Part shown: positions 1 through 64,000 of the stretch, piece by piece | Layout of the letters: each line of letters starts with the position of its first letter | Position numbering within the stretch: position 1 is the stretch's first letter | Source of the DNA: Hydrolagus colliei | Lineage: Eukaryota | Assembly: GCA_035084275.1 (NCBI GenBank) | Contig: CM068757.1 | Location: forward strand, 15,872,001-15,936,000 | Direction of reading: 5' to 3' | Length of the DNA stretch: 64,000 nucleotides | Program-made: the position numbers and the translations under genes | Notes under the pieces: generated by a model | Databases searched by the model: none | What the model saw: the letters and a program-made list of their open reading frames with translations, nothing else | Told to the model about the DNA's origin: nothing

Positions 1-3000
1 CAAACATCCTGACCAAATAGGTGCGCGGTCCACATACTTTCACTAATCTTCCTGGTACCCACTTTACCCATTTGTGATGATGGTTCTTCACTTTAACTTT
101 TTTATTTATCTCCATCTTTCTGTCTTTCACCCTTACTCCATCATGGTTCTCTCTCTGCCTCTCCTGTTTTCCATCTACCGTTTGTGCTAAATTGGGATAC
201 AACAATGAAAATCTTGTTCTCGGGTGTCTTTTTAGGAACACGTCAGCCGGTGTTCTGCCTGTAGTGGTGTGAAGTGTCTTACGATACGTTATCAGAAAGT
301 TGGCTGGTTTGTGAGGCAATGATAATTGACTTTGGGGTTGCATCTCGCATTTGCTAACCTAGCGTCCGTTTGACAATTTGCACATTGCGCTCCGAAGCAC
401 CATTCAAAGCTGGATGGTATGCAGCTACTCTAGTGTGCTTCACACCATTCTTTTCCATGCATTGCGCGAACTCTTCTGAACAGAACTGTGGTCCATTGTC
501 AGACACGATTTCCTCTGGAAATCCATATGAAGCAAACGACCCTCTAACAATATCCAGTTTTGCTAGATATTGTTGTGTTCATCGGAAACACCTCAACCCA
601 CTTGGAATGACAATGTATCACAATGAACAACTACTATCCATCTAGATCAGCAAAATCTATCTGTAACCTTTGCCACACTCTGGCTGGCCATTTCCAGGAC
701 CGTAGTGGTACTGTTAGTGGACTCCTTCCAACCGACTCACATACACTACACTGTTTTACTGTGTTTTCAATGTATTTATCCAACCCTGGCCACCATAAGT
801 AGTTCTAGCTAGACTCTTGGTCAGACACATCCCTCGGTGTTGATCATGAAGATCACCGAAAAACTGTTCTCTGTACCTTTCAGGGATAACAACTCTAGCT
901 CCCCACATGACACATCCTTGGTCATTTGACAATTCATGTCTCCTAACAAAGTATGGCCTAATTTCTTCTTCTGTCTCAGTTATATGACTAGGCCACCCAC
1001 TCACAATATAGTCATGCACCTTGGATAAAACCCTGTCCCTACGAGTTGTCTTGCTGATGTCACTTGATGTGACTGGCAGCTCCTCAATATGGGAAAAATA
1101 GAACACATCTTCCCTGTTGGATTTCATTTCTGATGCTAAGGGTAACTTCGACATTGCATCGGCATTACCATGGTCTGCTGACCTACGATATTGTAAGTCA
1201 TACTGGTATGCTGACAAGATCAATGAACATCTTTGCATTCTGGCTGCTGCTAGAGTAGGTACCTGTGATTTTGGATTTAGGATTGCTGTCAAAGGTTTAT
1301 GGTCTGTTTCAATGATGAATTTGCGACCATACAGTATTTGTGGAATCTCCTAGCTCCAAAAATCAAGGCCAAAGCTTCTCTCTCTATTTGGGCGTAGTTT
1401 TTCTCACGACTACTCAGGGTTCTAGAAGCGAACGCCCCTGTTTCAAATGCATCAGAGATAACTGCACCAACCCCGTATGGGGGGGCGTCACATGCTAGGC
1501 TTGATGGTCTTTGTGACATCATAGTGTACCAGCATTGTACCATCTATTAGATGTTTTTTACACGACTTGAAAGCCTGGTCACATTCACGTGTCCATTTAC
1601 ATGGCACATCTTTCTTCAAAAGCTCATCCGAGGGGTGTATAAAGGTTGACAAATTTGGAATGAATTTTCCATAATAATTCAACAATCCCAAGAATGATCG
1701 TAGCTCAGATGTGTTTCTGGGAATGGGCGCGTTCCTGATCGCATTGACCTTACTCTGAGTTGGGTGCAACCCATCTTTGTCTACCTTGAGCCCTAGGTAC
1801 TCTAAAGACTCTTTAAACATCTCACATTTGTGAGCCTTGACGCATACTTGGAGTTTCTCTAACCTTTGTTACACCATGTGTAGCCTTTCGTCATCAACCT
1901 GCCTATTTGGCGCAGAGATGACTATGTCATCAAGGTAGCATATTACCCCATCGATTCCCTCTAGAATCTGAGTCATGAACCCTTGGAAAATTCCTGGGCT
2001 TGACGCAACGCCAAATGGTAGCCTATTGTATTGATACAGGCCCATATGAGTGTTGATAGTCAAGTACGCCTTTGACTTCTCATCTAGCTCTAACTGTTAA
2101 TAGACTTTTGACAAGTCCATTTTAGAACATACTTTACCACCTACCAATGTGTTGAACAAATCTTCTACGTTTGGTAACGTGTCAGGTGGACTACACTCCA
2201 GAACTCGATTCACTGTTACCTTGTAGTCCCCACAGATTCTGATACTACCGTCAGATTTTGGAACTACAACAATGGAAGTAGTCCAATTACTTTGTTGTAC
2301 TTTACTGATAATGTTCTCCTTTTCCAGTCTTTTCAGTTCTTTTTCTACTTTTTCTCTCATTGCGTATGGCACTGGGCGTGGCTTATAGTGCCTTGTACGT
2401 GGGCCTTGCTTCACCTTGCACTCCTAAACTTGCTTTGTATCCGCTGATGGGTGCACCGGATTCACTGAACACCGTTGAATGCTTTTTTTCCCTCTCTTCC
2501 TGTATTGTGAACGAGATTTGCACAGGGAAAGTTTCTTGCCAATCTAATTTCAGCGAGTTCATCCAATTTTTACCAAGTAATGCTGTTTTTTCTCACTTCA
2601 CCACAAGAATTGGCAAATCTGCACATTGATCCTTGTATTTAACTGGAACACACACTCTACCCAAAACTGGGATGATCTCTCCTCCATAGTTGCGCAGCTC
2701 GACCCTTGCTGTTTGTAGCTTATTTTTGCTCAACTTTTCTCGGTGCAGTTTTTCAGACACCACACTGACTGCTGCTCCAGTATCAACTTCCATGATTACT
2801 GGGACTCCATCCAATGTTACTTGGACCTTGATGCTATGCAATTTGCTACTGGATGCTTTTGTGTTGTAGATCATGTTGATCTCCACTGGCTCCTCAGAGT
2901 CCTCACTCTCCTGGTGTCGCTCAACCGTATGCAGAAACTGACGTCTTTTCTTGACCGCATTCGTCCGCTTCGACTTGAAACAAGCCTTTGCAAGATGCCC

Positions 3001-4061
3001 AGTCTTATGGCACGAATATCACTCCACTTTCGTCAAAAGGCAAGATTGTGCTGGATGAGAACCCAGACATCGATAGCATGACTTTGAACTCGTCCCGCTA
3101 CTCTTCCCTCGTGGTCGATTCACAAGTGCTTTGAATTTCACTTTGCACACCTGCAGCTTGTTGACCTCCCCCACTGTTAGGCAATAGCTTGCTCGAACTT
3201 CTTTTGAATCTCTCTCAGCCATGTCCATAGACAAGGCAGTTTTACATGCTAACTCAAATGTTAGCTGTGACATTGTCATTAATTTGCTTTGGATACGGTC
3301 GCTCTTCAGTCTGCACACAAACCTATCTCGTAATGCAAGGTCCTGGAAATCTCCAAAATTGCAGTGTATCGACAGCTTTTTCAATGCTACGAAAAAACTG
3401 CCAATGGTTTCCTCTGGTAATTGACATCTGGCACCAAATCGGTAACTCTCTGCAATCTCTAATGGCTTTGGGTCATAGTGTTCTGTAAGCTTTTCAAGGA
3501 TGTCCTTCAATGGGGTGTCCTTAGGCTTAGTTGGGGTTAACAAATTCTTCACTGTTTCATACACATCGGGACCCACTTCTGTCAGAAAGATTGCTCTCAT
3601 TCTTTCTTGCACTGCTGTATTTACACTTCCAGAATTATCTTCAGCAGCTTCAATTTCAACAATATTATTGGCAGCAAAGAACATCTCCAAACGCTCAATC
3701 TAAGCACTAAACATTTCCCGGCTTTGTTGAAACTCACCCAATTGTCCGATGTATCCGATGGGAGTCTTCATTTGGGGATTTTTTTAATCAGTACCACCAC
3801 ACGTGAACACAAACCTTACTGGATTTGTAGCTCTCAATCAAAATGAAAGTATTCACAGACCTCTAGGCACTTTGTAGAGACCTTCTCCTACAAACAGACA
3901 TAGCTAGGGAATCCACTATCCCATCCTCATCACCAATTTGTGATATATCTGGGACTACAAGTATCAGAAACGTTCAGGCTGCAATGTTATGGAAAACAAC
4001 TGCACATATCATGTGGTTTATTTACATTTCTATACACTGGTCAGCAGATGGCACTCTCACA
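1..4061 (-). mobile_element. Ty3/Gypsy (Mag-like) LTR retrotransposon, decayed, copy 1 (3' end outside the window)
   Basis: Minus-strand gag (CYRCLGSHPAQSC knuckle), protease (EVDTGAAVS), RT (RICGDYK, RLPFGVASSP, YLDD), RNase H (ACDA..YGVGAV, IEREALA) and integrase remnants, broken by frameshifts and stops; 5' LTR 3939-4061. Confidence 0.95.
3939..4061 (-). repeat. 5' LTR of Gypsy copy 1 (123 bp)
   Basis: TGTGA...TCACA termini; AATAAA on the minus strand; matches 33981-34103 and 52800-52922. Confidence 0.9.
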
Positions 4062-4171
4062 AACCTGAAGTTTCTTTTGAAATTGGATGATGCTTTAGGA
4101 GAACTGCACATTATACTTGTGCACCAGATCATTTTTGCTAAGCAATCTCTCTTTTCCAATGTTGTCAACAG

Positions 4172-4213
4172 CATTCACCACAGAGCCATCGACAACCTTC
4201 TCTACAACCACAG
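4172..4213 (+). CDS. Type A PTS micro-exon, 42 nt: (A)FTTEPSTTFSTTT (uses second AG of a former NAGNAG acceptor)
   Basis: gttgtcaacag|CATTC...CCACAG|gtagtt; the same variant follows each Gypsy copy. Confidence 0.55.
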
Positions 4214-7200
4214 GTAGTTGTGTTATTATCAGTCCTGGAAACCTTGGCAAACTTCACTTCAATACAGAGTCCTCGTAAAAATAGCCACTATGATAACTTA
4301 TCCTCTATTTCTACTGAAATTTGATGCAATATATTTCTCATCATTGCATTCTAACACCAACAACTGCAACAGCAGCAGCCCCCACTACAATAACAGGTAA
4401 ACAAAGAACAAATTCCAACTCTCCATTCCAGAACAAACATCTTATTAACTATAAACTTCCATTGTATATTTGCCATCCTGTAAGAATGCAGCCTCTATGA
4501 TCATTACACAAACGATGTGTCCTGTCCCTTATGTCCTACTGGATTCACATGGACCACATTTTTAAATGTACGTTAGATATTGGGTTTCTTTCTTCTTGTT
4601 ATTGGTGATGGAGGGAAACAGCTGATATTAATCCTGCAGCAGTCACCAGCTTCTACCCATTTTATGGTTAGTGCCCGGCAGACATCACTTCCAAATCTTG
4701 TTGAATGTATAACCACAGGAATTGTGCCACTAACTATTCAAAGGAGCCTCTTCGTGCGATGTTCCGACTTGCTTCATTCATTCACTCATGTTTTTCGACT
4801 CAATTGTACATCCTTCTATTTACTGCAGGCGATGTCCAGAACACACCAGCAAGTAAGTGTTGTCTTCACACACCTTGTGCTACGGGGATGTAGGAAGATA
4901 TTAAACAGATGATTAATTTGATCTTGAGGGGTTTATCTTTTGAAACTCGATGAATGATTTAGCAGACTTGAACATCAGACATGTGCACAAGATCACATTT
5001 GCTAAGCAATGCCTCTTATCTAATATTGTCAGCAGCATTCCCCACAGAGTCTTCGACAACATTCTCTACAACAACAGGTATTTGTGAAATTTTCAGTCTT
5101 GGTGTCTTCATCAATCTTTACTTTGATACAAAACAGCAACCATCATATGCTAACCTCGAATTCTGTTGAAGGTTGATGCAATATATTTCTCCTCAACCTC
5201 TTACTTTCTAGCACCAACAACTAAAACATCAACAACCCCCTCTACGACAGCAGCTAAACAAAGAACAACTTCCAACTCTACATTTCCTGAGCAAACATCT
5301 ACTTGATTGTCTTCACATTTCTCTATTACTGTCACAATCGCCCTCCTTTAACTCATTGTTATCTCATTCTCTACGGTTTCCACAGGATGCGCACGCATGT
5401 CTTCATCAACAACCACCACTGAAACTGGTGAGGAACAGCACATTTCTACAGACACAACTGTTACATATCACATAGAGAAATCAGGCTACAAGAATCCTGC
5501 CATTGGCTTTGCCCAGAACAGCAGCCACTCTCCCAGTATCAATGCCAAACACTAGCTCAAACTTCAGCTTCAAGCAACTGAAAGAGGAGAATCATCTGAA
5601 GCATTCAGTCCGATTGCTCCACATTTATTCCTTCAAATTCTCACTTTAGAGAAACATCAGAAAACACTCTGACGCAATGCTCAGCAACACTCTTCACTCC
5701 AACAACAGTTGTAGCCACATTAACTGCCTTTCACTCAACTACTTGAATTACCCATGCACACTTTGTCCAGAGCAGTCTCCAATGCCCATTTTTCCATTGA
5801 TACTATGTTGAATGGAAACACTTGAAGCTTGCTTCTGGAGGTTCCTGGACCAATCTTTCTCAAGAAGCAGCGCAGCTGCTAATGAACAACACACCTGGCA
5901 CTGCCACATTGCCTCTATTGTGTATCAATAGCAGCAGTAAACCACACGACCAGCCACTCCATTTTGTTTCCCTGCTGTGACATTAATTGTGCCCATTCAT
6001 GCTGCCAACTCCATTGAAAGACAAAAACTAGCTGGAAGAATCACATTCGTTTCTGTGCTTTCCAATCTTTCCAACTTTCTATTCCAACAGAAACATCAAC
6101 AGCCACGACTTCGACATCAGGTATACAAAGAGCAGAAGCTTCTCTCCTCCCATTTACGGTGTAATATCCCCTTTGACCACCTGTGATTCAAACTTCCATT
6201 AACTATTTGCCATCCTGTAAGAATGTATCCTCTGTGAGCATTAGACAAATGAAATGTCCTTTCCCTTATGTCCAGCTGGAATCACACAGCACTTTTTCAC
6301 ACGTACTTTAGTTATTGGGTTTCTTTCTTCTTGTTAGTGCTGATGGAGGGAAACAGCCAATATTAACCTTGCAGCAGATACCAGCTTCTGCCCATTACCT
6401 GGTGATCGCAGGGCCAGAAACATTTCCAAATCTTGTTGAGGGCGTAACCACAGGAATTGTGTCGCGAGATATTGAAAGGAGACTCTCAGCATGATGTTGT
6501 AACTTGACTCATTCATTCACATTTTTCCACTCAATTCTAAACCCTTCGATCTACTGCAGACATTGCCATGGACAGAGCAATAAGAAAGGTGGCACTAGCA
6601 CAGATAGTGCTTCCGGGATGTAGAAAGATATCAAACAGATGATTGAATTGAACTTCAAGCGGTTTTCTTTTGAAATTTGATGAGTGATTTAGAAGAACTG
6701 CACATTATTCTTGTGCACCAGATCATTTTTGCTAAGCAATCTCTCGTTTCCAATGTTGTCAGCAGCATTCACCTCACAGGCATCGACAACCTTCTCTACA
6801 ACCACGGGTATTTGTGTTATTGTCATTCTTGGTGCTTTCATTCAATACAGCGTCATCGTAAAAATAGCCACTATGATAAATTAACCTCTATTGCTACTAA
6901 TATTTGATGCAATATATTTCTAGTCAGACATGATAAATACCACTTTTTATTTTGCAGCACCAACAACTGCAACATCAACAATACCCACAACAACAACAGG
7001 TAAACAAGGAACAACTTCCCACTCTCCATTCCAGAACAAACATCTACTTGATTGTCTTCACTTTTCTCTATTAAAGTCACAATCGCGCTCTTCATTGTTA
7101 TCTCTTTTCCTATTGTTTCTATTTGATGCGCACGCATGTCTTCATCAACAACCACCACTGAAACTGGTGAGGAACAGCACATTTCTACAGACACAACTGT

Positions 7201-10200
7201 TACATATCACATAGAGAAATCAGGCTACAAGAATCCTGCCATTAGCTTTGCCCACAACAGCAGCCACTCTCCCAGTATCATTGCCAAACACTAGCTCAAA
7301 CTTCAGCTTCAAGCAACTGAAAGAGGAGAATCATCTGAAGCATTCAGTCCGATTGCTCCACATTTATTCCTTCAAATTCTCACTTTAGAGAAACATCACA
7401 AAACACTCTGACACAATGCTCAGCAACACTGTTCACTCCAATAACAGTTGTAGCCACATTAACTGCCTTTGATTCAACTACTCGAATTACCCGTGTACAC
7501 TTTGTCCAGAGCAGTCTCCAATGCCCATTTTGCCATTGATACTATGTTGAATGGAAACACTTGAAGCTTCCTTCTGGAGGTTCCTAGACCAATCTTTCTC
7601 AAGAAACAGCGCAGCTGCTAATGACCAACACACCTGCACTGGCACAATGCCTCTATCGTGTATCAACAGCAGCAGTAAACCACACGACCAGCCACTCCAT
7701 TTTGTTTCCCTGCTGTGACATTAATTGTGCCCATTCATGCTGCCAACTCCATTGAAAGACAAAAACTGGCTGAAAGAATCACATTCATTTCTGTGCTTTC
7801 CAATCTTTCCAACTTTCTATTCCGACAGAAACATCAACAGCCACGACTTTGATATCAGGTATAAACGAGCAGAAGCTTCTCTCTTCCCATTTACGGTACA
7901 ATGTCCTCTGTGTCCACCTGTGATTCAAACTTCCATTAACTATTTGCCATCCTGTAAGAACACAGCCTCAATGAGCATTAGACAAACGATATGTCCTTTC
8001 CACTATGTCCTGCAAGAATCACATAGACCATTTTTTCACGTGTAATTTAAATATTGGATTTCTTTCTTCTTGTTAGTGCTGCTGGAGGGAAACAGCCAAT
8101 TTTATCCCTGCAGCAGATACCAGCAGCGGACACCATTACCTGGTGACCGCTGGGCAAGAAACATTTCCAAATCTTGTTGAGGGCACAACCACAGGAATTG
8201 AGTCACTAGATATTGAAAGGAGACTCTTTCATGACTTAGCATGATGCTGTAACTTGCCTCATTCATTCACGTTTTTCCACTCAATTGTAAAACCTTCGAT
8301 GTACTGCAGACATTGTCATGCACAGACCAATGAGAAGGTTGTGTGTTCACACAGCTAGTGCTACCAGCATGTAGAAAGATATTAAACAGATGATTGTGTT
8401 CAACTTGAAGCTTTTTTTTTTCAAATTTGATGAGTGATTTAGGAGAACTGCACATTATACTTGTGCACCAGATCACTTTTGCTAAGCAGCGTCTCTTTTC
8501 CAATGCTGTCAGCAGCATTCACCACAGAGCCATCGACAACTTTCTCAACAACCACAGTTATTTGTGTTACTGTCAGTGCCTTTGTCAACCTTCACTTCAA
8601 TACAATGTCCTCGTAAGAATAGCCACTATGATAACTTAACCTCTATTTCTACTAAAAGTTGATGCAATATGTTTCTCATCATTACATTCTAGCACCAACA
8701 ACAACTACTACAACAGCAGCCCCCACTACAATAACAGGTAAACAAAGAACAAATTCCAACTCTCCATTCCAGAACAAACATCTTATTAACTATAAACTTC
8801 CATTGTATATTTGCCATCCTGTAAGAATGCAGCCTCTATGATCATTACACAAACGATGTGTCCTGTCCCTTATGTCCTACTGGATTCACATGGACCACAT
8901 TTTTAAATGTACGTTAGATATTGGGTTTCTTTCTTCTTGTTATTGGTGATGGAGGGAAACAGCTGATATTAATCCTGCAGCAGTCACCAGCTTCTACCCA
9001 TTTTATGGTTAGTGCCCGGCAGACATCACTTCCAAATCTTGTTGAATGTACAACCACAGGAATTGTGCCACTACCTATTCAAAGGAGCCTCTTCGTGCGA
9101 TGTTGCGACTTGCTTCATTCATTCACTCACGTTTTTCGACTCAATTGTACATCTTCTATTTACTGCAGGCGATGTCCAGAACACACCAGCAAGTAAGTGT
9201 TGTCTTCACACACCTTGTGCTACGGGGATGTAGGAAGATATTAAACAGATGATTAATTTGATCTTGAGGGGTTTATCTTTTGAAACTCGATGAATGATTT
9301 AGCAGACTTGAACATCAGACATGTGCACAAGATCACATTTGCTAAGCAATGCCTCTTATCTAATATTGTCAGCAGCATTCCCCACAGAGTCTTCGACAAC
9401 ATTCTCTACAACAACAGGTATTTGTGAAATTTTCAGTCTTGGTGTCTTCATCAATCTTTACTTTGATACAAAACAGCAACCATCATATGCTAACCTCGAA
9501 TTCTGTTGAAGGTTGATGCAATATATTTCTCCTCAACCTCTTACTTTCTAGCACCAACAACTAAAACATCAACAACCCCCTCTACGACAGCAGCTAAACA
9601 AAGAACAACTTCCAACTCTACATTTCCTGAGCAAACATCTACTTGATTGTCTTCACATTTCTCTATTACTGTCACAATCGCCCTCCTTTAACTCATTGTT
9701 ATCTCATTCTCTACGGTTTCCACAGGATGCGCACGCATGTCTTCATCAACAACCACCACTGAAACTGGTGAGGAACAGCACATTTCTACAGACGCAACTG
9801 TTACATATCACATAGAGAAATCAGGCTACAAGAATCCTGCCATTGGCTTTGGCCAGAACAGCAGCCACTCTCCCAGTATCAATGCCTGGCTCAAACTTCA
9901 GCTTCAAGCAACTGAAAGAGGAGAATCATCTGAAGCATTCAGTCCGATTGCTCCACATTTATTCCTTCAAATTCTCACTTTAGAGCAACATCAGAAAACA
10001 CTCTGACACAATGCTCAGCAACACTCTTCACTCCAACAACAGTTGTAGCCACATTAACTGCCTTTCACTCAACTACTTGAATTACCCATGCACACTTTGT
10101 CCAGAGCAGTCTCCAATGCCCATTTTTCCATTGATACTATGTTGAATGGAAACACTTGAAGCTTGCTTCTGGAGGTTCCTGGACCAATCTTTCTCAAGAA

Positions 10201-13200
10201 GCAGCGCAGCTGCTAATGAACAACACACCTGGCACTGCCACATTGCCTCTATTGTGTATCAATAGCAGCAGTAAACCACACGACCAGCCACTCCATTTTG
10301 TTTCCCTGCTGTGACATTAATTGTGCCCATTCATGCTGCCAATTCCATTGAAAGACAAAAACTAGCTGGAAGAATCACATTCGTTTCTGTGCTTTCCAAT
10401 CTTTCCAACTTTCTATTCCAACAGAAACATCAACAGCCACGACTTCGACATCAGGTATACAAAGAGCAGAAGCTTCTCTCCTCCCATTTACGGTGCAATA
10501 TCCCCTTTGACCACCTGTGATTCAAACTTCCATTAACTATTTGCCATCCTGTAAGAATGTATCCTCTGTGAGCATTAGACAAATGAAATGTCCTTTCCCT
10601 TATGTCCAGCTGGAATCACACAGCACTTTTTCACACGTACTTTAGTTATTGGGTTTCTTTCTTCTTGTTAGTGCTGATGGAGGGAAACAGCCAATATTAA
10701 CCTTGCAGCAGATACCAGCTTCTGCCCATTACCTGGTGATCGCAGGGCCAGAAACATTTCCAAATCTTGTTGAGGGAGTAACCACAGAAATTGTGTCGCG
10801 ACATATTGAAAGGAGACTCTCAGCATGATGTTGTAACTTGACTCATTCATTCACATTTTTCCACTCAATTGTAAACCCTTCGATCTACTGCAAATATTGT
10901 TATGGACAGAGCAATAAGAAAGGTGGCACTAGCACAGCTAGTGCTAACGGGATGTAGAAAGATATCAAACAGATGATTGAATTGAACTTCAAGCGGTTTT
11001 CTTTTGAAATTTGATGAGTGATTTAGAAGAACTGCACATTATTCTTGTGCACCAGATCATTTTTGCTAAGCAATCTCTCGTTTCCAATGTTGTCAGCAGC
11101 ATTCACCTCACAGGCATCGACAACCTTCTCTACAACCACGGGTATTTGTGTTATTGTCATTCTTGGTGCTTTCATTCAATACAGCGTCATCGTAAAAATA
11201 GCCACTATGATAAATTAACCTCTATTGCTACTAATATTTGATGCAATATATTTCTCCTCAACTTCTTACTTTCTAGCAACAACAACTAAAACATCAACAA
11301 CCCCCTCTACGACAGCAGGTAAACAAAGAACAACTTCCAACTCTACATTTCCTGAGCAAACATCTACTTGATTGTCTTCACATTTCTCTATTACAGTCAC
11401 AATCACCCTCCTTTAACTCATTGTTATCTCATTCTCTACGGTTTCCACAGGATGCGCACGCATGTCTTCATCAACAACCACCACTGAAACTGGTGAGGAA
11501 CAGCACATTTCTACAGACACAACTGTTACATATCACATAGAGAAATCAGGCTACAAGAATCCTGCCATTAGCTTTGCCCACAACAGCAGCCACTCTCCCA
11601 GTATCATTGCCAAACACTAGCTCAAACTTCAGCTTCAAGCAACTGAAAGAGGAGAATCATCTGAAGCATTCAGTCCGATTGCTCCACATTTATTCCTTCA
11701 AATTCTCACTTTAGAGCAACATCAGAAAACACTCTGACACAATGCTCAGCAACACTCTTCACTCCAACAACAGTTGTAGCCACATTACCTGCCTTTGACT
11801 CAACTACTTGAATTACCCGTGTACACTTTGTCCAGAGCAGTCTCCAATGCCCATTTTTCCATTGATACGATGTTGAATGGAAACACTTGAAGCTTGCTTC
11901 TGGAGGTTCCTGGACCAATCTTTCTCAAGAAGCAGCACAGCTGCTAATGAACAACACACCTGGCACTGCCACATTGCCTCTATTGTGTATCAATAGCAGC
12001 AGTAAACCACACGACCAGCCACTCCATTTTGTTTCCCTGCTGTGACATTAATTGTGCCCATTCATGCTGCCAACTCCATTGAAAGACAAAAACTAGCTGG
12101 AAGAATCACATTTGTTTCTGTGCTTTCCAATCTTTCCAACTTTCTATTCCAACAGAAACATCAACAGCCACGACTTCGACATCAGGTATACAAAGAGCAG
12201 AAGCTTCTCTCCTCCCATTTACGGTGCAATATCCCCTTTGACCACCTGTGATTCAAACTTCCATTAACTATTTGCCATCCTGTAAGAATGTAGCCTCTGT
12301 GAGCATTAGACAAATGAAATGTCCTTTCCCTTATGTCCAGCTGGAATCACACAGCACTTTTTCACACGTACTTTAGTTACTGGGTTTCTTTCTTCTTGTT
12401 AGTGCTGATGGAGGGAAACAGCCAATATTAACCTTGCAGCAGATACCAGCTTCTGCCCATTACCTGGTGATCGCAGGGCCAGAAACATTTCCAAATCTTG
12501 TTGAGGGCGTAACCACAGGAATTGTGTCGCGAGATATTGAAAGGAGACTCGCAGCATGATGCTGTAACTTGCCTCATTCATTCACGTTTTTCCACTCAAT
12601 TGTAAACCCTTCGATGTACTGCAGACATTGTCATGCACAGACCAATGAGAAGGTTGTGTGTTCACACAGCTAGTGCTACCAGCATGTAGAAAGATATTAA
12701 ACAGATGATTGTGTTCAACTTGAAGCATCTTTTTTTCAAATTTGATGAGTGATTTAGGAGAACTGCACATTATACTTGTGCACCAGATCACTTTTGCTAA
12801 GCAGCGTCTCTTTTCCAATGCTGTCAGCAGCATTCACCACAGAGCCATCGACAACTTTCTCAACAACCACAGTTATTTGTGTTACTGTCAGTGCCTTTGT
12901 CAACCTTCACTTCAATACAATGTCCTCGTAAGAATAGCCACTATGACAACTTAACCTCTATTTCTACTAAAAGTTGATGCAATATGTTTCTCATCATTAC
13001 ATTCTAGCACCAACAACAACTACTACAACAGCAGCCCCCACTACAATAACAGGTAAACAAAGAACAAATTCCAACTCTCCATTCCAGAACAAACATCTTA
13101 TTAACTATAAACTTCCATTGTATATTTGCCATCCTGTAAGAATGCAGCCTCTATGATCATTACACAAACGATGTGTCCTGTCCCTTATGTCCTACTGGAT

Positions 13201-16200
13201 TCACATGGACCACATTTTTAAATGTACGTTAGATATTGGGTTTCTTTCTTCTTGTTATTGGTGATGGAGGGAAACAGCTGATATTAATCCTGCAGCAGTC
13301 ACCAGCTTCTACCCATTTTATGGTTAGTGCCTAGCAGACATCACTTCCAAATCTTGTTGAATGTACAACCACAGGAATTGTGCCACTACCTATTCAAAGG
13401 AGCCTCTTCGTGCGATGTTGCGACTTGCTTCATTCATTCACTCACGTTTTTCGACTCAATTGTACATCTTCTATTTACTGCAGGCGATGTCCAGAACACA
13501 CCAGCAAGTAAGTGTTGTCTTCACACACCTTGTGCTACGGGGATGTAGGAAGATATTAAACAGATGATTAATTTGATCTTGAGGGGTTTATCTTTTGAAA
13601 CTCGATGAATGATTTAGCAGACTTGAACATCAGACTTGTGCACAAGATCACATTTGCTAAGCAATGCCTCTTATCTAATATTGTCAGCAGCATTCCCCAC
13701 AGAGTCTTCGACAACATTCTCTACAACAACAGGTATTTGTGAAATTTTCAGTCTTGGTGTCTTCATCAATCTTTACTTTGATACAAAACAGCAACCATCA
13801 TATGCTAACCTCGAATTCTGTTGAAGGTTGATGCAATATATTTCTCCTCAACCTCTTACTTTCTAGCACCAACAACTAAAACATCAACAACCCCCTCTAC
13901 GACAGCAGCTAAACAAAGAACAACTTCCAACTCTACATTTCCTGAGCAAACATCTACTTGATTGTCTTCACATTTCTCTATTACTGTCACAATCGCCCTC
14001 CTTTAACTCATTGTTATCTCATTCTCTACGGTTTCCACAGGATGCGCACGCATGTCTTCATCAACAACCACCACTGAAACTGGTGAGGAACAGCACATTT
14101 CTACAGACGCAACTGTTACATATCACATAGAGAAATCAGGCTACAAGAATCCTGCCATTGGCTTTGGCCAGAACAGCAGCCACTCTCCCAGTATCAATGC
14201 CTGGCTCAAACTTCAGCTTCAAGCAACTGAAAGAGGAGAATCATCTGAAGCATTCAGTCCGATTGCTCCACATTTATTCCTTCAAATTCTCACTTTAGAG
14301 CAACATCAGAAAACACTCTGACACAATGCTCAGCAACACTCTTCAATCCAACAACAGTTGTAGCCACATTAACTGCCTTTCACTCAACTACTTGAATTAC
14401 CCATGCACACTTTGTCCAGAGCAGTCTCCAATGCCCATTTTTCCATTGATACTATGTTGAATGGAAACACTTGAAGCTTGCTTCTGGAGGTTCCTGGACC
14501 AATCTTTCTCAAGAAGCAGCGCAGCTGCTAATGAACAACACACCTGGCACTGCCACATTGCCTCTATTGTGTATCAATAGCAGCAGTAAACCACACGACC
14601 AGCCACTCCATTTTGTTTCCCTGCTGTGACATTAATTGTGCCCATTCATGCTGCCAACTCCATTGAAAGACAAAAACTAGCTGGAAGAATCACATTCGTT
14701 TCTGTGCTTTCCAATCTTTCCAACTTTCTATTCCAACAGAAACATCAACAGCCACGACTTCGACATCAGGTATACAAAGAGCAGAAGCTTCTCTCCTCCC
14801 ATTTACGGTGCAATATCCCCTTTGACCACCTGTGATTCAAACTTCCATTAACTATTTGCCATCCTGTAAGAATGTATCCTCTGTGAGCATTAGACAAATG
14901 AAATGTCCTTTCCCTTATGTCCAGCTGGAATCACACAGCACTTTTTCACACGTACTTTAGTTATTGGGTTTCTTTCTTCTTGTTAGTGCTGATGGAGGGA
15001 AACAGCCAATATTAACCTTGCAGCAGATACCAGCTTCTGCCCATTACCTGGTGATCGCAGGGCCAGAAACATTTCCAAATCTTGTTGAGGGAGTAACCAC
15101 AGGAATTGTGTCGCGACATATTGAAAGGAGACTCTCAGCATGATGTTGTAACTTGACTCATTCATTCACATTTTTCCACTCAATTGTAAACCCTTCGATC
15201 TACTGCAAATATTGTTATGGACAGAGCAATAAGAAAGGTGGCACTAGCACAGCTAGTGCTACCGGGATGTAGAAATATATCAAACAGATGATTGAATTGA
15301 ACTTCAAGCGGTTTTCTTTTGAAATTTGATGAGTGATTTAGAAGAACTGCACATTATTCTTGTGCACCAGATCATTTTTGCTAAGCAATCTCTCGTTTCC
15401 AATGTTGTCAGCAGCATTCACCTCACAGGCATCGACAACCTTCTCTACAACCACGGGTATTTGTGTTATTGTCATTCTTGGTGCTTTCATTCAATACAGC
15501 GTCATCGTAAAAATAGCCACTATGATAAATTAACCTCTATTGCTACTAATATTTGATGCAATATATTTCTCCTCAACTTCTTACTTTCTAGCAACAACAA
15601 CTAAAACATCAACAACCCCCTCTACGACAGCAGGTAAACAAAGAACAACTTCCAACTCTACATTTCCTGAGCAAACATCTACTTGATTGTCTTCACGTTT
15701 CTCTATTACAGTCACAATCACCCTCCTTTAACTCATTGTTATCTCATTCTCTACGGTTTCCACAGGATGCGCACGCATGTCTTCATCAACAACCACCACT
15801 GAAACTGGTGAGGAACAGCACATTTCTACAGACACAACTGTTACATATCACATAGAGAAATCAGGCTACAAGAATCCTGCCATTAGCTTTGCCCACAACA
15901 GCAGCCACTCTCCCAGTATCATTGCCAAACACTAGCTCAAACTTCAGCTTCAAGCAACTGAAAGAGGAGAATCATCTGAAGCATTCAGTCCGATTGCTCC
16001 ACATTTATTCCTTCAAATTCTCACTTTAGAGCAACATCAGAAAACACTCTGACGCAATGCTCAGCAACACTCTTCACTCCAACAACAGTTGTAGCCACAT
16101 TACCTGCCTTTGACTCAACTACTTGAATTACCCGTGTACACTCTGTCCAGAGCAGTCTCCAATGCCCATTTTTCCATTGATACGATGTTGAATGGAAACA

Positions 16201-19200
16201 CTGGAAGCTTGCTTCTGGAGGTTCCTGGACCAATCTTTCTCAAGAAGCAGCACAGCTGCTAATGAACAACACACCTGGCACTGCCACGTTGCCTCTATTG
16301 TGTATCAATAGCAGCAGTAAACCACACGACCAGCCACTCCATTTTGTTTCCCTGCTGTGACATTAATTGTGCCCATTCATGCTGCCAACTCCATTGAAAG
16401 ACAAAAACTAGCTGGAAGAATCACATTTGTTTCTGTGCTTTCCAATCTTTCCAACTTTCTATTCCAACAGAAACATCAACAGCCACGACTTCGACATCAG
16501 GTATACAAAGAGCAGAAGCTTCTCTCCTCCCATTTACGGTGCAATATCCCCTTTGACCACCTGTGATTCAAACTTCCATTAACTATTTGCCATCCTGTAA
16601 GAATGTAGCCTCTGTGAGCATTAGACAAATGAAATGTCCTTTCCCTTATGTCCAGCTGGAATCACACAGCACTTTTTCACACGTACTTTAGTTACTGGGT
16701 TTCTTTCTTCTTGTTAGTGCTGATGGAGGGAAACAGCCAATATTAACCTTGCAGCAGATACCAGCTTCTGCCCATTACCTGGTGATCGCAGGGCCAGAAA
16801 CATTTCCAAATCTTGTTGAGGGCGTAACCACAGGAATTGTGTCGCGAGATATTGAAAGGAGACTCGCAGCATGATGCTGTAACTTGCCTCATTCATTCAC
16901 GTTTTTCCACTCAATTGTAAACCCTTCGATGTACTGCAGACATTGTCATGCACAGACCAATGAGAAGGTTGTGTGTTCACACAGCTAGTGCTACCAGCAT
17001 GTAGAAAGATATTAAACAGATGATTGTGTTCAACTTGAAGCATTTTTTTTTCAAATTTGATGAGTGATTTAGGAGAACTGCACATTATACTTGTGCACCA
17101 GATCACTTTTGCTAAGCAGCGTCTCTTTTCCAATGCTGTCAGCAGCATTCACCACAGAGCCATCGACAACTTTCTCAACAACCACAGTTATTTGTGTTAC
17201 TGTCAGTGCCTTTGTCAACCTTCACTTCAATACAATGTCCTCGTAAGAATAGCCACTATGATAACTTAACCTCTATTTCTACTAAAAGTTGATGCAATAT
17301 GTTTCTCATCATTACATTCTAGCACCAACAACAACTACTACAACAGCAGCCCCCACTACAATAACAGGTAAACAAAGAACAAATTCCAACTCTCCATTCC
17401 AGAACAAACATCTTATTAACTATAAACTTCCATTGTATATTTGCCATCCTGTAAGAATGCAGCCTCTATGATCATTACACAAACGATGTGTCCTGTCCCT
17501 TATGTCCTACTGGATTCACATGGACCACATTTTTAAATGTACGTTAGATATTGGGTTTCTTTCTTCTTGTTATTGGTGATGGAGGGAAACAGCTGATATT
17601 AATCCTGCAGCAGTCACCAGCTTCTACCCATTTTATGGTTAGTGCCTAGCAGACATCACTTCCAAATCTTGTTGAATGTACAACCACAGGAATTGTGCCA
17701 CTACCTATTCAAAGGAGCCTCTTCGTGCGATGTTGCGACTTGCTTCATTCATTCACTCACGTTTTTCGACTCAATTGTACATCTTCTATTTACTGCAGGC
17801 GATGTCCAGAACACACCAGCAAGTAAGTGTTGTCTTCACACACCTTGTGCTACGGGGATGTAGGAAGATATTAAACAGATGATTAATTTGATCTTGAGGG
17901 GTTTATCTTTTGAAACTCGATGAATGATTTAGCAGACTTGAACATCAGACTTGTGCACAAGATCACATTTGCTAAGCAATGCCTCTTATCTAATATTGTC
18001 AGCAGCATTCCCCACAGAGTCTTCGACAACATTCTCTACAACAACAGGTATTTGTGAAATTTTCAGTCTTGGTGTCTTCATCAATCTTTACTTTGATACA
18101 AAACAGCAACCATCATATGCTAACCTCGAATTCTGTTGAAGGTTGATGCAATATATTTCTCCTCAACCTCTTACTTTCTAGCACCAACAACTAAAACATC
18201 AACAACCCCCTCTACGACAGCAGCTAAACAAAGAACAACTTCCAACTCTACATTTCCTGAGCAAACATCTACTTGATTGTCTTCACATTTCTCTATTACT
18301 GTCACAATCGCCCTCCTTTAACTCATTGTTATCTCATTCTCTACGGTTTCCACAGGATGCGCACGCATGTCTTCATCAACAACCACCACTGAAACTGGTG
18401 AGGAACAGCACATTTCTACAGACGCAACTGTTACATATCACATAGAGAAATCAGGCTACAAGAATCCTGCCATTGGCTTTGGCCAGAACAGCAGCCACTC
18501 TCCCCGTATCAATGCCTGGCTCAAACTTCAGCTTCAAGCAACTGAAAGAGGAGAATCATCTGAAGCATTCAGTCCGATTGCTCCACATTTATTCCTTCAA
18601 ATTCTCACTTTAGAGCAACATCAGAAAACACTCTGACGCAATGCTCAGCAACACTCTTCACTCCAACAACAGTTGTAGCCACATTACCTACCTTTGACTC
18701 AACTACTTGAATTACCCGTGTACACTCTGTCCAGAGCAGTCTCCAATGCCCATTTTTCCATTGATACGATGTTGAATGGAAACACTGGAAGCTTGCTTCT
18801 GGAGGTTCCTGGACCAATCTTTCTCAAGAAGCAGCACAGCTGCTAATGAACAACACACCTGGCACTGCCACATTGCCTCTATTGTGTATCAATAGCAGCA
18901 GTAAACCACACGACCAGCCACTCCATTTTGTTTCCCTGCTGTGACATTAATTGTGCCCATTCATGCTGCCAACTCCATTGAAAGACAAAAACTAGCTGGA
19001 AGAATCACATTCGTTTCTGTGCTTTCCAATCTTTCCAACTTTCTATTCCAACAGAAACATCAACAGCCACGACTTCGACATCAGGTATACAAAGAGCAGA
19101 AGCTTCTCTCCTCCCATTTACGGTGCAATATCCCCTTTGACCACCTGTGATTCAAACTTCCATTAACTATTTGCCATCCTGTAAGAATGTATCCTCTGTG

Positions 19201-22200
19201 AGCATTAGACAAATGAAATGTCCTTTCCCTTATGTCCAGCTGGAATCACACAGCACTTTTTCACACGTACTTTAGTTATTGGGTTTCTTTCTTCTTGTTA
19301 GTGCTGATGGAGGGAAACAGCCAATATTAACCTTGCAGCAGATACCAGCTTCTGCCCATTACCTGGTGATCGCAGGGCCAGAAACATTTCCAAATCTTGT
19401 TGAGGGCGTAACCACAGGAATTGTGTCGCGACATATTGAAAGGAGACTCTCAGCATGATGTTGTAACTTGACTCATTCATTCACATTTTTCCACTCAATT
19501 CTAAACCCTTCGATCTACTGCAGACATTGCCATGGACAGAGCAATAAGAAAGGATGTAGAAAGATATCAAACAGATGATTGAATTGAACTTCAAGCGGTT
19601 TTCTTTTGAAATTTGATGAGTGATTTAGAAGAACTGCACATTATTCTTGTGCACCAGATCATTTTTGCTAAGCAATCTCTCGTTTCCAATGTTGTCAGCA
19701 GCATTCACCTCACAGGCATCGACAACCTTCTCTACAACCACGGGTATTTGTGTTATTGTCATTCTTGGTGCTTTCATTCAATACAGCGTCATCGTAAAAA
19801 TAGCCACTATGATAAATTAACCTCTATTGCTACGAATATTTAATGCAATATATTTCTCGTCAGACATGATAAATACCACTTTTTATTTTGCAGCACCAAC
19901 AACTGCAACATCAACAATACCCACAACAACAACAGGTAAACAAGGAACAACTTCCCACTCTCCATTCCAGAACAAACATCTACTTGATTGTCTTCACTTT
20001 TCTCTATTAAAGTCACAATCGCGCTCTTCATTGTTATCTCTTTTCCTATTGTTTCTATTTGATGCGCACGCATGTCTTCATTCAACAACCACCACTGAAA
20101 CTGGTGAGGAACAGCACATTTCTACAGACACAACTGTTACATATCACATAGAGAAATCAGGCTACAAGAATCCTGCCACTTGCTTTGGCCACAACAGCAG
20201 CCACTCTCCCAGTATCATTGCCAAACACTAGCTCAAACTTCAGCTTCAAGAGACTGAAAAAGGAGAATCATCTGAAGCATTCAGTCAGATTGCTCCACAT
20301 TTATTCCTTCAAATTGTCACTTTAGAGAAACATCAGAAAACACTCTGACACAATGCTCAGCAACATCCTTCACTCCAATAACAGTTGTAGCCACATTAAC
20401 TGCCTTTGATTCAACTACTCGAATTACCCGTCCAGAGCATTACTTTGTCCAGAGCAGTCTCCAATGCCCATTTTGCCATTGATACTATGTTGAATGGAAA
20501 CACTTGAAGCTTCCTTCTGGAGGTTCCTAGACCAATCTTTCTCAAGAAACAGCGCAGCTGCTAATGACCAACACACCTGCACTGGCACAATGCCTCTATC
20601 GTGTATCAACAGCAGCAGTAAACCACACGACCAGCCACTCCATTTTGTTTCCCTGCTGTGACATTAATTGTGCCCATTCATGCTGCCAACTCCATTGAAA
20701 GACAAAAACTGGCTGAAAGAATCACATTCATTTCTGTTCTTTCCAATCTTTCCAACTTTCTATTCCGACAGAAACATCAACAGCCACGACTTTGATATCA
20801 GGTATAAACGAGCAGAAGCTTCTCTCTTCCCATTTACGGTACAATGTCCTCTGTGTCCACCTGTGATTCAAACTTCCATTAACTATTTGCCATCCTGTAA
20901 GAACACAGCCTCAATGAGCATTAGACAAACGATATGTCCTTTCCACTATGTCCTGCAAGAATCACATAGACCATTTTTTCACGTGTAATTTAAATATTGG
21001 ATTTCTTTCTTCTTGTTAGTGCTGCTGGAGGGAAACAGCCAATTTTATCCCTGCAGCAGATACCAGCAGCGGACACCATTACCTGGTGACCGCTGGGCAA
21101 GAAACATTTCCAAATCTTGTTGAGGGCACAACCACAGGAATTGAGTCACTAGATATTGAAAGGAGACTCTTAGCATGATGCTGTAACTTGCCTCATTCAT
21201 TCACGTTTTTCCACTCAATTGTAAACCCTTCGATGTACTGCAGACATTGTCATGCACAGACCAATGAGAAGGTTGTGTGTTCACACAGCAAGTGCTACCA
21301 GCATGTAGAAAGATATTAAACAGATGATTGTGTTCAACTTGAAGCATTTTTGTTTCAAATTTGATGAGTGATTTAGGAGAACTGCACATTATACTTGTGC
21401 ACCAGATCACTTTTGCTAAGCAGCGTCTCTTTTCCAATGCTGTCAGCAGCATTCACCACAGAGCCATCGACAACTTTCTCAACAACCACAGTTATTTGTG
21501 TTACTGTCAGTGCCTTTGTCAACCTTCACTTCAATACAATGTCCTCGTAAGAATAGCCACTATGATAACTTAACCTCTATTTCTACTAAAAGTTGATGCA
21601 ATATGTTTCTCATCATTACATTCTAGCACCAACAACAACTACTACAACAGCAGCCCCCACTACAATAACAGGTAAACAAAGAACAAATTCCAACTCTCCA
21701 TTCCAGAACAAACATCTTATTAACTATAAACTTCCATTGTATATTTGCCATCCTGTAAGAATGCAGCCTCTATGATCATTACACAAACGATGTGTCCTGT
21801 CCCTTATGTCCTACTGGATTCACATGGACCACATTTTTAAATGTACGTTAGATATTGGGTTTCTTTCTTCTTGTTATTGGTGATGGAGGGAAACAGCTGA
21901 TATTAATCCTGCAGCAGTCACCAGCTTCTACCCATTTTATGGTTAGTGCCCGGCAGACATCACTTCCAAATCTTGTTGAATGTATAACCACAGGAATTGT
22001 GCCACTAACTATTCAAAGGAGCCTCTTCGTGCGATGTTCCGATTTGCTTCATTCATTCACTCATGTTTTTCGACTCAATTGTACATCCTTCTATTTACTG
22101 CAGGCAGTGTCCGGAACACAGCACCAAGTAAGTGTTGTCTTCACACATCTTGTGCTACGGGGATCTAGGAAGATATTAAACAGATGATTAATTTGATCTT

Positions 22201-25200
22201 GAGGGGTTTATCTTTTGAAACTCGATGAATGATTTAGCAGACTTGAACATCAGACATGTGCACAAGATCACATTTGCTAAGCAATGCCTCTTATCTAATA
22301 TTGTCAGCAGCATTCCCCACAGAGTCTTCGACAACATTCTCTACAACAACAGGTATTTGTGAAATTGTCAGTCTTGGTGCCTTCATCAATCTTTACTTTG
22401 ATACAAAACAGCAACCATCATATGCTAACCTCGAATTCTGTTGAAGGTTGATGCAATATATTTCTCCTCAACTTCTTACTTTCTAGCAACAACAACTAAA
22501 ACATCAACAACCCCCTCTACGACATCAGGTAAACAAAGAACAACTTCCAACTCTACATTTCCTGAGCAAACATCTACTTGATTGTCTTCACATTTCTCTA
22601 TTACAGTCACAATCGCCCTCCTTTAACTCATTGTTATCTCATTCTCTACGGTTTCCACAGGATGCGCACGCATGTCTTCATCAACAACCACCACTGAAAC
22701 TGGTGAGGAACAGCACATTTCTACAGACACAACTGTTACATATCACATAGAGAAATCAGGCTACAAGAATCCTGCCACTTGCTTTGGCCACAACAGCAGC
22801 CACTCTCCCAGTATTATTGCCAAATACTAGCTCAAACTTCAGCTTCAAGCAACTGAAAGAGGAGAATCATCTGAAGCATTTAGTTGCTCCACATTTATTC
22901 CTTCAAATTCTCACTTTAGAGCAACATCAGAAAACACTCTGACACAATGCTCAGCAACACTGTTCACTCCAATAACAGTTGTAGCCACATTAACTGCCTT
23001 TGATTCAACTACTCGAATTACCCGTGTACACTTTGTCCAGAGCAGTCTCCAATGCCCATTTTGCCATTGATACTATGTTGAATGGAAACACTTGAAGCTT
23101 CCTTCTGGAGGTTCCTAGACCAATCTTTCTCAAGAAACAGCGCAGCTGCTAATGACCAACACACCTGCACTGGCACAATGCCTCTATCGTGTATCAACAG
23201 CAGCAGTAAACCACACGACCAGCCACTCCATTTTGTTTCCCTGCTGTGACATTAATTGTGCCCATTCATGCTGCCAACTCCATTGAAAGACAAAAACTGG
23301 CTGAAAGAATCACATTCATTTCTGTGCTTTCCAATCTTTCCAACTTTCTATTCCGACAGAAACATCAACAGCCACGACTTTGATATCAGGTATAAACGAG
23401 CAGAAGCTTCTCTCTTCCCATTTACGGTACAATGTCCTCTGTGTCCACCTGTGATTCAAACTTCCATTAACTATTTGCCATCCTGTAAGAACACAGCCTC
23501 AATGAGCATTAGACAAACGATATGTCCTTTCCACTATGTCCTGCAAGAATCACATAGACCATTTTTTCACGTGTAATTTAAATATTGGATTTCTTTCTTC
23601 TTGTTAGTGCTGCTGGAGGGAAACAGCCAATTTTATCCCTGCAGCAGATACCAGCTTCTACCCATTACCTGGTGACCGCTGGGCAAGAAACATTTCCAAA
23701 TCTTGTTGAGGGCACAACCACAGGAATTGAGTCACTAGATATTGAAAGGAGACTCTTAGCATGATGCTGTAACTTGCCTCATTCATTCACGTTTTTCCAC
23801 TCAATTGTAAACCCTTCGATGTACTGCAGACATTGTCATGCACAGACCAATGAGAAGGTTGTGTGTTCACACAGCTAGTGCTACCAGCATGTAGAAAGAT
23901 ATTAAACGGATGATTGTGTTCAACTTGAAGCATTTTTTTCTCAAATTTGATGAGTGATTTAGGAGAACTGCACATTATACTTGTGCACCAGATCACTTTT
24001 GCTAAGCAGCGTCTCTTTTCCAATGCTGTCAGCAGCATTCACCACAGAGCCATCGACAACTTTCTCAACAACCACAGTTATTTGTGTTACTGTCAGTGCC
24101 TTTGTCAACCTTCACTTCAATACAATGTCCTCGTAAGAATAGCCACTATGATAACTTAACCTCTATTTCTACTAAAAGTTGATGCAATATGTTTCTCATC
24201 ATTACATTCTAGCACCAACAACAACTACTACAACAGCAGCCCCCACTACAATAACAGGTAAACAAAGAACAAATTCCAACTCTCCATTCCAGAACAAACA
24301 TCTTATTAACTATAAACTTCCATTGTATATTTGCCATCCTGTAAGAATGCAGCCTCTATGATCATTACACAAACGATGTGTCCTGTCCCTTATGTCCTAC
24401 TGGATTCACATGGACCACATTTTTAAATGTACGTTAGATATTGGGTTTCTTTCTTCTTGTTATTGGTGATGGAGGGAAACAGCTGATATTAATCCTGCAG
24501 CAGTCACCAGCTTCTACCCATTTTATGGTTAGTGCCCGGCAGACATCACTTCCAAATCTTGTTGAATGTATAACCACAGGAATTGTGCCACTAACTATTC
24601 AAAGGAGCCTCTTCGTGCGATGTTCCGACTTGCTTCATTCATTCACTCACGTTTTTCGACTCAATTGTACATCCTTCTATTTACTGCAGGCAGTGTCCGG
24701 AACACAGCACCAAGTAAGTGTTGTCTTCACACATCTTGTGCTACGGGGATCTAGGAAGATATTAAACAGATGATTAATTTGATCTTGAGGGGTTTATCTT
24801 TTGAAACTCGATGAATGATTTAGCAGACTTGAACATCAGACATGTGCACAAGATCACATTTGCTAAGCAATGCCTCTTATCTAATATTGTCAGCAGCATT
24901 CCCCACAGAGTCTTCGACAACATTCTCTACAACAACAGGTATTTGTGAAATTGTCAGTCTTGGTGCCTTCATCAATCTTTACTTTGATACAAAACAGCAA
25001 CCATCATATGCTAACCTCGAATTCTGTTGAAGGTTGATGCAATATATTTCTCCTCAACTTCTTACTTTCTAGCAACAACAACTAAAACATCAACAACCCC
25101 CTCTACGACATCAGGTAAACAAAGAACAACTTCCAACTCTACATTTCCTGAGCAAACATCTACTTGATTGTCTTCACATTTCTCTATTACAGTCACAATC

Positions 25201-28200
25201 GCCCTCCTTTAACTCATTGTTATCTCATTCTCTACGGTTTCCACAGGATGCGCACGCATGTCTTCATCAACAACCACCACTGAAACTGGTGAGGAACAGC
25301 ACATTTCTACAGACACAACTGTTACATATCACATAGAGAAATCAGGCTACAAGAATCCTGCCACTTGCTTTGGCCACAACAGCAGCCACTCTCCCAGTAT
25401 TATTGCCAAATACTAGCTCAAACTTCAGCTTCAAGCAACTGAAAGAGGAGAATCATCTGAAGCATTTAGTTGCTCCACATTTATTCCTTCAAATTCTCAC
25501 TTTAGAGCAACATCAGAAAACACTCTGACACAATGCTCAGCAACACTGTTCACTCCAATAACAGTTGTAGCCACATTAACTGCCTTTGATTCAACTACTC
25601 GAATTACCCGTGTACACTTTGTCCAGAGCAGTCTCCAATGCCCATTTTGCCATTGATACTATGTTGAATGGAAACACTTGAAGCTTCCTTCTGGAGGTTC
25701 CTAGACCAATCTTTCTCAAGAAACAGCGCAGCTGCTAATGACCAACACACCTGCACTGGCACAATGCCTCTATCGTGTATCAACAGCAGCAGTAAACCAC
25801 ACGACCAGCCACTCCATTTTGTTTCCCTGCTGTGACATTAATTGTGCCCATTCATGCTGCCAACTCCATTGAAAGACAAAAACTGGCTGAAAGAATCACA
25901 TTCATTTCTGTGCTTTCCAATCTTTCCAACTTTCTATTCCGACAGAAACATCAACAGCCACGACTTTGATATCAGGTATAAACGAGCAGAAGCTTCTCTC
26001 TTCCCATTTACGGTACAATGTCCTCTGTGTCCACCTGTGATTCAAACTTCCATTAACTATTTGCCATCCTGTAAGAACACAGCCTCAATGAGCATTAGAC
26101 AAACGATATGTCCTTTCCACTATGTCCTGCAAGAATCACATAGACCATTTTTTCACGTGTAATTTAAATATTGGATTTCTTTCTTCTTGTTAGTGCTGCT
26201 GGAGGGAAACAGCCAATTTTATCCCTGCAGCAGATACCAGCTTCTACCCATTACCTGGTGACCGCTGGGCAAGAAACATTTCCAAATCTTGTTGAGGGCA
26301 CAACCACAGGAATTGAGTCACTAGATATTGAAAGGAGACTCTTAGCATGATGCTGTAACTTGCCTCATTCATTCACGTTTTTCCACTCAATTGTAAACCC
26401 TTCGATGTACTGCAGACATTGTCATGCACAGACCAATGAGAAGGTTGTGTGTTCACACAGCTAGTGCTACCAGCATGTAGAAAGATATTAAACGGATGAT
26501 TGTGTTCAACTTGAAGCATTTTTTTCTCAAATTTGATGAGTGATTTAGGAGAACTGCACATTATACTTGTGCACCAGATCACTTTTGCTAAGCAGCGTCT
26601 CTTTTCCAATGCTGTCAGCAGCATTCACCACAGAGCCATCGACAACTTTCTCAACAACCACAGTTATTTGTGTTACTGTCAGTGCCTTTGTCAACCTTCA
26701 CTTCAATACAATGTCCTCGTAAGAATAGCCACTATGATAACTTAACCTCTATTTCTACTAAAAGTTGATGCAATATGTTTCTCATCATTACATTCTAGCA
26801 CCAACAACAACTACTACAACAGCAGCCCCCACTACAATAACAGGTAAACAAAGAACAAATTCCAACTCTCCATTCCAGAACAAACATCTTATTAACTATA
26901 AACTTCCATTGTATATTTGCCATCCTGTAAGAATGCAGCCTCTATGATCATTACACAAACGATGTGTCCTGTCCCTTATGTCCTACTGGATTCACATGGA
27001 CTACATTTTTAAATGTACGTTAGATATTGGGTTTCTTTCTTCTTGTTATTGGTGATGGAGGGAAACAGCTGATATTAATCCTGCAGCAGTCACCAGCTTC
27101 TACCCATTTTATGGTTAGTGCCCGGCAGACATCACTTCCAAATCTTGTTGAATGTATAACCACAGGAATTGTGCCACTAACTATTCAAAGGAGCCTCTTC
27201 GTGCGATGTTCCGACTTGCTTCATTCATTCACTCATGTTTTTCGACTCAATTGTACATCCTTCTATTTACTGCAGGCAGTGTCCGGAACACAGCACCAAG
27301 TAAGTGTTGTCTTCACACACTTTGTACTACGGGGATCTAGGAAGATATTAAACAGATGATTAAATTGATCTTGAGGGGTTTATCATTTGAAACTCGATGA
27401 ATGATTTAGCAGACTTGAACATCAGACATGTGCACAAGATCACATTTGCTAAGCAATGCCTCTTATCTAATATTGTCAGCAGCATTCCCCACAGAGTCTT
27501 CGACAACATTCTCTACAACAACAGGTATTTGTGAAATTGTCAGTCTTGGTGTCTTCATCAATCTTTACTTTGATACAAAACAGCAACCATCATATGCTAA
27601 CCTCGAATTCTGTTGAAGGTTGATGCAATATATTTCTCCTCAACTTCTTACTTTCTAGCAACAACAACTAAAACATCAACAACCCCCTCTACGACATCAG
27701 GTAAACAAAGAACAACTTCCAACTCTACATTTCCTGAGCAAACATCTACTTGATTGTCTTCACATTTCTCTATTACAGTCACAATCGCCCTCCTTTAACT
27801 CATTGTTATCTAATTCTCTACGGTTTCCACAGGATGCGCACGCATGTCTTCATCAACAACCACCACTGAAACTGGTGAGGAACAGCACATTTCTACAGAC
27901 ACAACTGTTACATATCACATAGAGAAATCAGGCTACAAGAATCCTGCCATTGGCTTTGCCCACAACAGCAGCCACTCTCCCAGTATCATTGCCAAACACT
28001 AGCTCAAACTTCAGCTTCAAGCAACTGAAAGAACAGAATCATCTGAAGCATTCAGTCCGATTGCTCCACATTTATTCCTTCAAATTCTCACTTTAGAGCA
28101 ACATCAGAAAACACTCTGACACAATGCTCAGCAACACTCTTCACTTCAATAACAGTTGTAATGACATTAACTGCCTTTGACTCAACTACTTGAATTACTC

Positions 28201-31200
28201 ATGTATACTTTGTCCAGAGCAGTCTCCAATGCCCATATTTCCATTGATACTATTTTGAATGGAAACACATGAAGCTTGCTTCTGGAGGTTCCTGGAACAA
28301 TCCTTTTCAAGAAGCAGCACAGCTGCTAATGAACAACACACCTGGCACTGCCACATTGCCTCTATCGTGCATCAATAGCGGCAGTAAACCACACAACCAG
28401 TCACTCCATTTTGTTTCCCTGCTGTGACATTAATTGTGCCCATTCATGCTGCTAACTCCATTGAAAGACAAAAAGTAGCTGGAAGAATCACATTCGTTTC
28501 AGTGCTTTCCAATTTTTCCAACTTTATATTCCAACAGAAACATCAACAGCCACGACTTCGACATCAGGTACACAAAGAGCAGAAGCTTCTCTCCTCCCAT
28601 TTACAATGCAATATCTCCTTTGTCCACCTGTGATTCAAACTTCCATTATCTATTTGCCATCCTGTAAGAATGTAGCCTCTATGAGCATCAGATTAATGAT
28701 ATGACCTTTCCCTTATGTCCTGTTGGAATCACATGGACCACTTTTTTAGATAGGGTTTCTTTCTTCTTGTTTGTGCTGATGGAGTTAAACAGCCAATTTT
28801 AACCCTGTGGTAGATACCAGCTTCTACCCGTTACCTGATAACCACTGTGCCATAAACATTTCCAAATCTTGTTGCGGGCATAACCACAGGAATTGTGCCA
28901 ATAGACATTGAAAGGAGACTCTTAGCATGATGCTGTAACTTGCCTCGTTCATTTACGTTTTTCCACTCAATTGTAAAACCTTCGATGTACTGCAGACATT
29001 GTCATGGAAACACCAATAAGAAAGTTGTGTATTCACACAGCTAGCACTACCAGGATGTAGAACGATATCAAACAGATAATTCAATTGAACTTGAAGGGGT
29101 TTTCTTTTGAAATTTGATGAGTGATTTAGGAGAACTGCACATTATTCTTGTGCACCAGATCACTTTTGCTAAGCAATGTCTCTTTTTCAATGTTGTCAGC
29201 AGAATTCACCACAGAGCCATCGACAACCTTCTCTACAACCACAGGTATTTGTGTTATTGTCAGTCCTGGTGCCTTCGTCAACCTTCAATTCAAAACAGTG
29301 TCCTCGTAAATATAGCCACTATGATATCTTAACCACTATTGCTACTGAAAGTTGATGCAATATATTAAACAGATGATTGAATTGAACTGTGTGATATCTC
29401 TGGGACTACAATTATCACACATGTTCACGCTGCAATGTTCTGGGAAACGACTGCACACATCATGTGATTTATTTACATTTATTTCCACGGTCACTAGATG
29501 GCGCTATCACGGCTCCTCCCTCCTTAATGAAGAAATTATGAAAAAGTTACAATTACTGACATTCAAAACACGATGCTATGTACAATTGTTTTTCTACATA
29601 TGTACAATTTATAAATACATACGTACAATTTATGTATATTATCATGTTCAAACTGTGACACAGCCAATGAAAATTCAAACTTGACTTCTGGTTTCCTACT
29701 TTCCCTGTCCAAAAGTTTTAGGACTCATGGTAGCACTCGGACTTTTAGAACTCATGGTAACACTCGGACTTGCCATGTGTCCAGTCTGGTATTCATCTTG
29801 ACTTTCACTCCTAGTCTCCAGTTACTCAGTCAGGCTCTTGACTATCACCTGGAACTAAACCCTCACCTTCATTCACACTTGAATTCTGGTTTTCTGTTAA
29901 GTCCTCTGTTACCATTACTGACTTGTTCATTGGTCTAAAACTATTTGGTTCATTAGATTTATCCATTTCTCTCCACTCTTCCGGTACTTGTGTAGGTAAG
30001 ATGTGATCAATATGGACAAATCTGAGTTTGCCACTTTCAAACATCCTGACCAAATAGGTGCGCGGTCCACATACTTTCACTAATCTTCCTGGTACCCACT
30101 TTACCCATTTGTGATGATGGTTCTTCACTTTAACTTTTTTATTTATCTCCATCTTTCTGTCTTTCACCCTTACTCCAGCATGGTTCTCTCTCTGCCTCTC
30201 CTGTTTTCCATCTACCATTTGTGCTAAATTGGGATACAACAATGAAAATCTTGTTCTCGGGTGTCTTTTTAGGAACACGTCAGCCGGTGTTCTGCCTGTA
30301 GTGGTGTGAAGTGTCTTACGATACGTTATCAGAAAGTTGGCTGGTTTGTGAGGCAATGATAATTGACTTTGGGGTTGCATCTCGCATTTGCTAACCTAGC
30401 GTGCGTTTGACAATTTGCACATGGCGCTCCGAAGCACCATTCAAAGCTGGATGGTATGCAGTGTGCTTCACACCATTCTTTTCCATGCATTGCGCGAACT
30501 CTTCTGAACAGAACTGTGGTCCATTGTCAGACACGATTTCCTCTGGAAATCCATATGAAGCAAACGACCCTCTAACAATATCCAGTTTTGCTAGATATTG
30601 TTGTGTTCATCGGAAACACCTCAACCCACTTGGAATGACAATGTATCACAATGAACAACTACTATCCATCTAGATCAGCAAAATCTATCTGTAACCTTTG
30701 CCACACTCTGGCTGGCCATTTCCAGGACCGTAGTGGTACTGTTAGTGGACTCCTTCCAACCGACTCACATACACTACACTGTTTTACTGTGTTTTCAATG
30801 TATTTATCCAACCCTGGCCACCATAAGTAGTTCTAGCTAGACTCTTGGTCAGACACATCCCTCGGCGTTGATCATGAAGATCACCGAAAAACTGTTCTCT
30901 GTACCTTTCAGGGATAACAACTCTAGCTCCCCACATGACACATCCTTGGTCATTTGACAATTCATGTCTCCTAACAAAGTATGGCCTAATTTCTTCTTCT
31001 GTCTCAGTTATATGACTAGGCCACCCACTCACAATATAGTCATGCACCTTGGATAAAATCCTGTCCCTACGAGTTGTCTTGCTGATGTCACTTGATGTGA
31101 CCGGCAGCTACTCAATATGGGAAAAATAGAACACATCTTCCCTGTTGGATTTCATTTCTGATGCTAAGGGTAACCTCGACATTGCATCGGCATTACCATG

Positions 31201-34200
31201 GTCTGCTGACCTACGATATTGTAAGTCGTACTGGTATGCTGACAAGATCAACGACCATCTTTGCATTCTGGCTGCTGCTAGAGTAGGTACCTGTGATTTT
31301 GGATTTAGGATTGCTGTCAAAGGTTTATGGTCTGTTTCAATGATGAAATTGCGACCATATAGTATTTGTGGAATCTCCTAGCTCCAAAAATCAAGGCCAA
31401 AGCTTCTCTCTCTATTTCGGCGTAGTTTTTCTCACGACTACTCAGGGTTCTAGAAGCGAACGCTGTCAGTCTCTCTGCCCCTGTTTCGAATACATGAGAG
31501 ATAACTGCACCAACCCCGTATGGGGGGGCGTCACATGCTAGCTTGATGGTCTTTGTGACATCATAGTGTACCAGCATTGTACCATCTATTAGATGTTTTT
31601 TACACGACTTGAAAGCCTGGTCACATTCACGTGTCCATTTACATGGCACATCTTTCTTCAAAAGCTCATCCAAGGGGTGTATAAAGGTTGACAAATTTGG
31701 AATGAATTTTCCATAATAATTCAACAATCCCAAGAATGATCGTAGCTCAGATGTGTTTCTGGGAATGGGCGCGTTCCTGATCGCATTGACCTTACTCTGA
31801 GTTGGGTGCAACCCATCTTTGTCTACCTTGAGCCCTAGGTACTCTAAAGACTCTTTAAACATCTCACATTTGTGAGCCTTGACGCGTACTTGGAGTTTCT
31901 CTAACCTTTGTTACACCATGTGTAGCCTTTCGTCATCAACCTGCCTATTTGGCGCAGAGATGACTATGTCATCAAGTTAGCATATTACCCCATCGATTCC
32001 CTCTAGAATCTGAGTCATGAACCCTTGGAAAATTCCTGGGCTTGACGCAACGCCAAATGGTAGCCTATTGTATTGATACAGGCCCATATGAGTGTTGATA
32101 GTCAAGTACGCCTTTGACTTCTCATCTAGCTCTAACTGTTAATAGACGTTTGACAAGTCCATTTTAGAACATACTTTACCACCTACCAATGTGTTGAACA
32201 AATCTTCTACATTTGGTAACGTGTCAGGTGGACTACACTCCAGAACTCGATTCACTGTTACCTTGTAGTCCCCACAGATTCTGATACTACCGTCAGATTT
32301 TGGAACTACAACAATGGAAGTAGTCCAATTACTTTGTTGTACTTTACTGATAATGTTCTCCTTTTCCAGTCTTTTCAGTTCTTTTTCTACTTTTTCTCTC
32401 ATTGCGTATGGCACTGGGCGTGGCTTATAGTGCCTTGTACGTGGGCCTTGCTTCACCTTGCACTCCTAAACTTGCTTTGTATCCGCTGATGGGTGCACCG
32501 GATTCACTAAACACCGTTGAATGCTTTTTTTCCCTCTCTTCCTGTGTTGTGAACGAGATTTGCACAGGGAAAATTTCTTGCCAATCTAATTTTAGCGAGT
32601 TCATCCAATTTCTACCAAGTAATACTGGTTTTTCTCACTTCACCACAAGAATTGGCAAATCTGCACATTGATCCTTGTATTTAACTGGAACACACACTCT
32701 ACCCAAAACTGGGATGATCTCTCCTCCATAGTTGCGCAGCTCGACCCTTGCTGTTTGTAGCTTATTTTTGCTCAACTTTTCTCGGTGCAGTTTTTCAGAC
32801 ACCACACTGACTGCTGCTCCAGTATCAACTTCCATGATTACTGGGACTCCATCCAATGTTACTTGGACCTTGATGCTATGCAATTTGCTACTGGATGCTT
32901 TTGTGTTGTAGATCATGTTGATCTCCACTGGCTCCTCAGAGTCCTCACTCTCCTGGTGTCGCTCAACCGTATGCAGAAACTGACGTCTTTTCTTGACCGC
33001 ATTCGTCCGCTTCGACTTGAAACAAGCCTTTGCAAGATGCCCAGTCTTATGGCACGAATATCACTCCACTTTCGTCAAAAGGCAAGATTGTGCTGGATGA
33101 GAACCCAGACATCGATAGCATGACTTTGAACTCGTCCCGCTACTCTTCCCTCGTGGTCGATTCACAAGTGCTTTGAATTTCACTTTGCACACCTGCAGCT
33201 TGTTAACCTCCCCCACTGTTAGGCAATAACTTGCTGGAACTTCTTTTGAATCTCTCTCAGCCATGTCCATAGACAAGGCAGTTTTACATGCTAACTCAAA
33301 TGTTAGCTGTGACATTGTCATTAATTTGCTTTGGATACGGTCGCTCTTCAGTCTGCACACAAACCTATCTCGTAATGCAAGGTCCTGGAAATCTCCAAAA
33401 TTGCAGTGTATCGACAGCTTTTTCAATGCTACGAAAAAACTGCCAATGGTTTCCTCTGGTAATTGACATCTGGTACCAAATCGGTAACTCTCTGCAATCT
33501 CTAATGGCTTTGGGTCATAGTGTTCTGTAAGCTTTTCAAGGATGTCCTTTAATGGGGTGTCCTTAGGCTTAGTTGGGGTTAACAAATTCTTCACTGTTTC
33601 ATACACATCGGGACCCACTTCTGTCAGAAAGATTGCTCTCATTCTTTCTTGCACTGCTGTATTTACACTTCCAGAATTATCTTCAGCAGCTTCAATTTCA
33701 ACAATATTATTGGCAGCAAAGAACATCTCCAAACGCTCAATCTAAGCACTAAACATTTCCCGGCTTTGTTGAAACTCACCCAATTGTCCGATGTATCCGA
33801 TGGGAGTCTTCATTTGGGGATTTTTTTTATCAGTACCACCACACGTGAACACAAACCTTACTGGATTTGTAGCTCTCAATCAAAATGAAAGTATTCACAG
33901 ACCTCAAGGCACTTTGTAGAGACCTTCTCCTACAAACAGACATAGCTAGGGAATCCACTATCCCATCCTCGTCGCCAATTTGTGATATATCTGGGACTAC
34001 AAGTATCAGAAACGTTCAGGCTGCAATGTTATGGAAAACAACTGCACATATCATGTGGTTTATTTACATTTCTATACACTGGTCAGCAGATGGCACTCTC
34101 ACAAACCTGAAGTTTCTTTTGAAATTTGATGATGCTTGAGGAGAACTGCACATTATACTTGTGCACCAGATCATTTTTGCTAAGCAATCTCTCTTTTCCA

Positions 34201-37200
34201 ATGTTGTCAACAGCATTCACCACAGAGCCATCGACAACCTTCTCTACAACCACAGGTAGTTGTGTTATTATCAGTCCTGGAGACTTTGGCAAACTTCACT
34301 TCAATACAGAGTCCTCGTAAAAATAGCCACTATGATAACTTATCCTCTATTTCTACTGAAATTTGATGCAATATATTTCTCATCATTGCATTCTAACACC
34401 AACAACTGCAACAGCAGCAGCCCCCACTACAATAACAGGTAAACAAAGAACAAATTCCAACTCTCCATTCCAGAACAAACATCTTATTAACTATTAACTT
34501 CCATTGTATATTTGCCATCCTGTAAGAATGCAGCCTCTATGATCATTACATAAACGATGTGTCCTGTCCCTTATGTCCTACTGGATTCACATGGACCACA
34601 TTTTTAAATGTACGTTAGATATTGGGTTTCTTTCTTCTTGTTATTGGTGATGGAGGGAAACAGCTGATATTAATCCTGCAGCAGTCACCAGCTTCTACCC
34701 ATTTTATGGTTAGTGCCTAGCAGACATCACTTCCAAATCTTGTTGAATGTATAACCACAGGAATTGTGCCACTAACTATTCAAAGGAGCCTCTTTGTGCG
34801 ATGTTGCGACTTGCTTCATTCATTCACTCATGGTTTTCGACTCAATTGTACATCCTTCTATTTACTGCAGGCGATGTCCAGAACACACCAGCAAGTAAGT
34901 GTTGTCTTCACACACTTTGTGCTACGGGGATCTAGGAATATATTAAACAGATGATTAATTTGATCTTGAGGTGTTTAGCTTTTGAAACTCGATGAATGAT
35001 TTAGCAGACTTGAACATCAGACATGTGCACAAGATCACATTTGCTAAGCAATGCCTCTTTCTAATATTGTCAGCAGCATTCCCCACAGAGTCTTCGACAA
35101 CATTCTCTACAACAACAGGTATTTGTGAAATTGTCAGTCTTGGTGTCTTCATCAATCTTTACTTTGATACAAAACAGCAACCATCATATGCTAACCTCGA
35201 ATTCTGTTGAAGGTTGATGCAATATATTTCTCCTCAACTTCTTACTTTCTAGCAACAACAACTAAAACATCAACAACCCCCTCTACGACATCAGGTAAAC
35301 AAAGAACAACTTCCAACTCTACATTTCCTGAGCAAACATCTACTTGATTGTCTTCACATTTCTCTATTACAGTCACAATCGCCCTCCTTTAACTCATTGT
35401 TATCTCATTCTCTACGGTTTCCACAGGATGCGCACGCATGTCTTCATCAACAACCACCACTGAAACTGGTGAGGAACAGCACATTTCTACAGACACAACT
35501 GTTACATATCACATAGAGAAATCAGGCTACAAGAATCCTGCCACTTGCTTTGGCCACAACAGCAGCCACTCTCCCAGTATCATTGCCAAATACTAGCTCA
35601 AACTTCAGCTTCAAGCAACTGAAAGAGGAGAATCATCTGAAGCATTTAGTTGCTCCACATTTATTCCTTCAAATTCTCACTTTAGAGCAACATCAGAAAA
35701 CACTCTGACGCAATGCTCAGCAACACTGTTCACTCCAATAACAGTTGTAGCCACATTAACTGCCTTTGATTCAACTACTCGAATTACCCGTGTACACTTT
35801 GTCCAGAGCAGTCTCCAATGCCCATTTTGCCATTGATACTATGTTGAATGGAAACACTTGAAGCTTCCTTCTGGAGGTTCCTAGACCAATCTTTCTCAAG
35901 AAACAGCGCAGCTGCTAATGACCAACACACCTGCACTGGCACAATGCCTCTATCGTGTATCAACAGCAGCAGTAAACCACACGACCAGCCACTCCATTTT
36001 GTTTCCCTGCTGTGACATTAATTGTGCCCATTCATGCTGCCAACTCCATTGAAAGACAAAAACTGGCTGAAAGAATCACATTCATTTCTGTGCTTTCCAA
36101 TCTTTCCAACTTTCTATTCCGACAGAAACATCAACAGCCACGACTTTGGTATCAGGTATAAACGAGCAGAAGCTTCTCTCTTCCCATTTACGGTACAATG
36201 TCCTCTTTGTCCACCTGTGATTCAAACTTCCATTAACTATTTGCCATCCTGTAAGAACACAGCCTCAATGAGCATTAGACAAACGATATGTCCTTTCCAC
36301 TATGTCCTGCAAGAATCACATAGACCATTTTTTCACGTGTAATTTAAATATTGGATTTCTTTCTTCTTGTTAGTGCTGCTGGAGGGAAACAGCCAATTTT
36401 ATCCCTGCAGCAGATACCAGCAGCGGACACCATTACCTGGTGACCGCTGGGCAAGAAACATTTCCAAATCTTGTTGAGGGCACAACCACAGGAATTGAGT
36501 CACTAGATATTGAAAGGAGACTCTTAGCATGATGCTGTAACTTGCCTCATTCATTCACGTTTTTCCACTCAATTGTAAACCCTTCGATGTACTGCAGACA
36601 TTGTCATGCACAGACCAATGAGAAGGTTGTGTGTTCACACAACTAGTGCTACCAGCATGTAGAAAGATATTAAACAGATGATTGTGTTCAACTTGAAGCA
36701 TTTTTGTTTCAAATTTGATGAGTGATTTAGGAGAACTGCACATTATACTTGTGCACCAGATCACTTTTGCTAAGCAGCGTCTCTTTTCCAATGCTGTCAG
36801 CAGCATTCACCACAGAGCCATCGACAACTTTCTCAACAACCACAGTTATTTGTGTTACTGTCAGTGCCTTTGTCAACCTTCACTTCAATACAATGTCCTC
36901 GTAAGAATAGACACTATGATAACTTAACCGCTATTTCTACTAAAGGTTGATGCAATATGTTTCTCATCATTACATTCTAGCACCAACAACAACTACTACA
37001 ACAGCAGCCCCCACTACAATAACAGGTAAACAAAGAACAAATTCCAACTCTCCATTCCAGAACAAACATCTTATTAACTATAAACTTCCATTGTATATTT
37101 GCCATCCTGTAAGAATGCAGCCTCTATGATCATTACACAAACGATGTGTCCTGTCCCTTATGTCCTACTGGATTCACATGGACCACATTTTTAAATGTAC

Positions 37201-40200
37201 GTTAGATATTGGGTTTCTTTCTTCTTGTTATTGGTGATGGAGGGAAACAGCTGATATTAATCTTGCAGCAGTCACCAGCTTCTACCCATTTTATGGTTAG
37301 TGCCCGGCAGACATCACTTCCAAATCTTGTTGAATGTATAACCACAGGAATTGTGCCACTAACTATTCAAAGGAGCCTCTTCGTGCGATGTTCCGACTTG
37401 CTTCATTCATTCACTCATGTTTTTCGACTCAATTGTACATCCTTCTATTTACTGCAGGCAGTGTCCGGAACACACCAGCAAGTAAGTGTTGTCTTCACAC
37501 ACCTTGTGCTACGGGGATCTACGAAGATATTAAACAGATGATTAATTTGATCTTGAGGGGTTTATCTTTTGAAACTCGATGAATGATTTAGCAGACTTGA
37601 ACATCAGACATGTGCACAAGATCACATTTGCTAAGCAATGCCTCTTATCTAATATTGTCAGCAGCATTCCCCACAGAGTCTTCGACAACATTCTCTACAA
37701 CAACAGGTATTTGTGAAATTGTCAGTCTTGGTGCCTTCATCAATCTTTACTTTGATACAAAACAGCAACCATCATATGCTAACCTCGAATTCTGTTGAAG
37801 GTTGATGCAATATATTTCTCCTCAACTTCTTACTTTCTAGCAACAACAACTAAAACATCAACAACCCCCTCTACGACAGCAGCTAAACAAAGAACAACTT
37901 CCAACTCTACATTTCCTGAGCAAACATCTACTTGATTGTCTTCACATTTCTCTATTACAGTCACAATCGCCCTCCTTTAACTCATTGTTATCTCATTCTC
38001 TACGGTTTCCACAGGATGCGCACGCATGTCTTCATCAACAACCACCACTGAAACTGGTGAGGAACAGCACATTTCTACAGACGCAACTGTTACATATCAC
38101 ATAGAGAAATCAGGCTACAAGAATCCTGCCATTGGCTTTGCCCAGAACAGCAGCCACTCTCCCAGTATCAATGCCAAACACTAGCTCAAACTTCAGCTTC
38201 AAGCAACTGAAAGAGGAGAATTATCTGAAGCATTCAGTCCGATTGCTCCACATTTATTCCTTCAAATTCTCACTTTAGAGAAACATCAGAAAACACTCTG
38301 ACACAATGCTCAGCAACACTCTTCACTCCAACAACAGTTGTAGCCACATTAACTGCCTTTCACTCAACTACTTGAATTACCCATGCACACTTTGTCCAGA
38401 GCAGTCTCCAATGCCCATTTTTCCATTGATACTATGTTGAATGGAAACACTTGAAGCTTGCTTCTGGAGGTTCCTGGACCAATCTTTCTCAAGAAGCAGC
38501 GCAGCTGCTAATGAACAACACACCTGGCACTGCCACATTGCCTCTATTGTGTATCAATAGCAGCAGTAAACCACACGACCAGCCACTCCATTTTGTTTCC
38601 CTGCTGTGACATTAATTGTGCCCATTCATGCTGCCAACTCCATTGAAAGACAAAAACTAGCTGGAAGAATCACATTCGTTTCTGTGCTTTCCAATCTTTC
38701 CAACTTTCTATTCCAACAGAAACATCAACAGCCACGACTTCGACATCAGGTATACAAAGAGCAGAAGCTTCTCTCCTCCCATTTACGGTGCAATATCCCC
38801 TTTGACCACCTGTGATTCAAACTTCCATTAACTATTTGCCATCCTGTAAGAATGTATCCTCTGTGAGCATTAGACAAATGAAATGTCCTTTCCCTTATGT
38901 CCAGCTGGAATCACACAGCACTTTTTCATACGTACTTTAGTTATTGGGTTTCTTTCTTCTTGTTAGTGCTGATGGAGGGAAACAGCCAATATTAACCTTG
39001 CAGCAGATACCAGCTTCTGCCCATTACCTGGTGATCGCAGGGCCAGAAACATTTCCAAATCTTGTTGAGGGCGTAACCACAGGAATTGTGTCGCGAGATA
39101 TTGAAAGGAGACTCTCAGCATGATGTTGTAACTTGACTCATTCATTCACATTTTTCCACTCAATTGTAAACCCTTCGATCTACTGCAAATATTGTTATGG
39201 ACAGAGCAATAAGAAAGGTGGCACTAGCACAGCTAGTGCTACCGGGATGTAGAAAGATATCAAACAGATGATTGAATTGAACTTCAAGCGGTTTTCTTTT
39301 GAAATTTGATGAGTGATTTAGAAGAACTGCACATTATTCTTGTGCACCAGATCATTTTTGCTAAGCAATCTCTCGTTTCCAATGTTGTCAGCAGCATTCA
39401 CCTCACAGGCATCGACAACCTTCTCTACAACCACGGGTATTTGTGTTATTGTCATTCTTGGTGCTTTCATTCAATACAGCGTCATCGTAAAAATAGCCAC
39501 AATGATAAATTAACCTCTATTGCTACTAATATTTGATGCAATATATTTCTCGTCAGACATGATAAATACCACTTTTTATTTTGCAGCACCAACAACTGCA
39601 ACATCAACAATACCCACAACAACAACAGGTAAACAAGGAACAACTTCCCACTCTCCATTCCAGAACAAACATCTACTTGATTGTCTTCACTTTTCTCTAT
39701 TAAAGTCACAATCGCGCTCTTCATTGTTATCTCTTTTCCTATTGTTTCTATTTGATGCGCACGCATGTCTTCATTCAACAACCACCACTGAAACTGGTGA
39801 GGAACAGCACATTTCCACAGACACAACTGTTACATATCACATAGAGAAATCAGGCTACAAGAATCCTGCCACTTGCTTTGGCCACAACAGCAGCCACTCT
39901 CCCAGTATCATTGCCAAACACTAGCTCAAACTTCAGCTTCAAGAGACTGAAAAAGGAGAATCATCTGAAGCATTCAGTCAGATTGCTCCACATTTATTCC
40001 TTCAAATTGTCACTTTAGAGAAACATCACAAAACACTCTGACACAATGCTCAGCAACATCCTTCACTCCAATAACAGTTGTAGCCACATTAACTGCCTTT
40101 GATTCAACTACTCGAATTACCCGTCCAGAGCATTACTTTGTCCAGAGCAGTCTCCAATGCCCATTTTGCCATTGATACTATGTTGAATGGAAACACTTGA

Positions 40201-43200
40201 GGCTTCCTTCTGGAGGTTCCTAGACCAATCTTTCTCAAGAAACAGCGCAGCTGCTAATGACCAACACACCTGCATTGGCACATTGCCTCTATCGTGTATC
40301 AACAGCAGCAGTAAACCACACGACCAGCCACTCCATTTTGTTTCCCTGCTGTGACATTAATTGTGCCCATTCATGCTGCCAACTCCATTGAAAGACAAAA
40401 ACTGGCTGAAAGAATCACATTCATTTCTGTGCTTTCCAATCTTTCCAACTTTCTATTCCGACAGAAACATCAACAGCCACGACTTTGATATCAGGTATAA
40501 ACGAGCAGAAGCTTCTCTCTTCCCATTTACGGTACAATGTCCTCTTTGTCCACCTGTGATTCAAACTTCCATTAACTATTTGCCATCCTGTAAGAACACA
40601 GCCTCAATGAGCATTAGACAAACGATATGTCCTTTCCACTATGTCCTGCAAGAATCACATAGACCATTTTTTCACGTGTAATTTAAATATTGGATTTCTT
40701 TCTTCTTGTTAGTGCTGCTGGAGGGAAACAGCCAATTTTATCCCTGCAGCAGATACCAGCAGCGGACACCATTACCTGGTGACCGCTGGGCAAGAAACAT
40801 TTCCAAATCTTGTTGAGGGCACAACCACAGGAATTGAGTCACTAGATATTGAAAGGAGACTCTTAGCATGATGCTGTAACTTGCCTCATTCATTCACGTT
40901 TTTCCACTCAATTGTAAACCCTTCGATGTACTGCAGACATTGTCATGCACAGACCAATGAGAAGGTTGTGTGTTCACACAACTAGTGCTACCAGCATGTA
41001 GAAAGATATTAAACAGATGATTGTGTTCAACTTGAAGCATTTTTGTTTCAAATTTGATGAGTGATTTAGGAGAACTGCACATTATACTTGTGCACCAGAT
41101 CACTTTTGCTAAGCAGCGTCTCTTTTCCAATGCTGTCAGCAGCATTCACCACAGAGCCATCGACAACTTTCTCAACAACCACAGTTATTTGTGTTACTGT
41201 CAGTGCCTTTGTCAACCTTCACTTCAATACAATGTCCTCGTAAGAATAGACACTATGATAACTTAACCGCTATTTCTACTAAAGGTTGATGCAATATGTT
41301 TCTCATCATTACATTCTAGCACCAACAACAACTACTACAACAGCAGCCCCCACTACAATAACAGGTAAACAAAGAACAAATTCCAACTCTCCATTCCAGA
41401 ACAAACATCTTATTAACTATAAACTTCCATTGTATATTTGCCATCCTGTAAGAATGCAGCCTCTATGATCATTACACAAACGATGTGTCCTGTCCCTTAT
41501 GTCCTACTGGATTCACATGGACCACATTTTTAAATGTACGTTAGATATTGGGTTTCTTTCTTCTTGTTATTGGTGATGGAGGGAAACAGCTGATATTAAT
41601 CTTGCAGCAGTCACCAGCTTCTACCCATTTTATGGTTAGTGCCCGGCAGACATCACTTCCAAATCTTGTTGAATGTATAACCACAGGAATTGTGCCACTA
41701 ACTATTCAAAGGAGCCTCTTCGTGCGATGTTCCGACTTGCTTCATTCATTCACTCATGTTTTTCGACTCAATTGTACATCCTTCTATTTACTGCAGGCAG
41801 TGTCCGGAACACACCAGCAAGTAAGTGTTGTCTTCACACACCTTGTGCTACGGGGATCTACGAAGATATTAAACAGATGATTAATTTGATCTTGAGGGGT
41901 TTATCTTTTGAAACTCGATGAATGATTTAGCAGACTTGAACATCAGACATGTGCACAAGATCACATTTGCTAAGCAATGCCTCTTATCTAATATTGTCAG
42001 CAGCATTCCCCACAGAGTCTTCGACAACATTCTCTACAACAACAGGTATTTGTGAAATTGTCAGTCTTGGTGCCTTCATCAATCTTTACTTTGATACAAA
42101 ACAGCAACCATCATATGCTAACCTCGAATTCTGTTGAAGGTTGATGCAATATATTTCTCCTCAACTTCTTACTTTCTAGCAACAACAACTAAAACATCAA
42201 CAACCCCCTCTACGACAGCAGCTAAACAAAGAACAACTTCCAACTCTACATTTCCTGAGCAAACATCTACTTGATTGTCTTCACATTTCTCTATTACAGT
42301 CACAATCGCCCTCCTTTAACTCATTGTTATCTCATTCTCTACGGTTTCCACAGGATGCGCACGCATGTCTTCATCAACAACCACCACTGAAACTGGTGAG
42401 GAACAGCACATTTCTACAGACGCAACTGTTACATATCACATAGAGAAATCAGGCTACAAGAATCCTGCCATTGGCTTTGCCCAGAACAGCAGCCACTCTC
42501 CCAGTATCAATGCCAAACACTAGCTCAAACTTCAGCTTCAAGCAACTGAAAGAGGAGAATTATCTGAAGCATTCAGTCCGATTGCTCCACATTTATTCCT
42601 TCAAATTCTCACTTTAGAGAAACATCAGAAAACACTCTGACACAATGCTCAGCAACACTCTTCACTCCAACAACAGTTGTAGCCACATTAACTGCCTTTC
42701 ACTCAACTACTTGAATTACCCATGCACACTTTGTCCAGAGCAGTCTCCAATGCCCATTTTTCCATTGATACTATGTTGAATGGAAACACTTGAAGCTTGC
42801 TTCTGGAGGTTCCTGGACCAATCTTTCTCAAGAAGCAGCGCAGCTGCTAATGAACAACACACCTGGCACTGCCACATTGCCTCTATTGTGTATCAATAGC
42901 AGCAGTAAACCACACGACCAGCCACTCCATTTTGTTTCCCTGCTGTGACATTAATTGTGCCCATTCATGCTGCCAACTCCATTGAAAGACAAAAACTAGC
43001 TGGAAGAATCACATTCGTTTCTGTGCTTTCCAATCTTTCCAACTTTCTATTCCAACAGAAACATCAACAGCCACGACTTCGACATCAGGTATACAAAGAG
43101 CAGAAGCTTCTCTCCTCCCATTTACGGTGCAATATCCCCTTTGACCACCTGTGATTCAAACTTCCATTAACTATTTGCCATCCTGTAAGAATGTATCCTC

Positions 43201-46200
43201 TGTGAGCATTAGACAAATGAAATGTCCTTTCCCTTATGTCCAGCTGGAATCACACAGCACTTTTTCATACGTACTTTAGTTATTGGGTTTCTTTCTTCTT
43301 GTTAGTGCTGATGGAGGGAAACAGCCAATATTAACCTTGCAGCAGATACCAGCTTCTGCCCATTACCTGGTGATCGCAGGGCCAGAAACATTTCCAAATC
43401 TTGTTGAGGGCGTAACCACAGGAATTGTGTCGCGAGATATTGAAAGGAGACTCTCAGCATGATGTTGTAACTTGACTCATTCATTCACATTTTTCCACTC
43501 AATTGTAAACCCTTCGATCTACTGCAAATATTGTTATGGACAGAGCAATAAGAAAGGTGGCACTAGCACAGCTAGTGCTACCGGGATGTAGAAAGATATC
43601 AAACAGATGATTGAATTGAACTTCAAGCGGTTTTCTTTTGAAATTTGATGAGTGATTTAGAAGAACTGCACATTATTCTTGTGCACCAGATCATTTTTGC
43701 TAAGCAATCTCTCGTTTCCAATGTTGTCAGCAGCATTCACCTCACAGGCATCGACAACCTTCTCTACAACCACGGGTATTTGTGTTATTGTCATTCTTGG
43801 TGCTTTCATTCAATACAGCGTCATCGTAAAAATAGCCACAATGATAAATTAACCTCTATTGCTACTAATATTTGATGCAATATATTTCTCGTCAGACATG
43901 ATAAATACCACTTTTTATTTTGCAGCACCAACAACTGCAACATCAACAATACCCACAACAACAACAGGTAAACAAGGAACAACTTCCCACTCTCCATTCC
44001 AGAACAAACATCTACTTGATTGTCTTCACTTTTCTCTATTAAAGTCACAATCGCGCTCTTCATTGTTATCTCTTTTCCTATTGTTTCTATTTGATGCGCA
44101 CGCATGTCTTCATTCAACAACCACCACTGAAACTGGTGAGGAACAGCACATTTCCACAGACACAACTGTTACATATCACATAGAGAAATCAGGCTACAAG
44201 AATCCTGCCACTTGCTTTGGCCACAACAGCAGCCACTCTCCCAGTATCATTGCCAAACACTAGCTCAAACTTCAGCTTCAAGAGACTGAAAAAGGAGAAT
44301 CATCTGAAGCATTCAGTCAGATTGCTCCACATTTATTCCTTCAAATTGTCACTTTAGAGAAACATCACAAAACACTCTGACACAATGCTCAGCAACATCC
44401 TTCACTCCAATAACAGTTGTAGCCACATTAACTGCCTTTGATTCAACTACTCGAATTACCCGTCCAGAGCATTACTTTGTCCAGAGCAGTCTCCAATGCC
44501 CATTTTGCCATTGATACTATGTTGAATGGAAACACTTGAGGCTTCCTTCTGGAGGTTCCTAGACCAATCTTTCTCAAGAAACAGCGCAGCTGCTAATGAC
44601 CAACACACCTGCATTGGCACATTGCCTCTATCGTGTATCAACAGCAGCAGTAAACCACACGACCAGCCACTCCATTTTGTTTCCCTGCTGTGACATTAAT
44701 TGTGCCCATTCATGCTGCCAACTCCATTGAAAGACAAAAACTGGCTGAAAGAATCACATTCATTTCTGTGCTTTCCAATCTTTCCAACTTTCTATTCCGA
44801 CAGAAACATCAACAGCCACGACTTTGATATCAGGTATAAACGAGCAGAAGCTTCTCTCTTCCCATTTACGGTACAATGTCCTCTTTGTCCACCTGTGATT
44901 CAAACTTCCATTAACTATTTGCCATCCTGTAAGAACACAGCCTCAATGAGCATTAGACAAACGATATGTCCTTTCCACTATGTCCTGCAAGAATCACATA
45001 GACCATTTTTTCACGTGTAATTTAAATATTGGATTTCTTTCTTCTTGTTAGTGCTGCTGGAGGGAAACAGCCAATTTTATCCCTGCAGCAGATACCAGCT
45101 TCTACCCATTACCTGGTGACCGCTGGGCAAGAAACATTTCCAAATCTTGTTGAGGGCACAACCACAGGAATTGAGTCACTAGATATTGAAAGGAGACTCT
45201 TAGCATGATGCTGTAACTTGCCTCATTCATTCACGTTTTTCCACTCAATTGTAAACCCTTCAATGTACTGCAGACATTGTCATGCACAGACCAATGAGAA
45301 GGTTGTGTGTTCACACAGCTAGTGCTACCAGCATGTAGAAAGATATTAAACAGATGATTGTGTTCAACTTGAAGCATTTTTTTTTCAAATTTGATGAGTG
45401 ATTTAGGAGAACTGCACATTATACTTGTGCATCAGATCACTTTTGCTAAGCAGCGTCTCTTTTCCAATGCTGTCAGCAGCATTCACCACAGAGCCATCGA
45501 CAACTTTCTCAACAACCACAGTTATTTGTGTTACTGTCAGTGCCTTTGTCAACCTTCACTTCAATACAATGTCCTCGTAAGAATAGCCACTATGATAACT
45601 TAACCTCTATTTCTACTGAAAGTTGATGCAATATGTTTCTCATCATTACATTCTAGCACCAACAACAACTACTACAACAGCAGCCCCCACTACAATAACA
45701 GGTAAACAAAGAACAAATTCCAACTCTCCATTCCAGAACAAACATCTTATTAACTATAAACTTCCATTGTATATTTGCCATCCTGTAAGAATGCAGCCTC
45801 TATGATCATTACACAAACGATGTGTCCTGTCCCTTATGTCCTACTGGATTCACATGGACCACATTTTTAAATGTACGTTAGATATTGGGTTTCTTTCTTC
45901 TTGTTATTGGTGATGGAGGGAAACAGCTGATATTAATCCTGCAGCAGTCACCAGCTTCTACCCATTTTATGGTTAGTGCCCGGCAGACATCACTTCCAAA
46001 TCTTGTTGAATGTATAACCACAGGAATTGTGCCACTAACTATTCAAAGGAGCCTCTTCGTGCGATGTTCCGACTTGCTTCATTCATTCACTCATGTTTTT
46101 CGACTCAATTGTACATCCTTCTATTTACTGCAGGCAGTGTCCGGAACACAGCACCAAGTAAGTGTTGTCTTCACACACCTTGTGCTACGGGGATCTAGGA

Positions 46201-49200
46201 AGGTATTAAACAGATGATTAATTTGATCTTGAGGGGTTTATCTTTTGAAACTCGATGAATGATTTAGCAGACTTGAACATCAGACATGTGCACAAGATCA
46301 CATTTGCTAAGCAATGCCTCTTATCTAATATTGTCAGCAGCATTCCCCACAGAGTCTTCGACAACATTCTCTACAACAACAGGTATTTGTGAAATTGTCA
46401 GTCTTGGTGTCTTCATCAATCTTTACTTTGATACAAAACAGCAACTATCATATGCTAACCTCGAATTCTGTTGAAGGTTGATGCAATATATTTATCCTCA
46501 ACCTCTTACTTTCTAGCACCAACAACTAAAACATCAACAACCCCCTCTACGACAGCAGCTAAACAAAGAACAACTTCCAACTCTACATTTCCTGAGCAAA
46601 CATCTACTTGATTGTCTTCACATTTCTCTATTACAGTCACAATCGCCCTCCTTTAACTCATTGTTATCTCATTCTCTACGATTTTCACAGGATGCGCACG
46701 CATGTCTTCATCAACAACCACCACTGAAACTGGTGAGGAACAGCACATTTCTACAGACGCAACTGTTACATATCACATAGAGAAATCAGGCTACAAGAAT
46801 CCTGCCATTGGCTTTGCCCAGAACAGCAGCCACTCTCCCAGTATCAATGCCAAACACTAGCTCAAACTTCAGCTTCAAGCAACTGAAAGAGGAGAATCAT
46901 CTGAAGCATTCAGTCCGATTGCTCCACATTGATTCCTTCAAATTCTCACTTTAGAGAAACATCAGAAAACACTCTGACACAATGCTCAGCAACACTGTTC
47001 ACTCCAACAACAGTTGTAGCCACATTAACTGCCTTTCACTCAACTACTTGAATTACCCATGCACACTTTGTCCAGAGCAGTCTCCAATGCCCATTTTTCC
47101 ATTGATACTATGTTGAATGGAAACACTTGAAGCTTGCTTCTGGAGATTCCTGGAAGAATCCTTTTCAAGAAGCAGCACAGCTGCTAATGAACAACACACC
47201 TGGCACTGCCACATTGCCTCTATTGTGTATCAATAGCAGCAGTAAACCACATCACCAGCCACTCCATTTTGTTTCACTGCTGTGACATTAATTGTGCCCA
47301 TTCATGCTGCTAACTCCATTGAAAGATAAACACTGGCTGAAAGAATCACATTCCTTTCTGTGCTTTCCAATCTTTCCAACTTTCTATTCCAACAGAAACA
47401 TCAACAGCCACGACTTCGACATCAGGTACACAAAGAGCAGAAGCTTCTCTCCTCCCATTTGTGGTGCAAACTTCCATTATCTATTTGCCATCCTGTAAGA
47501 ATGTAGCCCCTATGAGCATTAGACTAATGATATGACCTTTCCCTTATGTCCTGTTGGAATCACATGGACCACTTTTTTAGATATTGGGTTTCTTTCTTCT
47601 TGTTAGTGCTGATGGAGTTAAACAGCCAATTTTAACCCTGTGGTAGATACCAGCTTCTACCCGTTACCTGATAACCACTGTGCCATAAACATTTCCAAAT
47701 CTTGTTGCGGGCATAACCACAGGAATTGTGCCAATAGACATTGAAAGGAGACTCTTAGCATGATGCTGTAACTTGCCTCATTCATTTACGTTTTTCCACT
47801 CAATTGTAAAACCTTCGATGTACTGCAGACATTGTCATGGAAACACCAATAAGAAAGTTGTGTATTCACACAGCTAGCACTACCAGGATGTAGAACGATA
47901 TCAAACAGATAATTCAATTGAACTTGAAGGGGTTTTCTTTTGAAATTTGATGAGTGATTTAGGAGAACTGCACATTATTCTTGTGCACCAGATCACTTTT
48001 GCTAAGCAATGTCTCTTTTCCAATGTTGTCAGCAGAATTCACCACAGAGCCATCGACAACCTTCTCTACAACCACAGGTATTTGTGTTATTGTCAGTCCT
48101 GGTGCCTTCGTCAACCTTCAATTCAAAACAGTGTCCTCGTAAATATAGCCACTATGATATCTTAACCACTATTGCTACTGAAAGTTGATGCAATATATTA
48201 AACAGATGATTGAATTGAACTGTGTGATATCTCTGGGACTACAATTATCACACATGTTCACGCTGCAATGTTCTGGGAAACGACTGCACACATCATGTGA
48301 TTTATTTACATTTATTTCCACGGTCACTAGATGGCGCTATCACGGCTCCTCCCTCCTTAATGAAGAAATTATGAAAAAGTTACAATTACTGACATTCAAA
48401 ACACGATGCTATGTACAATTGTTTTTCTACATATGTACAATTTATAAATACATACGTACAATTTATGTATATTATCATGTTCAAACTGTGACACATCCAA
48501 TGAAAATTCAAACTTGACTTCTGGTTTCCTACTTTCCCTGTCCAAAAGTTTTAGGACTCATGGTAGCACTCGGACTTTTAGAACTCATGGTAACACTCGG
48601 ACTTGCCATGTGTCCAGTCTGGTATTCATCTTGACTTTCACTCCTAGTCTCCAGTTACTCAGTCAGGCTCTTGACTATCACCTGGAACTAAACCCTCACC
48701 TTCATTCACACTTGAATTCTGGTTTTCTGTTAAGTCCTCTGTTACCATTACTGACTTGTTCATTGGTCTAAAACTATTTGGTTCATTAGATTTATCCATT
48801 TCTCTCCACTCTTCCGGTACTTGTGTAGGTAAGATGTGATCAATATGGACAAATCTGAGTTTGCCACTTTCAAACATCCTGACCAAATAGGTGCGCGGTC
48901 CACATACTTTCACTAATCTTCCTGGTACCCACTTTACCCATTTGTGATGATGGTTCTTCACTTTAACTTTTTTATTTATCTCCATCTTTCTGTCTTTCAC
49001 CCTTACTCCAGCATGGTTCTCTCTCTGCCTCTCCTGTTTTCCATCTACCATTTGTGCTAAATTGGGATACAACAATGAAAATCTTGTTCTCGGGTGTCTT
49101 TTTAGGAACACGTCAGCCGGTGTTCTGCCTGTAGTGGTGTGAAGTGTCTTACGATACGTTATCAGAAAGTTGGCTGGTTTGTGAGGCAATGATAATTGAC

Positions 49201-52200
49201 TTTGGGGTTGCATCTCGCATTTGCTAACCTAGCGTGCGTTTGACAATTTGCACATGGCGCTCCGAAGCACCATTCAAAGCTGGATGGTATGCAGTGTGCT
49301 TCACACCATTCTTTTCCATGCATTGCGCGAACTCTTCTGAACAGAACTGTGGTCCATTGTCAGACACGATTTCCTCTGGAAATCCATATGAAGCAAACGA
49401 CCCTCTAACAATATCCAGTTTTGCTAGATATTGTTGTGTTCATCGGAAACACCTCAACCCACTTGGAATGACAATGTATCACAATGAACAACTACTATCC
49501 ATCTAGATCAGCAAAATCTATCTGTAACCTTTGCCACACTCTGGCTGGCCATTTCCAGGACCGTAGTGGTACTGTTAGTGGACTCCTTCCAACCGACTCA
49601 CATACACTACACTGTTTTACTGTGTTTTCAATGTATTTATCCAACCCTGGCCACCATAAGTAGTTCTAGCTAGACTCTTGGTCAGACACATCCCTCGGTG
49701 TTGATCATGAAGATCACCGAAAAACTGTTCTCTGTACCTTTCAGGGATAACAACTCTAGCTCCCCACATGACACATCCTTGGTCATTTGACAATTCATGT
49801 CTCCTAACAAAGTATGGCCTAATTTCTTCTTCTGTCTCAGTTATATGACTAGGCCACCCACTCACAATATAGTCATGCACCTTGGATAAAACCCTGTCCC
49901 TACGAGTTGTCTTGCTGATGTCACTTGATGTGACTGGCAGCTCCTCAATATGGGAAAAATAGAACACATCTTCCCTGTTGGATTTCATTTCTGATGCTAA
50001 GGGTAACTTCGACATTGCATCGGCATTACCATGGTCTGCTGACCTACGATATTGTAAGTCATACTGGTATGCTGACAAGATCAATGAACATCTTTGCATT
50101 CTGGCTGCTGCTAGAGTAGGTACCTGTGATTTTGGATTTAGGATTGCTGTCAAAGGTTTATGGTCTGTTTCAATGATGAATTTGCGACCATACAGTATTT
50201 GTGGAATCTCCTAGCTCCAAAAATCAAGGCCAAAGCTTCTCTCTCTATTTGGGCGTAGTTTTTCTCACGACTACTCAGGGTTCTAGAAGCGAACGCCCCT
50301 GTTTCGAATGCATCAGAGATAACTGCACCAACCCCGTATGGGGGGGCGTCACATGCTAGGCTTGATGGTCTTTGTGACATCATAGTGTACCAGCATTGTA
50401 CCATCTATTAGATGTTTTTTACACGACTTGAAAGCCTGGTCACATTCACGTGTCCATTTACATGGCACATCTTTCTTCAAAAGCTCATCCGAGGGGTGTA
50501 TAAAGGTTGACAAATTTGGAATGAATTTTCCATAATAATTCAACAATCCCAAGAATGATCGTAGCTCAGATGTGTTTCTGGGAATGGGCGCGTTCCTGAT
50601 CGCATTGACCTTACTCTGAGTTGGGTGCAACCCATCTTTGTCTACCTTGAGCCCTAGGTACTCTAAAGACTCTTTAAACATCTCACATTTGTGAGCCTTG
50701 ACGCATACTTGGAGTTTCTCTAACCTTTGTTACACCATGTGTAGCCTTTCGTCATCAACCTGCCTATTTGGCGCAGAGATGACTATGTCATCAAGTTAGC
50801 ATATTACCCCATCGATTCCCTCTAGAATCTGAGTCATGAACCCTTGGAAAATTCCTGGGCTTGACGCAACGCCAAATGGTAGCCTATTGTATTGATACAG
50901 GCCCATATGAGTGTTGATAGTCAAGTACGCCTTTGACTTCTCATCTAGCTCTAACTGTTAATAGACTTTTGACAAGTCCATTTTAGAACATACTTTACCA
51001 CCTACCAATGTGTTGAACAAATCTTCTACGTTTGGTAACGTGTCAGGTGGACTACACTCCAGAACTCGATTCACTGTTACCTTGTAGTCCCCACAGATTC
51101 TGATACTACCGTCAGATTTTGGAACTACAACAATGGAAGTAGTCCAATTACTTTGTTGTACTTTACTGATAATGTTCTCCTTTTCCAGTCTTTTCAGTTC
51201 TTTTTCTACTTTTTCTCTCATTGCGTATGGCACTGGGCGTGGCTTATAGTGCCTTGTACGTGGGCCTTGCTTCACCTTGCACTCCTAAACTTGCTTTGTA
51301 TCCGCTGATGGGTGCACCGGATTCACTGAACACCGTTGAATGCTTTTTTTCCCTCTCTTCCTGTGTTGTGAACGAGATTTGCACAGGGAAAATTTCTTGC
51401 CAATCTAATTTCAGCGAGTTCATCCAATTTCTACCAAGTAATGCTGGTTTTTCTCACTTCACCACAAGAATTGGCAAATCTGCACATTGATCCTTGTATT
51501 TAACTGGAACACACACTCTACCCAAAACTGGGATGATCTCTCCTCCATAGTTGCGCAGCTCGACCCTTGCTGTTTGTAGCTTATTTTTGCTCAACTTTTC
51601 TCGGTGCAGTTTTTCAGACACCACACTGACTGCTGCTCCAGTATCAACTTCCATGATTACTGGGACTCCATCCAATGTTACTTGGACCTTGATGCTATGC
51701 AATTTGCTACTGGATGCTTTTGTGTTGTAGATCATGTTGATCTCCACTGGCTCCTCAGAGTCCTCACTCTCCTGGTGTCGCTCAACCGTATGCAGAAACT
51801 GACGTCTTTTCTTGACCGCATTCGTCCGCTTCGACTTGAAACAAGCCTTTGCAAGATGCCCAGTCTTATGGCACGAATATCACTCCACTTTCGTCAAAAG
51901 GCAAGATTGTGCTGGATGAGAACCCAGACATCGATAGCATGACTTTGAACTCGTCCCGCTACTCTTCCCTCGTGGTCGATTCACAAGTGCTTTGAATTTC
52001 ACTTTGCACACCTGCAGCTTGTTGATCTCCCCCACTGTTAGGCAATAGCTTGCTGGAACTTCTTTTGAATCTCTCTCAGCCATGTCCATAGATAAGGCAG
52101 TTTTGCATGCTAACTCAAATGTTAGCTGTGACATTGTCATTAATTTGCTTTGGATACGGTCGCTCTTCAATCTGCACACAAACCTATCTCGTAATGCAAG

Positions 52201-55200
52201 GTCCTGGAAATCTCCAAAATTGCAGTGTATCGACAGCTTTTTCAACCCTACGAAAAAACTGCCAAAGTTTTCCTCTGGTAATTGACATCTGGTACCAAAT
52301 CGGTAACTCTCTGCAATCTCTAATGGCTTTGGGTCATCGTGTTCTGTAAGCTTTTCAAGGATGTCCTTCAATGGGGTGTCCTTAGGCCTAGTTGCGGTTA
52401 ACAAATTCTTCACTGTTTCATACAGATCGGGACCCACTTCTGTCAGAAAGATTGCTCTCATTCTTTCTTGCACTGCTGTATTTACACTTCCAGAATTATC
52501 TTCAGCAGCTTCAATTTCAACAATATTATTGGCAGCAAAGAACATCTCCAAACGCTCAATCTAAGCACTAAACATTTCCCGGCTTTGTTGAAACTCACCC
52601 AATTGTCCGATGTATCCGATGGGAGTCTTCATTTGGGGATTTTTTTTATCAGTACCACCACACGTGAACACAAACCTTACTGGATTTGTAGCTCTCAATC
52701 AAAATGAAAGTATTCACAGACCTCAAGGCACTTTGTAGAGACCTTCTCCTACAAACAGACATAGCTAGGGAATCCACTATCCCATCCTCATCGCCAATTT
52801 GTGATATATCTGGGACTACAAGTATCAGAAACGTTCAGGCTGCAATGTTATGGAAAACAACTGCACATATCATGTGGTTTATTTACATTTCTATACACTG
52901 GTCAGCAGATGGCACTCTCACAAACCTGAAGTTTATTTTGAAATTTGATGATGCTTTAGGAGAACTGCACATTATACTTGTGCACCAGATCATTTTTGCT
53001 AAGCAATCTCTCTTTTCCAATGTTGTCAACAGCATTCACCACAGAGCCATCGACAACCTTCTCTACAACCACAGGTAGTTGTGTTATTATCAGTCCTGGA
53101 AACTTTGGCAAACTTCACTTCAATACAGAGTCCTCGTAAAAATAGCCACTATGATAACTTATCCTCTATTTCTACTGAAATTTGATGCAATATATTTCTC
53201 ATCATTGCATTCTAACACCAACAACTGCAACAGCAGCAGCCCCCACTACAATAACAGGTAAACAAAGAACAAATTCCAACTCTCCATTCCAGAACAAACA
53301 TCTTATTAACTATAAACTTCCATTGTATATTTGCCATCCTGTAAGAATGCAGCCTCTATGATCATTACACAAACGATGTGTCCTGTCCCTCATGTCCTAC
53401 TGGATTCACATGGACCACATTTTTAAATGTACGTTAGATATTGGGTTTCTTTCTTCTTGTTATTGGTGATGGAGGGAAACAGCTGATATTAATCCTGCAG
53501 CAGTCACCAGCTTCTACCCATTTTATGGTTAGTGCCCGGCAGACATCACTTCCAAATCTTGTTGAATGTATAACCACAGGAATTGTGCCACTAACTATTC
53601 AAAGGAGCCTCTTAGTGCTATGTTGCGACTTGCTTCATTCATTCACTCACGTTTTTCGACTCAATTGTACATCCTTCTATTTACTGCAGGCGATGTCCAG
53701 GACTCACCACCAAGTAAGTGTTGTCTTCACACACCTTGTGCTACGGGGATGTAGGAAGATATTAAACAGATGATTAATTTGATCTTGAGGGGTTTATCAT
53801 TTGAAACTCGATGAATGATTTAGCAGACTTGAACATCAGACATGTGCACAAGATCACATTTGCTAAGCAATGCCTCTTATCTAATATTGTCAGCAGCATT
53901 CCCCACAGAGTCTTCGACAACATTCTCTACAACAACAGGTATTTGTGAAATTGTCAGTCTTGGTGCCTTCATCAATCTTTACTTTGATACAAAACAGCAA
54001 CCATCATATGCTAACCTCGAATTCTGTTGAAGGTTGATGCAATATATTTCTCCTCAACTTCTTACTTTCTAGCACCAACAACTACAACATCAACAATCCC
54101 CAGTACACCAGGTAAGCAAAGAACTTCCAACTCTGCATTTGACCCGCTTTGTACAATTTAACATCGATCGTCTTTCCTCCACCACACCCAATCAATGATC
54201 CGCTCTACCTTCCCTCACCTCCACAATATTGCCTGACTCCACCATTACCTCATCCCTGATACCGCTGAAACTCTCATTCATGTGTTGCTGACATCCAGGC
54301 TCACTATGCCGACGTCTTGCTTGTCGACCTTCCTAATTCATCCATCCATAGTTTGCAGATAATCCAGAACTCTGCAGTTTTCAGAGTGTCCTCTCCAATC
54401 TAAGCTTTGTGATCCCATCTCCCTCATCTTCACCTGACTCTGTTTACTCCCCATCATCTAGAGAATCCAATTGAATATCCTGCTCTTCACATTCAATTCC
54501 CTCCATGGCCTCGGCCCACCCTATATTTGCAACCTTATCTGCCTGCCCCCTCCGCTCAGGAGGCTCCGGCCTGTTCCACATTCCCCAACTCACTCTGCCA
54601 TTGGCGGGCGAGCCTTCTGACACTCTGCTCCCAACCTCTGTAACTCCAACCCGCATTTCCTCCACCTTGCCCCTTCCCTGGCTTCCTTCAAATCCCGCCT
54701 CAAGACTCTCCTCTTTGACTGCCCCATCAATCACCCCTAAATCCCCCACTTCCACTCCACCCTCCCTGATCCTGACCCCATCTTATGTCTGAAACAATGA
54801 CTGGCCAGCACCTTGGACATCCTCCTAACGTGAAAGGCGATTTATAAGTCTATATTATTATTGTTGTAATCGGAATATTTCAATCGGGGAATGAATCGGG
54901 GCCCGGGTTTTGTGACCTATGTGCCCAGCCCTCAATGATAACTAATGTCCAGTTAATGCAGCTTCCTCTCTGGTTCAATGTGATCGAATGCTATAGAAAA
55001 TGACTTCATGTTATTATTAATGTGTTTTCCCTTTCCAGTGCCCTGTGCAATGGGTGCACACAACACGACATTGACCTTCCAGGGTTGTGCAGTGAACGTC
55101 ACAGTCAGTCATTGTGAAGGATATTGCTATTCATACAATGAGTAAGAGAGCCATTGGTGGGGACATTACAAATTTTGCAAAACTATTTGCCAAACATTGC

Positions 55201-56145
55201 AGGGAAATTTGACAAATTTTGCTCCAACAAAAAATTGCAGGGAGCTGATCCACCAAACACCAGTATGGTTTGCCTTGCTTCAGGGTATCCCTGACTCCTG
55301 TTACTTGGGACAGCTACGGCACACAGACACAGAGAGATAGACTCAGAGAGAGAGAGAGACTCAAGACAGATAGAGAGAAACAGACATAGACAGACAGGCA
55401 GGGAGGCAGGCAGGCAGACATACTCAGAGATAGATGCAGACTCAGAGAGAGAGAGAGAGACTCAGATAGACAGAGAGAGAGAGAGACTCAGATAGACAGA
55501 GAGAGAGAGAGAGACTCAGATAGACAGAGAGAGAGAGAGAGACTCAGAGAGAGATAGACTCCGACAGAGAGAGACAAAGAGAGACACAGACAGAGAGATA
55601 GAGAGAGAGTGACAGAGAGAGACTCAGAAAGAGAAAGAGACTGAGAAGGGGCAGAGAGAGACTCAGAGAGAGAGTGAGAGAAACTCAGACAGAGAGAGGC
55701 TCAGACAGAGAGACTCAGACAGACTCAGACAGAGAGACTCAGACAGAGAGACTCAGACAGAGAGACTCAGACACGCAGCCACCCAGAGACGCACTCAGAC
55801 ACACTCGGGGGCATGATTTTCTATTCGTCCATGTCATCAGCCAAATAGAGAGAGATCTGGAGAATGATGAGAGAGAGCTGGGTAGTAAATCACCCCCCAA
55901 AAGATGAGGATCAGGGCTCCCCCACAGCAATAACCAAAGCGGTTTGTTAACATTGCAGATTTGATTCCCGGACAAAGCAAAGCATAATCACCTGTAGGTG
56001 CTGTGTGGCGCAGAAAAAAAGCATCAAGAAAACTCGTCTGTTGTGCCACGGCAACATGGAAACACTTGTGTACTATCAGCCCAAAAGTTGTGAATGTCAA
56101 CAGCAAGTCTGCAGTGCTCCACCTTCAAGCAGCCATTACAGTTAA
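4172..56145 (+). CDS. MUC6: 3' portion of a spliced gel-forming mucin gene, MUC6-like: micro-exon-encoded PTS domain joined directly to a C-terminal cystine knot (5' VWD region lies upstream of the window)
   Basis: About 73 AG..GT-bounded phase 1-1 Thr/Ser/Pro-rich micro-exons, then two exons that splice in frame to an 11-Cys cystine knot and TAA. A PTS joined to the knot with no VWD4/VWC in between is the MUC6 architecture. TLTFQGCAVNVTVSHCEGYCYS resembles the human MUC6 knot as I recall it (EITFKGCMANVTVTRCEGACIS). The mucin call is firm; orthology is not search-verified. Confidence 0.8.
5033..5077 (+). CDS. Representative type A micro-exon, 45 nt: (A)AFPTESSTTFSTTT
   Basis: atattgtcag|CAG...ACAG|gtattt; recurs at about 9373, 13688, 18003, 22308, 24894, 27480, 35074, 37662, 42001, 46338, 53894. 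Confidence 0.7.
5212..5253 (+). pseudogene. Pseudo-exon (type B) with lost donor
   Basis: Ends CAGCAG|ctaaac where paralogues have |gtaaac; 7 such copies. Confidence 0.65.
5386..5427 (+). CDS. Representative type C micro-exon, 42 nt: (G)CARMSSSTTTTET
   Basis: ggtttccacag|GATG...AACTG|gtgagg; good splice sites, phase 1-1; about 13 intact copies. Confidence 0.65.
6091..6120 (+). CDS. Representative type D micro-exon, 30 nt: (E)TSTATTSTS
   Basis: tttctattccaacag|AAAC...ATCAG|gtatac; variant (E)TSTATTLIS at 7829-7858; about 17 copies. Confidence 0.68.
6763..6807 (+). CDS. Type A variant micro-exon, 45 nt: (A)AFTSQASTTFSTTT
   Basis: gttgtcag|CAG...CACGG|gtattt; 6 copies. Confidence 0.6.
6958..6999 (+). 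CDS. Type B variant micro-exon, 42 nt: (A)PTTATSTIPTTTT
   Basis: ctttttattttgcag|CACC...ACAG|gtaaac; strong polypyrimidine tract. Confidence 0.78.
8513..8557 (+). pseudogene. Pseudo-exon (type A) with lost donor
   Basis: Ends CCACAG|ttattt where paralogues have |gtattt; 9 such copies. Confidence 0.65.
8693..8737 (+). CDS. Type B variant micro-exon, 45 nt: (A)PTTTTTTAAPTTIT
   Basis: attacattctag|CACC...TAACAG|gtaaac; one per short unit, 9 intact copies. Confidence 0.75.
11277..11318 (+). CDS. Type B micro-exon, 42 nt: (A)TTTKTSTTPSTTA
   Basis: ttactttctag|CAAC...CAGCAG|gtaaac; intact-donor version of the exon that is donor-dead at 5212-5253. Confidence 0.75.
29200..29244 (+). CDS. Type A variant micro-exon, 45 nt: (A)EFTTEPSTTFSTTT
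   Basis: gttgtcag|CAGAATT...CCACAG|gtattt; last exon before Gypsy copy 2, with a twin before copy 3 (about 48033-48077). Confidence 0.6.
29390..29511 (-). repeat. 3' LTR of Gypsy copy 2 (122 bp)
   Basis: Aligns to the 5' LTR with about 20 differences; adjacent polypurine tract (aaggagggaggagc on minus, 29512-29525). Confidence 0.9.
33960..33977 (-). promoter_or_regulatory. Primer-binding site, tRNA-Ser(GCT)-type
   Basis: Plus strand atcccatcctcgtcgcca, 3 nt inside the 5' LTR, equals the 3' end of vertebrate tRNA-Ser(GCT) plus CCA (recalled). Copy 3 has one mismatch and copy 1 has two. Confidence 0.8.
34104..48222 (+). repeat. Exon-intron tandem array 2 (6 long, 4 short, 1 truncated unit)
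   Basis: Markers at 37610, 41949, 46286 (periods 4339, 4337); same unit types as array 1. Confidence 0.95.
48223..52922 (-). mobile_element. Full-length decayed Ty3/Gypsy (Mag-like) element, copy 3 (4700 bp)
   Basis: LTRs 48223-48344 and 52800-52922; same flanks and lesions as copies 1 and 2. Confidence 0.96.
53894..53938 (+). CDS. Type A PTS micro-exon, 45 nt: (A)AFPTESSTTFSTTT
   Basis: ttgtcag|CAGCATT...ACAACAG|gtattt; phase 1-1. Confidence 0.7.
54073..54111 (+). CDS. Last PTS micro-exon, 39 nt: (A)PTTTTSTIPSTP
   Basis: ttactttctag|CACC...CACCAG|gtaagc; near-consensus donor; phase 1-1, in frame with the cystine-knot exon. Confidence 0.88.
54200..54868 (+). mobile_element. L2-clade LINE 3' fragment (intronic)
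   Basis: Degenerate HL.NIA.L..YL...AETLIH...TSRL and IQNSA ORF2 C-terminus; 3' tail cgtgaaaggcgatttataag followed by (tat/tgt)n. Confidence 0.8.
55039..55141 (+). CDS. MUC6: Mucin cystine-knot exon 1: (V)PCAMGAHNTTLTFQGCAVNVTVSHCEGYCYSYN(E)
   Basis: Acceptor ttttccctttccag|TG, donor GA|gtaaga; 103 nt, phase 1 to phase 2; CxGxC knot motif (CEGYC); two N-glycosylation sequons (NTT, NVT). Confidence 0.92.
55320..55805. repeat. AG-rich micro/minisatellite in the last mucin intron
   Basis: (ga)n with gactcaga/cagacaga motifs. Confidence 0.9.
55959..56145 (+). CDS. MUC6: Terminal mucin exon: (E)FDSRTKQSIITCRCCVAQKKSIKKTRLLCHGNMETLVYYQPKSCECQQQVCSAPPSSSHYS*
   Basis: Acceptor ttaacattgcag|A matches phase 2 of the previous exon. 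CxCC and CxC motifs complete 11 Cys. Stop TAA at 56143-56145. Confidence 0.92.
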
Positions 56146-56238
56146 GCAAACGGCCTGTGACGCCCCGCCACCCTCTACACCAGCAATGTTGCCGTTTTCT
56201 ACAGGATGAATTTGCGGTTTTTCCAAAACTTCATCGGG

Positions 56239-56244
56239 ATTAAA
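56239..56244 (+). terminator. Probable polyadenylation signal (ATTAAA) of the mucin gene
   Basis: Variant hexamer about 94 nt after the stop, followed by a T/GT-rich tract at about 56276-56345. Confidence 0.55.
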
Positions 56245-56427
56245 ATCAATGAGAGAAAAAGCCCATTCCTTCTCATTTACTTTTGTGCCTGTGATGTGTG
56301 TGTGTGTGTCTGCGTGTGTGTCTGTCTGTGTCTGTGTGTGTCTCACTGTCTGCATTCATGTGATTGCGTTTGAAATAGTTACAGTAAAATGCAGGAACGC
56401 TTAGCATTGCTGTGGGTAAAGGTGAAA

Positions 56428-56657
56428 GCAACAACAACAACTTTGATTTATATAGCACCCTCCGCGCCGGGCGGCGTCTCAGAGAGCTTCACAATAGAGG
56501 ATCCCGGGACCGAGCCAGGGGCAGAAAGGTGACCAAAGGTGCGGTCGAAGAGAAAGGTCTTCAGCTGGGACCTGAAACTGAGAAAGGAAGGGGTGAAGGG
56601 AATGAGGGAGGGAATTCCAGAGCCTCGGGGCGTAGTGGCTGAAGGCACGGCCGCTGA
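56428..56657 (-). mobile_element. L2-clade LINE 3' end fragment
   Basis: GRAFSHYAPRLWNSLP and FRSQLKTFLF motifs on minus; (ttg)n tail. Confidence 0.8.
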
Positions 56658-56864
56658 TAACAAACCTATCAGAGTTAATTATTTTGCACACAGGCAAGCA
56701 CTAAATACATGGATGACACAGAAAGGTTGATCAGTTCATACTATTTAAGAAGACGTCGAACTGTTTGGTGAAGAGGATCCTCTGAAGTTTGGACAGAAAA
56801 TAGTGCAGCAAAACGATTCCAGAGTAGGCAGCCATGTTCCTATTAATCATATATTAGATGCTAT

Positions 56865-57188
56865 CCACACTCCCAGGTCAGCGACATCATAGGTTAGAAC
56901 CTCTACACTGTGCGTCCATACTCCCAAGTCAGGATTAGAGACACAGTAAAGCTCCCTCTATATTGTGTGTCCACACACCCAGGTCAGGGTTAGAGAAACA
57001 GTAAAGCTCCCTCTGCACTGTGCATCTGTCCACACACCCAGGTCAGGGTTAGAGAAACAGTAAAGCTCCCTCTGCACTGTGCATCTGTCCACACACCCAG
57101 GTCAGGGTTAGAGAAACAGTAAAGCTCCCTCTGCACTGTGCATCTGTCCACACACCCAGGTCAGAGCTACAGTAATGCTCCCTCTTTA
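56865..57188. repeat. 59-bp minisatellite (ccacacacccaggtcagggttagagaaacagtaaagctccctctgcactgtgcatctgt)
   Basis: Exact units start at 56971, 57030 and 57089, with degenerate flanking units; related motif at about 62600-62750 and 63320-63400. Confidence 0.9.
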
Positions 57189-57354
57189 GGCCTGGGAACT
57201 AAATGTACTTCTCCTACCAGTCACTGACCTGCAGGAGAAATTCAACATAATTATCACCGTTCTAGAACTATCACAGACATACAACAACAAAACTACACTT
57301 GTTTATCACCTTTCACATCAGGAGGACGACCCATGATTCTGGATAGTCAATGTT

Positions 57355-58365
57355 TCAAGATCCGAGATGGGGAGGGAGGGTGGAGGGAAAGGGGGGGATT
57401 TGGGGCGACCGATGGGACCGTCGAAGAGGAGGGTCTTGAAGTAGGATTTGAATGAGTCCAGGGAGAGGGCGAGGTGGAGGGACTGCGGGTTGGAGTTCCA
57501 GAGATTGGGGGCAGAGTGCCTGAAGGCTCGCCCGTCGATGGTGGGGTGGGTGACTCGGGGGACAAGGAGCAGGCCAGAGCCTACTGAGTGGAGGGGCCAG
57601 GCAAGTTGATAGGGGGTTAGGAAGTTGCAGATATAGGGTGGGGCGAGGCTGTGGAGGGCTTTAAATGTGAGAACCAGGATCTTGAATTGGATTCTCTGGG
57701 TGATGGGGAGCCAATGGAGCCGGCCCTGGGATGGGGAAGATGGGGTCACGAAGCTTGGAACAGTAGAGGACACAGGCCAGAATTCTGGATTATCTGCAGC
57801 CTGGAGAGGGAGGAGTTGGGGATGCCGACAAGCAGGGCATTACAATAATAATAATAATTGGCATAGTTGAGCTGGGATGTGATATAGGCGTGAATGGGGG
57901 TTTCAGTGGCCTGAGGGGTGAGGTAGTGGCGGAGCCGGGCAATATTGCGGAGGTGAGGGAAGGCAGAGCGGGTCATGGCTTGGATGTGGGGGAGGAAAGA
58001 CAGTTGAGAATCAAACAAGACGCCCAGGTTCCTGACTGGCTTGGTGAGGTGGAGTGAGCAACCATGGAGTTAATGCTGCCAGTGCCTGAGGTGTGAAGCC
58101 TCAGTCTTGTTGACATACAATTGTAGAACGTTAGCTCTCATCCAGGACTTGTCCGACAGACAGTCTGTCAGGACAGCAGTGGTCCTGGAGTCGAGGGTAG
58201 AGGCAGAGAGATAGAGTTGGGTGTCATCTGCATAACATGTGGAAGTTGACCCCAAGTCTGTGGATGACTTCACCAAGTGGGAGCTTGTAGATGTTGAAAA
58301 ATAGGGGCCAAGGACAGAGCCCTGGGGGACGCCACAGGTGACAGTGCGGAGGCTGAAAGACATAG
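57355..58365 (-). mobile_element. L2-clade LINE ORF2 fragment (RT and C-terminus)
   Basis: [41 protein letters not shown] motifs across frames. Confidence 0.92.
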
Positions 58366-58374
58366 GCGTCATTA

Positions 58375-59690
58375 GAGAAACCATCACAAACACTGTCACA
58401 ATCAATGTCACAGACACCGTCACACAGAAACAATCACAGACACTGTTAAATACACCATCACAGACATCGTCACAGACACCATCACAGACACTGACACAGA
58501 CACCGTCACAAACACAGTCGCACAGAGACTGACACTGAGACACTCACACGGAGATTGTTACAGACACACTCACACAGACGCTGTTACTGGCAACATCAGC
58601 GACAAAGTCACAGACACCGTCACAGACAACAATTACATTTGTATAGTGCCATTCACGTCAGGAGGACGTGTGTGACAGACACCACCACTGACATTCACAC
58701 AACAGTGACACAGACACCACCATAGAAACTGTCACAGAAACCATCACAAACACCGATCGAAACACAACACAATCACACAGACATCATCACAGAACTGTCA
58801 CACACTCACACAGACACACATACAGGCAGCATCACAGACACTATTACAGACACTTTCGCAGACACCATCAGACATACCATTAAACAGACACACAGACACC
58901 ATCACAGACACTTTCATAAAAGATTGTCACTGTCACAGACTACAATACAGACATGGTCATAGACATCATCATAGACAACAGCACACAGACTCTCAACAGT
59001 CCTGCAGCTCAGTGGTTAGAGCGCTCGCCTTACAAGCATGAGGTCTGTATTCGAATCTGGGCAGGTCGGGGTGAAACCTTGGGCAAGTTTCCTTACTACA
59101 CACACACACACACACACGTGCCTAATAATAATCCCTCTAAAAAAACAAATTGGTCATTTCAATCCACGACTGTTTGTGGAACGCTGCTCTGCCATGTTTC
59201 GCCCACAAATATACAGTCAATTCACTTTACAGTATATTCTGTGAAGCGCTTTGAGACATCTAGAAGACGTGAAAACGAACTGTATCAAAAATAAGGATTA
59301 TTACATTATTATTATCAGAGACACCGTCACTCAGACACACAGACCCCATCACAGTCACAAACACAGACACCATCACTCAGACACACAGACAATATCGCAT
59401 ACAGCATCACAGACTCTGTTTCAGACATCAACACAGATAATGGCACACAGTCACAGACACTGTCACAGACACTGTCACAGACACAGACGCCGTCACAGAC
59501 ACATAGACACCATTAGCAATACCATCGCACACTCACACAGACACACAGACATTGCTACAGATACCGTCACAAACATCACTGTCACAGACACTGACATAGA
59601 CACTGACATAGACACCATTAAAGATATGGTCAAACTGACACACAGACACTGAGACAGACGCAGTCACACAGACGCCATCACCGACACAAC
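58375..59690. repeat. CA-rich degenerate simple repeat (cacagacac...), interrupted by a SINE
   Basis: Many imperfect gtcacagacac / atcacagacac motifs. Confidence 0.85.
58998..59314 (+). mobile_element. tRNA-derived SINE with L2-type 3' tail (Deu-SINE-like)
   Basis: A-box gcagctcagtggttagagc, decayed B-box attcgaatc, tail gaagcgctttgagacatc...gacgtgaaa followed by (att)n, similar to neighbouring L2 tails. Confidence 0.8.
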
Positions 59691-60280
59691 AACAACAACA
59701 ACAATTTACATTTATATAGCGCCTTTCACGTCGGGAGGACGTCCCAAGGCGCTGAACAAGAGGCGTGTGACCCGAGCTGGGAGGGGAGTGTTTGGGAAGG
59801 GGTGAAACACGAAGGGGAGGTAAAAGAGTTCGGGGTGGAACAAAAGGCACGATCGAAGAGGAAAGTCTTCAAACCGGCCTTGAAAGAGGAAAGGGAAGAG
59901 GCGAAACGGAGGGATTGGGGGATGGCATTCCACAGGGTGGGAGCGGAGAAACTGAAGGCCCGGCCTCCGATGGTGGGGCGGTTCGGGCGGGGGCTTGGAG
60001 CAGGCCAAGTCCTGTTGAACGGAGGGTCCGGGTGGGCGTGTAGGGGGAGAGTAGATCGGCTAGGTAGGATGGGGCAAGGCCGTGTAAGGCCTTGTAGGTG
60101 AGGACGAGGATCTTAAACTCGATCCTCTGGAGGATGGGGAGCCAGTGGAGACGGGCGAGGGTGGGGGTTATGTGGTCGCGGAGGCGGGTGTGGGATAGTA
60201 CACGGGCTGCAGAGTTTGGGATGGCCTGCAGCCTGTGAATGGAGGAACTGGGGAGGCCGACTAGGAGAGAATTTCCGTAT
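59688..60280 (-). mobile_element. L2-clade LINE 3' fragment
   Basis: NSLLVGLP...[11 protein letters not shown]...[14 protein letters not shown]...[19 protein letters not shown]; (ttg)n tail. Confidence 0.92.
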
Positions 60281-60365
60281 TCACAGTCACAGACGCCGAC
60301 GCAGACTGTCAAACAAACACACAGGCAGCATCACGGACACCGACACAGACATGTTACAGACACAT

Positions 60366-61010
60366 ACAAGGCTGATGCACAGAATTAGTGCCCATGGAAT
60401 TAAAGGCAATATATTAGCATGGATCGAAGAGTGGCTAATGAGAAGAAATCAGGGAGTAGGGATAAAGGGGGCCTTCTCAGATTGGCAGGATGTGACTAGT
60501 GGAGTGCCACAAGGATCAGTGCTTGGGCCTCAACTATTTACAATCTATATCAATGATCTAGTCGAGGACATAGAATTAAAAATATCTAAATTTGCAGATG
60601 ATACAAAACTAGGTGGGAGAGTAAACACTGAGGATAACACAAAAAGAATGCTAACAAGGAAGGCTAACGGGGATGTTGGCGTTCATTACAAAAGAGTTAG
60701 AATGTACGAGTAGGGAAGTCTTCATGCAATGATATAGGGCCCCGGTGAGACTGTACCTGGAATATTGTGTGCAGTTTTGATCTCCTTAATTAACAAAGTA
60801 CAAACTCGCCTTTGAGAGGATGCAGCTGAGATTCACTAGGTTGTATCCTGGGATGAGGGGGTGTGTGGAGTTATGAGGAGAGGTTGAGTAATCTAAGCCC
60901 ATATTCTCTGGAATATAGAATAATTGAATTTGATCTTACAGAAATACTCCCTTCACTCACGAGGTTAGTGCATTTATGGAATTCTCCACCCCCAGAAGGC
61001 TACAGATGCT
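60366..61010 (+). mobile_element. CR1-clade LINE ORF2 fragment with internal deletions
   Basis: [15 protein letters not shown]...[21 protein letters not shown]...[10 protein letters not shown], then LEYCVQF.SP and YEERL remnants. Confidence 0.92.
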
Positions 61011-61133
61011 CAGTCCGGTGTGTGCCTGTGTACACCACAGCTTCTAACCATGGCCAGTGGGTAACGCGTCTCACAGTGCCCTCAGTGCCGGCTCCTGCTT
61101 TGGCTCTTGTCAATCTGCTCCGATGAGTTTCCG

Positions 61134-61167
<34 letters not shown>

Positions 61168-61429
61168 GGCGCGTTCCATCCCGAGTATCTATCTCTGGGA
61201 TTTCCGTGTGTGAGTGGTTTGTATGGAATTCTCCGCTTGGTTTGGACGGTGTCGGGAACGAACGGTGATGTGTTTCTGTGTGTGTCGGACACTCGGCTGA
61301 GCAGAAAACAAAATGGCTCCAAGGAGAGAGTGCAAATTCCACACCAGAAACAGGAATTGCAGAGGGGGGGGGGGGGACATGGAACTCCAGTTTGGGTTTG
61401 GATAGTGTCAGACACCCAGCTGATCCCAA

Positions 61430-62180
61430 ACAATTCTCTCTCTCTCTCTCTCTCCCACACAGTCTGCTCTCTCCCCCTCCCTCTCACACAATCTGCTCTC
61501 TCTCTCTCTCTCCATCACACACAATCTGCTCTCTCTCTCCCTCTCACACTCCCTCCCTCCCTCTCACACTCTCTCTCTCTCTCCCTCCCTCTCACACTCT
61601 CTCCCTCCCTCACACAGTCTGCTCTCTCTCTCTCTCCATCACACACAATTTGCTCTCTCTCTCCCCCTCCCTCTCACACTCTCTCCCTCCCTCTCACACT
61701 CTCTCTCTCTCTCCCTCCCTCTCACACTCTCTCCCTCCCTCACACAGTCTGCTCTCTCTCTCTCTCCATCACACACAATTTGCTCTCTCTCTCCCCCTCC
61801 CTCTCACACTCTCTCTCTCCCTCTCCCTCTCACACTCTCTCTCTCCCTCCCTCTCTCTCTCTCTCCCTCACAGTCTGCTCTCTCTCTCTCTCTCCATCAC
61901 ACACAATCTGCTCTCTCTCTCCCTCTCACACTCTCTCCCTCCCTCTCACACTCTCTCTCTCTCTCCCTCCCTCCTCTCACACTCTCTCCCTCCCTCACAT
62001 GTCACAGTCTGCTCTCTCTCTCTCTCCATCACACACAATTTGCTCTCTCTCTCCCCCTCCCTCTCACACTCTCTCTCTCCCTCCCTCTCTCCCTCTCTCT
62101 CTCTCCCACACAGTCTGCTCTCTCTCTCTCTCTCCCTCCCTCCCTCTCACTCTCTCTACTCCCTCCCTCTCCCGCTCTCT
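61430..62180. repeat. CT-rich minisatellite / low-complexity tract
   Basis: Repeated ctctctccatcacacacaatttgctctc and ccctccctctcacactct motifs. Confidence 0.92.
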
Positions 62181-62789
62181 GTGTATTATCCGTGTGCCTG
62201 TTTCCTGCTCGGCAGTGTTGTGTTGGAGTGCGCGCTGTGTAGACATTAGAGTAAGTCGAGCGCTGACCTTTCCTCTATATTCTCTGTGTTGGCCTCAGAG
62301 CAGAACTGCCAGCACAACAACCCCCCCCCCACCCCACACACACACACTCCCCCCCCCCCCCCACACACACAGCACACCACATACACTCCCCCCCCCACAC
62401 ACAACACACTCCCCCCCACACACACACACACAGGGACTGAGTGACAACCACAAACACACAGAGACAACACAGAGAGACACAGAGAGAGAGCGAGAGAGAG
62501 ACACAGACAGACAGGAAGGAGAAGGTCATTCGGCCAGATCCATCCGTGAGTACAACAGTGAGAGTGTGGGGGTGGCTGGGTGAGTGATGGCTGTATTTTT
62601 ACACTGTGCCTCTGGGTGAGTTTATACTGTACTCCCCCGTCAGTCACAGCACGGGTTACACACACAGTAAAGCTCCCTCTACACTGTCCATCCATCCGCA
62701 CCTCCCAGCTCAGGGTTACAGACACAGTACAGCTCCCTCACTGTGCGCCCACACATGTGGACCTGCTGGTGTGCTGGGGGTGGGGGGTT

Positions 62790-63320
62790 GGTCCAGGTGA
62801 CAATGCGGGCAGCGCAGTTTGGGGATTAATTGGATCCTGTGGATTTGTAGAGATCAGGAGACCGGTAAAGAGGACCTTTGAGAAGTCCAGTTGTGTGTGT
62901 GTGTGTGTGTGTTGGTGGGGGGGGGGCAACAAACGCGTAGATGAGTGTTTGGTCTGCGTCTGGGGTAAGTTACGCTTGGAGGCGGGAATGGTCGGGGACT
63001 AGACATGGGGAAGGAGCACGGATGGGGTCAAAGCTGACGCCTTGGTCGCACATTGGTTCGGTAACTCTAAGGGATAGCGGAGGCAGGCGAGGAGGTCAGA
63101 GCCACGGGATAGGAGATGTTGGTAAGAGCCAAAGGTTACGGCTTCCGGTCTTGCCAACATTTAGTTGTTGGAGGTTTCGCTCATCCAGGCCCTGATGTCC
63201 ACCAGACAGGCCGACAGAACATGGGCAGACTTGGGAGTCACAGCTGGAGGAGAAATACACTTGTGTGGAAGTTTACTCCAGGTCTACGGATGGTATCGCC
63301 CAGAGGGAGCCTATAGGTGA
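62790..63320 (-). mobile_element. Degraded L2-clade LINE fragment
   Basis: Minus-strand TYRLPLGDTIRRPGVNFH (upstream of the RT YADD motif) and downstream ORF2 remnants. Confidence 0.65.
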
Positions 63321-63404
63321 GGCAGAGTAAGAGAGTAGTCTCTCTCTACTCTGTCCATCTGCACTCCCAGGTCAGGATTAGAGTCAGAGCTACTCCTAGA
63401 TACA

Positions 63405-63729
63405 ATACAAATTACATTCACACCATGCCTTTCGTGTCGGGAGGACTTTCCAAGGCGCTGAACAGTCAGGATTTGGACTCGAGCCAGGCAGGGGAGCAGG
63501 CCAGAGATCGCTGCACGGAGGGAGCGGACAGGTCCTGGGTGAGAGTTCACGAGTGTTGCCTCACGCAGGTTCATTGGGAACACGGTGTTCTGGTGTCGGG
63601 GGCGGTGAGGGGAGGGAGGGGGCGGTGAGGGGAGGGAGGGGCGGTGGAGGGGAGGGAGGGTGAGGGGAGGGAGGGGGGCGGTGAGGGAGGGAGGGTGAGG
63701 GGGAGGGAGGGGGCGGTGAGGGGAGGGAA
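63405..63729 (-). mobile_element. L2-type 3' tail running into a G-rich simple repeat
   Basis: gcctttcgtgtcgggaggactttccaaggcgctgaac resembles the tail at 59720-59760. Confidence 0.55.
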
Positions 63730-63929
63730 NNNNNNNNNNNNNNNNNNNNNNNNNNNNNNNNNNNNNNNNNNNNNNNNNNNNNNNNNNNNNNNNNNNNNNN
63801 NNNNNNNNNNNNNNNNNNNNNNNNNNNNNNNNNNNNNNNNNNNNNNNNNNNNNNNNNNNNNNNNNNNNNNNNNNNNNNNNNNNNNNNNNNNNNNNNNNNN
63901 NNNNNNNNNNNNNNNNNNNNNNNNNNNNN
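63730..63929. other. Assembly gap (200 N)
   Basis: Run of n characters flanked by G-rich low-complexity sequence. Confidence 0.99.
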
Positions 63930-64000
63930 TGGTGGCGGGATGGCTGTGTGTGTGTGGGGGGGGGCGGGATGGCTGTGTGTGTGTGTGTGTGGAGGGGGGG

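Follow-up and report, generated by a model that had tools for sequence, protein, structure and literature searches.

In the 64,000-nt window analyzed here (G000:C24:15872001-15936000, from the 1.0-Gb genome of Hydrolagus colliei) lies a MUC6 gene, represented by its 3' half; it is a MUC6 paralog of a cartilaginous fish. The only PTS-like coding sequence between the D3 region and the cystine knot of this gene consists of cassettes of 24–45 nt in phase 1-1. Probably exon and intron together form the repeat unit of a genomic VNTR that makes up the PTS domain, with most live cassettes included in the transcript and the weak ones included leakily.

Gene identity and terminal exons

A preliminary description of the window had proposed a MUC6-type gene and suggested that its VWD1-3 exons be sought upstream. 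They are found there, 72–107 kb upstream of the window, with Pfam VWD matches on the + strand at C24:15765703, 15778364 and 15792692; their reading frame is uninterrupted and leaves the last of them in phase 1. A MUC6-clade protein profile extends them to a chain of 25 N-terminal exons (C24:15765686-15800646), all with AG and GT, stop-free and with final phase 1. By the Pfam matches and this chain, three N-terminal VWD-C8-TIL assemblies are present. The last D3 exon ends at C24:15800646 and a candidate signal exon is located at C24:15757453.

No VWD4 is present between 15796442 and the knot among the 91 Pfam matches listed, no CysD was found in the gene, and no long T/S-rich open frame runs from D3 to the knot on the + strand. 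The absence of VWD4 and a cystine knot directly after the PTS domain are given as a trait of MUC6 in the available part of PMC4948705. Both are found here, the last cassette leading into the knot in frame. The single large PTS exon of mammals is absent from the gene; it is a gene-structure trait of the mammalian MUC6 members and does not define the clade.

The terminal exons 53897-53938, 54073-54111, 55039-55141 and 55959-56146 form a single open frame that ends in the cystine knot. Two of them encode the knot:

55039..55141, + strand: first exon of the cystine knot, 103 nt, entered in phase 1 and left in phase 2
55959..56146, + strand: last coding exon, with the remainder of the cystine knot and the stop

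An ATTAAA follows the last coding exon at 56239. The knot is intact, as had been proposed: 11/11 Cys align to MUC6 of bird, caecilian and aardvark, with about 31–35% identity. The Pfam Cys_knot match to exon 55039..55141 alone is below the cut-off (E 0.045), and a weak search for homologues, with the exon 55959..56146 as query, gave no candidates. The knot alone cannot separate MUC6 from knots of the MUC19 clade (score 131 vs 108–138).

The D3 region places the gene. In a FastTree of 164 rows (midpoint root; rows covering <240 positions excluded, among them A0A4W3HLM5) it lies within the MUC6 clade with a support of 0.984. This clade contains named MUC6 from birds, mammals, amphibians, lungfish, bichir and sturgeon. 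The MUC19 rows form a separate clade (support 0.998) and the gene lies outside it. In a D3 tree of 79 rows the gene joins named MUC6 with a support of 1.0, with MUC2/5 and MUC19 apart. The tree does not support an identity as MUC19 or spiggin. The branch of the gene is long (0.68). For an upstream exon the nearest named protein is a Callorhinchus milii mucin-6-like (73% identical), and the exons are 60–88% identical to A0A4W3HLM5, a C. milii model that ends at D3 without PTS or knot.

The cassette array

A fuzzy search with seeds from the window, in which acceptors and donors were anchored separately, yields five cassette families of 24–45 nt in phase 1-1. The whole array covers ~125 kb (C24:15801380-15926140). 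In window numbering it begins at about -70,600, i.e. 70.6 kb upstream of the window, and extends to 54,140. The features in the window are the following:

4172..54111, + strand: in-window portion of the array, from the five-family cassette search
4172..53938, + strand: family A, 42 nt, phase 1-1, e.g. FPTESSTTFSTTT; 32 in-window copies, 23 with AG and GT
4355..54111, + strand: family B, 39/42/45 nt, phase 1-1, e.g. PTTTTTTAAPTTIT; 30 in-window copies, 20 intact
4829..53713, + strand: family C, 24 nt, phase 1-1, e.g. SVRNTAP, DVQNTPA; 28 paired in-window copies
5386..46732, + strand: family H, 42 nt, phase 1-1, CARMSSSTTTTET, with one Cys; 17 in-window copies, 13 intact
6091..47425, + strand: family F, 30 nt, phase 1-1, TSTATTSTS / TSTATTLIS; 17/17 in-window copies intact
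1..4060, − strand: decayed LTR retroelement, intronic and antisense, starting 647 nt upstream of the window
29390..34102, − strand: second in-window copy of the LTR element, its own LTRs 86% alike
48223..52921, − strand: third in-window copy of the same LTR element

The preliminary description had named four size families, each segment with an AG and a GT, in an array of about 70 cassettes. Segments of 30, 39, 42 and 45 nt do recur between 4172 and 54111, but by sequence they make up three families (A, B and F), and families C and H had been missed. The noted size classes have 79 in-window copies. It was not true of all segments that both splice dinucleotides are present: 60 of these 79 copies are intact. 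With all five families the window holds 124 paired copies, 85 of them intact. The whole array holds 275 paired copies, a count that excludes three acceptors and three donors lacking a partner; both AG and GT are present in 192, and 30% are broken.

The length is divisible by three in 270/275 copies, and the remaining five are acceptor-dead H copies. For families A, B and F the proposed phase-1, stop-free and Thr/Ser-rich reading was borne out: joined in phase 1, their intact copies give 1,731 residues with 66% Thr+Ser, 7% Pro and no stop. Joining all five intact families in the same way gives 2,383 residues (61% Thr+Ser), also stop-free. The frame stays open through to the end of the knot whether D3 is followed by no cassette (1,243 aa), by the 103 cassettes of families B, C and H (2,528 aa) or by the full set of 192 (3,626 aa), these lengths referring to the whole protein. 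The median intron between cassettes is 432 nt. The array is built of units of ~2.6 and 4.3 kb, which consist of a core of ~0.86 kb (C-A-B) and an insert of ~0.88 kb (H-F).

The families differ in their state. Family A has a tandem acceptor (±3 nt) and weak donors; its first in-window copy is 4172-4213, its last 53897-53938, and the GT is changed to TT in nine copies. The sites of family B are strong, with AG or GT lost in ten copies. Its first copy (4355) is without AG and its second (5212) without GT, so that the intact copies run from 6958-6999 to 54073-54111. In family C, 12 in-window copies are intact with GTAAGT donors and 16 are dead and drifted. All 30 live H copies of the whole array have 42 nt, and 5/6 acceptor-dead copies carry a +1 insertion that goes back to one event. 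Family F is intact in 37/37 paired copies of the whole array and its donors are moderate.

Two further segments lie outside the five families. One, of 48 nt, follows B and has 28 copies; it contains stops and was rejected as an exon. The other, of 36/42 nt, is open and of a length divisible by three, and 34 copies have a good donor. It begins 19 nt after A, a gap too short for an intron, and was assigned to no family. No tRNA was found in the window.

The LTR element, presumably of the Ty3/Gypsy type judging by the order of its gag, protease, RT/RNase H and integrase-like pieces, is present in seven copies at the identical site of the repeat unit. The copies are 98–100% alike, and the paired LTRs 84–86%. 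Near-identical copies at the same site with diverged LTRs suggest that the element spread with the array and not by transposition. Blocks of 5–17 kb in the array are 98–99.5% alike, and dead cassettes appear to have been amplified along with live ones.

Splice sites and neighboring genes

The matrix used to score splice sites was derived from 33 donors and 34 acceptors belonging to these genes, and the scores are rough. Values of 8–10 bits are reached by 43/44 intact B and by all intact C and H cassettes. The donors of family F score 2.2–3.7 bits. Those of family A score 0.0 or -1.7 bits, below 13/13 held-out constitutive donors (2.6–10.1 bits); the junction at 53938, which the preliminary description had expected in transcripts, relies on one of these weak donors. 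A stronger donor lies 97 or 103 nt past the A acceptor in 34/73 A copies, and its use would shift the frame. Among the donor-dead A copies, 20/21 have a strong donor 97 nt past the acceptor. Skipping of any subset had been described as safe for the frame. This holds for the cassettes themselves, with lengths divisible by three and phase 1-1, but not for the outcomes that involve this cryptic donor. Given the weak A donors, the dead copies and the frameshifting donors, some cassettes are perhaps unused and some outcomes not frame-safe.

The 83/275 splice-dead copies are traced to eight changed splice bases. In the focal array the splice dinucleotides are variable in 8/20 vs 98/170 in the flanks (p 0.10). 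Among the three deepest subfamilies exons are 54–86% and introns 76–86% identical; the exons are not better kept, in subfamilies with an overall similarity of 76–84%. Thus, these comparisons do not demonstrate selection on the focal array. The counts per codon position are too few for inference: 6/1/4 for live A copies, 5/3/3 for B, 4/2/1 for F and 5/2/0 for C. Contigs from a public DNA run, possibly the source of the assembly, also carry the G>T change of the dead A donor at 53075, which argues against an assembly slip. Over 52900-56300 these DNA-like contigs have no joint at predicted splice sites; the joints listed are in common repeats, and the depths are not copy numbers.

The gene is part of a cluster of three MUC6-clade genes in tandem on the + strand, head-to-head with a − strand gene that bears VWD4 and a giant PTS exon. 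A head-to-head position of MUC6 and MUC2, and two Muc6 genes in C. milii, are described in the available part of Lang et al. 2016 (PMC4948705). The next paralog (C24:15638843-15741291) lies 60 kb upstream. It has cassettes of 24, 27 and 18 nt in phase 1-1 between a phase-1 D3 exon and a phase-1 knot exon, unrelated in sequence to the focal families. The length of its strong cassettes is divisible by three in 65/76 on the + strand and in 1/8 on the − strand. In a search from 20 seeds, 60/60 copies are intact, including 40/40 found with AG/GT masked. Joined, they give 515 residues, of which 20% are Pro, 17% Thr and 11% Ser. The invariant splice bases are variable in 0/16 vs 115/136 in the flanks, the latter figure being inflated by the pooling of dissimilar seeds. 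Donors reach 5–12 bits and acceptors, bar one, 7–15 bits. In the tree this paralog is separated from another C. milii protein by branches of 0.04 and 0.05. Its array is the strongest evidence that the micro-exon design is real. Together with the open chain of the focal gene, this second array under splice-site constraint supports the micro-exon PTS of the preliminary description.

The head-to-head MUC2-type gene has a single PTS frame of 7,338 codons, and the next MUC2/5-type gene a single frame of 2,340 codons. The third MUC6-clade paralog is apparently without PTS and knot; its last exon was not found. No micro-exon array is present in two MUC19-like genes on contig C13 (120 kb scanned) or in C24:16995-17055 kb. 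By tblastn score only, C13 holds better candidates for the MUC19 clade than the focal gene.

Proposed inclusion of the cassettes

In the preferred reading, the genomic VNTR, the spliceosome would join most of the intact cassettes, at most 192. The T/S-rich domain so formed would reach ~2,400 residues at the upper limit, and the whole protein ~3,650. This domain would be O-glycosylated, and polymers would form through D3 and the cystine knot, a role of these two parts that is established for the gel-forming mucin family. The array would expand by unequal recombination of blocks of 2.6–17 kb. Gain, loss or death of a cassette would keep the frame, and splice-dead copies would be tolerated, because each cassette is symmetric, and amplified again in a process of birth and death. 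Variation in length would be mainly allelic, with leaky skipping of the weak A and F cassettes as a by-product. Besides the weak A donors, the frameshifting cryptic donors and the lack of significant constraint on splice bases and exons, two further points speak against this reading. Family H would add 30 lone Cys to the domain, and lone Cys in the mucin domain are unusual for MUC6. Furthermore, a junction from D3 straight to the knot keeps the frame and gives the 1,243-aa form.

Each cell or molecule might instead take up its own selection from the ~190 symmetric cassettes, which would give a polydisperse MUC6 in one animal, as is described for SmPoMuc of schistosomes and the integumentary mucins of Xenopus. 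This combinatorial splicing, the reading of the preliminary description, is less likely. Phase symmetry is required by any exon-duplication array; it is a condition for the array, no evidence for alternative splicing and no sign of regulation. The sites of the upstream paralog are uniformly strong, as in constitutive exons. For chicken MUC2 one variant was characterized and no massive splicing is reported for the infected gut in the available part of PMC3549977.

It is quite improbable that the cassettes were formerly exons and the array is now decaying, with cassettes mostly skipped or causing frameshift and decay, and that the product is a short, PTS-poor MUC6 of D1-D3 and knot. The 30% dead copies, the non-significant splice-base constraint, the weak A donors with their frameshifting cryptic donors, the long branch of the gene and the third paralog seemingly devoid of PTS and knot are all consistent with decay. 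However, the sites of the 103 B, C and H cassettes are nearly all of constitutive strength and no paired F copy is broken. Additionally, the N-terminus and the knot are open, all 11 knot Cys are kept, and the live units have expanded recently.

The chance background was estimated by scanning for strong cassettes, i.e. AG..GT segments of 15–60 nt scored with the splice matrix. On the + strand of the array 169 are found, 168 with a length divisible by three (22/23 distinct ones); on the − strand 38 are found, 24 with such a length (6/9 distinct ones). In 712 kb of neighboring sequence, both strands counted, the scan yields 153 strong cassettes, of which 65 have a length divisible by three, 34 of these also being open; 1/153 is in addition T/S/P-rich (≥50%). 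The excess of such lengths among the distinct array cassettes over this control has a Fisher p of 5e-7, and the copies are not independent. The raw array counts overstate the case, with few families multiplied, and the + strand list includes the likely false 48-nt cassette and misses A and F. The telling evidence is the presence of four T/S-rich, open phase-1 families in a unique unit of ~1.75 kb, together with their location. A satellite within an intron, whose AG/GT pairs arose by chance, were multiplied along with it and are never spliced, would account for the descent of all copies from five sequence families and for the false cassettes of the scan (28 copies of 48 nt with stops; 38 on the − strand), but it is scarcely credible against a background of one T/S/P-rich open cassette of suitable length in 712 kb, a cassette phase that fits both flanking exons at the expected position of the MUC6 PTS, and an upstream paralog that repeats the pattern with other sequences under clear constraint.

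Comparison with known mucins

The focal gene shares with vertebrate MUC6 the VWD1-3 assemblies, the absence of VWD4, a PTS domain, the cystine knot and the head-to-head position with a MUC2-type gene. It differs from mammalian mucins, with one long PTS exon, in its up to 192 cassettes across 125 kb; that mammalian mucin domains are typically encoded by one long exon is noted in the available text of PMC5789918. The PTS of chicken MUC2 spans exons 32–44 (PMC3549977, in the part available), so a single PTS exon is not universal in MUC2.

The integumentary mucins FIM-B.1 and FIM-C.1 of Xenopus laevis are secreted and polydisperse within one individual. Each FIM-B.1 repeat is reportedly a class 1-1 exon that is alternatively spliced, a finding ascribed to Joba and Hoffmann in 1996. 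The splicing of the FIM mucins was demonstrated by cDNA, whereas the focal array is known from its genomic signature. The polymorphism of FIM-C.1 is attributed to alternative splicing in the accessible part of PMC7177656.

As far as the available part of PMC5789918 describes it, MucXS (Otogl) of Xenopus tropicalis possesses three VWD, a mucin domain spread over multiple exons and, at the C-terminus, a cystine knot, as found here. Its mucin domain comprises 34 PTS and 39 Cys-rich repeats. That source does not assign MucXS to the MUC6 clade, and MucXS has Cys-rich sub-domains in place of the one Cys per unit seen here. Chicken Muc13 resembles the focal array in having one exon per PTS repeat and near-identical exons, but is a transmembrane SEA mucin with at least 12 repeats of 20 aa and one family instead of five; its authors proposed in 2006 a length controlled by splicing and an ancestral multi-exon design (excerpts of PMC1552070). 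The SmPoMuc and other micro-exon genes of Schistosoma mansoni have tandem symmetric exons of 27 bp with variation via skipping, but encode small parasite proteins of an unrelated family with 0–20 repeats (PMC4015677, in the part available).

By its genomic signature, with units on separate symmetric exons, the focal gene belongs with the exon-per-repeat mucins. This design and its mechanism are already known; the novelty is their occurrence in MUC6, within the literature searched. No description of a multi-exon PTS in MUC6 was found in a search that covered few subscription journals, and the supplementary gene models of PMC4948705 may bear on this point. The available parts of PMC3056801 and PMC9737082 hold nothing decisive.

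Public models from the MUC6 clade were inspected for sharks, ray, chimaera, bichir, sturgeon, gar, lungfish and coelacanth, and they end at or just past D3. The focal locus completes a gene that public models cut there, presumably because a micro-exon mucin domain escapes searches for long T/S/P frames. The truncated models are compatible with hidden micro-exons and also with assembly gaps. For a four-VWD shark paralog, the end at D3 also fits a true short end. A broader proposal is doubtful: that in MUC6 paralogs of cartilaginous fish 60–190 symmetric micro-exons give a combinatorial, polydisperse mucin in which the Cys cassette tunes lateral cross-links, and that a micro-exon PTS is ancestral for the MUC6 of jawed vertebrates, the giant exon being derived in tetrapods, which would explain the models truncated at D3. 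If true, one cluster would allow a side-by-side test of the evolution and splicing of VNTRs in a giant exon and in an exon array.

The cluster contains two solutions to a mucin VNTR, the giant exon of the MUC2-type genes and the exon arrays of two MUC6 paralogs. It makes the 2006 proposals of ancestral design and splice-controlled length, as given in the available part of PMC1552070, testable in a gel-forming mucin. With up to 192 near-identical exons of 24–45 nt, the focal array is an extreme splicing substrate.

A 9-residue repeat in the tail of a basking-shark model was rejected as a cassette of a paralog, as 114/500 shuffles scored equally. Two caecilian MUC6 isoforms differ by nine residues within the PTS.

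Array units and VWD3 of the focal MUC6 paralog

Window 8558–8612 and homologous places, 19 nt 3' of family A: open segment of 36 or 42 nt, divisible by three
Window 54140–54804, with further copies near −28,600 and −61,000 (upstream of the window): last array unit with ~0.65 kb of flank, three copies
C24:15793167–15793277: VWD3 exon

The open segment beyond cassette family A has a good donor in 34 copies. It looks like an old duplicate of A and could be used as a mutually exclusive cassette or as a frameshifting extension. By sequence search, the three copies of the last array unit and its flank are identical across 1,804 nt, and after each of the two internal copies come truncated B copies. 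The VWD3 exon reads VTY where the paralogs have VTC or VVC. The focal gene may have lost a conserved cysteine.

3' of the gene, the window contains the following features:

56914–57164: 59-nt tandem repeat, 4.3 copies
58994–59100: presumably a tRNA-like SINE head, judged by eye
60380–61000: LINE-like remnant, likewise assumed by eye
63730–63929: gap of 200 N

Neighboring mucin genes on contig C24

15672860–15740260, plus strand: cassette region of the sister MUC6 paralog
15572744–15638800, plus strand: third MUC6-clade gene
15495448–15517462, minus strand: MUC2-type gene

At least 60 intact phase 1-1 cassettes of 18, 24 or 27 nt are present in the sister paralog. The predicted domain is Pro-rich with recurrent RPW motifs rather than T/S-rich, and may therefore be a lightly glycosylated linker. 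In the third gene the D2 region is repeated, resulting in four VWD assemblies; neither a PTS array nor a cystine knot was found at this locus. Its RefSeq shark orthologues end 4–8 residues past D3, which suggests that it may be a conserved mucin without PTS and knot. It would then resemble ovomucin in the absence of a PTS domain. The PTS of the MUC2-type gene is a single frame of 7,338 codons without gaps, with a CysD-like segment at its start.

Related designs and further VWD genes

C13:4386152–4409741, minus strand: MUC19-like gene
C24:16631155–16682454 and 16999425–17014008, opposite strands: two VWD genes

The middle part of the MUC19-like gene on contig C13 is a tandem array of ~1.47-kb units, and every unit carries an exon that corresponds to a single module in a protein from a ray. 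This adds a third type of middle domain composed of several exons. The caecilian MUC6 isoforms X4 (P0012) and X3 (P0162) differ solely in a 9-residue insertion near the PTS start, which equals the size of a 27-nt cassette. The two VWD genes on C24 have identical per-exon scores. They are probably the product of an inverted duplication that happened recently, or else a duplicate created by the assembly.

What the first reader, a model, noticed from the sequence alone, without database searches (positions are those of the whole stretch)
55039..56244. Intact two-exon 11-Cys cystine knot directly after the PTS, absent from the ORF track
Seen: the spliced peptide VPCAMGAHNTTLTFQGCAVNVTVSHCEGYCYSYNE-FDSRTKQSIITCRCCVAQKKSIKKTRLLCHGNMETLVYYQPKSCECQQQVCSAPPSSSHYS* has all 11 Cys of the vWF/mucin dimerisation knot, matching splice phases and a poly(A) signal. 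This argues that the gene is functional. Known: absence of VWD4/VWC between PTS and knot marks MUC6, which is generally reported missing in teleosts but present in cartilaginous fish.
Basis: partly seen in the sequence, partly recalled or inferred. Interest (0 to 1): 0.7.

Follow-up and report, generated by a model that had tools for sequence, protein, structure and literature searches.

The report
Micro-exon mucin with MUC6-type knot
This is the tail end of a mucus-protein gene, probably of the stomach-mucin (MUC6) kind; its linking knot is ordinary, but its sugar-bearing stretch is split into more than eighty tiny repeated exons rather than the one huge exon seen in humans.

Summary
Observation confirmed. 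Exons 55039-55141 and 55959-56145 splice in phase to an intact 11-Cys mucin/vWF C-terminal cystine knot (1 such join in the window, 0 of 150 shuffles). It follows a PTS exon directly, with no VWD/VWC exon between. It is missing from the ORF list only because the exons are short.

MUC6 is the best but unproven call (about 0.6). The first knot exon has the length (103 nt), phases and 5' boundary of human MUC6 exon 32, unlike MUC2 (127 nt). Its N-terminal half shares 13 of 40 non-Cys residues with MUC6, against 5-9 for three other mucins (by eye). The C-terminal half leans to MUC2. No tree was possible, no AP2A2 was seen, and other mucins also lack VWD4.

The more interesting feature lies upstream. 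The PTS is 125 micro-exon copies (82 splice-intact, 24-45 nt, all phase 1-1, about 1036 aa) in a 50-kb exon-intron array carrying a co-duplicated LTR element. Human MUC6 has one PTS exon; multi-exon PTS is known from Xenopus MucXS and chicken Muc13. New variant of a known kind; interest 0.35.

The parts
55039..55141 (+). Knot exon a, 103 nt, phase 1 in / phase 2 out; Cys1-Cys4; two N-glycosylation sequons
   Evidence: same length, phases and 5' boundary as human MUC6 exon 32 (read by eye)
55959..56145 (+). Knot exon b coding part, Cys5-Cys11, short Ser/Pro tail, stop TAA 56143-45
56239..56244 (+). Candidate poly(A) signal ATTAAA, followed by a TG-rich tract at 56284-56343
   Evidence: use not shown
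54073..54111 (+). Last PTS micro-exon (39 nt, class B), strongest donor of the array, splices in phase 1 to knot exon a
54112..55038 (+). 927-nt intron between PTS and knot; about 54170-54868 is a LINE-like fragment (72.6% to 57280-58001, inverted); no VWC/VWD exon
   Evidence: RVT_1 match next to the second copy at 58073-58543
55142..55958 (+). 817-nt intron inside the knot, AG-rich microsatellite 55323-55773; same position (Cys4 + 4 codons + 2 nt) as in human MUC2 and MUC6
4169..54111 (+). PTS domain as an exon-intron tandem array: 125 micro-exon copies in five classes (A 45 nt, B 45/42/39, C 24, D 42, E 30); 82 with AG, GT, 3n length and no stop (3108 nt, about 1036 aa, 66% P+T+S), 43 without; units of about 870 and 1735 bp grouped into 2.6, 4.3, 18.8 and 30 kb repeats; continues off the left end of the window
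29390..34102 (-). Broken LTR-retrotransposon-like element in a PTS intron (about 122-bp LTRs, 18 of 121 positions different); middle of three copies
   Evidence: (RT_RNaseH_2 E 3.7e-26)
48223..52921 (-). Third copy of the LTR element, 37 substitutions in 4698 positions from the middle copy
1..4060 (-). First copy of the LTR element, cut by the window start

Best explanation
The window holds the 3' part of a secreted gel-forming mucin gene, most likely of the Muc6 lineage. Shown from sequence: symmetric (phase 1-1) micro-exons splice into one open Thr/Ser-rich frame that runs straight into a two-exon, 11-Cys knot and stops. Inferred from the vWF/MUC2 knot: Cys1-7, 2-8, 3-9 and 4-10 pair within a chain, while Cys5/Cys6 (crosswise) and Cys11-Cys11' join two chains tail to tail in the ER; the PTS is O-glycosylated; unseen N-terminal VWD units polymerise the dimers into a gel. 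Inferred for the array: it grew by unequal crossing-over of whole exon-intron units. Because every exon is phase-symmetric, a copy can lose a splice site (43 of 125 copies fail the test at the mapped ends) or be skipped without breaking the frame to the knot.
For: Knot intact and non-random; disulfide map from vWF numbering (PMC8626975 passages). No VWD4/VWC between PTS and knot; PMC10082768 names MUC6 as the one mucin in its comparison that lacks both (passages; it does not mention MUC19). Human MUC6: PTS exon 31 is followed by exactly two exons; exon 32 is 103 nt, phase 1/2, one whole codon before Cys1, and exon 33 opens with Phe, all as here. Human MUC2 exon 48 is 127 nt with nine whole codons before Cys1. 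By-eye non-Cys identities between Cys1 and Cys5: MUC6 13 of 40, MucXS 9 of 40 (one gap), MUC5B 7 of 40, MUC2 5 of 40; one sequon sits at the same place as in MUC6. No CysD match, like MUC6. 82 of the 83 copies with AG and GT at the mapped ends are 3n and open, against 8 of 21 intron indel events that are 3n. The 82 exons plus knot give 1131 codons and one terminal stop; the other two frames have 18 and 37 stops.
Against: The C-terminal half leans to MUC2: identities between Cys5 and Cys11 are MUC2 9 of 33, MucXS 4, MUC6 3, MUC5B 3. The Cys8-Cys9 loop is 14 residues against 19 in human MUC6 and 15 in MUC2 and vWF. Over the whole knot the lead is small (MUC6 16 of 73, MUC2 14, MucXS 13, MUC5B 10), and MUC19, MUC5AC and otogelin knots were not compared. 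Human MUC6 has a single 12.3-kb PTS exon. No AP2A2 domain in 96 of 131 downstream frames scanned (35 low-complexity frames left out). No relative was retrieved. Micro-exons are not consistently more conserved than flanking intron (intact C exons 12% against 3%, B 15% against 15-19%). Donors of classes A and E are weak (scores -0.1 to 2.1). Classes A, B and D were first found with a filter for 3n length and PTS content, so frame symmetry is partly built in. No transcript evidence; N-terminus and organism are not in view.
Confidence: 0.6

Rival explanations
1. A gel-forming mucin of another lineage (MucXS/otogelin-like, or a Muc2/Muc5 paralogue) that lost VWD4-VWC independently. It would dimerise by the same knot, but would not be MUC6.
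For: MucXS is listed as VWD units, a multi-exon central domain and a C-terminal knot (PMC5789918); its knot is second best in the N-terminal half (9 of 40). Six Xenopus Muc5 genes and zebrafish Muc5.3 lack VWD4. The second half of the knot is closest to MUC2 (9 of 33).
Against: The MucXS central domain is made of 39 multi-Cys repeats, whereas this PTS is 1.3% Cys. MucXS spacing differs (15 between Cys4 and Cys5, 2 before Cys11). The MUC2 knot exon is 127 nt and carries a linker that is absent here. No CysD match.
Confidence: 0.22
2. A Muc19/spiggin-lineage mucin that has lost its C-terminal VWC. Muc19 lacks VWD4, and its repeats are recalled to be encoded exon by exon.
For: Muc19 lacks VWD4 and C. 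milii has three paralogues (PMC4948705). Exon-per-repeat organisation of Muc19 is recalled, not read: the source (Culp 2004) appeared only in a reference list.
Against: Bovine, porcine and human MUC19 are recalled to carry VWC before the knot, and none is found here. The exon boundary and N-terminal half match MUC6. No Muc19 knot sequence was available, so this rival is untested rather than excluded.
Confidence: 0.1
3. A recently silenced or partial copy (pseudogene, or a segment without the VWD N-terminus), with array size partly an assembly product.
For: 43 of 125 micro-exon copies fail the splice or frame test; three LTR-element copies and LINE fragments sit in introns. Two pairs of 1.6-kb units are identical, so copy number may depend on the assembly. 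13 class C copies keep the acceptor next to weak out-of-frame GT sites. No N-terminus in the window.
Against: All 11 Cys, both knot introns, the stop and a poly(A)-like hexamer are intact. Dead copies fall into a few shared haplotypes that were amplified, not independent decay. Most units differ by 0.3-11%, and the LTR copies by 0.7-1.0% with transitions about equal to or above transversions, which argues for real duplications. 6 of the 43 have an in-frame AG 3 to 24 nt inside.
Confidence: 0.08

Closest known systems
Human MUC6 (33 exons; PMC6269512 passages and supplement parts 42 and 46 of 52)
   Same: PTS followed directly by a two-exon 11-Cys knot; 103-nt first knot exon with the same phases and 5' boundary; same internal intron; Phe after it; shared sequon position; no CysD, VWD4 or VWC; 13 of 40 non-Cys identities in Cys1-Cys5.
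   Different: PTS is one 12,294-bp exon with 507-bp repeats, here 82 or more exons of 24-45 nt; Cys8-Cys9 loop 19 against 14; only 3 of 33 identities in Cys5-Cys11; single Cys residues in this PTS.
Callorhinchus milii Muc6 (two paralogues; PMC4948705)
   Same: Reported Muc6 in a cartilaginous fish, so a non-teleost fish Muc6 is already known.
   Different: Classified on VWD1-3; its knot and PTS exon structure were not in the passages or supplement parts that I saw, so no comparison was possible.
Xenopus tropicalis MucXS/Otogl (PMC5789918)
   Same: Gel-forming mucin with a multi-exon central domain and a C-terminal knot, no fourth VWD among the listed domains; 13 of 73 non-Cys identities.
   Different: Central domain is dominated by 39 multi-Cys repeats; knot spacing differs at two loops; exon sizes not seen.
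Human MUC2 / MUC5B / vWF CTCK (PMC10082768 supplement Fig. S5; PDB 7qcu)
   Same: 11-Cys knot with near-identical spacing; MUC2 shares the internal intron position and 9 of 33 identities in the second half.
   Different: VWD4 and several VWC domains lie between PTS and knot; MUC2 first knot exon is 127 nt; vWF has 14 and 10 residues in the first two loops.
Chicken Muc13 (PMC1552070 passages)
   Same: PTS encoded by many exons, one repeat per exon; alternative splicing proposed as length control.
   Different: Transmembrane SEA-domain mucin without a cystine knot; one repeat unit rather than five exon classes in higher-order units.

Membership tests
vWF/mucin C-terminal cystine knot (CTCK) | 11 Cys with CxGxC, CxCC, CxC and a last Cys four residues on, at vWF-like spacing | tested here: met
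   Spacing 13,8,3,16,1,0,13,14,1,4 against vWF numbering; 0 of 150 shuffles
vWF/mucin C-terminal cystine knot (CTCK) | Knot at the C-terminus, two exons with the intron after Cys4 | tested here: met
   Stop ten residues after Cys11; intron at Cys4 + 4 codons + 2 nt as in MUC2 and MUC6
vWF/mucin C-terminal cystine knot (CTCK) | Knot fold and disulfide-linked dimer | not testable with these tools
   Only single exons could be folded; the exon b model (pLDDT 59.9) gave no PDB match at E 0.001 or better
Gel-forming mucin | Long PTS domain upstream of the knot | tested here: met
   82 exons, about 1036 aa, Thr 44.0%, Ser 16.4%, Pro 6.0%; the splicing is predicted
Gel-forming mucin | Signal peptide and three N-terminal VWD-C8-TIL units | not testable with these tools
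   Outside the window: 1-54111 is wholly array and LTR copies
Muc6 | No VWD4-C8-TIL and no VWC between PTS and knot | tested here: met
   necessary but not exclusive to Muc6
Muc6 | No CysD domains in the PTS | tested here: met
   No Mucin2_WxxW or other Cys-domain match in 87 frames from 4061-8700 and 52922-55038; the rest of the array is homologous to these units; the PTS beyond the window is unseen
Muc6 | Groups with Muc6 in a VWD1-3 (or knot) phylogeny, the criterion used by Lang et al. 2016 | not testable with these tools
   No relatives retrieved. By-eye counts only: MUC6 16 of 73, MUC2 14, MucXS 13, MUC5B 10
Muc6 | MUC6-type knot exon (103 nt, one whole codon before Cys1) | tested here: met
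   one control only (MUC2, 127 nt); not an established diagnostic
Muc6 | Synteny: head-to-head with Muc2, AP2A2 downstream | tested here: inconclusive
   No adaptin or Tollip Pfam match in 96 of 131 frames of 56147-63729; region is repeat-filled and ends at a gap (63730-63929); 5' side not in window
Muc6 (mammalian gene structure) | PTS encoded by one large exon | tested here: not met
   125 micro-exon copies against single exon 31; described for human, not known to define the family in fishes
MucXS/Otogl | Central domain of multi-Cys repeats alternating with PTS | tested here: not met
   Cys is 1.3% of the PTS, one per class D exon, against 39 Cys-rich repeats
Muc19/spiggin | Knot sequence, VWD tree and synteny of Muc19 | not tested
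   No Muc19 sequence was obtained; VWC before the knot is recalled for Muc19 and is absent here
Muc2/Muc5 | VWD4 and VWC domains after the PTS, CysD within it | tested here: not met
   exceptions without VWD4 exist in Xenopus and zebrafish

The most novel reading that the evidence does not exclude
A Muc6-lineage mucin of an early-branching fish whose PTS is assembled from 82 or more phase-symmetric micro-exons, so that chain length, glycan density and the number of lone cysteines (13 intact class D exons, each with one Cys, identical in all 13) are set by splice-site loss and exon skipping rather than by repeats within one exon. The single giant PTS exon of mammalian MUC6 would then be derived, or this architecture a separate invention in Muc6, and the lone Cys could cross-link chains in place of CysD.
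Probability: 0.3. Interest if true: 0.55.

Novelty: new variant of a known kind. Interest (0 to 1): 0.35.

Why it matters
The finding as given, an intact knot right after the PTS, is the known Muc6-type ending, and Muc6 in cartilaginous fish has been in print since 2016 (PMC4948705). What could matter is the gene structure. A 50-kb array that is only 6% coding has no long ORF, so ORF-based PTS detection and annotation would miss it and mucin counts in such genomes may be off. It also offers a test of the idea, raised for chicken Muc13 (PMC1552070), that multi-exon PTS domains are ancestral and allow length control by splicing. I found no paper on a micro-exon PTS in a Muc6 or in a shark mucin in searches, which cover open-licence PubMed Central and bioRxiv only.

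Tried and rejected
Homologue searches found nothing usable: exon b against longer proteins, exon a with six intronic codons in front, and both exons pooled in one alignment (4 candidates, 0 scored). The HMMER search of 1.84 billion representatives with exon b gave 4 hits; all are multi-stretch repeat proteins with no cystine-knot or mucin family and were dropped. Atlas hits for exon a (best 0.82) are generic Cys_knot/DAN clusters. A single-sequence fold of exon b (pLDDT 59.9) and its PDB fold search were uninformative; half a knot is not expected to fold. No complex prediction was run. Rfam 0 hits and ARAGORN 0 genes. A hidden VWC exon in 54112-55038 was rejected. The 660-nt D-to-E interval as a long coding PTS exon was rejected: 5-11 stops per frame and 23-29% PTS in the 5 of 17 copies printed. 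A test for exons being more conserved than flanking intron gave mixed results, and the pairs are not independent. Weak Pfam matches below cut-off downstream (DCA16, BTBD16_C and others) were taken as chance. Contig collections were not searched: the genome collection is bacterial and archaeal, and metagenome and viral contigs stayed unchecked. The supplement of PMC4948705 gave truncated Muc2/Muc5 alignments and no C. milii Muc6 sequence in the parts seen; the knot alignment in PMC5789918 Fig. S2 is a picture and was not seen; PMC1552070 had no readable supplement. These unseen files may bear on the family call. The organism was not identified; a cartilaginous fish is plausible from recalled repeat types only.

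Full report
1. The observation. vWF has 14,10,3,16,1,0,13,15,1,4 (from the residue numbers in PMC8626975, passages), so each Cys maps one to one. A relaxed knot pattern tested over two-exon GT/AG joins matches once in the window, at this place, never on the minus strand, and in 0 of 150 shuffles. ATTAAA lies at 56239-44 with a TG-rich tract after it. Per-exon database scores are weak but point the same way (Pfam Cys_knot E 0.029; norrin and MUC2 in PDB; Atlas 0.92). The ORF list misses it because the exons are 34 and 62 codons.

2. Nothing lies between PTS and knot. The 927-nt intron is mostly a LINE-like fragment with an inverted 72.6% copy at 57280-58001. The only AG..GT candidate with three Cys is 178 nt, out of phase and inside that fragment. 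None of 87 plus-strand frames from one higher-order unit and from 52922-55038 matches VWD, VWC, C8, TIL or CysD.

3. The PTS is a micro-exon array. Positions 1-54111 are entirely covered by self-homology. Mapping by homology finds 125 copies of five exon classes: A (45 nt), B (45, 42, 39), C (24), D (42) and E (30). 82 have AG, GT, a 3n length and no stop; all are phase 1-1. Spliced in order with the knot they give 1131 codons and one terminal stop; the PTS part is Thr 44.0%, Ser 16.4%, Ala 11.3%, Pro 6.0%, Cys 1.3%, and the other two frames have 18 and 37 stops. Only 6% of the array is coding. The order is built from CAB and DECAB units of about 870 and 1735 bp, grouped into 2.6, 4.3, 18.8 and 30 kb repeats. 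43 copies fail the test through a lost AG or GT or a frame-changing length. They belong to a few shared haplotypes, and 6 of them have an in-frame AG a few bases inside. Of the 83 copies with AG and GT at the mapped ends, 82 are 3n and open, while 8 of 21 intron indel events are 3n. Cautions: classes A, B and D were first found with a 3n and PTS filter, C and E by eye; donors of A and E are weak and 13 class C copies keep an acceptor near weak out-of-frame GT sites; exons are not consistently more conserved than flanking intron; no transcript was seen. A broken LTR element (RT_RNaseH_2; LTRs 18 of 121 different) sits in the array three times, the copies differing by 0.7-1.0%: it inserted long before the block that holds it was duplicated. 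Two pairs of 1.6-kb units are identical, so exact copy number may depend on the assembly.

4. Which mucin. No relative could be retrieved, so no tree was built. I compared by eye with sequences printed in paper supplements. Human MUC6 (PMC6269512, supplement part 46 of 52): the PTS exon is followed by two exons; exon 32 is 103 nt, phase 1 in and phase 2 out, with one whole codon before Cys1, and exon 33 opens with Phe. All of this is matched here. Human MUC2 (part 42) has the same internal intron but a 127-nt exon with nine whole codons before Cys1. Non-Cys identities between Cys1 and Cys5 are MUC6 13 of 40, Xenopus MucXS 9 (one gap; PMC5789918 SI), MUC5B 7 and MUC2 5 (PMC10082768 supplement). 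Between Cys5 and Cys11 the order changes: MUC2 9 of 33, MucXS 4, MUC6 3, MUC5B 3, and the Cys8-Cys9 loop is 14 residues against 19 in MUC6 and 15 in MUC2. Totals are 16, 14, 13 and 10 of 73: a lean, not a proof. MUC19, MUC5AC and otogelin were not compared. Synteny is open: no adaptin or Tollip domain in 96 of 131 downstream frames, and the region ends at a 200-N gap. I put Muc6 at 0.6, another lineage without VWD4 at 0.22, Muc19 at 0.1 and a dead or partial copy at 0.08.

5. How it most likely works. Shown: frame, splice sites, Cys pattern, absence of intervening domains. Inferred from vWF and MUC2: four intrachain disulfides (Cys1-7, 2-8, 3-9, 4-10) and three interchain ones (Cys5-6', Cys6-5', Cys11-11') make a tail-to-tail dimer in the ER; the PTS is O-glycosylated; VWD units outside the window polymerise the dimers. 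Inferred for the gene: unequal crossing-over of exon-intron units expands the PTS, and phase symmetry lets dead or skipped exons drop out without touching the knot. Speculative: the lone Cys in each of 13 intact class D exons cross-links chains.

6. Known and new. Muc6 in Callorhinchus, gar and coelacanth, and its absence in teleosts, are published (PMC4948705: abstract, passages, section 7 part 1, supplement part 1 and one search). [quoted passage not shown] Multi-exon PTS is known for chicken and zebrafish Muc13 (PMC1552070 passages) and MucXS (passages), and is recalled for Muc19. Passages of PMC3056801, PMC2180178, PMC10707392 and the TOGA2 preprint added nothing on this point. Searches showed no report of a micro-exon PTS in Muc6 or in a shark mucin; subscription papers are not covered.

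7. Verdict. The finding is real and, as stated, ordinary: a Muc6-type C-terminus. The gene structure upstream makes it a new variant of a known kind. Interest 0.35; 0.55 if Muc6 identity and splicing-controlled PTS length are confirmed (probability about 0.3).

Noticed in passing
window 5386-5427 and 12 further intact copies: Class D micro-exon carries a single Cys and is identical in all 13 intact copies, while its flanks differ by 1-3%; possible unpaired cysteines in the PTS.
   Followed up: partly
window class C exons, e.g. 4829-4852, 22104-22127, 53690-53713: Intact class C exons differ from each other by 12% on average while their flanking intron differs by about 3%; few independent haplotypes, cause unexplained.
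   Followed up: no
window 1-4060, 29390-34102, 48223-52921 (- strand): Broken LTR-retrotransposon-like element copied three times with the mucin array; LTRs 15% apart, copies about 1% apart. Gypsy type is a guess from recall; integrase not tested.
   Followed up: partly
window 5428-6090 and 16 homologous D-to-E intervals: About 660-nt intron with C skew and short PTS-like stretches, possibly the decayed remnant of a longer PTS exon; now full of stops.
   Followed up: partly
window class A exons, e.g. 5033-5077: Tandem CAG CAG acceptors allow 45- or 42-nt forms; three copies that lost the first AG keep the second.
   Followed up: partly
window 56914-57164: 59-bp tandem repeat, 4.3 copies, with relatives at 62653-62755 and 63344-63389; recalled as a repeat type common in cartilaginous-fish genomes, not tested.
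   Followed up: no
window 59000-59075: tRNA-like SINE head seen by eye; not called by ARAGORN or Rfam.
   Followed up: no
window 57280-58543 and 60117-60710: LINE fragments with RVT_1 matches; long CT/AG low-complexity tract at 61435-62180 and a 200-N gap at 63730-63929.
   Followed up: partly
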